DNA of 64,000 nucleotides from Vezdaea acicularis (Eukaryota): the NCBI GenBank assembly GCA_026025075.1, contig JAPEUI010000038.1:1-64000 (forward strand), given 5' to 3'. A program made the position numbers and the translations under genes. Of the stretch, positions 1 to 64,000 are shown in pieces; within the stretch, counting starts at the first letter, position 1; each line of letters starts with the position of its first letter. Below the pieces are notes generated by a model. It was not told the DNA's origin. It worked only from the letters and a program-made list of their open reading frames with translations, and searched no databases.

Positions 1-2291
1 AGCTGTCCATTGCGGTTGGGCCAATGAACGTGAGACTTGAAAACATCCATGCCGAGTCGTCCACTGCCAATTATGTCTCGTTCCTCAGTTCTTCGCAGCG
101 GCCGAGAGGCCGGAACTCCGATCGAGACTCGTTACGCTCGGTCTCGAGCGTGCGCAGCATGATGTCGGGCATGTCGTCCCTCTGGTCGAGTTTTGGGTTG
201 GGGTCCTCCAGCTCGACGGCCAAGACCGAGAAAGCCAAAGCAGCCATCGAAGCGGATCTGAAGTATCTGTATTCCGCCTTTACCAAAGTCCCATGTCTGA
301 AGCTTGCCCCCGACCGGAAAGCGCGTCTCATCGAGGGTTACGAGGAGTTTCCATTCGACAGCGCCGTGCCGCTGCTGGTCTTTAAAAATATCAGTACGCT
401 GGAGATCTGCGACATTGATATCCGGCAGTTCTTCGGATGGGATACGGTGGCCGAGCAGCTTCGCAGTCTGTCGGTCAAAAGGGCCAGCGTGGATGATCCG
501 GCGGAGCTGCTGATTGATATCGTGCTGGATGATATGGACAAGCGACGTCGACGATCGTCCAAAACGCAGGCTTCACCCGTGTTGAATTGGGCCGCCCCAA
601 GCCCAACGCTACACCATGTGGATATTGCAGGAGGCCGGTCAAACTCGGCACCGGGCTCGCCGAAGCCCGAGAATAAGACGAGCCAGAGCGTGAGTCCCAA
701 ACCGTCGGCGATGGTACGGGAAGGATCGGGCGGGTCAAAGACGGATCATCGGCCTCGACCACGCAGCATCTCGCCGTCACGTCCGAGGAGCTTGAGAGAA
801 GGTTCGGCGCATCGTCGGTCCAAGAGTGGCGTGCGCCGGCACAGGAGAGCAGGTTCAAACAGCTCCCAGTCGAGTGCCAATTCGCTTTCAGTACCAAACA
901 GCAGCTCCTCGAACCAGCTCATGACGGGCCAGCTGCCTGCGACAAAATGGCGTTTCCTCAGGCATCTGAGTCTGGCAGACAACTCGCTGACTACAATCTC
1001 CCCGGCAGGTCTTGCTCCGTTGGCATTCACTCTGCATTCCCTCGATCTCTCCTCGAATCTCTTCACCCAGATACCGGACGCGCTCGCGTCGCTCACTTCT
1101 CTGCGGGCGCTCAATCTCTCGAGTTGCATGATTGAGTCGCTGCATTCGTTGTTACGGAGTCCCATCCCGGCCATCACCGCGCTGAATCTGCGGAACAACC
1201 GACTACACTCGATAGCGGGAGTCGAACGTCTGCCATCGTTGGAGCGTCTCGATCTCAGAGAGAATAGACTGTCCGATCCGATAGAGCTGGCGCGGCTTAC
1301 TGGGTCGCCCGAGATGCGTGAGGTGTGGGTTGCGGGGAACCCCTTTACCAAGACTCACACGATATACCGGATCACGATCTTCAATCTGTTCCGCAAAGCG
1401 CCCGGATACACTGAGGATATCATCATCGACTCGACGGGTCCGGGGTACAGTGAGCGGAGGCAGCTGGTCGATCGAGTCGGCGAAGCGGCGAGCGTGCCCG
1501 TCGTCCAAGCGCCCGTGATCGAGCACCCGCCGCCACCCCCAAAGCCTGCGGAGACCCACGAAGCAAGACCGACGAGCAACGGCCAGCTGTACAAGGCGTC
1601 CTCGGAGCGGCCGATCCCCCGACACACTCAGAGTGATACAGTCGCCAGCTCGCCGCGCCGCCGCAAAGGCCCCAAGCGGCGGATCGTGGAGCTCTCCCAC
1701 GGCGACTCGCCCATGTCCTCCCCCCCGCCCTTCCGCCCATCGGCCACCAGCACCGCGCAGGACGCCGCCAACGCCGCCGCCGCCAGCGCAGCCGCAGCCA
1801 TGTACCAAACCGCCTCTCCCGCGCCTGTATCTACGTCTAGTCCTGCCTCTCCCTCCGCATCCACCGCCACCGCCACTACTACTACACGGCCAATGCCCTT
1901 CTTCGCGCCCCCCGAGCGCAAAAACTCGCGCGAACAGCCCCCCCGCCTGAACACCTCCATGCCCCCTCCCTCCATCCACGCTACGCACGCCACCCCCACC
2001 ACCGCCACCCCCGCCGGCATCACCAGCAATGACTGGAACATCAGCGGCGAGATCTACAAGCGCAAGATCGAGGCTCTGCGGAATGAAGTCGGGAATGGCT
2101 GGTTGAGCGTCCTTAGCGAGGAGAATGCTGCTGCTGGCGCCCTTGGTGGTGGGGTTGGTTGGACGGCAGACCCGAATAAACTCCGTGGTCAGTCTCCTGC
2201 CTCGCCCGGTGATTTCAGTCCGGCGAGTACCATTCGGCCCAGTCCGACCACGCCGAGGGCTGGGCCCGCGCAGGGACGGACGTTGGGGTGA
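1..2291 (+). CDS. Leucine-rich repeat protein (nischarin/STK11IP-like fungal LRR protein), 5'-partial
   Basis: The frame is open from the window edge to TGA at 2291. It has tandem LRRs (LRHLSLADNSLTTI, LHSLDLSSNLFTQI, LRALNLSSCMIESL, LNLRNNRLHSI, LERLDLRENRL), an LRR cap (GNPF...YRITIF) and S/P-rich disordered regions. Confidence 0.85.
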   Translation, partial: LSIAVGPMNVRLENIHAESSTANYVSFLSSSQRPRGRNSDRDSLRSVSSVRSMMSGMSSLWSSFGLGSSSSTAKTEKAKAAIEADLKYLYSAFTKVPCLKLAPDRKARLIEGYEEFPFDSAVPLLVFKNISTLEICDIDIRQFFGWDTVAEQLRSLSVKRASVDDPAELLIDIVLDDMDKRRRRSSKTQASPVLNWAAPSPTLHHVDIAGGRSNSAPGSPKPENKTSQSVSPKPSAMVREGSGGSKTDHRPRPRSISPSRPRSLREGSAHRRSKSGVRRHRRAGSNSSQSSANSLSVPNSSSSNQLMTGQLPATKWRFLRHLSLADNSLTTISPAGLAPLAFTLHSLDLSSNLFTQIPDALASLTSLRALNLSSCMIESLHSLLRSPIPAITALNLRNNRLHSIAGVERLPSLERLDLRENRLSDPIELARLTGSPEMREVWVAGNPFTKTHTIYRITIFNLFRKAPGYTEDIIIDSTGPGYSERRQLVDRVGEAASVPVVQAPVIEHPPPPPKPAETHEARPTSNGQLYKASSERPIPRHTQSDTVASSPRRRKGPKRRIVELSHGDSPMSSPPPFRPSATSTAQDAANAAAASAAAAMYQTASPAPVSTSSPASPSASTATATTTTRPMPFFAPPERKNSREQPPRLNTSMPPPSIHATHATPTTATPAGITSNDWNISGEIYKRKIEALRNEVGNGWLSVLSEENAAAGALGGGVGWTADPNKLRGQSPASPGDFSPASTIRPSPTTPRAGPAQGRTLG

Positions 2292-2895
2292 TGTGAATGT
2301 TTTGCGGAGTCGAGGGGGAGGGTGTGATGCCCTAGGTGGGATTCGTCGTCGTGTCTTTCAGGACTCTGGATTCATCCCCTTTCTTTATTTTCTCTCATCT
2401 GGGCCTTTCTCCGTGTGTATTTCTGGCGCTTTTTCGTGTTGCATCTCATCTCATAGCATCGCATGGCATGGCGGGTGGGGTCTGCTGTTTTTTCTTGACG
2501 CCTTTATGCCCTGTCGTTTTCTGCGTTCCCGGTTCCTGCCCTTGTCCGCCCCTTTCCTGCTTTCCGCCCTTTCTCCGCCTTCCAATCGCTGCCTCTCTTC
2601 CTTTCCTCACATATATCCATACCCACACTCACACCCTCGACAACACACCACACTAAGACAAACAGAAAAGGGAGGGAAAGCGGGAAAAGGGGAAAGACGG
2701 ACGGGAAAAGGGCAGAGCCTTGTACTGTACATAAACATTCATACTCGCACAGCCAGCCGTTCTTTGTATACTACTACTATCCTAGGGATCTCATTTTCTC
2801 TTTCTCTTGCCCTTGGTTTCTCTTCTTTGATCGGATCGGATGGGGTGGAAGGAAGGGACCCGGGGGGGGAGGGGATCTGAATCTAACTCTGATCT

Positions 2896-2944
2896 GGCTC
2901 TGGAACTGGAGTTGGGGCTGGGGCTGGGGTTGGGACTGGAGTTG
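2896..2944 (+). repeat. Imperfect hexamer repeat (CTGGGG/CTGGAG-like)
   Basis: ctggaactggagttggggctggggctggggttgggactggagttg lies between two convergent 3' ends. Confidence 0.7.
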
Positions 2945-3077
2945 AAGGAATAGGAGAAACCAAATCACATGAAATCATATGAAAAGCATTTGGTCCGAGA
3001 GAGATGGCTCATTATCCGCACTCCCTTTTTCCCCCTCTCCCTCCAACCCCGTCCCACCTCAACCCCTTCCCCTCCCA

Positions 3078-4028
3078 CTACAACTCCCCCGACCCCCCCG
3101 AACTACCCGCCAACAACCCAAACTCTCCCCACCCGCGCTCCCGCCTATTGCCCGACACCGCGAGTAGCCCCTCACACCACTCCTCACTCGCTTTCCTCCT
3201 ACAAAACTTATTCCAATCCTCCTCCTTCTTCCTCCGTCTCTCATACGCGCTTCCCCCCACCACCATCTCCGCCCCATCACACGTCCTCTCCCCAGCCGCA
3301 CACGTCTTCCACCCCCCCCCTCCTCCTCCTCCTTCTCCTCCACCAACCGACCCGTCTTTATTAACAAACAAATACCCCTCCCCCCCCGGCCCCTGACTCC
3401 CCTCCCCCGGCCTCTGCGCCACCCCCGCCAGCCGACTCACCTCCACCGCCCGCTTCAACCACTCCGGATCCCACCCCAGCGGTAGTTCACACGTGCAGAG
3501 ACTCCTACAGGCCTTCCTCACCTTCGCGTCCTCGTAGAGCAGTGGATCGCCGTAGGGCGCGCCGGTCACCAGCCCGGCGAAGGGACGCGGGGCGGGGATG
3601 ACGACGCACACGCCGCCGACGTTGGAGGTGGGGTCGCCGCCCCAGTGCGCGGCGGCGCAGAGACGTTCGATGGTGGGGTATGTGCCGAGGAGACGCCCGT
3701 TGTGCAGCCGCCGGGATGTGAAGGAGGGGTCGGTCGGCGAGGAGACCAGGCCGGGACAGTCGGGGCCCCATTCGTAGCCGGCGGAGGAGGCGATGGAGGC
3801 GGAGATTGGGTCGAGAGGGGAGGATGAGGAGAGGGAGTCTCGGGAGGAGGAGCGGGAGAGAGAGCCGTAGGAGGAGGAGCGGGAGAGGCCGAGGAGGTTC
3901 GACATTATGCCCGAGCCGGTGACGGGGGTGGCGAGGGAGAGTCTTGGGGGGAGGAGGAGGAGGAGGGTGGAGAGGAGGGAAAGGAGGGAGAGCGTGAGAG
4001 GGAGGGTGTGCGTTTGAGATGAGAACAT
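3078..4028 (-). CDS. Secreted Cys-pattern protein (family member 1)
   Basis: ATG at 4028 gives MFSSQTHTLPLTLSLLSLLSTLLLLLPPRLSLATP (signal-peptide-like), a Ser-rich linker, then DCPG...YPTIERLCAA...NVGGVC...CRSLCTC and a Gly-rich tail. Confidence 0.7.
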   Translation of the reverse strand: MFSSQTHTLPLTLSLLSLLSTLLLLLPPRLSLATPVTGSGIMSNLLGLSRSSSYGSLSRSSSRDSLSSSSPLDPISASIASSAGYEWGPDCPGLVSSPTDPSFTSRRLHNGRLLGTYPTIERLCAAAHWGGDPTSNVGGVCVVIPAPRPFAGLVTGAPYGDPLLYEDAKVRKACRSLCTCELPLGWDPEWLKRAVEVSRLAGVAQRPGEGSQGPGGEGYLFVNKDGSVGGGEGGGGGGGWKTCAAGERTCDGAEMVVGGSAYERRRKKEEDWNKFCRRKASEEWCEGLLAVSGNRRERGWGEFGLLAGSSGGSGEL

Positions 4029-4564
4029 GCTGGAGAAAGAGATAGGATGTGAGAGATGAAACGACGAGATCGACGTAGAACCACGGAACAGCTCACGCAG
4101 CAACCGTGGACAAGAAAAATAAATGAGATCCGGAGAGAGAGCTCCATCCATAGCTATATCGCTACCAACGGACGCTTCTGTCGAAATGCCGCATATATGT
4201 TCCAGGGGCCGCGCAGTTGGCGTGACACCCCTTCCCCGGCGTATGCGCCATTTGTCTCGCTCGCCCAGTAAAAACCGTCCCGTCTAACGATCGTTGATCG
4301 TGATCGCTGATCGTGCTAGATTAGGTAATCGTCGGTGCGTCCTGTTCAATTGTTGTGGTTGTGGTCCATGCTCCGGAATGATGACAAGCACGTCTAATTC
4401 GCCAATTTCATCCGAAGAAAAAAACCCCCCCACCCCCATATATACACCGCCAACGCAATAACACCCAGTGAATACGCCCGCTAGTCGCACACGTAACCAG
4501 TCCTCCTTTCCATACGCTAAGAAAACCCCCCCAAAAACAAAGCGAGACGCGGCATACCTTTTTT

Positions 4565-5920
4565 TCAAGGACTCATGCCGAATTCATGCTTGACGTAGAC
4601 GCCGGTGCCGCGGAAGAGGTCGTCGTCGCTGTCCCTGCGATCGCTGGCGGAGGCATCGGGGCTCTTCCACAGGCCGGACGAGCCGGTGGACGAGACGGCC
4701 GTGATGGCCTGGCCGCTGCGCTGGTTGGCGTAGACGGGGGGAGGTTGACTCAGCGAGGACTTTATTGTCGGTTTACTAAACGCGCTGGTGCCTTTACTGC
4801 GGCGGCTGGAGGTGTAGCCAGAGAATCCAGGCGCGCCGCCGCTGCCGTAGTAAGAGGAGGTCTCGTTCTTGGTGAAGAAGGAGCGGAAGGAGGTCAGGTT
4901 GCAGACGGTCAGGGCGACGGAGAGCTCGATGGAGGTCCACAGGCCGAGCCAGATGGGCTGCGGCAGCTTGGTCTTGCTGTTCAGCACGACGATGCGGACG
5001 ACGCAGATGATCACGATGAGGAAGCCGGAGCAGAGGACGGCAAGGAGGGCGAGCTTCTTCTTAGGCGGGATCTGCACGTTGCGGAGGAGGTGGATGGGCA
5101 CCGCGATGACTGGTAGGAGACGGGATGGTTAGTGAAGACATCAGATGCACTCGGTCCTTTAACGGGGGAAAACATACTGAGTAGGTCGGTGATGATGTCC
5201 ATGGCGGTACTGAAGCGCAGGCTGACCAATGCGCGAAATATGCTCAGGCTGTCTTCACACTGGCCTGACGAAGCCGTCAGCATAAAATGATATCGGGCCA
5301 GGAATCAACTGATACTGACCGTATTCAAACTTGTGGCAATATATGGGGGATGTGATGCAACTCGCGATATAGGCCAGGATCGTGAAACCCAAGACCGACC
5401 ACCACAAGATCTCATGCCTCCTCTCGCGCCCACTCAGCCGATGAAAAAACAAAAGAAAGGAGACCTTGATGGACCAAAGCGCCGTCCAGAAGAGCAGGGA
5501 GATGGCGAGTTGGAGCTTGTAGTACCGCGAGATCTCCACGAGCGCGTGTTGCGTGAACGGGGCGTTGCCTTGTTGGACGTCAAGCAGATGCACGATGATG
5601 TTCAGATTGACGGCATCGCAGGCGGCGAGCGCAAAGCAGAGGATCAGGGCGAACATGGCGAAGTAGTCATCGAGGTAGAATGTCTTGAACTTTTTGAGCC
5701 GGACGAATAGCCGTAGTATCAGCGCGATGAAGGCTATGGCTGTCAAGGGCCAAGTGACTCCCTAGAAAACTGTAAGCGCACAAACACAGGTAACAGCGTG
5801 CGAGCAAGTGCTTGAGGAGAATATGCTTGCACGTACCAGAACCAACTTCTTTGATATGGCGGGACTGTTTTCGATGTACACCGGGGTACTGCGCTCCACC
5901 AACATGCTGGATATATCCAT
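4565..5920 (-). CDS. PTH11-like / fungal 'rhodopsin-domain' integral membrane protein (no CFEM), 4 exons
   Basis: Spliced exons ~5920-5837, 5761-5320, 5264-5178 and 5109-4565 with GT..AG ends. Motifs LRLFVR..LDDYF, WSIKVSFLLFFHRL, DIITDLL..PI, KKKLAL, WTSIELSVALTVCNL are typical of this family. Confidence 0.88.
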
Positions 5921-7230
5921 CGTCGGAAGCTCGGACCATACGCGATGGGCGAGATAGAAGTAGGGTATGTGCGAACGGACTTCTCCCTCCAAGCTCGGGG
6001 TTTCTGAAGCGCTTGCTCTATGCAATTGCTGGGTTGGAAGTACAGGACGAGTGAACGGACTCTCCCATCAAGCTCAATCTTCCGCCGCGCAACGAGACTG
6101 CGACAAACCAGGGTGTACACGAAAAAGAACGATATTCTTCAAACTTAATCCACGAACGCGGGGGTGGGTGGGCCGCCCACGGACATAAGTAAGGTCCAAG
6201 GCACGAGAAGAGAATCATGGCGAAGAAGCGCCATGCAGCAGGACTTGTGGGGCAGAAAAAGACGGCAAGAAAGGCAGACGGCGGGCGGACTAGCAACGAA
6301 CGGAACGGGAAGAAATGCGGACGAGGAGAGAGAGGGAGATGTTCTGACGCCACTGCGCTGCGGGGGCCGCTACAGTAGCGTTCCGAACGTTCAAGGGGAT
6401 GATTGTGGCCGATATGGGAGGAGATATGCCGTCTCTCGACATGCTGAGGATCGAGGGCCAGGTCGAGGCTGATACAGCTCTGCGAAGGAGTGGTGGTCAT
6501 TATCCTCAACTCTCCCCCGTCCGCTCTCAGAGCGTACGTCCTATACACTCTTGCAACAACTCTGCAACTGCTCAAACTCACAATCGCATGCATGATCGGC
6601 GTCCTGAAAAGGCGCGGAGAAAACTCGAGTTCTCAAGCCTTGGCGTCGACGGACCCGCCTTTAGCCCTGACGCCAGACCAGCCACGCGCGGCACGTCCGA
6701 AAACGTGGGGAGGAGCAGGGAAGTTTGTGTGGGTGACTGGCCCGTGCGTCCCGTCATGAAATGGAACGCTGGTGCTGGCGATGATGTGAATCGCGCCCGT
6801 GCAGGCGCATGCAGGCGCATACAGTCGCATAGCCACGCGCAAACATTTCCTCGTCGATAGGAGCTGTCTGAATGCCCGAACCAGGCACATGGACGGAGCA
6901 CACAGCAGGCACCAGCCAGGAACGCTCGCGTGGAGGGTTGTGAGATGCCTTCGTTCCCCGCTCCTCGCCGAATAAAACACCAATGGCGTCAAAGAAGCGG
7001 CGCCTCCGAGGGGCGAGAAAAGCGGCAGAGCAATCGAGCCTAAGAGTGCGTAGGTCGGATGTCCGTCAACACGGCTGAAGAAAAGGCTCGCAAAAATCAC
7101 GCCCAATCGCAGCCAAAGCACAAGAGTTATTGGCCGAGTGGAGACGCCGATCAAGGGACGCGGCACGCGATCGATGAAGTCGATTCCTGCACGAAACGTC
7201 CCATGGCGCCATGCCCCCGAAGCGGAAAAG

Positions 7231-7231
<1 letters not shown>

Positions 7232-7273
<42 letters not shown>

Positions 7274-7274
7274 A
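7232..7274 (+). repeat. (CA)n microsatellite
   Basis: A run of about 16 AC units followed by degenerate gcacacgcaca. Confidence 0.95.
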
Positions 7275-8005
7275 TCAGAAAGAAAAACTCGAGGGTCGAG
7301 GTTGTCCTTGTTTCCGTCCCAGGCACACCAATGAGCTGTTCGAGACGGCAGAGACGGCTGCCGGGTGAAACGCGGCGGGAACGCACCCGCACGGCTGGCG
7401 AGAGAAGAAGAAGAAAAGCGTGGCGATCTCGCTCCTCTAGACATGATCTCAACCACGACGCAGAACCCGAGCTCTCCGGCGTGTGTAACACCATTCGGAG
7501 CAGAAAGTGCTGCATGGAGGAGAAACGCGTTCGGTATGAAATACTTGAGTTTCGAGGGCGCGTCAGCCTTGCCCGAGGATACCCATATAGTGGACCGTGC
7601 GCCCGCCACAGGAGAAAGCTCGAGGTACAAGCCCTTGGTCGAACTGCGGGTCGCGAGTTGCAAATCGTCAATGGTGTATTGTGAACGGCAGAAGACGAAC
7701 GGCAGACTGCGTTGGTTGACCAAGCTGAGTCGACGAACCGTTCTGGATAAATGCGACGAGGCTGTGATCAAGGTCTCTCCTCATGCTGCCCTCAGCGGGG
7801 AACAAGGCCCGATGGATAAACTCAGAGCACGTGTTCCGGGAAAGGATAAAACCTCCGACCAAGGCAAGTTATCCCAGCCGCCGCATCGATGGCTTTCGGG
7901 CTTCTGCATCTACAGCTTCCGCGGCAGTTCACATCTCAAAAAGAGGTAGAGGAAGCAACACGAATCTGTTCCCAAACTCCGCTATGAAATGCTCGTTCGC
8001 TCGCT

Positions 8006-9848
8006 TTATTCGACGACTTTGCCCCCCTCAACGATGATCTGCTCGTTGATCCGTTGCTCCGTCTCGCCCTCCTCGCCGTATTCCACCCGCTTGTACGTGA
8101 CGATGCGTGCCTCGTTCGTGTCGATGTCGAAGAAGCGGACCTTGCGGTGGTAGCCCCCATACCCGCCGTAGCCCCCGAATCCAGAGCCACCCGCGTAGCA
8201 CATCCAGAGCTTCGGGCTCTCGGCCTCGTCCTTGGCGAGCGAGCAGTATTCGTTCACGTGATCACTAGCTCGAGTTAGTTCTGATCTTTGAGGCGATGGT
8301 TGAAGGGAACTTACTGGCCACAGCTCACGAAGAGCACCCCTTCCTCAATGAGAGCGTCCATGAACCCAGAGTTGAACCCTGGCGCGGTGGGGATCTCCCT
8401 CCACATCGTCTTGTCCCATGCCGGCACGAACACGGTGTTGTCTCGGTTTCTGTACTCGGGCAACGGGATGTGTATGAATGCAAGGTCCATGTGGATGTGT
8501 GCGTATTCGCTGTGGTCCTGCTTGGCATTCTGCGCCGTCTCGTGGAACCAGTCAATCTGCGACTTTTTGATCCAGTCATAACCTCGGAATCGATGTTCAT
8601 CAGGCGAATACCCGTGCGTATCGAGGAGATATAGGGTGAGCGCAGAATGGTGGGAGTTGCCTCGCCCCATGACCTCCACAACGTAATTCCCCACACCGTC
8701 CACTTCAGGGGGACCTATTTCTGAAAGAGAATAGGGCAGCGATGCAGTAAGTGACATGAGGCCGATACGATCGAGGGAGCCTTCGTCGTCATGATTGCCC
8801 AATATGCTTGCGTATGGTATCTTGCGGCTGATGAAAAGTTCCGCGAATTTGAAGACCGCCTGAGGATAGTCAGCCTGGCTCACGGGCGCCAAAGGGATAG
8901 CCTACACTTTGGGCGTCTGGAGCACTCTCTCCATTCACTTGGTCACCGCCCAAGATGACTAGATCAGGCTTCTCTTGGTCCAGCAGCTTCCCAACAAACT
9001 CCAGAGTTCGTGAGTCTGCATCACAGTTGCCTCCATTGTGCCCAACCGGTAATGCGTCTCTACAGATACCTAGGCCTGTACTAAGATGCATATCGGAAAC
9101 CTGCATAATCTTGAATCTCCCACTCTTGTTGATCCGAGGAACAGGTTTATCAGTCTTCACCGGCGGGCCTTTCCGCACGCTCAATCGCGCCTCTTGCGTT
9201 TCACCAGAAGAGTCCAGCAGCAGCGGCGTGTCCTTGATCTCCCATCCGAATCTTGGTTCGACCGCATCTGCTCCGAATAGAACATCTACTGCAGTGACGG
9301 CTTGATTCGAGTCGCTCGCGTGCCTTTTGGCGCTTCGCTTGAGCCATATTCCCCCGTTCCTTGCTTCCCATTGTTGGTCACCCTCTCCCTTTTCCGAGTT
9401 CGTAGGATCCAAGCGGCTGATGCGTACGTCTACAATGACCCGGTCGTCCGCGGCCAAGTCTTCCTCCTTCTTGCTTTGTATATGCACGTAAGCACTAGAG
9501 AACCAGCCATTGTTCAAATACAAATCTTTCTCGATACGGTGCCAGACACTTGGGTCCAGCTCACAACTGCTGAGTAGAGACAACGAAGAACACGTGGTGA
9601 CTGTGATGTCTATGATTACAAGACCAGCATTATGTGCGGGAAGATAATGATGTATAGCTTGAGGAAGGACTCGATACCGGTTGTCGAGGAAAAAGACGAG
9701 GATAAGGGCGACTGTGGTGAAAGCGGCAAGTTGAACACCAGCGCGGACCTAAGAAAACACATCATAAGTCACTCCTATCATAGATATTTTTCAAGGCTTG
9801 ACGCATGGGCAAAATCAAAGGCAAACCACTCACTATACGCCTTGTCAT
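8006..9848 (-). CDS. DCR2: Calcineurin-like metallophosphoesterase, DCR2-like, with N-terminal membrane anchor
   Basis: A 15-nt first coding exon (MTRRI|gtgagt) splices to VRAGVQLAAFTTVALILVFFLDNRYRVLP. Metallophos motifs FKIMQVSDMH, GGDQVNG, GNHD, FIHIPLPEY, SCGHDH(V)N (split by an intron) and CYAGGSGFGGYG are present. Confidence 0.9.
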
Positions 9849-10381
9849 GGTAATCCTCATCGACAGTGTAGGTTTGCTTGTGTGTCAGTCGGTCATGATT
9901 CAGGGACTGCCTTGGAGACGAATCGATGGTTCAGTAGATGTATGCGACTTGAGCATTCACATCGTAGACCAGATATCTTGGGTACAGCGCTTCTTATCGA
10001 CCCCTCGTGTGAAAGCTTCTCAAGAATAACCTTCTGAGAGGGGTTCGTTGACAATGTTCGACTCCGCGTCCTCAAAAAAAAAAGCTACATCTTGACCCTG
10101 CCAGCGTTGGTGTCCTGCACGCCGGTATAGACTAGGCTCGCCTATCCTAGGCCGAGTGGAGAGCCGACGCTTGACCAAATCGAGCGAGTCGCAAGAGTTG
10201 CAGGCGCGGGATTGGCGGGGAAGTTAGAGCGAGACAACTCCGCATGCTTCATAGGAATCTCAGCGTGCGCAACTTCTCCGAGAGAGACATTCATTCTTAC
10301 CCCAGGCATCCGCGGACCATCTGTTTGGCCTTGCTCCACTCCTCTTCTAATCCTTTTGTAAATGTCGCTGGGTATCTCAAC

Positions 10382-12287
10382 ATGTCCTCGTCGGTGAAAA
10401 GAGCTTGCGATGCCTGTCATCGCCGGAAAGTCAAATGCGATGGCCGCAGTCCGTGTCGCAACTGTCGACAAGCGTCGCTCACCTGTACGTTTGACGCAGT
10501 TCCCCAGAAAAAAGGCCCAAAAGGAAGCAGAGCGAAAGTGATATCGGAGCTCCGAGAGACTCAACGACAGACCAACCTTGCACTAAAGCTTCAACGACAA
10601 TATCTTAGCTTCGACAATCTTTCGGGCCCGTCCCAATCACCAAACCCAGCATTCGGCCTGCTTACGCCCGAGATCATTCACGGCTGTATCGACTTTTTCT
10701 TCGAGAACATGTACCCGACGATGCCAATACTGCACCGAGAGAGGCTAGAAGAACATGTTCAGGCAATGGACGTTTCCGCCGAGAGCTATTGTCTGATCTC
10801 ATCGCTCTGCGCATTCATGATCATTCAGCCTGGAATAACGATACCTCCCAACTTGCTCGAATATACGGACGCCCCTGTCTCTAATCTGGACATGGGAACA
10901 GCTCTAGTGGAAGAGACATTGAGGGTTCGGAGAAGTTATGATTACATCGAAATGCCCACAACGAAAGCAGTCATAACGTCATTCTTCCTCTTTGCATGTT
11001 ACTTTGGCCTCAACAAGCACAACACGGCTTGGTTCCATCTTAGAGAAGCCACGACCCTTTCGCAGATCCTTGGCATGCAGGATGAAAACACCTATGTGAG
11101 CGAGGACCTTATTGAGAGCTCCAGGAAGAGACGACTGTTTTGGCTGCTCTTTGTGACTGAGAGGTAGGTTTTTCACGCACTAAAGCGTATACTTATACTT
11201 ACGTAAGTGCACAGAGCCTACGCATTACAACGACACCGCCCACTTACGTTGCACTCCACCATCGCCCTTCCGACAGTGACAGAGGATCCAAGTGAGACAA
11301 TCGCGATCTCTGGTTTCCTTCATCTCGTTGACCTCTTCCGACCATTCGACGACATTTTCGTAGGACTATGGAACAAAGCCCGTTCTGATTGTTCTACTAC
11401 ATGGCTGGCTCATTTACAGAAGCAGCTTTCTGACGCACTGCCTGCCCAGCTGAGCAGCACGGAAAGCCAAGCGGCTGATCTCAGGATCTCTCAGCAATGG
11501 CTTCGAACCATGGTTTGGCAACTGTCGATGAGCAACGGCTTCCTCTCGTCAGCGTCGGCAGATAGCTCGATGAAGTTCAAGTACCCTTTAGAGATTGCCC
11601 GAGATCTGGTTGCTCTTACAGGGCAACTTTCTCAACAGTCCATGGAGGTGCATGGTATTGGCCTGGTGAGTCTATACAATCTAACCCTGACCCCACCTCT
11701 TTTCGTCATCTTTCTAGAGTTTGCTAACGCGTCAATAGATCTGGAAAATCTTCGACATCGCGTGTACTCTGACGGACGTCATGTCTTGTGTTCCCTTGGA
11801 CAACAACACCTTCGAGTTCGGGCCACGGGATTACCTGGACCGATGTTTGAATCTAGTCTCGACCCTACGAGGCGGAGACTCTCGGTATCTTCCTCTTCTG
11901 CTTGAGAAAATTAACAACACCTTGCCAGCCATGGCGGCGCCGTTACCAGCGCCACTACCACTTGACTACGTCGACGGCCGAGTGGAGGAAGTATACGATG
12001 GCCTAGTAGAAGAGATATATGACGGCTCCACCACCGACCACTCGAGCATACTAGAGAACCAGTCAAGCTTCCTAGGCAGTCCCGCACTGCATAGTTCTGT
12101 CACCGACCACTCGAGCATTCTGGGGAGCCCGCCGATACCGCCTGCCTCCACAGAAGGTTACACAAGCTTTGCACCCGTCACACCAAACCCGCTAATGCTA
12201 CCGAATCTGCCGCAGTTCTCGGAGAATCACGCAATTCCCCTACAGTATGGGTATCCTTCCAGGACACACTTTAGCGTGGATGCGTAG
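10382..12287 (+). CDS. Zn(II)2Cys6 transcription factor, COL-26/BglR/AmyR-type sugar-utilisation regulator, 3 exons
   Basis: KRACDACHRRKVKCDG..PCRNC......C binuclear cluster followed by PQKKGPKGSRAKVISELRE. Fungal TF middle domain (AWFHLREA, RRLFWLLFVTER|AYAL). Introns at ~11164-11213 and ~11666-11739. Confidence 0.9.
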
Positions 12288-13469
12288 AAAGACCGTCAAT
12301 GTGATTACAGTCTGGTCACAAAGGGGGCATCCGAGCCTAAGCGAAACAGCCTCTACAGATGAAAAGCTATAACGGAAGCATTCCACCCTCGAAAGAACTA
12401 GATAGCCCCTAAAGGCTCGCCCAAAAACACGCTTTGCTCATGCAACAGGTGGCCTCCCGATGCACGAGACGTCATCCTACAATTGCAGAGTCGCTCCGCC
12501 TCCGGACGTGAATTTAGGGGGTGCTCTGGAATCAGTCCCTCGTGACAAGTCTCCCACAATAGATGAAACCAGGACATCGTATTCCCGTATGGTTGTGTCC
12601 TTATCTTTCGACCTCTACTCGCAGAAGCCATGACGAGAAGTCACGGCGATTCAAGCGATACGCGAAAGCAGATCACTGGTAAACCGGTCCCAACCAAATA
12701 AAAAGTAAGTGACAATTCAACACCGATAGTTAAGTTTAAAGATGGTCTAACACATCCCCTGTACACAGAAACTGAGTCTACCTCCTGTAGCCCTTAAAAT
12801 CAAGCCTACAGGCCCCTGCCCTAGGAAGCTGAGCCTCTCTCTCTTCGATAAAAGGCCTCATCACCGCCGCTTCGATCGAGCCATCCACTATCCACCGGCC
12901 TCGCGGCGCACAACGTCATGCCTCCTTTGCGAAACGTGGATCGGTGTCATTTACCGCTTCATGCGCCCATGAGATCGTTGAGACTCGATATCCGCCTAGG
13001 GAGCAGACCTAGCGACCTTCGATATCAAGTAAGCGGGGAAAGATGGCTCGTTGCGCGATCCGGTCTTAGTTGTACTGGCCTAGGACTAACGGCGTCGACT
13101 GGGACCGGGTGACTGAGAGTGTTTGGGTATGGGAGCGGAAGGGCGCAGTAACAACAGTCATAGAAAATGTACGTATGACTTCGGCGCATCAAGCAGAGGA
13201 ATCAAGGTCGAGTAGATGAGATGAGATGAGCGTGGAGTTTTCCACTCCATTCCAAAGGTATAAATCTAGCATAGAAGAACCGCGACATCTAGATCTTCTC
13301 TTCCAATTGAACTGCGCACTAAGCCTCCCATTCAGGAAACCCCTACGAGAATGAGAATGCGAAATGCCACCCTGACTGCATGCGAGCGCTGAACTCCCGG
13401 TGACTTGAATACCCAACCACACACCATCGCGCCCACCCACGATCACATAGTCCGCCTGCGTACTTGCGC

Positions 13470-16400
13470 TTATACCCTATCGTGAGCGAAATCCAACACT
13501 TCGCAATCCTCCTCGAAAAAGCCTTCCTCGTCGTCCTCATCCCCCTCAGCCCCTTCCCTCTTCGATCTCCTCCGCGTGGTCACGACGATCTGCTCGAAAA
13601 CGTCGGCCTCGCCCAGCACGGCGGTCTTGCGCGATGCCTGCGAGTGAAGGAACGAGTCCCCAAAGGTTGCATCTTCATGCTCCGGCTCTTGCACACCAAC
13701 GTTGACTTGTCTGCCAGGAATTGGCTGGCCGAATATCCATGGGCTCGCATCGCTCACGTGCAGAGACGCCTCGTCTTCGAAGGTGAACATGTTGATGCGC
13801 CGATCGGTGTGGAATGGCTGATAGGGCGCATTCGTCTCGATTTCCGCGAAAGAAAGAGGATGCTGCGGATCCTCGACATCCGACTCCGGCCTCGGACGCA
13901 AAGACCAGAAACCCTTGTACCAACTTTTGCGCACGCTTGGCTGGATCTCTAGGCCCATTTGCTCGACAACATTCGGCGCAACCACGTCGTCTGGAAGCTT
14001 CGCGAGAGCAAAGCTGAACACGTTTCCGGCAAGCTTGACGTGCTGCTTGTTACCTTTGCGGGCATATCTGTGGCCTACAGCGTGCATGCGTAGATTCCCT
14101 CCAGCCACAACAGCGATAAATCCACTCTCATCGCCTGTAAGCCATCTCACACAACCTGGTCTGATGGGGTTTGAGGATGTTGGTATATGAATTCTGTTCT
14201 CGCCAGTGTTTCGCAGATCATCTACCGTACCTGCAACAGCATCAAAAGACTTGCTCAAGCCAGCCCGCATGGTGCGACTGGCTGGGCGGCCACGGGGTGC
14301 AGTCATAGCTATGCCCCCCGCCCGCTGTGCCGCTTCGATATAGGGCTGTGTAGTATTCGAAACCGTTTTATATGCAGCGTTGAACAGACCAAGAGCTGCA
14401 CCAAGTGTCCCGGTTAAATTCTCGTCACTACCTGCAGACCCTGCAGGCCGCTTTGCAATCTTGTTCGCCTGACGAGGAGGTGGCCATTGAAACGCAATTG
14501 GAGGAAACTCAAAGACATGAACAGTCCCTTTGTCGGTGACAAGGGCCAGTCGTTCGCCAGTAGGGGCAGGCCAAACAACGTCAATAATTCTTGCCTCAGT
14601 CTTGCGAGTAAACTTGGCGACTTGGCGGACGTGCGACGTCATTTGATGGGAGTCCTGGGCAGGACCTATACCGGGCGGATGACCAGATGACATACGCATT
14701 AGATCCCAGACATACTGCACGTCGCCTTTAGCGCTAGCCGTGAGTAGCCATAGGCCTCCTGGAGAAAAAGAGAGGAAACTGCAACCTAAAGGTGCTTGGA
14801 ATGTAACAAGTGGGTTCAAGCCCATTGTAGATTGTGGAGAATCAGAAATTTTCTCAAGGTCAATGATGCAGACAAGATTTGGGACATTTTGCTCTTCTTC
14901 TAGGCCGTCCAAATAGGCATTGGTAGGAGGAAACTGTGGGTTGCTTGCTACGTGGCGCCCATGTTCTGGTGCTCGAGGATGCGGCGCTCCTGGAGCGGAA
15001 GGGTTCATGTAATTATCATACCTTTGCCAGGCTTGGGTTCCAATCCAGCTGGCTCCTTTGATCACTTGTTGAGTAGCGATTCGAGAGATCGTATCCAATA
15101 TGTTGTATCCATCTGGCGTCTGCGCCTCACAATTCACTGGAGGTCGTGATGACGCTCGCGATGCGGTAAGTCCAGGGACGTTTGAGGTGGAAATCGCAAC
15201 AGGGTCTCCAACAGAGAACGTACGTCGAGAAGGATCCGGCGGAGAAATCGCAAGCCAACGGCCCCCTAATGACAAGATTGGCCTTCCGTCCTGCTGAAGA
15301 TCTAATAAGCTTGTTTCGTTAAAAGCAGAAGCATCTGAGGCGCTGGATGACCTTGAGCGTTTGGAACGTGACGCTCGTGCGATAGATGTCCAAGTCTTGC
15401 CCACACATTCGAAGGTGGGGATGCCAGAGTCTGACCGTTTCCTACGTTTAACTTCAAAGACGAAGACTTCACCACTGTCGCCGGAAGAAACAACGATATA
15501 TTTTCCACTTATCTGAACGCTGAGTCTGCCAATGGGAGGAGGGCGGGTAAAGAGCGGGCTATTGATGGCGAGTGCGATGTCGACAGCTTTAGACACGAGT
15601 AGTGTTGAAACATGCGTAAAGGTTGATAGCGAGTAGATTTCAACTGACGTTTGGTACTGAGAAATGTCATCCATTACTGCATCTTCATTGTCCCCATACG
15701 GGGACTCTGCGATCTGGATGTCCATATCCACAAGACTGTGTACAGTAGTCTCGCCTTCAATCTCGTCCATAGCGTGATCCAGCGCAGGCTGATTGGAGGC
15801 AGGAAGTACTGGCCCGTGAATGATTACAGCCACAAGTGGTCCGACAGAAGATGATCCGTCTTCTAGGAAGGCAGCCGGAATTATCCTAGCATCAACAACG
15901 CCCCCTCTAAGGCCTGTCAAGCGTCCGATGCTTTCTAGATGATCTTTGCAAAGGGAAAACACATCGAGACCGCCTTCCCATCCGATTAGAATGACGTTCT
16001 GACTTTCGAGGGTACCATTGGCGCCCGCCGCCGACAGAACATCAAACCCACAATAGTAACCGTCATCGCCAGGCACTTTGGTTGGCTCAGCATCGTGGAC
16101 AAAGCCAAAGTTTGGTTGGGGGGCACCATAAAAGTGAGCCTGTGGTAGATGTGGAGGTGGGGGCTGAGGTGAGAAATGTGACCTTTGCGATTGCTGCGAG
16201 AAAGCAGAGCTTCGCCGATCTCTTCGTGATCTAGCTTGGTTACCAATATCTCCAAGAACGGAATGTAGGTTCTGTGCCTGCACGGTCCTACCGCGGCTAG
16301 TAGCTGGACCAAGCGAATGAGGTGTCCCATCAATACCGGCTATCATGTCGCTAAATGATGGTGGCACAGCTTGCGGAGAGCCACTTAAACTGAGGCGTGG

Positions 16401-16880
16401 ACTTGGAGCAGCATTGGGCGAGCCATCAACGAACGGAAGCGTCTTCGTCCATTCATCGGTATTGTAAGCAGCGGTGCTTGCGTTGAGAGCAGAAGATGTT
16501 GTGAGTGCATTCAGTACAGGCGAGGTCGTATGATCGATAGATGAAGCATGCCGTGATGAAGGCGAAGCCGATACATTGTGGCGTGGCGGGGACAGAGGCG
16601 CTGGAGTCTTCGTCCTAAGCTCAGTGATCAGGCTGCTGTTCGGTGATGGACGTAGTGGTACTTAGGGGCAGATCACTTACAGTTCGTTGGGATAGATCCT
16701 AAGTGGGCTGTCAGTGGGTACCTTCTCACGCCCATCTTTGATGTTTCGATTCTTCTTGTTCTTGCCTTTCTGGTCACCAGTCCTCGCCTGTCGTTGGTAG
16801 AACGGCCCAACAGCGGGGCCGTGAGAAGTGTCTTTGTCGTTGCTCGGGCATGCTACCAAGTTGTCTGACGAAGAGGGCAT
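13470..16880 (-). CDS. BCAS3-like WD40/beta-propeller protein, 2 exons
   Basis: The 965-aa ORF extends in frame to an acceptor at 16615 and splices (phase 2, GAACT|gtaagt) to exon 16880-16680. Motifs SFLSFSPGGLWLLTASAKGD, TDKGTVHVF and PLSFAEIETNAPYQPFHTD resemble the BCAS3 family. The start is tentative. Confidence 0.8.
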
Positions 16881-17521
16881 TCAAGAAGCTTCCCCAGAAG
16901 CTTTACCTGAAGAGCTTTCTTTGACTTTTGTACTCTCGAGTGTTATAAAGTCAGCGGTATCGAGACGATATAGGAAGACTTCGCATGGAATGCAAGCTGA
17001 AGGAAAAGACGTGGCCATGAGACCAGAGAGCTAGAATGGGATGGTTGGACGGACGTAGACTTTTGCACTACGTGTGAGCGCAGTATCCCGTATTGCGGGG
17101 TGAGGAGAAATACTACGGCGCGGGGACCTGCATATCCGTGCTATCCTTGCTGTTGATGACATTAAGAGTAGTAGTCATGGCTCCGCATAGAATAGTGGAT
17201 GATGCCACTTCATAGATCCCATCTGGAGGCTTTGAGGTGAACAATTATGGCAACATAAACGGTGGACTCGTTCCAGCTTCTTCGCCTTATTAACGTTTTG
17301 AGCCACATTGAAGCCGCGACACCCGTAAAGTTAAGTGCATAGGTGCATCGCGGTGCATCAGGAGGGGGAGAGAAGTCACGCAATAGCAAGGATCGCCATA
17401 CGTCAAGAAATTTGGGAAAATTTACGTAGCAGGTACGTCTATATGTGTTACGTTACACAAGCACCAGCGCTTATCCCTTCCCGTCTCATCCGATCATATC
17501 TACAAGTATCGACGATGAGCA

Positions 17522-18205
17522 TTATTTGCCGAGGCCGAAAGCAGAAGACTGGAAATATGCAACGCCGGCTGCGCGTGTGAGTGCAGCCGAATTAAATCTG
17601 CGCCCCGGTGGAGGCCCGTTTCTTGGTGTTTTGGGTAACAGCGGCGGTCTCCCGCGTGCTGGCCCTTTCCTCCTTGGCTTCGAGACTAACGGCTGGAGCG
17701 CGATGAATGTATTCCTCAACGGTATACCTGGCACATGCTTTAAACACCTGCATCGTAACTGACATAAGATGAAAAATCCCCCCTCTTCTTCGCCTTGGCC
17801 GTATAAAGCTGGGTGTGCCTAAACCATCATGTTTAGCTCTCACGCAGGTTAGAGAATGTTTGGCTGGATTACCAGATTCTTATAGCAATCGACATCATAA
17901 TTCAACCCGGGCTGTTCACAGAGACATCCAGCGTTGGCTCCCGTGTTTCCATACGCGGAGCACACGTCCCAAAGCGTCTGATACTCCTTGGGTGACCGTC
18001 CCAAGCTCGCAGGCCAAGCTTCGGTTGGTATTGGTCCTGGTGCGCAAATGATGGCATCCTGTTCGAACCGGCGTTCCAGCGTCGATATGGATGCGTTATA
18101 TGCAGATGCAATATGGCCGGATGCCGGGATAGAGAGTACGACGCTTGGTTGAGATAGGAAAAAGAAAAGGCAACAAAGATAGAAGTAGGAGACAGGCCGT
18201 GACAT
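17522..18205 (-). CDS. Small secreted Cys-rich protein (family member 2), 2 exons
   Basis: ATG at 18205: MSRPVSYFYLCCLFFFLSQPSVVLS (signal), LERR (Kex2-like site), IICAPGP...YQTLWDVCS..GNTGANAGCLC...DC. A 54-nt intron 17872-17819 (gtaatc..gctaaac..ttag) joins in frame to AHPALYG...LCQLRCRCLKH and a basic Pro-rich tail. Confidence 0.75.
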
Positions 18206-19002
18206 CGTTGTCCGTGAGCCAGCACAGGACGAAAGAAATGTAAGGAAATTGCAGGCTTTGGGGTTGAGACCAAACCACGTCGTCCGCCCACAGATATAAA
18301 TCTTCGAGAGCGCCGGCTGCCGCACGGGAAGTGGGTGCACCAGCCTGCGCGTAACTCACCACAGGCATGGCCGCAACAGTCGCGTGCTATAACTTTGAGC
18401 GTGAAACTTGCAATTATCGTGGCAATGACCCATCAGGTGCGCGCTGCGGCCGTGCGAGGCCAGAAGACGCGGTAAGGTGCGGCGTGATTATTAAGGAAAA
18501 CGATGGTTCCTGGATGAGAGATCCTTTCACTCCTTCGCGAAAAGACACGGTGCACCCGCTGGCCAGCAACGATGTGGGGTGCGTCAAGCTACGCCTTGAA
18601 GGGAAAATCGCGCGCCAAGGACCGGGCATTTCCTTGAGATCTGGGAAGCGAGCCGCTGCTTCAGGAGGCAGGTGTTGGGCTTCTGTGCCCAGGGGGGAAG
18701 GACAGCACTGCTACGTTTCAGATTCCCCAAGTAAGCCGTGCCGCGCTTGTATTGTAAAACACTTCTAGACACCGGATATCGGACACCAGACGCCTTGACC
18801 CTCCCAGAAGACCCCGCAGGCAGAGCCATGTAGATATACTGGCCCCTGCGTACGCCAGACGTAGCTTGAAAATATCCGCATCCCAGCGAGATCTCGACTC
18901 TCAATGCCATCTCTCGTCATCACGCATCCCTAGCCGGCACCTTGTTAGATCTTTCCAGGTGGGAACGTACACCAACATTGCGACTTACGTTAAGCTTCGC
19001 CC

Positions 19003-21352
19003 TTAGAAGTCAATAACAATGCCATCCCCGTGATCCCCGACGCCTATTTGTCCCCCCATCAGACCTTGCCTCAGTCTCATGACAAATTGTGCAAGCATGG
19101 TGCTCTATCCAGACGCAGTCGTCGACGCGTTAGTATCACTCAGCAAACCAGGTGACCCACTCCCCAAACTCAACCGTCACGCGGGGTAGGAAACCCACCG
19201 TGATCCGTGTCGTTCTTCCGCCTTCGCGCCTGTCTATGTCGTTCTGTGCCATTATCTCATAAGCGCGATCCATGCATTTCTTAGACGTCAACTTATCCCC
19301 ACTAGTCGGCTCGTTCTGTGGAGGGTCTGAAGCTGTCGATGGCCGTCCAGTTCTAGCTCTAGCTCTTCTACGACGACCAAGAAAGAGGAGTGAGCTGTCG
19401 CCAGCGGAGAGCCCTTTCTCAATCCCGATGCCCAGTCGAGCCTCCTGTTGAGCGCGAGAATCGGGAGAAAATATCTTGATCGTATGGTCAATACCAGATA
19501 CTGCGAGCAGTGGTTCATATGGATGACCTGATCGTACCGAGTCAGCTTCAATGTGAACTGTTTCGCAGTCTCTAACAAAGGACACTCTACCTTGCACGAC
19601 ATTGACGACTTCCCCGTCGCCTTCAAGTATGTTCACCAGCTCAGACGTGCGCCTATCCCATATGAATACGTGACCACAGTCGCTGCCACTGACAACGTAT
19701 TCGTCTTGCAACCCGAAAAAGTTGACATCCTTGACTGTCCTAACATTACAATGCCCTTTATAGGTCCTCCTATGTGAATCACAAGGAACATTTTGCTCGG
19801 CCGTCTCTTTTAGTCTACTACCATAGTCATCATCAGAATCGTCGTCGTCCCTGTCGTCGTCGTCGTCGTCGTCGTCGCCATCACCATCACCATCACCACC
19901 AACGTCCGAAAATCCAGCAGCTTGATCAGCTAGTGTCAATTCATCTTCAGAGACTAGCGCACCCCCGGTCGCAGGCGAATGATGAGTGCTGCCTTCTTCG
20001 CTCAAAAGGAATCCCTCATGGCTAAGTTTCCTTCGCTTCTTTCCTCTGTCCTTCAGTTCCTTGATTTTACCATTGAACAGCCCTAGTTCTTCAGCAGTCA
20101 CATCACTTCCGTCGTATGCATCCGGCGATCTAAGAATGTCAAAGCTATAGACTTTCACGCTGTCAGTCGCTCAGGTAAATTGATGCAAGACTCGAGAACC
20201 TACTATGATCGCCTGACCAGCTGACAATCAGTTCATTCGGATTAAAGTCGGAAATCTTACACGCCGTTATATGGCCATGGTTCGATAGTCTCATTGTTTT
20301 ATGTCCATTTGGGGCGAATCTTCGAACGCACTTTGTCGCTTGGCCCATACGAAGATCGTCGGATTCGGAATTCCCATCAACTGAGGTGGAGGTGCCCCTC
20401 TCCTCGTCCATATCTCTTCCTAGCATACGACGATCATGTAAGAAACAATGAAGGTGATCTCCGCCTAGGGCGATATAGTGCGGCTGGCTCGCTGAGCAGG
20501 AGATTGTATTCAAATCGAGATGGTATTTACTGTAAGATATTAATGGTGGCGGTCCATTCGTTGAATCAAACACCCCAAGCTGTTGTCCTCTCCTCTGCTG
20601 TGCTGGATACGCAGAGCTAGGTTGCCGAAGATCGAATTGACGTACGTCCCCATCCTCGCTGCAGGTGAGGAAAAGGTATGGAGAGGCTTCGGTAACGATA
20701 CGCTTGACACGATCAACGTGCGATCGATAGATCCTAGCATTGGTATTTCCGTCATTGAGATAACGAACGCCATTATATGACACGTTCATCCCCCCACTCC
20801 GACTTGCTGAGGCTAAGTTGGAGCCAAGGGAAGGGATCGTAGACTTCCCAGCGTATTCAATATCGAACACCCTAACTTCCCTGTCTCCGGCGCAAGACAC
20901 CAGAGTGTTATCTCCTGAATGAGGCATGAACTTCACAGAGAATATATTCTGCGTATGACCGGTTGATATTGAGGTGCTAAGCGCGAATGATGACGATGAT
21001 GATTCGGGCTGGTACCTATGGATATTAAGCTGTTGATCATCAGAGCCAGAGGCAAGGAGCCGCCCAGATTTTGACCAGCTGAAGAAGTTATAGGGTCAGT
21101 GCTGTGCTCAATTATGTAGGAAGAAATTACCTGTCGAAACTGTAAGGGCTGGAATACGGAGAGCAAAGGCCTTGATTGGGCAGTATTGACATACCTGAGT
21201 GCATTTACACAGCCAGAATGTCCACCGAGCTCATTGACGATATCTAGCTCGTCAATCCATGCCCTTTCAGCGTAAAAGCCTGCGCTCACGGCCTGAGGTG
21301 AAAGCCCTCCGACCTCCCTTTTGAGGATCCTAGTGAGTGTGGTTTGCTTCAT
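19003..21352 (-). CDS. WD40 repeat protein, DCAF6/DCAF8/Iqw1-like CUL4-DDB1 substrate receptor
   Basis: GHSGCVNAL, SGSDD, GHTQNIFSVKFMPH, HVDRVKRI, YKGHCNVRTVKDVNF, SGSDCG, EVVNVVQGHP...SGIDHTIKIF. Multiple introns; the last exon and stop are tentative. Confidence 0.88.
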
Positions 21353-21873
21353 GGCGGGGTCTCAAGGGTTGTCACAGCTCTCCGTGAACGTCCCATTTAA
21401 CTAGAATTTTACCAGCCAGCTAGCCAGACCTCTTTAAAGAGGGGTTTCATTAGCGGAATATGAAAGAGCAATTGAAGTCTGCGGGATGACGACAGATCAT
21501 GCCCTCAAGTTGGAAATAAATCGCACGTGCTTAGAAGGCAAAAGCGAGAAAGCAGTTGCCACTTTAGATTTCTCTCGCCGTCCCTGACTTCACACCATTC
21601 TGATGTTCTAAATCCATACCGTTTAAAGGTCTACTTATCACCCTAAGCTTTATCCAAGAAATTCGAACAGCGATTGCCGTGTAGATCTACTTTCGTAGTT
21701 CTATACGGAGCCTATTAGCGCGTCACTAGCATTGGTTCCGTTCACCCAATTATTTTTCGGTCCAAACACAAGTCGCCGCGTCGTCCAAGCATTTCCCAGA
21801 AGGACACCGAAAGCAATCCCCTGTTGTAGGGCCATTATCTTGAACCCAGGTGGAGGACGTCTTGGTGTATGAC

Positions 21874-23137
21874 ATGCCCTCAACTACCGGGTCCCCCGAC
21901 GTATCAGTCTCGACTCCATTAGAGCCAGCTCCAGTCACCGATCTAGTCACCACCAGCGCTGATGGCGACCTCGAACCTACTGAGAAGAAAACAATCACGA
22001 AGAAGATACTAAAGAGAAAACGTCGCCCTGCTAGGCCCCAAGTTGATCCTTCAACAGTCACATCTGAGCCTCCTCCCCAGACTGGAACAATCTTCAATAT
22101 ATGGTACAATAAATGGTCTGGCGGCGACAGGGAGGACAAGTACTTGTCCAAGCATGCTGCAGCTGGACGCTGTAACATAGCTAAAGACTCAGGATATACT
22201 CGCGCCGACAAGGTACCGGGCTCTTACTTCTGTTTATTCTTTGCGCGGGGTCTGTGCCCAAAGGGTCATGAATGCGAATATCTACACAGGCTACCAACGC
22301 TACATGATCTTTTCAATCCAAATATCGATTGCTTTGGGCGGGATAAGCACAGCGACTATCGCGATGACATGGGCGGCGTCGGAAGCTTCATGAGACAAAA
22401 TAGAACTCTATACGTTGGCCGAATACATGTCCGGGATGACATAGAAGAGGTCGTAGCCCGTCATTTTGCAGAGTGGGGTCAAATCGACAGAAGTAAGCCG
22501 TTCTCAGAATCCTTAAGCTACGTCAGAAACTGTTAGCTAACTTGATTTCTCAGTCCGGGTTCTGAATTCTCGAGGAGTAGCCTTCATAACATATACCAAT
22601 GAAGCCAACTCACAGTTTGCCAAAGAAGCTATGGCGCATCAGTCGCTCGATGACTCGGAGATCCTGAATGTGCGCTGGGCTACCGTAGACCCCAATCCGA
22701 TGGCACAGGCTCGAGAAGCTCGCAGCATTGAAGAGCAGGCTGCCGAAGCAGTTCGGAGAGCTTTACCCGATGAGTTCGTGGCTGAAATTGAAGGCCGGGA
22801 TCCGGAGGCAAAGAAACGAAAAAGGATAGAAAGTAGTATGGGTCTCCAGGGCTATGAAGCACCTGACGAAGTTTGGTACGCACGAAGCTTAGGCACAGGG
22901 GACGGAAATGCCTTAAACCCCAATGGAGACTCCGAGGGGACTAAAATGACTGAAAATTCAGGCTCTGTTGGTTTGCAGGAAGAGAAAAATAGCGGCATTC
23001 TAGGTGGATCAACTCTAGCAGCTTTGAAGGGATATTCCGCACAAAGCGGAAGCGGGGGCATGATAACAGTTTCTGGAAAGCACTCCACCTCAGCGACGCC
23101 ATTGGTAGCTTATGGTAGTGACGATGACAGCGATTAA
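21874..23137 (+). CDS. CWC2: Pre-mRNA splicing factor Cwc2 (Torus/CCCH zinc finger + RRM)
   Basis: PPQTGTIFNIWYNKWSGG, FCLFFARGLCPKGHECEYLHRLP, DCFGRDKHSDYRDDMGGVGSF, AKEAMAHQSL..LNVRWA. One intron at ~22493-22553. Confidence 0.95.
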
Positions 23138-23271
23138 TACCCTGCACATCGTAGAGACTCTTTCACATCAGGATTTTAATTAACTAGTTTGGTCTCATAA
23201 GTCGTGCATAGGTGACCGGACCGACGTCGGCGACGCCTTGAAAAACGAGTCGACCTCTGAAGAGATCCGGT

Positions 23272-26200
23272 TTAAGCGCCTAGATCATAGTAAATGCATC
23301 CGCCAGTTTTATAATTATATAAAAAGGCGTTCCTTGTTGTCGCCTTTACATCGCGGGCCATGTTGGTAATGAGGTCATGAATCGCGATGATATATTTCCT
23401 GTCGTTTACTGGAGCACTTTGTACTACTTTACGCCAACTTTCAGGATCTGAAAGACGGGTAGAGCGTAACGCGTCAAGTACATCGTCGGTGACTGAGATG
23501 GCGGCGATAGGTCCGTCAAGAAATGTCGTAACCAAGTTTTGCGTGCGTAGTTGAGCTGTATATGGTGATTAGCTAGAGAATGTAATGTACCGAAACAAGC
23601 CGGCTATAAAGCTGGGTTCCCACTCTGATCGGCGATCTTACCAGATTCAATAATGTTTCGTCGATTATTTTTCTTCGACTTCAGTGGGTAACTCGGAATA
23701 AGCACCCTCACGTCAGGCTCGCGATGGGCAGAGCGACTCATATTCTCACTTTGACCTGCGGTCTGTCTGAAGTCTATTCGATGGTTCGTCCCTTCACGAT
23801 GATTTCTCTCCCTCATCTCGCCTCGCAGCCAACTTAAGAGCTCGGAATTTCGGATTTCAGAATCATCTTTTGTGATTGTGTTCTTAACTTTCAAGAGATG
23901 CTCCCCAAAGCCACCTGTGTCTTGTTTGATGATAAGAATCCACTATGCTTGTCAGCTTTCTACTCTTGTTCGGCGGTCTAAGCTTGGTGGATCAACGAAC
24001 ATTGTGCTTGTCCTCCCGATAATGCGACAGCAATTCTTCTGGTGAGTGGGCATCGCACGCTATCTCCGCACTAATATCTGCAGCCCATAATCTCTGGGCT
24101 ATTTTGACTCCTTCTGTGCGAAGAATGGTTGAATCGAAGCTTGCGACAAGGACGTCACACTGCATACACTTAGTAAACGTCTTATGCGAATATCAGGTCT
24201 ACGTACCCGTCGAGTAGCCCAAAGACCACGGAAGGAGTCCTCTGATTTTTCAGTCTTCTTCAAGAACCCTTTTGCTGTTGTCTTCTGAAATCGCATCATA
24301 GAGATGAAGATCTTTTCCCAGGCCAAATTAAAGCCCACGGCATGGCACTCCTCAATATTGACCTGGGCTTTGGGCCTATGTTCCTTGATCAAGCGATCGT
24401 AGCGTCCGCCTGCCGCGAATACATCACGTCTTCGTTGATCATACAAACATTGGAAGAGTATTCCGCCTTTATAGAATCTCTCATTGAAACTAGACAAAGG
24501 GCTAACGTATATCTTCCTGCGGACATTGAATGACTTTAGGTAAGAGTCAAGTGCAGTGATATGAGCGAAGATAGCGGACGTCTTTCCGAAAAGCTTTCCT
24601 GACATGCCAGATTCATCGAAGATCATTTTCAACTTCTCGAATGCCTTTTCCGGGGTATCTGTGGTAGTTAGCATTTCAAGTCGTCCTTTAACTTTGTTAT
24701 CATGCGGCTTACCCCTGAAATCGAATCGAGCCAAATCATCCAAAGATGTTGATGAGACGCCCGCAGAGGAAGTACGGAGCTCAGTACGAATTTTCTGCCA
24801 AGTCCAATCCTGTATGTTTAGTTTGCTGATCGTTTCTTTCACACCTGTACGTAGGGAGTGGCCGATGCGACAGAATTCCATTATAAGATCAAGTAAGTCG
24901 GAGTGATTTATATGAAAGCACATTTGGGATGACTGTAGGGAGGGAAAGGCGTCTATCACCTCGTCAATAACCTTGATGACCTCAGCTTCCTTCAATGCAA
25001 GGTCCCTCGTATCATATGATACAATGTCGAAATCTACCTCACCATGGCTTCGAGGCTGTGCTCCGTCATGAAGGTCACGGTATACATGCCCAAAAGAGAA
25101 GCTTTTCTCGGCTGAAGGATTTCTTTTAGCTAGAGCTCGCGCGTTTGGAAGAGTCAAGTCAAAGGGCAACTGTAGAAGCGTCCCAGAAGAATCCAAATAT
25201 TGTGCAGCATTTTCGCGATAGAAAGCTGAACGAGGGAACAATAACTGCCTTGACGTCTCTACTGCCCCATGATGCCTAAATATCGCGATCAATTGATCTT
25301 TCACCGAACCTTGAAGTAGTAAATCATTTGGGCTTATCTTTGTTGATGTATCCATGTCCCATACGTAGTCCTTAACTTGGCGTACTGGTTGATTGAACAG
25401 CGCTGCAAGCATCTTCTTGTGCATAGGTGACTTTGAGTCGGAAAGGCTTTGGAGAGCTTGGCGTATGGTTTCGTCCTCGATCTTAAGGGGGAGTCTATCG
25501 CTATATAAGAGGTCGGTGGAGCTTGGTCGATCACTCGGGTTATGGTTGAGAAGTGCACGGATGATATCTCCTTGCATAACTTTGTCGGGTTTTCTGAACT
25601 CCCTCGGGAGATGATGCTCAGCCTCCCGAAGCGATCGGAGAACGCGGTCCCTTTCCATGAACGTCTTTAGGGGGTAGCACATCTCAAAGAGGATGATCCC
25701 AAGCGAATACATCTACTGCAACGTTAGCAACTAACCCAATGAAAAGGCATGTCACTCTCGATCCAAATCTAAGAGTGGCATAGTTGGTGTATCTCTAGGC
25801 CCTACACGAAGCATGACGCGTTGTGTAGTGCAGAGCATTATGTTGGGAGCACTTACGTCCACTTTGTCGTTATAGCTTCCTGTCATACTTGATCGCAGTT
25901 CTGGGGCAACATACATAGCAGTGCCGATGCTGCGAGTCAAATCACTCTCGAGATGAATGCCAGAAGGGGCGGATCTGTCTACAGTGTGATACTGTCCACT
26001 GGTGGCGAGGCCAAAGTCACCTATGCGGGGAATGCTGGCAACATCTATGAAGATATTATCGGGTTTTAAATCACGATGGATTATACCATGTCCATGGATA
26101 TGTGCTAACCCTTCAACGATTTGGCGGAGAAGACGCCAAATTTCGTCATCTTTCTTATGCAGGTCTTCTCTGATGAGATCTCGAAGCGTGTGTTTCTCGC

Positions 26201-28676
26201 AATACTCCATCTGAATATACAAGGTCTTCCGAGATGGACGAACAGAGCGAGAGCCAGATCTAACACGTTTGAGGTTAAAGTATCCGCCTACCTCCTTTTC
26301 GCTTTGCTCCTCGTCTCCTCCTTCAGCATCAGCCGGTAATACCTCTACTTGTTGGTCTGACTCGTCACTCTCTTCATCCGTATCATATCCAAATTCTATA
26401 TTTGGATATCCGCTGGAGCTCATGAAGTCAAGACCACGGGATGTCTGTCCAAACTCGATGCTAGGTCCAGCCCGTGGGACGACGGAAGAGGAAGATTCGG
26501 TGTTTGAGGTTGTCTCCTCACCAGTGTCAGATGCGACTTGAGTTTCCTCTTCAATCCAAGCTGCGAAATAACGGACTACATTTGGATGGTTCAGCCTTGA
26601 GAGAAGCATGATCTCCGACAAAACATCTGTCAGAGAATTTGTTGAATTCTGGCTTATCTTCTTCACAGCGTATAGCTGATTGTCAAGTTTGTTTCTCGCT
26701 TTAACGACTTCACCAAAACCCCCTTTTCCCAAACGGCCTGCTTCATCAAAATCAGCAACATATCGTGAAAGAACAATCCCCGTTCCGACCGAGTCATGCC
26801 GAGTCCTAGGAGCCCGTGGAGACAAGAGGGACATCGAGGAATGGCGAGACTCTAGTGCGGGTCTTTCAATTGGTGCATCATTTCGAAGAAATTCCTCAGG
26901 TAGGAGATTGAAGGCGCTCGGACGTTTCTTTGGATCCATACGGAATATCTTTCTAATAAATTCTTCAAGAGAATCCGAGAGGTCTGTAGAATCCAAAAGA
27001 TCTGTAGGTGAAGAGTATTTATGAACAACATCGAGCCCAAACAGTAACTGAACAAAAACGATGCCGAAAGAGAACACGTCACTCTTGCGTGTTAGCTGAC
27101 CAACATCGCCCTGAGCAAGCTCGGGAGGGAGCCAAAATGCAGACTTTGCTGTCGCTGTGCCTCTATAAGAGTAAGTAGTGTCCATTATTTCATGGAGGCG
27201 ACGTTGAAAGCCACCATCCGCTAGCTTTATTGTAGTGGAACCAGCTGAGGATCTGCAGAGTAAGACGTTACCAGAATGTAGATCTCCATGGATCAGTCCA
27301 GCACAATGCAAGAACTCGAGAGCATCAAGTAGTTGGACCGTCCAGAGTCGTATAGTTTGCATGGCTAGAGAGCCACCAGCAACCGAATCAAGTAGATCTT
27401 CCAACGACCCCTTTTTGGCATGCTCAGTTAAGATGCTGATCCTCCAAACACTAAGCCCCTCAGGGCTTTCAGACGGAATCCTATCCAGTCTAAAGTCCAA
27501 CACATCTACTATGTTTGCATGGCGCCCCCTTAAAGCCTTGAGCTTATCTAGTTCGTCATCAAGGTCCTGGATGGAGTTTTTCCTCTTTTCATTACTTGAG
27601 GACTGATCTTTGACATCCACTTGTTTCAAGACAAGTGCAGGCGCACGGTGGAGGTCTGTTGGGACGTACGGTTGAACATTAAAGACTGTAGTAACCCGCC
27701 CCTCACCAAGCTTGACCATACCATGCACTGACCGAAACGTGAAAGTATTGCCGTCTTCATCCTTGTAGGGTATTGGTTGATCGAAGGACAGGCCGCTTGC
27801 TCCACCGGCTATGTTCAGTTCTGGTTCATCTGCAACAATAGGGGGCTTCCTCTTTTTCTTTACCTCGCGAGCTGTAGTTCGCCGACGGTGCAATTCTTCC
27901 TTCACCATTCGACTCATAGTGCGCTCTAAATTTTGTGCTATCAGTCTCCACATGCATTGAACTCCAACAAATCTAGCAATACATACCTTCTTCTACAGCA
28001 GCCTCTGCCTTCCGCCGCTTCTCATCCTCTTCCTGCTCTCGCGCCAATCTTGCTGCCTCTGCTTCTTGGGACGCCCTTTCTTCTTCAAGAGTTGGAGCTT
28101 CTTGATTCATGATGATGTTACGCGCGGCCTGTTCAAGTGCCTCTTCAATTGCTTCGGCAATTTCATGGATCATCTCTCTTCCTAAGAGCTTTTTGGGCTC
28201 ATCAACAATGATCTCATTGATACGACTACGAAAATTAGGCCTCAGGTACTCTAGCCCAGATACGGACAGGAGTGGCGAGGTATTGGGATATGTAGCCGTC
28301 ATTTGCACCGTCAGGGTAACGGATATTTCTGGGTCAGATTGAGCACGGAGCTGCAATTTGAAAGCATGATCGGCGGATTTCTGTGCAAGGAGTCAGTCCC
28401 TAGACACGAGAACAGTGTTATTATTTCTTTTACATTCCATGCGGCATTTCTTGTATCTATCTCTTCGAATCCCTCGAAATAAATGGCTTGTAATGCATCG
28501 ACTTCGTCTTGTTGCACTTCCTTATAATTCAGATTTTTCATTGGTGACGAAGCTTGAGGTGGAGCCTTGCCAGGAGCTCCAGGAGCCTTTGCATCCTCCT
28601 TGAGGCCAGGGAACCCGTTTCCTGAATCATATTTGTTCGGTAGAGGCTTCTCCCAGACAGAAGATGGCGGACCCAT
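23272..28676 (-). CDS. GCN2: eIF2-alpha kinase Gcn2 (CpcC)
   Basis: RWD domain (QQDEVDALQAIY, TYPNTSP), pseudokinase, kinase (LGKGGFGEVVKARNKLD, LYIQMEYCE, HRDLKPDN, DFG), HisRS-like domain (LPFDLTLPNAR, AAGGRYD) and a C-terminal domain, across several exons. Confidence 0.97.
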
Positions 28677-29015
28677 ACTGGGGCTTTCTCCAGATGACTG
28701 AAAGAGGTAGCTGGGCCGCAAAGCTTTGCACGTCTGGAAAAGACGTTAAATGGGGCAGCCGAAGCTGCGGCCCTCTAAAACATTGGTCGCAACATGATTT
28801 AATACCCTTCCTCAAGAAATCTACATAATCAACGGACTATGGTGTATGATTTGTGCAAAGAAAGTGATGAATCCCGCGTGGTGGTTGCAGCTCGCTTAGC
28901 CTTATCTCCGCCCCCGCATATACCAAGTTTCTACTTCAACCCAATCACGACCCTTTAATCTAGACCTCCGAGCAGAAATCCGAGCTATACTTAGCAAATT
29001 ACCTAGACTACCACA

Positions 29016-30545
29016 ATGGTGAACATAACCGAAAAGATCAAGGAAATAGAGGAGGAAATGCGGAGGACCCAAAGTACGGAGCATTGCAGCCAGACTTCTA
29101 CGAATGGCTGATGATTGGCAGAGAACAAGGCAACGGGTACGTGTATCAATACTCGATCGATGAGCGCTGTGACCTTGAAGCTTATCTACAGGACGTCAGA
29201 ATATCACTTGGGGCTTCTTAAAGGGTGGGTCTCAGCATTCAAACCCACCGCTCTCGGCGCTGAGGATTACGCAGAAAATTAGCTAGGCTAAGGGCTCAAC
29301 TCCTTGAGCCAGCACCAGGAGCAAGCTCAGGAGCGGGAACAGGCTTCGATGTTAGCAAGAGTGGCGATGCAAGGATTGCTCTTGTTGGTTTTCCTTCTGT
29401 GGTATGTCTCTTGCTCATACTACTATTACTCTCTAACATTAGCAGGGAAAATCTACGTTCCTGTCGAAGATCACGAAGACTAAGAGCGAGGTTGCAGCTT
29501 ATTCATTCACAACACTCACGGCTATACCCGGAGTCCTCGAGTATGGGGGAGCGGAAATTCAAGTTCTTGATTTGCCTGGGATTATTGAAGGAGCATCGGA
29601 GGGCAAGGGTAGAGGTCGCCAGGTCATATCTGCCGCAAAGGTAGGGCTATGGCCTTCTTGAGTTGGTAATGGAACTAACCAAAGTTCCAGACAAGTGACC
29701 TTATATTGATGATTCTTGACGCTACCAAACGAGCTGAGCAGAGAGCTCTCCTTGAAGCTGAGCTAGAAGCCGTGGGCATAAGATTGAACCGAGAGCCGCC
29801 GTATGCCATCCTCCGAATCATGTCTGAGTATTTCTGACTTGTCTTAGAAATATCTATCTCAAAGAGAAAAAGGCGGGCGGAATGAAGATTACTTTCCAGT
29901 CGCCTCCCAAGCAGCTGGACGAGAAGATGCTGTACAACATCCTGAGGGACTACAAGATGCTGAATTGTGAGGTCTTAGTCCGAGATGAAAACGCGACCGT
30001 TGATGATTTCATTGACGTAATCATGAAAAGTCACCGGAAATATATTCGATGGTGAGCTGGCATCCTTGAAGCTCAATCTCCTAGCATGCCACTCTAGGGG
30101 CCGACTAATGATTCTCCATATAGTCTTTACGTCTATAATAAGATTGATAGTGTCAGCTTGGACTTCCTCGATAAGTTAGCTCGAGAGCCGTATACAGCAG
30201 TAATGAGCTGCGAACTAGATCTTGGAATCCAGGACGTTGTGGACCGTTGTTGGCAGGAGCTGAGGCTAATTCGAATTTATACAAAGCGGTAAGCGTTCCA
30301 TAGTCTCCTAAAAGATGAAAGGCCTAATTTCATCTAGGAAGGGTATTGAGCCTGACTTTAGTGAGGCGCTGATTGTGCGCAACAAGTCAACGATTGAAGA
30401 CGTATGCGATCAAGTTCATCGAACGTTGAAAGACACATTCAAATACGCTTTAGTCTGGGGCGCATCCGCACGCCATGTCCCGCAGAGAGTAGGGTTGAGT
30501 CACGTTGTGGCTGACGAAGACGTGGTATCCATTATCGCAAAATAG
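29016..30545 (+). CDS. RBG2: DRG-family ribosome-interacting GTPase, Rbg2/DRG2 type, many short exons
   Basis: Spliced [65 protein letters not shown] and a C-terminal TGS domain. The [13 protein letters not shown] signature matches DRG2/Rbg2 rather than Rbg1. Confidence 0.9.
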
Positions 30546-30749
30546 GGGGTGTCGGTCACTATATTCGCAAGGCTGAACCAAGAGATGACCCGACGTTGAG
30601 CGCGCCTCTAGCGCCTACCCCACCACACCGAAACAGACTGCCATTGCATGCTCAACATTAAGATAACCGTAGTTTTTCCCACACACGTTAGAAAAAAATC
30701 TTCAAGAATTCATCCAGCTCTAGACAATTCCCATGTTTGGTTGACACGT

Positions 30750-30769
30750 GGAATATTCGAGAACCTTCT
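30750..30769 (+). promoter_or_regulatory. Heat-shock element (HSF site) upstream of SIS1
   Basis: gGAAtaTTCgaGAAccTTCt is four perfect alternating nGAAn units, about 440 bp upstream of an Hsp40 gene. Confidence 0.8.
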
Positions 30770-31209
30770 TTGTGTTGCGGCCATACCCGACGTCATTCAT
30801 AGCTCGCCCAATCTTTGTCGCGTTAAACGAACAGTGACCCGAGTGACTGCCTGGAACAGCACATCGGCTTGCAGCCCAAAACGTGAAACCACACACGACA
30901 AATACACCTAAGCCCAATTCACCCACAATCTCTTTCCCTTTTCCGATCGATTTGAAATTTAAACTAAAAACCCTAAATTCTCAAGCAAACCCAAAAAGCA
31001 ATCTGCTAACTCGGCTTCTTTTTCCGCACGCTGAAAGCATAAGCGATAATTCCCGTTCACCGCCGGTGTTCTCTTTAGCATCCACATTAGAGTCTGGCCT
31101 CCGAGATCGCAAGATCCCCAATCGCGCAGTTATTCTTTTTCAAAGGAGTCACTTGCTGAAGGAGGGCCTTGTAGACACTTGAGGCCTCAATACCACTTAT
31201 ACAGCGACT

Positions 31210-32447
31210 ATGGTTGCCGAGACCAAATTATATGATGCCCTTGGCATCAAGCCAGAGGCCACACAGGATGAGATCAAGAAAGCCTATCGGTAAGAATGAT
31301 AGTATCACCATCTATTCTATGCTTGCTAACTTCTACTAGGAAAGCCGCATTGAAATGGCACCCGGACAAGAACACGGACAATCCAAACGCATCCGAGAAG
31401 TTCAAAGGTGAGTTTTTGCACGACCTATTCTTCGGCCTTCACATTAACATTCGTTGTAGAGGTTTCCCAGGCTTATGAGCTCCTTTCCGACCCGGAAAAG
31501 CGGAAAGTTTACGATCAATATGGACTCGAGTTCCTTCTCCGGGGCGGTACTGAGGCACCACCTCCAGGTGATGGGGGAGGACCTGGAGGGATGCCATTTG
31601 GGGGCAACTTCGCTCCTGGCGGCTTTGGTAGCATGGGTGGGGGAGGCCCACGAGCGCAGACTTTCCACTTCAGCTCCGGCGGGATGCCACAAGGATTCTC
31701 CTTTAGCAATCCGCAAAATGTTTTCGAAAACGTCTTCCGAGATTCTAGTTTTGGCGGGGACGATATATTTGGAAATATGGGGAATTTTGGTTCCGGCAGC
31801 AAGCCAAGACAAACTCGATATGACGAGGGTGCCACGAGAAGGCGGAGGGCACCCTCTCCCGAAGTCACAACGGTGGAAAGACAGCTTCCATTGACACTGG
31901 AGGAATTATTCAAGGGCACGCACAAAAAGATGAAAATCAAGCGGAAAACATTTGACGAAGGTGGAAAGCGGAACACACAGGACCGAATACTGGAGATGGA
32001 CATTAAGCCCGGCCTCAAAGCAGGCAGCAAAATTAAGTTTAAAGGAGTGGGTGACCAAGAGGAAGGGGGGACTCAGGATTTACACTTCATCATCTCCGAG
32101 GTAAGTGATCACCATGTAGATGTTGACTACCACGTACTGATTACTCAACTCAGAAACCTCATATTATGTTTACTCGTGAGAATGACGACATTCGAACCAC
32201 AATTGACCTCGACCTCAAAGAGGCCTTGACAGGCTGGCGAAGAACAGTTACGACTATCGACGGGAAGCAAGTCTCGTTATCAGGATCCGGCCCTACGGCT
32301 CCTGGCTTCGAAGAAGTATTCCCTGAGCTTGGAATGCCCAACAGCAAAAAGCCCGAACAAAGGGGCAAGTTCATTGTAAAGGTTAACGTCAAGTTCCCGC
32401 CGTCGTTAAGTGCGGCACAGAAGACTCAATTGAAGCAGATTTTGTAG
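31210..32447 (+). CDS. SIS1: Type II Hsp40/DnaJ co-chaperone Sis1/Psi1
   Basis: [12 protein letters not shown]...[12 protein letters not shown]-domain, G/F-rich region and DnaJ C-terminal domain. Three introns. Confidence 0.95.
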
Positions 32448-32966
32448 ATACATGGAGATATGAGCAGTATTAGTCTGCCCTAGGATTACCCAGGCGTTGA
32501 TGGCGTTTTGCATTCAGCTCCAGATTCATTTAGCAGGGGAGCCGGTATGTTCTTGAATGGTTTCTCGCATCCGCGTATAGGATATGTTATGAGGAATGAA
32601 CAATGACTAAAGGAGGCAGCGATAGAGCATACGAACAATGGGAGAATTTATACTTTCATCTCAATATAAATGAATATATCTACTATGGCTCTAGTTTTTC
32701 CCGCTCCATATCTTCATCAACAATACTTCCTTGTATCCCCACCCGAGTGGACCATCTCCTCGTTCGGCAAATCCCGAGCTATGACAGGAAACTTTCCGCG
32801 AAGCGATTATGCACTCGCACCCCAACTCGCCCAATTACCACCCATCCGCAAATACTCGACATCCGACCCCTTCAACTTCCAAGCCCTTTACGAATTCATC
32901 CGGGCCGAAGACGCCAACGACCTCGCCATGAATCGACGCGCCAAGCCACGACCGTCAAGCGCAGCA

Positions 32967-33746
32967 ATGTGGAACGACGACAGCGGCGCGCCCCGAGACC
33001 GAGACGACCGCGGAGGGCGCACAGCCAGAAACGGGCGGGGCCGCGACAGTCGTGATGAAGGGCGTGATCGAAGACGTAGCCGGAGCAGAGACTATCGCCG
33101 GGCAAGCCCTGAACGCAGTCGAAGCCGTAGTCAAGACCGATACGTGGGCAAGCGCGGCAGCGGCAGACGCGATGGCCGAGATAGATATGCCGGCGACGAC
33201 AGAGATACGGGGCGTCGAGAGCACGACCGAAGAGACAGAGATGAGCGAAGAGAGAGGGACGACCGAAGAGACAGAGATAGAGACGGCGGTGATCGAGACC
33301 GCGACCGCGCCCGTGCCGGTCGACGAGGTAACCCTACTTCTCATGCCCATCCCGTCCTGACATTCAGGCCCAAAACTCACTTCCTCTTCCAAACCCTAGA
33401 GCCACGACCCTCCCGCCGCTCACGCAGCCCCCACACATCCACACACCCGTACCGCACACGCACGCGTTCACGCTCGCGCTCGCCACGGCGACGTTCTCGA
33501 TCCCCAACCCCGCGAGACGCAGACGAGCCTATGCCGACGGTCGAGCCGGTCGAGGATGAGGCCGTGGCGGAGCCCGAGGTCGATATGGATATTGGCGCGA
33601 TGATGGGCTTTGGTGGGTTTGGCACGACGAAGCAGAAGAAAGTGCCCGGCAATGATATTTATGCCGTCAGGAAGGAGAAGAAGCTCGAGTATAGGCAGTA
33701 CATGAATCGTGTGGGAGGGTTCAATAGGCCGCTTAGCCCGTCGTAA
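32967..33746 (+). CDS. SNRNP27: U4/U6.U5 tri-snRNP 27 kDa protein (RS/RD-rich)
   Basis: RD/RS-rich N-terminus and C-terminal MMGFGGFGTTKQKKVPGN...YRQYMNRVGGFNRPLSP. Probable 72-nt intron 33328-33399. Confidence 0.9.
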   Translation: MWNDDSGAPRDRDDRGGRTARNGRGRDSRDEGRDRRRSRSRDYRRASPERSRSRSQDRYVGKRGSGRRDGRDRYAGDDRDTGRREHDRRDRDERRERDDRRDRDRDGGDRDRDRARAGRRGNPTSHAHPVLTFRPKTHFLFQTLEPRPSRRSRSPHTSTHPYRTRTRSRSRSPRRRSRSPTPRDADEPMPTVEPVEDEAVAEPEVDMDIGAMMGFGGFGTTKQKKVPGNDIYAVRKEKKLEYRQYMNRVGGFNRPLSPS

Positions 33747-34203
33747 ACGTACTTTACCGGCCGATTGGTCAATTTGTGCTTGTGGCTGGAGCTGGGCGAT
33801 AGCACGATCTGGAGCTAATGGGTCTCATGGGATGGAGTTTGGGGGACTTGAAGAATGCCAGAATTCTTCTCACGGACCATACCTAGCGAGGTTGCTTTGC
33901 ATTTGCAGATGCGTTGTAGGCAATATTCAAGTTGCGGGAATATTATGAAAAGGGCAAGAATGAAACGCAGCTACAATTGATTGCAAGCTCACGATATTCT
34001 ACAGGCACAGTTTTAACAATGATGAAAATGATTCGCAATGATCCTGCCCAGAAACAAATTTTTTGAGAGTAAAAGCCACTAATCATGAGCCATCAACTAT
34101 GAGGTCTGACGGCTTACCCTAGTCTGCAGTGCATTACCTTTCTTCTCGTCATCCTGATGCATCTGTCTCTTTATTCTCGAATGGGTTTCTCATCGCAATG
34201 CAT

Positions 34204-35266
34204 TTAAGCACCTTCGTCATCATCTCCGACACGAAGAGTGCCCTCACGCTTGCCGAAGCCGTGAACCCAAACGCCATCTAGATGGAGATTTCTGCGACAT
34301 GTTAGCTATATTCTAGCGAAGAATGCAAGGTGAACCTACGTCGTTGGGAGGTAGGCGTGAGTGACGAGAAGCCAGAGTCCAAATACAGGCTTGGCAAGCA
34401 CGTCCAAGACAGCATAGCTCAAAACCTCGGCGTCTACGCTCACTTTGCGTGAGCCATCGCTAATACCCCAGACAATTGGGTAGATCGTCCAGATGATTAG
34501 AGTGAATCCTGCGATTGAGCCGAAGAACGCGGCACTCTTCGTATCCTTGCTCGTTACCACACGGCGGCCATTGACGGCAAGCTGATAGATGATCACGAGA
34601 TAGGCAAGGCAGGCAATGGCGTAGTAACCCCATTTCTGACCACCTTCCCGGCCAAATGCTGCGAAGAGGCCAGTAAGAATCATGACAAGGTCGGCAACGA
34701 TAGCAATGAGGATATCTGCTCCACTGAGTCCAGCTAGGAGAGCCAGATCTAGAAGCAAGAGCGGAGTAGTGACACTCCAGTCGATGTATCGAGCCCAGAA
34801 GACTTGTCGATAGACATCCTTGTAGGTATCTTGGTGCTTATGCTTAACGGTCACTGTGGTCTTGGAATAGGAGATCCCATCACCGGTTGCCATGGCAAAG
34901 TAAGAAATCGTGGCAAAGAGCGTGATAAACGTTGTCAAGATGTGGAAGAGGCGATTTTTCTGAGAATCGATGAGAATCGGTCAGAGGTACACGGAAGGTT
35001 ATCACTTACAGTTGGGACCCGATAACCAAGGACAGAAAAGATAATGGTAGCAATAAGCATAATTACAAACACCACCCTAAAAAGTGCACCATTAGCAGAA
35101 GGCTACACGGATGCTTAAAACTGGAAGAAACATACCATAGTGTCTGCTTGCCTGCAGAACCTATCTTCTCATACTCGGGGTAGTTCGGCGTCATTGTGGG
35201 AAGAGGAAAATGACTCGTTGAACTTGACGTGGTTGGGAGTAGGGTAGTCTTCAGGTTCTCGAGCAT
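34204..35266 (-). CDS. Fungal microbial (type I) rhodopsin, Leptosphaeria-rhodopsin-like proton-pump type
   Basis: Four exons. Helix C WARYIDWSVTTPLLLLDL and helix G YAVLDVLAKPVFG retain the retinal lysine. The last exon is NLHLDGVWVHGFGKREGTLRVGDDDEGA*. Confidence 0.93.
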
Positions 35267-36415
35267 AATGCAGCTTCTTTCAACTATCAGACGGTGATGG
35301 AACGATGGGTACGAAGTTCGAAGGTGAAGGTTGATGGGAGAAAGAAGTATTAATGCCGTAAAGAGGGGGAAAGAGGAGCTCGGCTTGGTTGCGGGGGCGG
35401 TCACAAGGAAGGAAGGGACATTGGCATAGCCGCGTACGGTTGCAGGGTTGCAGGGCGATGATGACACTTTTTATGCACTACCTACTTACGCCAGCCCCTT
35501 TGCAGCCTGGTACTTCCACCACAACCAGATATCCCGTGGCTCTCAGAGGCTCGCGATTCGCAGAGAGCTATCATCTGCTTCACATGATCCGTGCTTAAGG
35601 CGACTAACAAAGGCGCCTCGGGACCGATCCGACGTTCTTGCGAGATGTTTCGTCGATCGCCATAAGAGCTCCCATCCCCGTTGATACCTCCCGTCTACTT
35701 GGATATTCGTTCTTGAATCCAAGCCTCGACATTTGCCTTCTTATCTCTAAATCGTGGCGCCTAGGGACATCATTCTGCCCCAGCTTGCGAACTTGGCTGC
35801 CTAGCTACGAGTTTCGGTTTCGGATTGGCGTTAAAGTGATGACGAAATCCCTTGTTGTACCGAGGCCGAGCTTCCCCACATTTTCATAATTTCGGTGGCG
35901 CCAAGCTAGATCAAGGCCTAGAATCAATGCGCATAATTTTATACAGCCGCATACACTTACCCACAACAGTTCCCCGTGCATCTCAAGGTTTTCATGCGGC
36001 ATTACCAGCTACATATATACGTTCCACAACAGCATCATTTTGCAACTCTCGGGGTGACAATCAGCTTGATATCTTGAAAGTAGTTTAAAGGTCCTAATCA
36101 CGTGGGGTGCTCTGCCCGACCACATACGTTTCCTAGCTCAACGTGCATAACGCATAAAGCTGGCCTAGTCTATAGGTTTATTACATCTGCGTTTGATAGC
36201 TGCCAAAGAACATCTCGGCTGCAAGGTTGAGAGCCTTATACACATGTCGTCCCCCCCTGTAGGGGATCTAACCTGGTGTTAAGGCACAGCGGCCAAGTAT
36301 ATTCGAGATGTGGATGTTCTAAGTTCCTTACTATAAGGTGTGTGTATGTACAATGACCGTCCCAAGAAATCAACGCCCCAGTATATGCTGTCCGTGGCGA
36401 CCTTATCTGTGCTCC

Positions 36416-37079
36416 CTAGTCCCCTCCGCTACTTGCTTGACCCGTATAATACTGCATTACTATCAGCTCAACTAAGATTCCAAGTCCTCGCACCTCTCCG
36501 TCCAGTCAGGGACCGACGAACCTCTTGGATCTCCCTCGCTAACTTGTGGTCCTCCGACCTTCTCTCGGGTATCTTCCAATTGTTCACGCCGTACCACCAG
36601 ACTCGGATTTTCGCTATCATCGGAACCTTGATTCAGTAGCCGTTGAAGAAGAAGTAAATTGCTTCTGCGCGAGACTTACAGCCAATTGTCCTTCCGGAGA
36701 ACTCTGCCCCTTTATTCCAGTGTCTCCAACCTGCCAGCGCCAATGTCCACAGCGTGCCCTGTAGCAGTGGCATGACGAGCTGATCACGGAATGTAATCCA
36801 TATGATGCCCTGCGTGTCCTTCCCCTCTATACTCTTCAGATAGCTCTGCTCAAACCTAAGATCCGGCAAAGGCGGTAGAGTCGCCCTTCTACGCACAGGT
36901 CTTATGTCGTACTCCGGTGTTTCGTCTGAGTCAATGGCATCGCTATTTGCGCGCACTACTTTGACTGGCTCTTTGGACGATGCTGCGGTGGAGGGGTTGA
37001 TATCACGGCGAGGTGATGGAGAGCGCTTTATACTCGCTGTTTGGATCGTTTCTGCGATTTGAATCGCTGCATCCTCCAT
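36416..37079 (-). CDS. DUF1770-like conserved fungal membrane protein, 3 exons
   Basis: IAETIQTASI, LPPLPDLRFEQSYL, RDQLVMPLLQGTLW, spliced to KIRVWWYGVNNWKIP and a short final exon YYTGQASSGGD*. Confidence 0.8.
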
Positions 37080-37437
37080 TGTGGTCGACTCCCTGTTGTT
37101 TGCGAAGGTTGGTGATTTTCTGATTTCTCGGGCTTGATCTCGGATTGGCGAGTCCGGAAACGAAGACAATCTAGCGGAACTCGATGATTCTACAAAATGC
37201 AAGAGAGAAAAAGATGTAATTAAAAACCTGCTCCTGCTTGGGTATATTATGTCTCTAGCAATTTTTAGTGTATTTTTCAACCTGCATACAAATTCTCGAG
37301 GCTGGCTTCGAAGAAGTATGAGCCGATGCAAAATGCCTACGTCGTGGTTGCGTCGTTTCTTTCCATAAAATAATCGAACGCCAGGTCGTTCTATCTACAC
37401 GGCAACAAGATACGATTCCATCAACACAGCGTTAAAT

Positions 37438-37908
37438 ATGAGTACGATATATCTCCGAGGTAGTTGCTTCTGTGGCGCGACTTCGTACACAAGTACAGCA
37501 CCGTGTGATCATATTGGGGACTGTTTTTGCGTCACATGCCGTGGAAGGCATGCAGCTGCCTTTGCCACATACGCACGTTTTCCACGTTCAGCTATCACAT
37601 TCGCGCGCGAAGACTCTCTAGAAACACTACGGGACAGTGAGATTGCAAGGCGATATCGATGTTCAACGTGTAAAAGTCTCATAGGAATGGCATATCTCTG
37701 TACGCCGGAAGACTTGCACATTTCCGCCTCAACCATCGACGAGAGTACTTTGAAGGAACCTCTTCCCAAGACAGGCAGTCATATATTCGTTGCACAGAAA
37801 CCCTCGTGGTACACCATAGCAGATGATATACCGCAGTATGAATTCTTCAACCCCGAGTTTAAGGAGAAGCTTGATCGGTGGGAGTGGTTAAGGAATGATG
37901 GGAAATAA
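37438..37908 (+). CDS. GFA/CENP-V (Mss4-like) zinc-binding protein
   Basis: GSCFCG...CFCVTCR...RYRCSTCKS...HIFVAQKPSW; single exon, 156 aa. Confidence 0.88.
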   Translation: MSTIYLRGSCFCGATSYTSTAPCDHIGDCFCVTCRGRHAAAFATYARFPRSAITFAREDSLETLRDSEIARRYRCSTCKSLIGMAYLCTPEDLHISASTIDESTLKEPLPKTGSHIFVAQKPSWYTIADDIPQYEFFNPEFKEKLDRWEWLRNDGK

Positions 37909-38904
37909 GGTGGAGAATATGGGCTGATCGCCAGGGTCGGAACGCGCGTTCAATCTCACCGTTTCAGTCCCCCTTTGCTTAGAGCGAGGAGCTGTTGGAC
38001 CCAGAGATGCTCGGGCTTGGCTGAGCGATTCGTGCTCTCGGCGTGCTTTTTGGCGTTTCAGTGCGTCGACTCAGTACTTGATACTGGTTGGCGGAAAGCA
38101 TTGCGCAGACGCGTTTAGGAAGCGCTGCGACCAACGACCCAATCGATGGCCCAAATAGCGAAACAGACGCAGGGAAGCGCGAGACGGCGTCAGATTCCAT
38201 GCTCGGGCTTTCAATGGCGTATGTCGAGTTTCAGAATTGTTGAGTTAGGAGCAGTCACAACGTATAGCCAACCTGTTTTCTCCCTGTTCCATGCCCAGAA
38301 CCTATTTGATGCAGTGAATTATTGGTCTGACGTGGTGGCCGCCTCCAAAGCCCCCTAAGGCGCCATTTCAAGCAGAGCATCGGCAAGCCCTCAGGTGCGA
38401 ATTCCGAGAGCAGCTAGCGGAAGCGCAGTAGAACCGTGGCCGGGAAGGGGTTTGGGCCGGGGTCTGCAGGAGTGGCTTGCAGGAGACGCGCGAGAGCATG
38501 CCCACACCTTCTTCAGACAGCGTCCCTCAGGCGATAAAAGAAAGAAGCAAGTCGAGATGCTCACACTACGCTGGGGAGAGACCTCTGTCCACTGCATTCC
38601 GCACAACAGCAACTCCCATTCTTTGACCAAAAGTCATCATCATCAGTCACTACATCTTCGTGCCGTAGACTTTCACACGCTGCTTGAAGCACTCCTGCAC
38701 TAGTCTTGCTGGCGACCCACACTTTCGAGGCTCCACACTCTGTTTTCTCGCCATTGCCTGTGTTTATTGATGGCCATTCCGCACACATCTGCTCTACAAC
38801 GTCACTGAAAAACCTCCACATCAATCAAAGTCCAATATCGTTCAGTGGTGGAACACACTTCGAAGAATCACCTATCAAAGCGCAGAATTAACTAGTACAT
38901 CGAG

Positions 38905-40321
38905 ATGCTGGTCAACAAGAAGCTCGACCGCTTCAAGCAATGGGCGGGGGAGCGTATGGGCGCGGAGGCCAAGACAAACGTCTCTGAGGACTTTAAGGCG
39001 TTGGAAGCAGAGATGGGTTTGAGGCATGAAGGTAAGGAATTGTCATTCAAGGGCTAAAAGGTCCCCCCACGGACGTAAGCTGACTCCGAATAGGAATGGA
39101 ACGACTTCAGAAGTCTATGACAACTTATGTCAAGACCCTTTCGAAGCGTAACGAGGCGGAAGACAAGGAGAAGGTGCTTCCGGTTACGAACCTCGGATCT
39201 ACGATGATCAGCCACGGCGAAGACTTCGAGCAAGATTCAGAATTCGGGAACTGTCTATCAAGTGAGTACCCTCCGCTTCACCTAAATCTGACGACGGCAA
39301 CTGAGCATGCCTAAAACAGTGATGGGCCGTGCAAATGAGCGAATTGGTAGAGTTCAGGAGAGCTACGTTCAGACTGCAACCTCAAGCTGGCTTGAGTCGC
39401 TTGAACGCTCGCTAGCTCAGATGAAGGAATATCAAGCTTCACGCAAAAAGCTTGATCAGCGACGCCTCGCTTACGATGCATCTCTGTCGAAGCTGCAAAA
39501 GGCCAAAAAGGAGGACTTCAGGGTGGAGGAAGAACTTCGATCTCAGAAGGCAAAGTACGAAGAATCCAGCGAGGACGTTCTCCGCAGAATGCAGGATATA
39601 AAGGAGTCTGAAGCGGAGAGCGTGGCAGACCTTGGGGCTTTCTTGGACGCAGAACTGCACTATTATGACAAGTGCAGGGACATTCTATTGCAATTGAAGG
39701 AGAACTGGCCAGCCCAGTAAGTCTTTCCTTTTGCATGCAATCTTCAATTCTGAGATGTTCCTCAGGCAGGCGTCCCCTACCAGCAGCACCGGCCGCTATG
39801 ATCGATCTCGCGGCAATACGGCCCAGATATATACCACCCGGGTCGAGGAGCCCTCTGAAAAGCTACAGCCTCGGCCTTCTATCCGATCTAACCGGGCGCC
39901 TTCGACCTCTAGCACTCAGGGCTCGCCTCCAAGAGATACTTACCTGAACCGACCTATCGCCTCTCGGCCGCTCGCAAGCAGGTCCAGCACCTTCGAAGGG
40001 CCAACTGCCCTCCGCGATAGTTCTCCAACTCGGAGTGTAGCGATGCACCGAGTGCCAACAGATCCCTCAGTTATCAATAGTGGCCGCGCGAACCTCCGAC
40101 AGGTGGAAGAACAGCCCGACGGCTTTAGCAGCCCAGAGCGATCACTCACCCCCCGTTCTGCGTCGCCTTCAACCTCGTACGGAAGCCTCACTCCCGCTAG
40201 CTCTGTGGGGGTCCGAAGGGGCCCACCGCCGCCTCCGCCATCACGGGCTAAGAAACCTGCACCTCCTCCACCACCAATGAAGAGAAGTGGATTGAGCTCT
40301 GCGAACGTGCTTCAAGCTTAG
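38905..40321 (+). CDS. BAR-domain protein with Pro-rich C-terminus
   Basis: MLVNKKLDRFKQWAGERMG, coiled coil with SWLESLERSLAQMKEYQ..RKKLDQRRLAYDA, and PPPPPPSRAKKPAPPPPP. Three introns. Confidence 0.88.
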
Positions 40322-40965
40322 TGCGAACATATCTTTGAGGGCGAGACGAGCGTTGGGAGTATGGTCTTATGGCTCGTGTTAGTACCTGATACGGAGGACA
40401 CTACTTCCACATCTGCTCATGGAATCTGACACTGCGTCGTTGAACAAGTACACGGGTTCACACTCCTGAACTCTATTTCTGGGGCGTATAAAAGGCGCTG
40501 GGTAGGCGTTGGGACCACTCAGCATACAACAGAAGCTGTGCTCTAGACTTCGCGCGCGAGTAACACAGACGCGTTGAAATCAATGGAAAGGGTTCACAGG
40601 GCGCTCTCGCGTTATGTATGGAGCAATCTGCGGGCCGTCACAAAAGTGGAGTTTTGGGTGATGGATTTTCATGGGTTTTATGGTTTGCACATAGGTTGCT
40701 CTATATGTAGCAGTAGTATAGGACTATCACATAGGCTGCTGGTGCAGCTGTGCAGAATCTATAGACCGTGCTGATAAACTCTTTACTTTGTCGGATAGAG
40801 AGTTCCAGCTTGCCTGCCAGCTTGGAGAATCTGGTGGCTTCTGTTGACTTGAAGTGAAACCGAGCTTCGTCCACTCACTTCAAGAAGGTGTGTTCGATGG
40901 CGTCGATACCGCAGGCGGCAACGTTTGCATCTTGCAGTAGATGCGCCGACCTTCGTCTACTCACT

Positions 40966-42968
40966 CTATGAAAGTGTGTTCGAAGGCATGGACACTGCAG
41001 GCGGCGACGTTTGCATCTCTTGCGGTAGATGCGTCATAGGCAGCTCCTCATGGCCGATTGGTGCTTTCCGAAACGCAATCGCCCCCCCATTTTCTTCCAG
41101 TGGTAGAGGACGGGGCAATTCCGCAAGACCTACAGGCTGATTGCCGTTGATATTTGTCGTCTTGCCCTCCTCGCTTCCTTCCGGTGTAAGCTGCTGAACG
41201 GCCTTTACTCCATTTTCGCCGTTGACTTTCGGGCCCTTCTTTACCTTCAATTGAACCACTAGACTCCTATGCTGCGGTCGGTCGTCCTCACTCATCATGT
41301 CTTCGTCATCGTCCTCGTCCATTTCCTCGACACTATCTCCCTTCCCGTCGTCCTCGTCCTCGTAATCGCCAGCGTAGTCCTCGGCATCTCCACCGCTGGA
41401 TGCAGCGTCTGATTCCTCGTCCATCTCATCGACGGAGTTATAGGTCTCGATGTGGTCTTCTCCCTTCGCCCACCCGTTGACTTCCTTCCGCGAGGCAGAG
41501 CGCCGAGGCCGACCGTTGGTGAGTAGCTCGTCTTCCGGCCCATCAACTCCCGCTTCAGTCTCTGCAGAAGGCGCAACAGTTCCAGAGCCGCGTGCACCAG
41601 TGACAGTCTCACCGTACATACCACCAACCCTGCTCCTTACTTGCCGCCCGCTTGCCGTGAAAGTCGGCCCTGCATCCTCCTGCGGGGTGACAACTCCAGA
41701 GCCTCGGGTTGACCTCCTTGTACTTGGTGCTTCAGAATCATCCTCATCAGAGTATGTATACTTCATACGCTTGCCTCTGGTTCGCCCCTCATACAGACTA
41801 AAGCCCAGCTCCGGCCGTGTGAAGCGAGCCCGTTGAGCAAGCCTATATTCTCGCCTCTTTCTCTTCTCGTCCGTTGCCTCGAAACGTGGTATCGCACTGT
41901 AGATGCTATGAGCCAACCTTCTCCCGGCCTGTCCACCCTCGGTCTCTAATTGAACAGCTGTAGCCTTCATCTCATCGATAGTTCCAGCAACACTCCACCA
42001 CGTGTTCTTTGCGCGCGCTGGATTGGACTCGCGGTATAGCCGGAACGATGTGTCATCCTGACCCTCGATTAGCCAGTACCGTCGCTTCTCACTGTCACGG
42101 CCCCAGGGCTGCACGCTGAGCGGCTGGTTGAGGTCGTCATCGTGTCGAGACTGTTTGTAGGCGTCCTTAATCTTCACCTGGACAGCTTCTGATGAATGGA
42201 GAGACCACAGGACGAGCGTCTTTAGTAGCGTGAGTCTTTCTGTTGGTGACATTGTGTGGAAAGAACGCCCGCCATTGATTGGGTTTGTACCATTCCAGGC
42301 TCTCGGCCATTGTGATTTATGAGTTGAGATAGCTTCTTCAAGAGCTCTTGTATATTGCCCCCTTCTGTTTTGAAATGGTCTATTAGCTTCTAATGCTTGA
42401 ATTGATTGTGTTTGCTTCTCAATTGCCGTCATGGAAATGTTTTAGCGATTGGGCGAGGTTATGTTGAACTTACTCTACGTTCTTCTTCCGGTTTAGCACT
42501 AGCCCTAACAAAGCACACAAGTAATTTTCTACTTGCTCTCCTGGCACAGTATCCACGACTCCTCTTTCAATATCTTGTGGGCCATAGTGCATTAATGATT
42601 TTGGGAATACCTCGCTGAAGCGAGAGCGAAACATAACGAGAAACTGATGCATACGCGAACTCGTTAGCCAATGACTTCAAAAGCAGCCTCACGCGCAGTG
42701 AGCGCGAACGAATCATCTCTGGACGTGAGATTTGACCTGGAATACGTACGGCAATGTCGGGATTGTCTGCTAGGACATATTCGTGCGGTGGTGAAGGCTC
42801 ACGCTTTCTTGAGGGCGGAGGACTTGAGCTTGGCTGTTTCTTGAGCTTGGCTTTGCCAGCCGAAGGTGTGAAAAAGTTGCGGATGTCGTCCTTTTTTGAG
42901 AAATCTGGTGGACTTTCATCATCGGTCAATGGAGCTGAAGATAGTCCAGAACTATCTGAATGAGACAT
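40966..42968 (-). CDS. WHIM1/DDT-like chromatin-associated protein
   Basis: PPHEYVLADNPDIA|FLVMFRSRF, LLGLVLNRKK, ERLTLLKTLVLWSL, PWGRDSEKRRYWLIEG, SLYEGRTRGKRMKY, acidic tail. Three exons. Confidence 0.82.
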
Positions 42969-43563
42969 GATGGCGTAGTCGGGGGAAACGTTGCCGGCAT
43001 GTAGGTTGATGAAGAGTTGATGTTGGAGGGCGAAGGAAGAAGGACTAGGCACTCTGGACGTCTAAGGGTTGTGGCACGTCAAATTCACGCGTACTTATGT
43101 CGTTTTACACGCTACTCCCTATGCTATGTTTAACACTCGAATAATACCAATATGCATCCCGCATCTTGAGCCTCCGACATATAGAGACATAGTCACGTGC
43201 TTTCCATGTTCATTGGTGGTGAAAGCTCTAACCAAGTATGCAGAAGAACAGAGGGATTTTATGGATCTTCTGAGAGGCGCAATACGAAGGGTTCCACCAC
43301 TCGCTTAAGTCTAGTAGTGAAGTTGAATCATGTCATTCAGTTTTTGGAGGACTCGCAAGCGTAGGTCTAACCCTCGCTAAGCGCAAGTTTGAAACCCACA
43401 TATTTCCTACGAACATCGCTTGCCAAGGGTAACGGATAAGGTAGATCTATTCCTTTCGACATCCAGCAAGACGCTTTGTAAGACCGCCTCTGAATCGGAA
43501 AGCGATGGCTTGTTGATATCTCGAGGGCCTCGACTGACTGAAAATTAAAACTCGCAGGTCAGA

Positions 43564-44508
43564 ATGGGTAGAGTTATCCGCAATCAGAGGAAGGGTCGTG
43601 GATCAATCTTCAGTAAGTCTTTAATAGCTCTCAGCAACACCGAGAACGGTCCGTCTTGAATACCACTAAGTGCTGCTGCAGCGGCCCATACTCGTCTCAA
43701 CAAAGCTCCTGCGAAGTTTCGGACACTCGATTATGCTGAACGACATGGCTATATTCGAGGGGTGGTAAAAGAGATCATACACGACCCTGGCCGTGGAGCA
43801 CCACTCGCAAGAATTGTTTTTCGGGACCCTTATCGATTTAAACTACGTACTGAGACTTTTATTGCCAATGAAGGCATGTATACTGGCCAATTCATCTATG
43901 CCGGCAAGAATGCGACTCTCAACGTCGGAAATGTACTTCCATTAGGTGTTGTGCCTGAAGGTACCGTCATATCGAACGTTGAGGAGAAGGCTGGTGATCG
44001 AGGTGCATTGGGAAGGACATCTGGCAACTACGTTACAGTTGTTGGCCATAACCCAGATGAGGGTGTCACAAGAGTCAAGCTACCGAGTGGCGCAAAGAAG
44101 GTCATCAAGAGCACAGCTAGGGGTATGATCGGCATTGTAGCAGGAGGTGGTCGGACTGATAAGCCGCTTCTTAGTACGTTTACCTGTATCGTGGTCAACT
44201 GTTTTGACGTAAATGCTAATGACATTCGCAGAGGCATCTCGTGCGAAGCATAAGTTTGCTGTCAAGCGTAATTCGTGGCCCAAGACTCGTGGTGTTGCTA
44301 TGAACCCTGTCGACCATGTAAGTACCTTGAATTATTACCACAGCTGTAGCTTCGCTGACAATACAAATAGCCTCACGGAGGTGGTAACCATCAACATATC
44401 GGTAAAGCCTCGACAATATCACGCTACGCCGCTCAAGGACAAAAAGCTGGTCTCATTGCTGCTCGGAGAACAGGTCTACTCCGCGGTACTCAAAAGACTA
44501 AGGATTAG
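43564..44508 (+). CDS. RPL2: 60S ribosomal protein uL2 (L2/L8)
   Basis: [16 protein letters not shown]|..[55 protein letters not shown]. There is also a probable 5'-UTR intron 43441-43557. Confidence 0.98.
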
Positions 44509-44719
44509 GGGTAACTGGCGCGTAGCAAGTGAGGAATGCATCGAGGAAGAATGCATGGTATATGTATTACGGGTGGGCTGCAGCCTACGGGCTTCGAATA
44601 AGGACTAGGACAACCGTACCAGATCCTTTTAAGTGCCAAAAGACTTGATGCATAATTTGTGCAAGACAACATCGTCATCTGAATGGGTATCATTGTCAAG
44701 CGCCGAAAGACAATACTCT

Positions 44720-45717
44720 TTATCTTGAGCTAAATCCACCCTTCCCCCTTCCGCGGCCAAATCGAATGCTTGGTGGCACGAACTTTAGAGCTGACATAGA
44801 GGAAGCTAAATCTGACATGTCCTCGTCCTTAATTTCAGGCTTTGCTGGTGACTTGCTCATTGAACTGGTTACAGTAGTCGAGTCCCCCAAAGATTTATCC
44901 CCCTTTATGTCAGGAGTTTCCCCAGTATTTGCGTCCATTACATCTGGCTTGTCCCCTTCTTCACCCTTTATGGCCTCCTTTATCCCGCTCATGGATTCAA
45001 TGGTGGTGGCCGGTGAGACGAGTGAACTTCGCTGCCTAGCCCGCTCTGCAGCAGAGCTCTTCCTCCTATGTCCTTGTCTCGATCTGAGCATTGTCCTCCT
45101 CTTATCTATGCCGTCATTTACAACGAAGAAATCATATTCCTATACATGTCATATTAATCAGTAGAGCTCAAGAGTGATGAGCATGAAAATAAGCTTACTC
45201 TAGGAAACATGTGTTTATCGATCAGGTGTCTTCTGCGTTTCTCAGGAGCAGAGCACACCCTATCACAGTCTTCGACGAAGCATCGATACTACGCTCGCAG
45301 GTCAGCTGAGAATTTCTGTCTTGTCTCCGCAGTACGTACAATTTTCTCCCCTTTGGCCTTTCGCGCTTCGTTTAGTGGGTCATGGTTCTCTTCTATGTGA
45401 AGCTCTAGAAAATGAGCCGTGGGAAAGTTGTTGCGGCATTCTGAACATCGATTTACGTGGAACTGTGCATAGTGTACCTCAAAAGCGTCATACGAACTAA
45501 AATGTATGGCCTCTCGGTGCGGAGGAAGTGCACATTGCATTACTTCGATCTCCTTGTTGCTCTGCGAAACTTCTAAGTGCTTGTACTTTCTCAAAGGAGC
45601 AGATGCTTCTTCTACATCTGCTCGGGACTCAGCTTCTGGTGAGGATACCGCGTAAGGGGGCGAAGAAGCTGTATCCGCCGAAGATGAGACGGAGTCTTCT
45701 CGTGAGCGCTTGACCAT
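44720..45717 (-). CDS. C2H2 zinc-finger protein, ZNF511-like
   Basis: MVKRSRED start, CALPPH..YEVHY-type motif, CSECRNNFPT.HFLELHIEENHDP, a spliced CFVEDCDRVCSAPEKRRRHLIDKH exon, and the C-terminal LKFVPPSIRFGRG. Confidence 0.82.
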
Positions 45718-46502
45718 TTTTGAGGTGATGACGAGAGCTTTACTTGTTGTGTGCAGTTTTCCCTCTCGCAAAACATCCAAACTAGTGACTTGAAGTATCC
45801 GGGAGTAATTGATTCAGAGCTCTCTTGAATAAGATAAGACGATCAATTTGGATAAATGAAATAGACCGTCTGGAGTTTTTAGAGAAAACCCGAGGTGATC
45901 GAGTTGAAGGGCATAAATTTGCTATTTGGATTGGCCTTCGTACGAGCAACGTCCGGAGCAGGAATTATGGATTGATACGCATATCAAAATTTCTCTAGGG
46001 TTTTGCCAACATAGCCCTTTCGTTTCTCCTCCTTCAGACGTCGGAGCTGTCACCGACGCCAGTAGAAGCTTCGGGTTTGAGCGAATCAGAACCTCCAATG
46101 CGGGTCGGGCCAATGCATTGACGGGCCCGGAGAACCAATACGCTAAACCTAAAAAGTGATAATCTGGAACACTTTAGGCGAGAACTTATTGAAAAGAGAT
46201 GTCTTTGCGCCGGGCTTCAAGAAGAAGTCTATTGTACAATTTCTGACTGTATTACGCTATTGTCTTCATCAGCCCCCCTTAATGTGTTTCATGATCGTTG
46301 CTGAGTCTCAAACTTTTGTAGCTCACTCCCACTGGCCTCACTGGACTCTTCCTCTTCCTCCCGCTCTCAACAACCCCCGCATCACCTCCCCTCATCCATG
46401 GAGCGCGCCAGGATAACACATCCTCTAACCCGCAATACCTTTATCTGACCACAAGGCTGACCGTGGTGTCGCCAATGAGACCTTTCTGGAAATCCAAGAG
46501 CT

Positions 46503-49246
46503 ATGGCTTCGCAAGCTGAGGGCTTCTGGCAGTATGTACCTACCTGCCGAATTGCGTTTCAATTCGAGAACTTCTAGTTGATGCCCCGAGTAGAGTTACT
46601 CAACAACTGGAACTTGAAGTTCTTGCTAGAGCATTAGATACCAACTACCCCACCCAGAATATCCTAGAGGATCTACATCAGTATGACTATCAGTCTGCTG
46701 GTCGATGGTTCCGAGCTGACTATTCAAAGACTCCGCTTGGCCTGTGAAAATCTGCTTTTCGCTGATTTCGACTTCGGCACGTCTAAGAATATTGGAGACA
46801 GGCTCTGGGAGGTTCACGGGAAAGTTAAGAGCCGATTTCGCAAAGCTCATCAGAAGGTCAGTGATGCATGGACCTTCGGTTAAGTGGTTCTCGCACTGAT
46901 AGATCCAGCTTCGCATCGGTAACAATGTCGTCCTTCGGAAATCTCTCAAATTATTCCTTGACTTCATCAAAGATTCTCAGCGCTTCTATAGAGGTTACAT
47001 TCAGCGTCTGAACTCACATTTTGGCGGTATACCAGAGCTTGAGACAGTTGCCGCTAGATTCAAGTTTGATAGTGGGTGAACATTCTCCTGCTTGAGGCTC
47101 AATAATGACAGCTTCTTAGACATTAGCAAACCTAAGGCCGTCGTATCGAGTCCGCAGACGCAGCATGCCATACTCCTTTCTTGTCACCACGCATTGATTT
47201 GTCTTGGTGATTTATCTCGTTGGCGGGAAACAGAGAATGTCTCTAAAGAGCGTAATTGGGGACCGGCCATTGGATATTACGACCTTGCTGGTGCAATTTA
47301 TCCGGCCTCAGGAGCGTCTCATAATCAGCTTGCTGTCATTGCTTTAGTCGAAGGCAACCACCTTCATGCCACGTATCACCTTTACCGTGCCCTCGCCGTG
47401 GACGAACCTTATCCTCTCGCCGGCGAGAATCTAGGAGTCGAGTTCAAGAAGATTAGCGTCGCTTGGAGTAAAGGAGAGCTGATACCACGGAGCCGAAACG
47501 CACAGGAAAACGCGGCCAACTCGTTGCTCGCATGGTTTGTGAGGCTTCATGCTCGCTGCTTCAAAGGTGACGAGTTCTCCGAACGCGATGAGCTAGAGAA
47601 TGAGGTGTTGAGTCGGCTGGCTACGGAAGTAAAAGAACGAGCTCTCAATGCTGTTCTCCATAAATTTGTCTTGATCAATACTGCAGCTCAGTATTATGCG
47701 GGTGTGCGACTACAACGTGAGTATTGCTGCCTAGCCTTCGATCGATGCCCGCTAATCGTCATATCAGAGGAACCAGAGAATCAGACTAATTTCAGCTCCT
47801 TCTTCTATTATGTTCGCTTGAATGTCAAGACCTTCCTCACACTCCTCCAGGTCCTCCAACCTGAGCTTGAGCGCTACTTGGCGTCTGAAGCGAGCCTAGA
47901 GAAAGATGATCCCCCCTTCGAAAGAATATCGGCCGTAACACGCCGAATTCTTCCAGCACTTCGGCACTATAGCTCATGGCTATTGTGTCATTCTGACGCC
48001 CTGCTTAGCCAACATGGAGATAATGCCTTGCATGTACAGATTAAGGGATTGTGGAGAGCCTACGCTAACTCGTTGACGTTACTGGCCGCGACCTTCCCTG
48101 TTTCAGATTTACCTGTCGTTCATTACCTTCTAGAGGAAGATGATGATACACTTGGCTTCAAACCCTTCTGCGATGCTGAGTACCGAGAAGCTAGTCAACG
48201 TCGTTATTATGTCGGAGGACGAGTGAAGCCCAGGTTTCATGACCCTGGGGTTGAGAGAAACCACCCCAATACCGAGATGATGTCAAGAATTCGGGACTTC
48301 TTGGCGGACGGTCTGGAGTTAGTTGTTGGCCAGGTAGGTTGAAGTTAAATGACTAGGCCATCAAGCGTTTGCTTACATCCTCTAGCATATTCCCATCGAG
48401 CTAGCCGATGGCGGCACGTTCATCTACCAAGAACCGGATATACCTTCAGAGCTCCTGGCGCGGCCTCTTACAAGCAGCACCAATCCTTCTCTAGCCGGCG
48501 ACTTGGGCCCCAAATCCCAGACGAACGGCGCAGTTTTGCACACCCCAGCCATTGATAGAGCCAGCAATATTGCCCGCTCGAGCAAGCTCTCAGCTTCCGC
48601 CAGCGAGTTCGTGCACACACCGAGGACGTCTGCCCCCCACTCGCCCTCCCCAATGGCTTCCTCTACCCACCCGCGACAACCGACAGGACCTCCGCTTCTC
48701 TTCGGTCAAGGACCAGTCTATCCCCCACTCGCTCCCCAATCATCCAATCCCACAGAAGCTGTCGAGTCGACTTCAATATCCGATGAAATGACAAAGATGG
48801 TATCCAACCTCGTGGACGACGACGACGCCAACGACTTCAGCACCACCAACTCGCCTAGTCTACGCGGCAGCACCGATTTCGCGAGCGTCGGAAAGCGCAC
48901 CCCCACTCTCACTCCTGGAGGCCAGTTTGGGGAGCCGCCGGATCAGGTGGCGCTTAAGGGCGGACGAGCCTTGCCGAGCGTGCTGGGCACGGCCTTCACA
49001 CCTGTGGTCCGACAGCAACAGCAACAGCGGAGTGTCAGCTCGCCCATGCTCGCTTCTGCAGGAACGAACAGCAGCCCTAGCCGGTTTGGAGATCCGAGTA
49101 CATCCTTCTTCGCTAACTCCACGGACAGCGCGAAAGGGCAGACACGGGGAATGTCCGGTGCTCTCGAGCATACGAGGATGTACTCTGGGGGAGATGAGTT
49201 TGGGGGGTGGACGTCGCTAGGGGACCAGGGCGGCTGGAAGGGTTGA
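46503..49246 (+). CDS. Est1/Ebs1/SMG7-like TPR (14-3-3-like) protein
   Basis: Spliced from MASQAEGFW|. Motifs RFYRGYIQRL, LICLGDLSRWRE, YYDLAGAIYPASGASHNQLAVIA, YHLYRAL of the EST1 DNA/RNA-binding domain; low-complexity tail. Confidence 0.85.
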
Positions 49247-49562
49247 AGACCTTCCCCCCACCCCCCAAAACAAGATTCTCACGACCGACAAACATCCACC
49301 AAGAGTAGTTGACGAAACTATGACTCAGTCGAAATCCGCACTAGTTGATGAGCGCGCAGGCTAGAAAAGGACTTTTTCGGCATTCTCGAGCGATGCTACT
49401 CTATGCTAACCCGCCGTCCCAACGCCGCTCTATCAGGTTCTGATATCCCATGCATCGTCGGCTTTTATGCGCGCCCTCTGCTGCTGTCGTTGTTGTTGAA
49501 AACAGTTCAGTCCGTCCACCGCCTAGCGCCACGCCATGCACACGATCCTCATCAAGTCGTTT

Positions 49563-51155
49563 CTAAGACGGGGCTGCCTGGGGATGGTAGGTCTTCTTAG
49601 GGAATGGGTAGCTAGTGAGAAAAGGGTGTCAGCTATCTGTGCGCTCAACAGAGTTTGCGTTACCGAAGAGGGGAGAAGTGATGGAAGATGCCTAGAGGGG
49701 AGAGGGGTGCTAAATTGCGAGATTTCCCTTTCCTCTTCCTCTTCCTCTCTCCCTTTAATTTTTCCCTTTCCCGATATTTCCGACGATTTTCTCTTTTCTT
49801 TTAGACTGGCATCGTGCATAAGCTCTCCAAAGAGACTCGTCCACCACAACGAGAAGGGGTAGTTGACGCCGAGCAAGCGTTGCCAATAGCACACTTCGAT
49901 AACGAACGAATGGATAAATGAATGAACGAACGAACGAAATTCCAAGCCGTACCTTGGACCCAATTCGCGAATGCTGAGACTCGCAAGCCAATGCCCCATA
50001 TCGACGCACACATCCAGCGGCTTTCCCTCGACCACCCCGGCCATGAAACCGCCCGCGAACGCGTCCCCAGCTCCATTCGTATCGTTGATCTCACTCGCGC
50101 TAATCTCCCGCACCTTGTAGCTCTTGACGCTGTCCTCGCCCTGCACCGCCACGAGCGTCGGCTGCGTGCCTTGGGTGATGATGGCCACCCTCTTGCGCGC
50201 CGTGTTCTTCTTGGGGAGGTTCGCTAGGTGCTTCGTTATGGCTGAGATGTCCTTGGTGTCAAGGGAGTGCGATTCGGCGTACGAGAGGGCTTCGGTCTCG
50301 TTGCCGATGATGTAGTCCCAGTAGGGTGCTGTCTCGTCAAGTTGGGACTTGAAGAACTGCGGTATGAAGGGGGCGGAGAGGGAAAGGGCGAAGATCTGTT
50401 CGGAAGGACTTGGTTAGTCTGGCAGGGGATACAATTTTCTGAGAAGGGGGACGCGCCTTGTTCTCCTTCGACGCCTCCTCTGCCAACGCCAGGATTGCAG
50501 GCACGCATACGGTCAAATGGTATCCCCCGACAAAATATACCTTTGCCGCCTTGACCAGCCGCCAAATCTTGTCGCTCTTCAAATGTGACTCCTTGTAGAG
50601 ATTCGCCGCCGCTAGATCTGTGCACATACTCCGTTCCTGACCCGTGATCACGACCCCACACCTCCCTGTCGGGACTTCTGCATCTTCCAGATACTCAACG
50701 TGTAGTCCCGCGTCATCACATGCCTTATGTAAGATATCAGCGTATTTGTCCTTACCGACGCAGCCGATGAAGAGGGTGGAGTGAGGTGGGAGAATGTATT
50801 GGGCCCCGCGGGCGGTGTTCTGGGCTGCTCCGCCTGCAATCAACTTTGCGGAGTAGTTGGTGAGTAGGTCCTCGTAGATGGGCTTGTGCTTGTCCTCGGC
50901 GAGAATAGCGTCATTGGCTTTGAGGCCATATTTTTGGAGAAGAGCTTCGTTTCTGGGAACGGAGTGTCAGTTAGAGAGGGCATAGTGAGAGGGGTTGAGT
51001 GGTAAGGGCGGGGTGAGCGTAAGCTTACCCTTGGGCTTGGATGTCTGTGGGAGGCGTTTGTTAGCCATTGATCGATATGGAGAGTTGGGACGTAGATACA
51101 AACCTAGCAGCGGGTTCTCTAAGCAGAGGAGAGCGTATCCTTGGGTTGAAGTCAT
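49563..51155 (-). CDS. ADO1: Adenosine kinase (PfkB family), 5 exons
   Basis: LLCLENPLL|DIQ, AGGAAQNTARGAQY, PTGRCGV, LSLSAPFIPQFF, IGNETEA, DTNGAGDAFAGGF, and the last exon (S)YPFPKKTYHPQAAPS*. Confidence 0.96.
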
Positions 51156-51712
51156 GGCGAGACAATGTTGTGGTCGGGATGTTAAAGATTGGATGATGAT
51201 GGTGGGGTTGAAGATTGGGGTCTGATATAATTTAGCCGAGATCGGACATCATTGCTTACGGTCCCTGCGATATGATACGGCCGAGTGTACCACCTCAATT
51301 CACGAAAATGAGGCAGGACGTTAAGCACGTAAAGGAAGGATAGCAGTTGTACGAGCGGTGTTGCGTTCTGTCCTATCCTATTCTGGTGCTAGCTAAGCAT
51401 GCAGTATGGTCCTTGACCATGCGACGAGGAGTCCTATACCATGAGCGTTCTACCCGGTTCGCTCTTCAAAGATACGGTAAAACAATGAGAGGATGTGAAG
51501 GCTTATACAGAGGATCTTGAGTATGTGGGGGGGCTATGGTCCCTGGACCTGCTACAATAATACGTAGTACCTCCGACGAGGCTATGTGCCGATAGCTTCA
51601 ATCCCTACTCAGCAAGAGGGAGCAGGAACGAGAACCACCCAGCTCTTGACTGAAGTGCGTCTCCCGCGCTATGATTCCCTCATATTCGATTAACCATTTT
51701 CCGGGGTACCAT

Positions 51713-52384
51713 TCACAAACCCCCATCAACTCGTTCACTCCTCCCCGACGCCCGTCCCACATCAAACCACCCCCTTCCTGCAGAACCGTCCTCCAACCTG
51801 CACTTCCTCTGCCTCGACCCAGCACCACAGCTACCAGCCTCCCTTTGCCTCGTATTCACTCTCGGCCCCGTCCTATCCCACCCTCCCTTCATCCCCTCCA
51901 TCAACTCCTTACTCCTACTCTCCGCCAACCTAACACCCACCAGCGCCAGCGCCTTCCACTGCTCGAAACACATACAGTGTTCCAAACAGTACTCCTGAAC
52001 CTGTTCCACGAGCTGCGCCTCCGCCAAATAGGTACCATACGGAACCGGACCCATCTGCACCTCCGACCCCATCTGCGCAAAATGCTCCAGCGTGGACCTC
52101 GCCCTCGTCTTCAGCGCCACCACCGCCTTGCCATCCGCCGCACACTTGAGGTTGAAAAGCTGATCGAAGCCGCATAGCTCGCTAAGTGAGTGAAAGACAA
52201 TCTCGGGCACGTACAGCAGCCGTCCGGAACCGCGGAAGGAGTGCGTCGAGGCCCACGCCGAGGGGACCTCGCCGAAGCAGATGATGTCCTTGTCTGTGAC
52301 TGCGACTACGCCGCCGATCCGGCTGACCGCGATCCAGAAGACCAGGACCATCACCAGCGGCGAAGGAGGAGGGAAACTGCGCAT
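51713..52384 (-). CDS. Secreted Cys-pattern protein (family member 3)
   Basis: ATG at 52384: MRSFPPPSPLVMVLVFWIAVSRIGGVVA (signal-like), DIICFGEVPSAW...FHSLSELCG....NLKC...YCLEHCMC. A TATAAA lies about 90 bp upstream on the minus strand. Confidence 0.68.
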   Translation of the reverse strand: MRSFPPPSPLVMVLVFWIAVSRIGGVVAVTDKDIICFGEVPSAWASTHSFRGSGRLLYVPEIVFHSLSELCGFDQLFNLKCAADGKAVVALKTRARSTLEHFAQMGSEVQMGPVPYGTYLAEAQLVEQVQEYCLEHCMCFEQWKALALVGVRLAESRSKELMEGMKGGWDRTGPRVNTRQREAGSCGAGSRQRKCRLEDGSAGRGWFDVGRASGRSERVDGGL

Positions 52385-53037
52385 CGCGCCGCGTGGAAGG
52401 TGTATCCTCTTCTTGCCGTGACTGTATGTCGTTTGCGCCAAACTCGCGTCCTGCGAGGCGCGCACACCCCCTTTATAAAAAAAAATCCTCGTCATTGATC
52501 TGTCGTAGCGGTACCCTTCCTATCTTCCTAAATCCTTCCATCTTCACCGTCGATCTAACCTTTCTCTTCCACCTGATCCGAAACCGCGGCTCTGGAGGGA
52601 GTTTCACGCTGGAGCCGGGCTTATATCCCTCGTTGTTTCTTTTCCCCTCCCGGTTCTTGCCAGGAAACAATGGTTCCGATTTGCGAACCCCACGCTCTGA
52701 ATGTACGGATGTAGGTAGGTAGGTGACAAAAAAACGTATTCAATAGGGGCGTGGGGGCTATACATCAAATACAAGTCAAGTCACATCACATGTGCATCAG
52801 GCGGAACAGAGCTAAATCTCAGAGTGGTAATCCCGTGATATAAACCTTACGAACCCGGTATCTATCAACGTGGAAAGCGAGACCCAGACGCAGCGACGCC
52901 GTCCCCTTCGTCCCGTCAATGACAGCGTGCCACCAAAGCAGTAGCTGCTGCTGCCATCTCTCGGGAGAAGAGAAAACCCCGCCCGTCTAGCCTACAAGTG
53001 AAGGTACCGAACCGAACTTGAATCCAATCGGATGGAT

Positions 53038-54978
53038 TCAGGCAGGCCAGCCTCCAACCCACTCATGCTGCGAAACACTCCCTAACCTGCGCCCATCCCG
53101 ACTCCAGTAGTCCTGCCCTTCCCGCTCGCGCTGCACCTGATTCTTACGATCCCAAACACCGACCCCAACACCCACATCTACACCGCTATATCCAGACAAA
53201 CCCCCCATAGACCCGATATTCCCCATAGAAAACAAGCCCCCCGCGTCCACGGAAGAAGGCGAGCGCGGACTGCGTGACGACGTCGTGGAAGTATAGGCCC
53301 TCCGTCGCTCGCCCAGCGCCGCCCACTTATCGATGACGCTGCGTCTGGCCGGCGGCGAATACTTGAGCGGCGACGAGGAATGGTGCGGGTGATGGTCCTC
53401 AAAGAAAAAGCCGTCGTTTTCGTTGACGCCATCGAGGCCTATTCCGGACGTGCTGCTGACAGCATGCGGGCCTGCGGGAGAGCGAGTCCTTGTATTTACA
53501 GAAGAGGCGGACTGCTCCGAGAGGCCCGCACGCGGCTGGATGGTGCGGTCGTTGGTCATGTCCACATCGTCGTCGTCGGTAAGATGCGTATCCTGGCTCC
53601 AGCTGCGCGAGTTCTGCTCGCGACGCTGGCGCTCGACTTCCTCCTCTTCCTCTTCGTCCCAGAGGTCGCTCCAGCTCTTCGACACCATCTCGCTTTTCTG
53701 GCCAAAGACTGTTGACATGCTCGGCAGGGGAACTGATCCGGAGATGGGCATCGGGCTAGACCGTAGCTCTCTCGCGCCGCTTGCCTTTTGAAGGCCGGAG
53801 GATTTGAGCGAGGCACCCAGCCCAGAGTCCAAAGCGGAGACGACAGACGCGGTAGCCGCATCCACCATGTACCAATCATTCTTCGACACGACTGAGGTCG
53901 AATAGATATCGTCCGAGTAGTGTTCAATGTCGGGGATTGCGGATAGTTGACGGGTTTGCGGCTGAGGGCTCATGTTCAATGCCTTGGCCCATGGGAAAGC
54001 TCCTACTGCATCAAGCTGTGGGCTTGAGATAGACGGTGTTCGCAGGGGCTCTCGGTTGGCGCTTGGGGGGACAACTTGACGGTCGTTGGTGCAGAAGTCG
54101 TCCAAGATCTCATCATCGGTTGTGAAGGTGATTACACGATTAAGCGCTTCACGAACGGCCGAGAGCGATCTCTTTCTAGGGTCCAGCGCCAATGAATGAA
54201 CCAAGACCTCATACGTATCCTGAGACATGGTGGGAAAGACATCGAAAAGTGACTGCGGATCCCTGACGTAATCGGCGAAGAGCGGGTCTGATTCGGTGGG
54301 AGTGACGAACGGGTTACGAGAGAAGAGGACGTTGAGCAGACAGATGCCGATGGCCCAAACGTCCGCACGCTCTGGCGAGTAACCCATGCCTGCGGGATCA
54401 TATTGTTCAGGTGACATGTATCGATCGCTGCCCACCGTTGATTCCAAGGTGAATGTATCTCTAGTGGCCAACCCAAAATCACCAAGCTTCATTGAACCAG
54501 ACTGGGTCAAGAAGATATTCTCAGGCTTGATGTCTCGGTGATAGATGCCCATACTGTGCATGTATGCCACGGCATCCACGAGCTGAAGCATGAACTCCCG
54601 AACGTGTTCGGTCTCCAAGGGCCCACGGCCTACTCGAATTGCTTCGTACAAATCGCCCATGGAGCAAAACTCGAGGACGAGATAGATGTGAGCATCGGAT
54701 TCGAATGAGTCGAGGAGGTTGACGATGTTCGGATGGGAGCCGAGGGTGGTGTGACATTCGAGTTCTTCAGATCTTTCGTCGATGGCAAAGGTAGCTGGAC
54801 AGGTGTTCTCAGAAGGGATAGCCGCCTTAGTCAAGCATTTCACCGCCACTAGGTTGTCGGTGAACGAGTCATTTGCCAAGAAGACCATGCCGAAAGAGCC
54901 GTGATTGAGCGGAGAGATGGTCTGGTATCGACCATTGAGGACGATGCCCTCATTGAAGCTGTTCCGCATACAATCCAT
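53038..54978 (-). CDS. KSP1: Ser/Thr protein kinase, Ksp1-like (RAN/Pat1 group), intronless
   Basis: MDCMRNSFNEGIVLNGRYQTISPLNHGSFGMV, AVK, GDLYEAI, HRDIKPEN, DFG, GSDRYMSPE, SKSWSDL, long disordered tail. Confidence 0.85.
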   Translation of the reverse strand: MDCMRNSFNEGIVLNGRYQTISPLNHGSFGMVFLANDSFTDNLVAVKCLTKAAIPSENTCPATFAIDERSEELECHTTLGSHPNIVNLLDSFESDAHIYLVLEFCSMGDLYEAIRVGRGPLETEHVREFMLQLVDAVAYMHSMGIYHRDIKPENIFLTQSGSMKLGDFGLATRDTFTLESTVGSDRYMSPEQYDPAGMGYSPERADVWAIGICLLNVLFSRNPFVTPTESDPLFADYVRDPQSLFDVFPTMSQDTYEVLVHSLALDPRKRSLSAVREALNRVITFTTDDEILDDFCTNDRQVVPPSANREPLRTPSISSPQLDAVGAFPWAKALNMSPQPQTRQLSAIPDIEHYSDDIYSTSVVSKNDWYMVDAATASVVSALDSGLGASLKSSGLQKASGARELRSSPMPISGSVPLPSMSTVFGQKSEMVSKSWSDLWDEEEEEEVERQRREQNSRSWSQDTHLTDDDDVDMTNDRTIQPRAGLSEQSASSVNTRTRSPAGPHAVSSTSGIGLDGVNENDGFFFEDHHPHHSSSPLKYSPPARRSVIDKWAALGERRRAYTSTTSSRSPRSPSSVDAGGLFSMGNIGSMGGLSGYSGVDVGVGVGVWDRKNQVQREREGQDYWSRDGRRLGSVSQHEWVGGWPA

Positions 54979-57900
54979 TGTAGATGAGTTTCTAAGACCA
55001 GGTTTGACGATGGATGGACGTTTGAAAAGCCAAGAATTAATACAACAGATCCGAGTCAAGTCTCTTTGACGAGAGAGAAGATGTGATGATCGAGGAGAAA
55101 TCCAAGGAACAGAATCGAGGAATCGCTTTTGGGAAAGAGGTAATAATGTCACAGGATGATGTAAGACTTAGATGCGGTGGAGGAAAAGAGTCGAGAAGTG
55201 TAGGTCGAAAGAATAGAGAATAACTGGAAAGGGTTGCAAAACGCTAGATGAGAGTGCTCCAACCGCCGAACTGTAATGGCGAAAAACTCCGAAAGGCTCC
55301 GTGTGTCATATACTGCAGGTAGAAAAGGTCGAGAGGATACAAATAAAGAATGGTGTGTTCGTGGTTGAGACAGGTCAAGCAAGACCGCCCGTACGCTAGA
55401 GGCAAGGAAAGTAAGGAACGCTTATAAGATCATTGGATTGTTATTTTTGGTCGATGAACATTCAACGTGTAAGAATGTCAACGTTGCTTGAAGGAGAGAG
55501 GTGGTGATGAGTCAAGGACGAAGGGCGTGAAAGTACGGCTGCCTGGGCGGACTTTGATGAACGAGATAGCATTCAATGCCTTTGAGGGTTCAGGAAACGG
55601 AAAGTCGTAAGGCGTAGAAGAAGATGTCTTGGATGTCGCACCACAGTGGGGAGCAAGCGTGGTGACGACGAGTTGGCTCGACCAAGATTCGAGCAGAGTG
55701 GTCGAATTAACGAATCTGCCGCGGCCAGTGATGACAGTGAAGCGAACACATGTACCTCGAGCTTGGGACAGGCGTCAGCGACGGAGGCCTTTGGAGGTAG
55801 CAAGACTTGAATGACTCGTAGGCTCGGACGCTAGAGGCCTGGTGCTCAGAAAGGGGACCTGAGAGGTTCTGAGGTGGTCCTTCGATCGTGTTCGGCAAAG
55901 ATTCTGGAGGGTTCGATGGTCTTGTCGATGGGATCAGGGAGGTGAGATGCGGTCGATATTAGGAAGAAGTGAAGAAGAAGAGGTATGTCTGACTGATTGC
56001 GTCGTCTTGAGGTGGTCGAGGAATGCTGTCGTTGCTGGCAACGTGGTTCGGCTGAGATGAGGTATGGGGAGCGAGAGTGACGGAGAGCACGAAGAACGCA
56101 GCAGCAACGATTGTCGACGATCAGATGGCAGGAAGGAGAGATGGAGAGGTGAAGAGGGAAAGGAAAAGAGAGAGGAGGGGGAGGAGGAGCGAGATAACGT
56201 TGGTTGTAGCCAGTCGAGTCAAGTCATTCGCTGTGGGAGAGAAAGAGAGCGGTGAGAAGAGGAAAGAAGAAGAGGAAGAGAAGGTGGGAGAGGGAGAAGC
56301 TATAGCGGATGGCGGGAGATGCAGCAGTGCAGGTGGCGGCGGCCGATGAACGAGCGAGGAGCGAGGTGAGTGGGTGAGTCGTGCCGGGCAGGTGAGCGAG
56401 GGGAGCTCTCTCTCTCCCTCTTTCTCTCGTGCGGGCTGGGGAGACGAGCAGCGAGAGGCCGCAGCAGCGCCGGCCTTGGCCCGTTACGAGTGCGACGCAA
56501 CCCAAACAAGCACACGCAGCACCGCGCAGCGCACCCTCTCGCCCTTTCCGCTTGCAGCAGCTTGGGGCCGCCCGGCCCTCGCGGCCCTCGCAGCCCTCGC
56601 AGCCCTCGCGCACCCCGAAATAACTGGGATAGCACGCCCGGGCGCTCATTCGCCAACCAAGCGAGAGCCCTTCGATGTGGTTCTAGCGCTAGCCCAGCTA
56701 GCGCAGACGGGCGTCCATCGCCGCCCTGATTCGTCTGGCTTGTCGCTCGCGCGTTGCTCTGGTCCGGCCGCCGTAGTCTGGTCAGCGGACCCCTCACCTC
56801 CCTCCTCCCTTCTGTCGCCTTCGCTTCCCTTCCCGCTAAGGACAGCGTCACAGCGGCAGCCATCGCTGCTTTTGGTGCCAGGGCTGTGCGTCAGATTGGG
56901 GGCAGGGGCAGGCAGTTCTGATTTTGGAGGGAGAGAGGTACGCGGAAAAGGCAAAGAATAGAAGTCTCGCGCGCGGCCGATCGCTTGCTCTGCAGGCCCC
57001 CTCTCGTTGCTTCATTGTTGGCCAGGGTGACGCCATACGGTTTGGGAAGAAGCAACGCAGCAACTTTGCCGCTGGCTCTCGCACCACCGCCTGCCCTGAT
57101 CTCCCTTTGGTGCTGTTCGACGAGGCCAGCGCGGATGGACGCGGACGGCCGCCGAGACGAGCAGCGAGCGAACCGCGAGGCACAGGGCTGCCGCTGCGCA
57201 ACCTCATTTCCCTTCCCACCCTGACTGGAAATGAGGTGATTCGTCAGCTGTCCGCGGCCTCGAGCGGTTCGCCAATGGCAGCCCCTGTCACGTCACCGAG
57301 CGAACGGGGAAGGAAAGGGCCATGGGCATCTTCGATCAGCATGACCACGTTCGTCGACTTCAATGGCTTCATCACACGATGCCGCTGCTCATTCGTCCTG
57401 CCCCTTCTCGCTTGGCTTTTTCTTCACGAAGCTTCTTTCACTTGCTCCGTGACGGCGGCATCGCCTTACCCCGCATCCGACGAGGAGATGAGGGAGAGAA
57501 AGGGCTTATGACCGGGACGGGGCACATGAATCGACACGATCGATCAGTCCATCGATCAGGCAAGCAAGACATGCTATCATGCTGCGAAAGGGGAAAGGGC
57601 GTTGTTAAGGCAAAGAGGGGGGGATGACGAAGGTCGATGCCCTGCCTCTGCTGCCTTCTGCTGCTTTCGGTGCTGGCTGCTGGTCGGTGCCTCCGCGTCG
57701 CTGCTGTTGCGAAGCAGCCTGCGACTGTGCGCATTTCTCATCCCGCTCGCATGGACGATTACTGCGATGGGGAACTGACCCCCCCAACCCCACCCCCCTT
57801 TCCCATCCCACATTCCTGGCTGTGTCTCTCTCTTCCCCCTCAGGTCAGGGTCTCCGCCCGTGGATCGCTCGTGGGGCAACGACCGACGACCGCCACGAGC

Positions 57901-60809
57901 GCGGCTGTCAGGATTCGGACGAACCGTGCCCCCCTTCCGGGCCAGTCAATCGGTCGAATTATCGACGGCAGCGATGCTTCCTAGACGGATCAAGGATTCG
58001 GGCAGGCTTCTCGCTGGGTGCAACCTGGCTGCCTTCTGACGTCCGTGGGCAGAGGAGGGGCGAGGAGGGCGAAGGAGGCTTCATCGATGGCGTCAGATCT
58101 CATTTCCCCTCGAGCTTTTTCGATGCCTTCCCAATTCTCGATCAATCCGGGGGCCATGACGAGCAGGCCGCCAGCCTGGCCTCTTTCCGCATTCGCCGAC
58201 GGGGCAAGGCAGGGCAGGCGCAGCCCGTCACTCCGTCGCTCTTTCCATGTTGGGGCGGCCTTGGGTCCAGAACGGTCCCCTCGCCCACCAGAAGCAACTG
58301 CTGGCTCGGTGATGAGATGTGCCGCGCGGATCCTCCGTGCGAAGTTGGCGCTTTCTCCGGCGCCCTCTGCGAGCGAGAGACAAAAGCTGGCCGAGAGGGC
58401 TTTGCCCCTTCGCCGAGTGGCATCGGCTGGTCAGCCACTCAGCAAGGAACGCGGATTAACCTGATCGAGTCGGCCGCGGCTTTATTGTGAGTGGACGGGG
58501 AGATGGTGGTGGAGGGGGGAGGTGGCCGTGGTGGTGTGGTGGGCACGATGGAGGTGCCTCAGGCCTGCATCTCGTGCGTCCGCCGTCGTCCTGCCATTCT
58601 CCTTCTCAAACACGAGATCGACCGCCACCAAACCCTCTTGGACGCTCGACGCTTCGGACGCGGCGGACGCTTCGACGCTCCGACGCTCGACGGCGACTTC
58701 CGGCGGGTCCAAGTGCCCTCCCCTCGATTACAGTAGCAGCGTCGACGGTTGACGACTGTTGACGACCGTTCGGACGCAGCCGGCGATGCGGCCATTGGCG
58801 CTGCGTCTGTCTGGGCCGCATACGAGCGCGTGCTCGTTTTGGGGGCACGTCGAACCGTGTGGATTCTGGATACTGCAGCGCGACGGTTGCTGCTGATGCT
58901 GAGCTCGGCCTGCACGGAGAAGCCGTCCTCATCCCATCTCCCATCGAAACCGCTGCGTGTCCTTTTCGACAGAACCCACGAGTAATTCATCCCCGTTGAC
59001 CGCAGCTGCTCGGCCGCATCTGTCGGTGAGTTATCCGATTGCGGGCGTTGGGTTGCGGTATCGTGCTGGATTCTGCCGCAAGCGAGGGCTGGTTCGGGAA
59101 CAGAGGGCGCGGGTACCTCGCTGACAGTCGGCCACGACCCTCGTCGCGACTTGCACCACTGCAAGCCTGCGAGCCTGCATAAGCCGTGCCATCCACTCAT
59201 GCCACCGTCTCCCTCTCGCTCGCCCTTGCTCTGCCCTCGCGGCCATGGCTAATTTACCGCGCATGCTGCACACGGCGCCGTTGATGCGACGACCGGTCGC
59301 CGTCGGGGAATGATTGCGTTGCAGCGACCACGATCTCGATGCATGGCTAGGTGTAGGCGAGGATGGGTGCGCGGATGGCGTGTGTCGCCCGCCGTTCGGC
59401 TGGCCCTGCCCGCTGCCTTGTTCTGTTCTGTTCTGCTCTCGCCTCGCCCTCGCCTCTCACTCGCGAACACCCGCCGCTGCTCTTTTCGTCCGCCCGTTCC
59501 TGACTCGACCAGACTTGAACTCGACCCGACGTCGACCCGTTTCCAGGCTTGGCCTTTCGCCACGACACCAAACCGCGGCCCCTCCCTCCTCGACCAAACC
59601 GAGATCCACAGTGGGACAGCAATGGGCGGTGAAAACACGCAGAATTTTCACCTCCGCCAACTCTGATTTGCAGACACCAACTTTTATTCGTCACGACGGA
59701 GATTTTCTTAGGGTCTTTCGCCTGCATGCAATACGTTTATTGAACTTGGTTGACTTGCATATCCCGTCGGCTCCACGATCTCGTGGCTTGAGCCGCTCAC
59801 TGGTCCGACACCGCCCACACCGACATTTGCGGTCTGTTTGGCGCTGTTTGTTGACCCACTCCCCCCAATTATCATTGGTTGCGCATGCCACAATGTGTTG
59901 AGATTCGAGTCTACGGTTCAAGCTTATCTGGCATTGATGTTTTTTTTTGTTTTTTTTCTTGGAATTCTTGGATGTTTTCTTCCCGCAACATGGACTTTTG
60001 CATGTGTCAACCAGGTTCTGCCCGCGATTTGTTGATCTTCAACCGCTTGGACTCGTGGAACGGACCCATTCTCCACCACCAACAATCGACCTGAAACTCG
60101 TGCTTGTCTCTTCATTCCCCAGGCAATTAACTCCAATCCATCGCCCTCACTCACTCCCCTCTCTCCAGTCCACCCCGCCCCTCATCCCAAGCCCAAAGAA
60201 CCTCCCCATCCCCGAGGAAACCACCCCCCCCCCGTGTGATGATCCCACTCATCCCCCGCACCAGCATCACCATAACAAGCGGCCTCCTCCCCGCGCCACT
60301 CACAGACCAAACACCGCGCACAACCACCAAGCCAGGTAGTAAACCAACCATGGCTCCAACGCGAGAAAACTAGCGGACCAGAATCCTCAGAGCCCCAACC
60401 AGCCCCTCGTCCCCGGGGGGGGGAAAGGCGTCAGGCCTTTTGCGGCACTTTTCTTTTGAAACTGAGAGCGAGCTAAAATACGCGAATGAATCCTGGGACT
60501 CGGGCGGTCTGTGTGTCGTCGATCCCATCGTCGATCACTCATTCACTCATTCACTCTTATTTATTCTTTTTATTTGTTAGGGAAGATGAACTCTTGAGAT
60601 AGATAGTTATCACGTGGGGAAGTGATATATCAAGCTTGGCATTGCAGATCATTGAGGGGGTTAGATAGTGTGTCTACCCCATCTATCCCATTTTCTTGCA
60701 TAACTTGGGGTGTGGAAAAATCCCCCTTTTTCCCTCGTGACCAGAAACCGGATGGTCGAGGACGGGTAAAGCGATAGATGCACATCACGATCCTCTGTGG
60801 ATAGTGCAC

Positions 60810-61765
60810 AAGATAGCATATATATACACCATGCAACGTCAATACCGACTGGCTTTGTTATGGTACGAGCGTGCCCGAGTCGGACAAGAACAGGTGCTCG
60901 GAAACGACCACGTGGATCCACTACAAACCATCACGAATATGGCAGGAGTTTACTCTGGGCAAGGGCTATTACGACCGAGCTCGTGAGCCGTATGAGAGAG
61001 CGGTTTCCGGGCTAAAACAAGCCTTCGGACACGAGCATCTGAATACAATCAACGTGGTGGTCAGCATCGGAACTGTTTATGCTTGCCAAAGATAGTACGA
61101 CCAGGCGCTCGAGCGCTTTGGACTTGCATTATTCAGCTGCAAAAAGAGATTGGGCAAAGAACTTCCTACGCCGCTACAAACAATGAGCTTCATAGCGCGC
61201 ACGTTTGACTACCAAGGCAAGCACGACATGGCCCTAGAACGATATAATGACGCTAATGTAGGACAGGAGAAGCTTAGGCGTTATATATCAACTAGGCTCC
61301 GTAAGCCGCAAACGGCAGTAAAATACTGCCTTTGTTTTTCCCGATGTCCTGGAGGAACCTGCTCCGTACTGCGCGCAGGCGACAGTCTTTTCGATTTCAT
61401 GCTTGGTCTCGAAACCCCTCCTTAAAAGCGGCCATGATGACTTAGCAGCTATCAGCTACGCACAATTCCATGTGCATAAGCCTTCCTCCACGGAAGATGG
61501 CCCGCTCAAGCATAACGCGATCTGCGATAGATGCGACGCTACGGCCCCGCAAACCTCCATCAGGGAAAAGCAGTACGTCTGTAAGAGTTGCGACGGCGTT
61601 GATCTATGCGAGGATTGCTTTGCTTCTTATCGAAAAGGGGGTGCGGTGCTTGCGGAATGTAGGGAGCACGAGTTTCTGTGGATCGAGTCAAGTCTACGAC
61701 AGGGGAACTCTTGGAATGAAGAGAAGTGGATCAGTTACTTGAAAGATCCGCTGATTGGCTTTTAA
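60810..61765 (+). pseudogene. Degenerate TPR + ZZ zinc-finger gene (NLR-like C-terminal fragment)
   Basis: Kinesin-light-chain-type TPRs (WYERARVGQEQVLGNDH, YERAVSGLKQAFGHEHLNT, LGKELPTPL) are broken by a frameshift at ~60965 and a TAG at 61093-61095. A ZZ finger follows (CDRCD...YVCKSCDGVDLCEDCF...HEF). Confidence 0.75.
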
Positions 61766-61900
61766 CAGAGACTAGTGGCCTTGGATTCGTTATCATTGGA
61801 ATGCTGATGTTAACGTGGTTTACGCTAGTACCGCTAGTATTCGAATTGATATAGATTACTGTATATGCGGTTTTCTACGGGATGTAGGTGAATAGGCTGG

Positions 61901-64000
61901 CTACATCTTAGTATACGCCTCCTGTAATGACTTTGCCTCATCATGTCGACCTTGTTTATCAAAGAAAATTGCCAGGCTCTGCACCGTCATCAGCGTGTCC
62001 GGGTGCTCGCATCCTAGCTTCTCCTCCCAGCCCTTCAGCGCCCGGTTGTACAGCTCCTCCGCCTCGCCGTACCGGCCTTGGTGTTGATAGACAACTGCCA
62101 GGCTGTGCACCGTCGTCAGCGTGTGTGGGTGCTCGCGCCCTAGCTTCTCCTCCCGGCCCTTCAGCGCCCGTTTGAACAGCTTCTCCGCCTCATCGTACCG
62201 GCCCTGGTTTCGATAGACAAGTGCCAGGCTCTGCACCGTCCGCAGCGTCTCCGGGTGCCCGCGCCCCAGCTTCTCCTCCTGGCCCTTCAGCGCCCGCTTG
62301 TGCAGCTCCTCCGCCTCGCTGTACCGGCCCTGGTGTCGATAGACGTTTGCCAGGTTCTGCACCGTCCGCAGCGTGTCCGGGTGCCCGCGCCCCAGCTTCT
62401 CCTCCTGGCCCTTCAGCGCCCGCTCGAACAGCCCCTCCGCCTTGTCGTACCGGCGCTGGTCTCGATAGACGGATGCCAGGTTCTGCACCGTCCGCAGCGT
62501 GTCCGGGTGCTCGCGCCCCAGCTTCTCCTCCTGGCCCTCCAGCGCCCGGTTGTACAGCTCCTCCGCCTCGCTGTACCGGCCCTGGTCTTGATAGACGTTT
62601 GCCAGGTTCTGCATCATCGTCAGCGTGTCCGGGTGCTCGCATCCTAGCTTCTCCTCTTGGCCCTTCAGCGCCCGCTTGTACAGCTCCTCCGCCTCGCTGT
62701 ACCGGCCCTGGCCTTGATAGACGCCTGCCAGGTTGTGCACCGTCCGCAGCGTGTCCGGGTGCTCGCGCCCCAGCTTCTCCTCCTGGCCCTCCAGCGCCCG
62801 TTTGAACAGCTTCTCCGCCTCATCGTACCGGCCCTGGTTTCGATAGACAAGTGCCAGGTTCTGCACCGTCCGCAGCGTGTCCGGGTGCCCGCGCCCCAGC
62901 TTCTCCTCCCAGCCCTTCAGCGCCTGGTTGTACAGCTCCTCCGCCTCGTCGTACCGGCCCTGCTGGTGATAGACGATTGCCAGGCTCTGCACCGTCCGCA
63001 GCGTGTCCGGGTGCCCGCGCCCTAGCTTCTCCTCCTGGCCCTTCAGCGCCCGCTCGAACAGCTCCTTCGCCTCGCCGTACCGGCCCTGGTCTTCATAGAC
63101 GATTGCCAGGTTCTGCACCGTCCGCAGCGTGTCCGGGTGCCCGCGCCCCAGCTTCTCCTCCTGGCCCTTCAGCGCCCGGTTGTACAGCTCTTCCGCCTCG
63201 CCGTACCGGCCCTGGCCAGTGTAGAAGAATGCAAACAATAACCCTGAACCTGGGCAGTGTTCAAAGCCTAGGAGTTGTCTCTCCAGAAGTTCTCTCTCGT
63301 TTTGAACGCAAGCGTCAATATGAAGAATAGTTTCCTGATTTACTTCCAGAGATAACACGGCATCTCCAACATCTTCCAGATATTCTGAAAGTGCCACAAT
63401 TGATTCCAACGCAAATTGTTGCTGCAGATCATGACTTTTCCGAAGCTTGATCCAGTCACGGACAACAGGATGGATTGAGAATTGCCGCTCTTTGCCTTGC
63501 TGATCTGGTTGTTGTAATAGTGAGAGTTTTTGAAACTCGGCAAGTACATCTCCTAATTTATAGCTGTTCCATTTCCTTTCTGTAACGAATATTTCCATCC
63601 ACTCAGGCATGTGTCCCTTGTAGTAAGCTCTGAAGTACTTTTCAGATATAGTTTTGTTATCAAAAAAGGCAGCCAACGTTAAAAAATGGTCTTTCCTTTC
63701 TTTTTCTTTTCTGATCATATCAAATGACAACTCCCACGTGGTGAAAACGCTAAGCATTGTCTCTTTTTCATCGTTGCTTAGTTTTCTGCTGTACTCCCAT
63801 TCCTCTGGTATTTCTTTAAGAATCACTTCTTTCCGCCTACTGTAATGCACTAAGAAATCCTTCAGTTGCAGGCGTCGTGCGCGAATATAAGCTCCAGCTT
63901 GGTCAAGGGCAAGAGCAAGGTGGCCTAATGTATCTGCTATTTTTAGTCCTTGAATTCTTTCTTCATCATTTAACGTTAAACCTGGTAGCAAGAGACTTAG
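61901..64000 (-). CDS. NLR-like STAND protein: NB-ARC (partial) + TPR array, 5'-partial
   Basis: IADTLGHLALALDQAGAYI (GLPLA-equivalent), SVFTTWELSF, FSIHPVVRDW (MHD-like), followed by about ten 42-aa TPR units. The ORF runs off the window end. Confidence 0.92.
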   Translation of the reverse strand, partial: LSLLLPGLTLNDEERIQGLKIADTLGHLALALDQAGAYIRARRLQLKDFLVHYSRRKEVILKEIPEEWEYSRKLSNDEKETMLSVFTTWELSFDMIRKEKERKDHFLTLAAFFDNKTISEKYFRAYYKGHMPEWMEIFVTERKWNSYKLGDVLAEFQKLSLLQQPDQQGKERQFSIHPVVRDWIKLRKSHDLQQQFALESIVALSEYLEDVGDAVLSLEVNQETILHIDACVQNERELLERQLLGFEHCPGSGLLFAFFYTGQGRYGEAEELYNRALKGQEEKLGRGHPDTLRTVQNLAIVYEDQGRYGEAKELFERALKGQEEKLGRGHPDTLRTVQSLAIVYHQQGRYDEAEELYNQALKGWEEKLGRGHPDTLRTVQNLALVYRNQGRYDEAEKLFKRALEGQEEKLGREHPDTLRTVHNLAGVYQGQGRYSEAEELYKRALKGQEEKLGCEHPDTLTMMQNLANVYQDQGRYSEAEELYNRALEGQEEKLGREHPDTLRTVQNLASVYRDQRRYDKAEGLFERALKGQEEKLGRGHPDTLRTVQNLANVYRHQGRYSEAEELHKRALKGQEEKLGRGHPETLRTVQSLALVYRNQGRYDEAEKLFKRALKGREEKLGREHPHTLTTVHSLAVVYQHQGRYGEAEELYNRALKGWEEKLGCEHPDTLMTVQSLAIFFDKQGRHDEAKSLQEAYTKM
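61965..63216 (-). repeat. Tandem array of about ten 126-bp GC-rich coding repeats
   Basis: The unit ...gccaggttctgcaccgtccgcagcgtgtccgggtgcccgcgccccagcttctcctcctggcccttcagcgccc... recurs every 126 bp. Confidence 0.97.

Follow-up and report, generated by a model that had tools for sequence, protein, structure and literature searches.

A large, apparently undescribed family of cysteine-rich, effector-like proteins in lichen-forming fungi, with three members in one Vezdaea acicularis contig

KP6-like proteins are among the closest described counterparts of the family reported here. As far as PMC12382754 covers them, UmV-KP6 alpha/beta and Zt-KP6-1 are small secreted alpha/beta domains of 80-90 aa held by disulfides, diverse in sequence and sometimes present as two related domains in one precursor, and the present family appears to resemble them in each of these features. 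Their fold is a four-stranded antiparallel sheet under two helices, with bonds connecting beta1 to H2 and H1 to beta3. With the MAX, LARS, FOLD, and RALPH effectors the family shares its mode of evolution, in which a single disulfide scaffold is kept while paralogues multiply and diverge. In the portion of PMC12018790 that deals with them, LARS is characterized by a three- or four-stranded sheet and the motif WR(F/L/V)(R/K), and the N-domain of FOLD by one helix and five strands, followed by a beta-sandwich. Secreted families, KP4-like and unannotated, are also expanded in the lichen fungus Xanthoria parietina, for which the relevant part of bioRxiv 10.1101/2024.08.16.608140 counts 205 secreted proteins without annotation and six structural clusters likewise unannotated.

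The window analysed here is a stretch of 64,000 nucleotides (contig JAPEUI010000038.1, positions 1 to 64,000) from Vezdaea acicularis. An earlier note had picked out three open reading frames in it as a candidate effector-like family, and all three are present, on the minus strand. Each has a single hydrophobic stretch near the N-terminus in hydropathy plots and the cysteine motifs that had been quoted for it. g1 (3078..4028) encodes 316 aa with a signal-peptide-like N-terminus (3930..4028, about residues 1-33, hydropathy peak from residues 9-18) and a single six-cysteine core (3480..3770, residues 87-183; Cys 91, 124, 141, 174, 178, and 180 by alignment). g2 (17522-18205) would encode 209 aa once an intron of 54 nt (17819..17872, GT..AG), predicted from the sequence, is spliced. 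Its exon 1 (17873..18205) contains the signal-peptide-like N-terminus, RR at residues 45-46 immediately ahead of the core, and core Cys 54, 82, 94, 96, and 107; exon 2 (17522..17818) contains C-x3-C-x-C (Cys 130, 134, and 136), a basic Pro-rich tail, and the stop. The predicted intron holds branch-point-like CTAAC (17852-17848) and GCTAAAC (17837-17831), and splicing it puts the frame back into C-x3-C-x-C. g3 (51713..52384, 223 aa) is a divergent member, with a signal-peptide-like N-terminus and a core placed by profile scores (51959..52291, residues 32-142; Cys 36, 71, 81, 133, 137, and 139). Because a TATAAA read from the sequence (52472..52477, minus strand) lies about 90 nt upstream of the ATG at 52384, this start is favoured over the in-frame ATG at 52495.

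The C-x3-C-x-C motif proves nothing by itself, since a six-frame translation of the window contains it nine times. A profile of 21 paralogue cores from outside the window, scored against the 929 window ORFs, ranked g1, g2, and g3 first to third with 53.0, 43.4, and 12.2 bits (shuffle maxima 6.9, 10.2, and 6.9), and for each gene 0 of 1000 shuffles matched the real score. With this profile the score of g2 rises from 30.6 to 43.4 bits when the predicted intron is spliced. The same three genes again took ranks 1-3 of 929 with a second profile, made of 294 cores from other database proteins (35.2, 32.0, and 16.2 bits; shuffle maxima 10.2, 8.3, and 10.9). Note that the scores of g1 and g2 are partly circular, both having been queries that found the profile paralogues, and that g3 is absent from the 21-core profile. 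As a query g2 found six paralogues in the genome; g3 as a single query found none there, and its profile-profile probability is 14% with the terminal motif alone aligned. The single cysteine skeleton claimed earlier is borne out, but the core of g2 has eight cysteines, the NLKC of g3 is out of register with the family alignment, and g3 appears to be a marginal, weak member. Structural conservation across the three is suggested by their alignment, the folded model being that of the g1 core alone.

The family core is about 85 aa long and has six cysteines, kept in 89-99% of 276 cores, or eight in the subtype to which g2 belongs. Both cysteines of the optional pair are present in 35 of the 36 cores having either, the strongest coupling in 354 cores (z 11). 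This pair may stem from one evolutionary event. Two cores have lost both C3 and C6, one has lost both C1 and C5, and one core lacks C6 alone. Judging from the three cases of co-loss, the disulfides are probably C1-C5, C2-C4, and C3-C6, with a further, optional bond bridging the hairpin. No conserved polar residue resembling a catalytic site is found in the cores, the best being Asn (61%) and Gln (55%). As the earlier note had it, there is no named domain: the core has no Pfam family among the window proteins and 28 family members, nor was there any match in these to KP4/Hce2 (PF09044 or PF14856), which sets the family apart from the KP4-like clusters of X. parietina.

The structure of the g1 core is predicted with good confidence (pLDDT 88.7, pTM 0.79) and consists of a hairpin plus helices. 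DSSP gives two strands of at least three residues (53-58 and 64-68) and otherwise single bridges, so that the four-stranded sheet of KP6 is not in this model. The six-cysteine type also differs from KP6 in lacking a conserved cysteine on the strand following the hairpin turn, and tandem cores lack a Kex2 site between them (dibasic sites in the linker are not enriched, 19 vs 22). The putative C1-C5 bond would resemble beta1-H2 of KP6, but C2 appears to be paired with C4 on the last helix. From MAX, LARS, FOLD, and RALPH the family differs in secondary structure and cysteine spacing, in occurring in mutualists, and in being dispersed in ordinary gene-rich DNA. The column profile of 276 cores does not show the LARS motif, and the g1 model has two strands; several helices with two strands, as modelled, is not the FOLD topology.

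Many members are longer: behind two cores they have a six-cysteine, knottin-like module, then a site of Kex2 type and a tail with four cysteines. These last three parts are absent from g1-g3, which are core-only forms without a terminal module. The earlier statement that the tails are unrelated holds for g1-g3 but not for the family, as a conserved cysteine module ends 68 of the 150 database relatives listed among 286 library matches. In this same set of 150, a hydrophobic N-terminus is found in 110, whereas control windows taken from inside the proteins gave 5 and 7 of 147. The reference spacing of knottins is that of Avr9, cyclotides, and albumin-I. The putative knottin module is defined by its spacing (C-x3-C-x5-C-xn-C-x-C-xn-C, in 71 of 88 database proteins) and has no Pfam or PDB sequence match; by a strict pattern it is found at 15 of 35 loci of the V. 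acicularis genome. Of 88 proteins, 79 have LxxR, KR, or RR ahead of the tail (shuffle mean 42, maximum 54), a putative cleavage site like those of Kex2-processed effectors (K2PP), whose motifs are KR, RR, and LxxR in the account of PMC8528282. Unlike in K2PP, the enriched site is near the C-terminus and not behind an N-terminal pro-domain, and dibasic sites in the pro-region are barely enriched (25 of 132 vs shuffle mean 15.4, maximum 25).

The family has at least 85 loci in the genome, spread over 53 contigs, in agreement with the very large expansion that had been proposed, and the total is estimated at 150-280 genes. Identity to the nearest own paralogue has a median of 37% and a maximum of 49%, as expected from the earlier description of a sequence-diverse family, whose secretion is suggested by the signal-peptide-like N-termini. 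The genes had been described as sitting singly between conserved genes; so they do in the window, but small clusters exist elsewhere, at C283, C35, C112, C260, C209, and C280. Their surroundings (12 genes in 664 kb) are gene-rich, non-RIP DNA of ordinary GC. This setting is unlike that of effectors in two-speed genomes and counts against an effector role, although repeats may be under-represented in the assembly.

All named homologues are from lichen-forming fungi, namely Lecanoromycetes (including Teloschistaceae relatives of Xanthoria) plus Vezdaea, Caeruleum, and Chaenotheca. Names are carried by 17 of 30 looked-up records and 24 of 56 records, so the restriction of the family to lichen fungi so far is a statement about 41 named records, with 30 looked up of the 150 listed among 286 matches, some metagenome matches possibly from other fungi, and a search profile built from the V. 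acicularis genome that favours its relatives. In proteins with two cores, the second cores group in a single clade (support 0.987) whether they come from Lecanoromycetes, Caeruleum, or V. aestivalis, implying that the two-core architecture is old and kept.

What these proteins do can be read in several ways. It is very improbable that the window ORFs resemble the family by chance or are relics without expression. In favour of this are the weak score of g3 and the public gene models P0122 (g1) and P0004 (g3, 100% identical across 125 aa), which stop before C-x3-C-x-C. These models, however, require introns of 17 nt, which are implausibly short and which, by cutting the core domain, hide family members. 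P0099 of V. aestivalis (KAI9893632.1), the probable orthologue of g1 (50% identity over 134 aa; paired in the tree with support 0.969), continues through the motif, and 18 named taxa have retained long open frames in which the cysteine skeleton is intact. Metal-rich soils are a known habitat of Vezdaea species, and the clusters C-x3-C-x-C and C-x-C could bind metal for extracellular sequestration. Even cysteine counts, and the gain and loss of cysteines in pairs, fit disulfides instead, and the family is likewise present in lichens that grow on ordinary bark and rock, making this role improbable. Structural or adhesive parts of the hyphal wall or of the extracellular matrix enveloping the algae, like hydrophobins or a lectin-like glue, would agree with high copy number, a secretion signal, a Pro-rich loop, and a tail with a conserved glycosylation sequon (a circular point, the tail having been defined using the sequon). 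Hydrophobins have an adjacent Cys-Cys pair. The family core has none, the family proteins tested match no hydrophobin, CFEM, or lectin Pfam family, a hydrophobic segment beyond residue 45 is found in 6 of 150 listed members only, and a structural role, which we consider rather unlikely, does not call for 85 or more copies that share less than 50% identity.

An antimicrobial arsenal guarding the fungus-alga unit from bacteria and fungi, similar to KP4/KP6-type killer-toxin-like effectors and with the knottin-like module as a second toxic or membrane-binding unit, is a somewhat unlikely contender. The Kex2-type site and the knottin-like spacing (55 of 71 matches have C-x3-C-x5-C) would suit it, and Zt-KP4-1 and Zt-KP6-1 inhibit fungal growth in the experiments covered from PMC12382754. 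Lichen fungi are described in part of bioRxiv 10.64898/2026.09.03.749242 as having large, fast-turning repertoires of predicted antimicrobials, with one unannotated orthogroup restricted to 30 green-algal mycobionts. The cores, however, lack a cationic character (their net charge has a median of -1 and reaches +3 or more in 12%). As given in the relevant part of PMC13525654, AFP, BP, and NFAP2 proteins have a gamma-core and precursors under about 150 aa; family precursors are far larger (209-660 aa), and the six-cysteine cores have no gamma-core, the next cysteine being about 30 residues past G-x-C. Antimicrobial folds such as KP4 and KP6 occur over many lifestyles, at least in the part of PMC12018790 that concerns them, unlike the present family so far.

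The reading that we tentatively prefer is that lichen-forming fungi have a large multigene family whose products are secreted, effector-like, and non-enzymatic and act on the algal partner. The family itself is real and apparently undescribed, with g1-g3 included; the earlier suggestion of a part in symbiosis is in line with the named homologues, and the role as such is our conjecture. The precursor would enter the secretory pathway by its signal-peptide-like N-terminus, disulfides would staple the small scaffold, and in longer members Kex2 would cleave ahead of the four-cysteine tail. Variable loops of the core may bind different extracellular targets. Our committed guess at these is the green-algal partner, in particular proteins of its wall or surface where the two partners touch or at the haustorium; a Vezdaea species enters its alga by haustoria, as noted in part of PMC13616976. 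Many divergent copies could then allow recognition or modulation over algal strains. A stronger form is possible but doubtful: a disulfide-stapled fold without a solved representative and an ancient effector system common to green-algal lichen fungi, acting directly on the photobiont, kept in Lecanoromycetes and the Vezdaea, Caeruleum, and Chaenotheca lineages, absent from non-lichenised fungi, and accounting in some genomes for 2-3% of all genes.

The means by which lichen fungi recognize their algae and keep them under control are still to be explained. Within what PMC9232553 reports, a comparison of six genomes found one lichen-specific core orthogroup only, and small secreted proteins were mostly genus- or species-specific; the part of the Xanthoria study (bioRxiv 10.1101/2024.08.16.608140) on unannotated secreted proteins puts them forward as candidates. 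The family of g1-g3 is a concrete candidate, with one definable domain in at least 85 copies in a 19-Mb genome. It was traced across distant lichen lineages by profile methods, while orthogroup methods would split it into pieces. If the shared ancient effector system is true, it would be a first molecular marker common to lichen lineages that are classified separately. The family may be one tool that lichen fungi employ on algal partners or competing microbes.

The three minus-strand open reading frames claimed by the earlier note are present: g1 (3078-4028; 316 aa), g2 (17522-18205; 209 aa after a predicted GT..AG intron of 54 nt, 17872-17819, is spliced out) and g3 (51713-52384; 223 aa). Each begins with a hydrophobic stretch, carries the ordered cysteine motifs reported for it and is flanked by conserved genes: g1 has as neighbours an LRR-protein gene and a gene for a fungal receptor with a rhodopsin domain, g2 lies near a WD40 gene, and g3 lies beside two kinase genes, one of the PfkB type and one for a protein kinase. 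The receptor gene (Pth11-like; 4586-5656, minus strand) is immediately upstream of g1 and on the same strand. The trio is as diverse as claimed, their cores of about 85 aa being only 15-21% identical pairwise.

Other features of the window include a bacteriorhodopsin-like fungal opsin gene (34336-34893, minus strand; PF01036, E 6e-33) and an 86-nt direct repeat in two copies (40860-41033) that overlaps a WHIM1-domain gene at its 3' end. Upstream of a protein kinase gene (53038-54978), about 5 kb of GC-rich sequence (55000-60000) has many overlapping open reading frames and no evident conserved gene; it is perhaps a long regulatory region. A minus-strand gene at 61901-63757 has about ten 42-aa TPR repeats, with a 126-nt tandem array (61968-63215, 87% matches). 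It resembles the sensor end of a fungal NLR-like protein, and its N-terminal part may extend past the window.

As single queries, the g1 core finds 12 paralogues in the genome and g2 exon 1 finds six. g3 finds none there, and its sole match in the protein database is its own public gene model, the V. acicularis hypothetical protein P0004, identical over 125 aa. With a profile of 21 cores from outside the window, g1, g2 and g3 rank first to third among 929 window open reading frames, and none of 1000 shuffles per gene matches the real score. A profile of 294 database cores gives the identical ranking (E 1e-9, 2.5e-5 and 8e-4 for g1, g2 and g3), a slightly circular result because those cores were picked with a profile containing g3. 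The proposed common skeleton is upheld, with g3 as its weakest member: its profile-profile probability is only 14%, its third cysteine is out of register with the core alignment, and its position in the core tree has no support.

Across 276 cores, the skeleton starts with I-x-C1-x-G-x-L-P, a Pro-rich loop and Y-x-S/T-L-x-x-L-C2-A, and continues with Y-G-G (in many cores), N-x-G-G-Y-C3, V-x-F and R-L-x-x-Y-C4-x3-C5-x-C6. Each of C1-C6 is kept in 89-99% of these cores. An eight-cysteine subtype, including g2, has cysteines in place of the second G and the F; both are present in 35 of the 36 cores having either, and this optional pair is the strongest coupling across 354 cores. In that larger set C3 is lost with C6 in two cores and C1 with C5 in one, and C6 alone is missing from one. 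The co-losses point to C3-C6 and C1-C5 disulfides, which would leave C2-C4 as the remaining pair. The AlphaFold2 model of the g1 core (60-sequence alignment; pLDDT 88.7, pTM 0.79) has a hairpin (53-58/64-68), on which the optional pair would sit, and helices at 15-18, 34-38, 76-79 and 82-91.

The public models of g1 (P0122) and g3 (P0004) each contain a 17-nt intron (window 3505-3521 and 51959-51975) that deletes C-x3-C-x-C. These introns are probably prediction artefacts, since the probable V. aestivalis orthologue of g1 (P0099, KAI9893632.1) continues through the motif. It is odd that two introns of equal length fall on one motif.

Longer members are extended by another core, a knottin-like module with six cysteines, a basic site and a tail; repeated cores, the module and the tail are absent from g1, g2 and g3. 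The tail consensus is C-x-C-N-x-S/T-Y-x4-C-C-x5-G-x2-W-E. Among own-genome tails inspected, 31 of 35 have an upstream core and two more a degenerate one. An LxxR, KR or RR motif stands ahead of the tail in 79 of 88 proteins, whereas shuffled sequences reach at most 54.

In the genome (18.95 Mb, 315 contigs), searching with the core profile, as the earlier note had suggested, recovers further paralogues. Searches and a profile scan of retrieved loci yielded 58 core-bearing loci and another 13 showing just the terminal module, spread over 50 contigs. A 600 kb scan of three long contigs found nine family genes, four known and five new. The new ones score weakly (E 2e-5 to 0.19, against 0.16 for the best reversed-sequence control); they have the cysteine spacing and, except for one without a visible start, Met and a hydrophobic N-terminus. 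With nine more loci counted as search matches alone, the total is at least 85 loci over 53 contigs. The module count is near complete (52 matches in a later search, recapturing 43 of 43 earlier ones) and the module occurs in three of the nine sampled genes, implying about 150 family genes. Extrapolating from plain density puts the number at about 280, which is too high since the sampled contigs were selected for known matches. The very large expansion foreseen in the earlier note is borne out. No recent duplicates are seen among 60 own cores (nearest paralogue: median identity 37%, maximum 49%). Over 664 kb with 12 family genes, surrounding GC is ordinary (0.51 vs 0.52) and none of 415 background windows is RIP-like. 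Elsewhere in the genome, two terminal modules on opposite strands in a stretch of under 600 bases (G000:C8:36617-37194) suggest convergent family genes. Tandem repeat arrays lie close to contig starts at two loci (L109, G000:C283:2769-3478; L129, G000:C261:2720-3669), the former also self-matching in inverted orientation.

Against 1.84 billion proteins, the family profile matches 286 representatives at E ≤0.001, of which 150 were listed and 30 of those looked up by record. Among the matches listed, 20 correspond to own-genome loci at ≥95%. An organism is given for 17 of the 30 records: V. aestivalis (10), Caeruleum heppii (5), Calogaya (1) and Chaenotheca gracillima (1). The Calogaya member (P0047) as query gives 56 matches, 24 of them named, in 16 taxa including Flavoplaca, Teloschistes, Letrouitia, Physcia, Lecanora, Letharia and Cladonia. 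We take every named organism to be a lichen-forming, green-algal fungus (taxonomy was checked for four genera). P0047, possibly a fused gene model, has an unrelated C-terminal segment that may resemble KP4-like proteins. A tree was built from 128 cores, 60 of this genome and 68 of records that name an organism, with unnamed rows excluded. In it g1 pairs with P0099 (support 0.969), and where proteins of Lecanoromycetes, Caeruleum and V. aestivalis have two cores, the second ones cluster together (0.987); the remaining nodes are mostly weak.

A secretion-type N-terminus is found in 110 of 150 database members, compared with 5 and 7 of 147 control windows. Judging from sequence, the cysteines would form disulfides, the precursor would be cleaved at the conserved Kex2-type site, and the variable loops would mediate binding. 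The most conserved polar residue reaches only 61% among 294 database cores, which argues against an enzyme. The features tested for KP4/Hce2, LARS, FOLD, AFP-type proteins, hydrophobins and CFEM are absent, and the g1 model does not show the four-stranded sheet of KP6; the features are drawn partly from PMC12382754, PMC12018790 and PMC13525654.

According to PMC13616976, the fungi of the genus Vezdaea are lichenised or associated with algae. The algal partner is a tentative guess for the target, favoured mainly because the distribution tracks the lichen habit across separate lineages and the cores are non-cationic. The latter speaks against proteins aimed at microbes, a rather unlikely target. 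On the same grounds a matrix role is more doubtful, a role with metals is improbable, and a lack of any function hardly credible.

Literature searches found no description of the family, in keeping with the earlier note, which saw a candidate undescribed family. None occurs in the accessible parts of the Xanthoria (bioRxiv 10.1101/2024.08.16.608140), Peltigera and antimicrobial-repertoire (bioRxiv 10.64898/2026.09.03.749242) preprints, though supplements of the first and last may hold unnamed members, or in those of PMC6652019, PMC9232553, PMC12018790, PMC13525654, PMC8528282, PMC13616976 and PMC12382754. The secreted, cysteine-stapled proteins of these lichen-forming fungi make up a real and large family, apparently undescribed, which would work in the manner of the expanded effector families known from plant-associated fungi.
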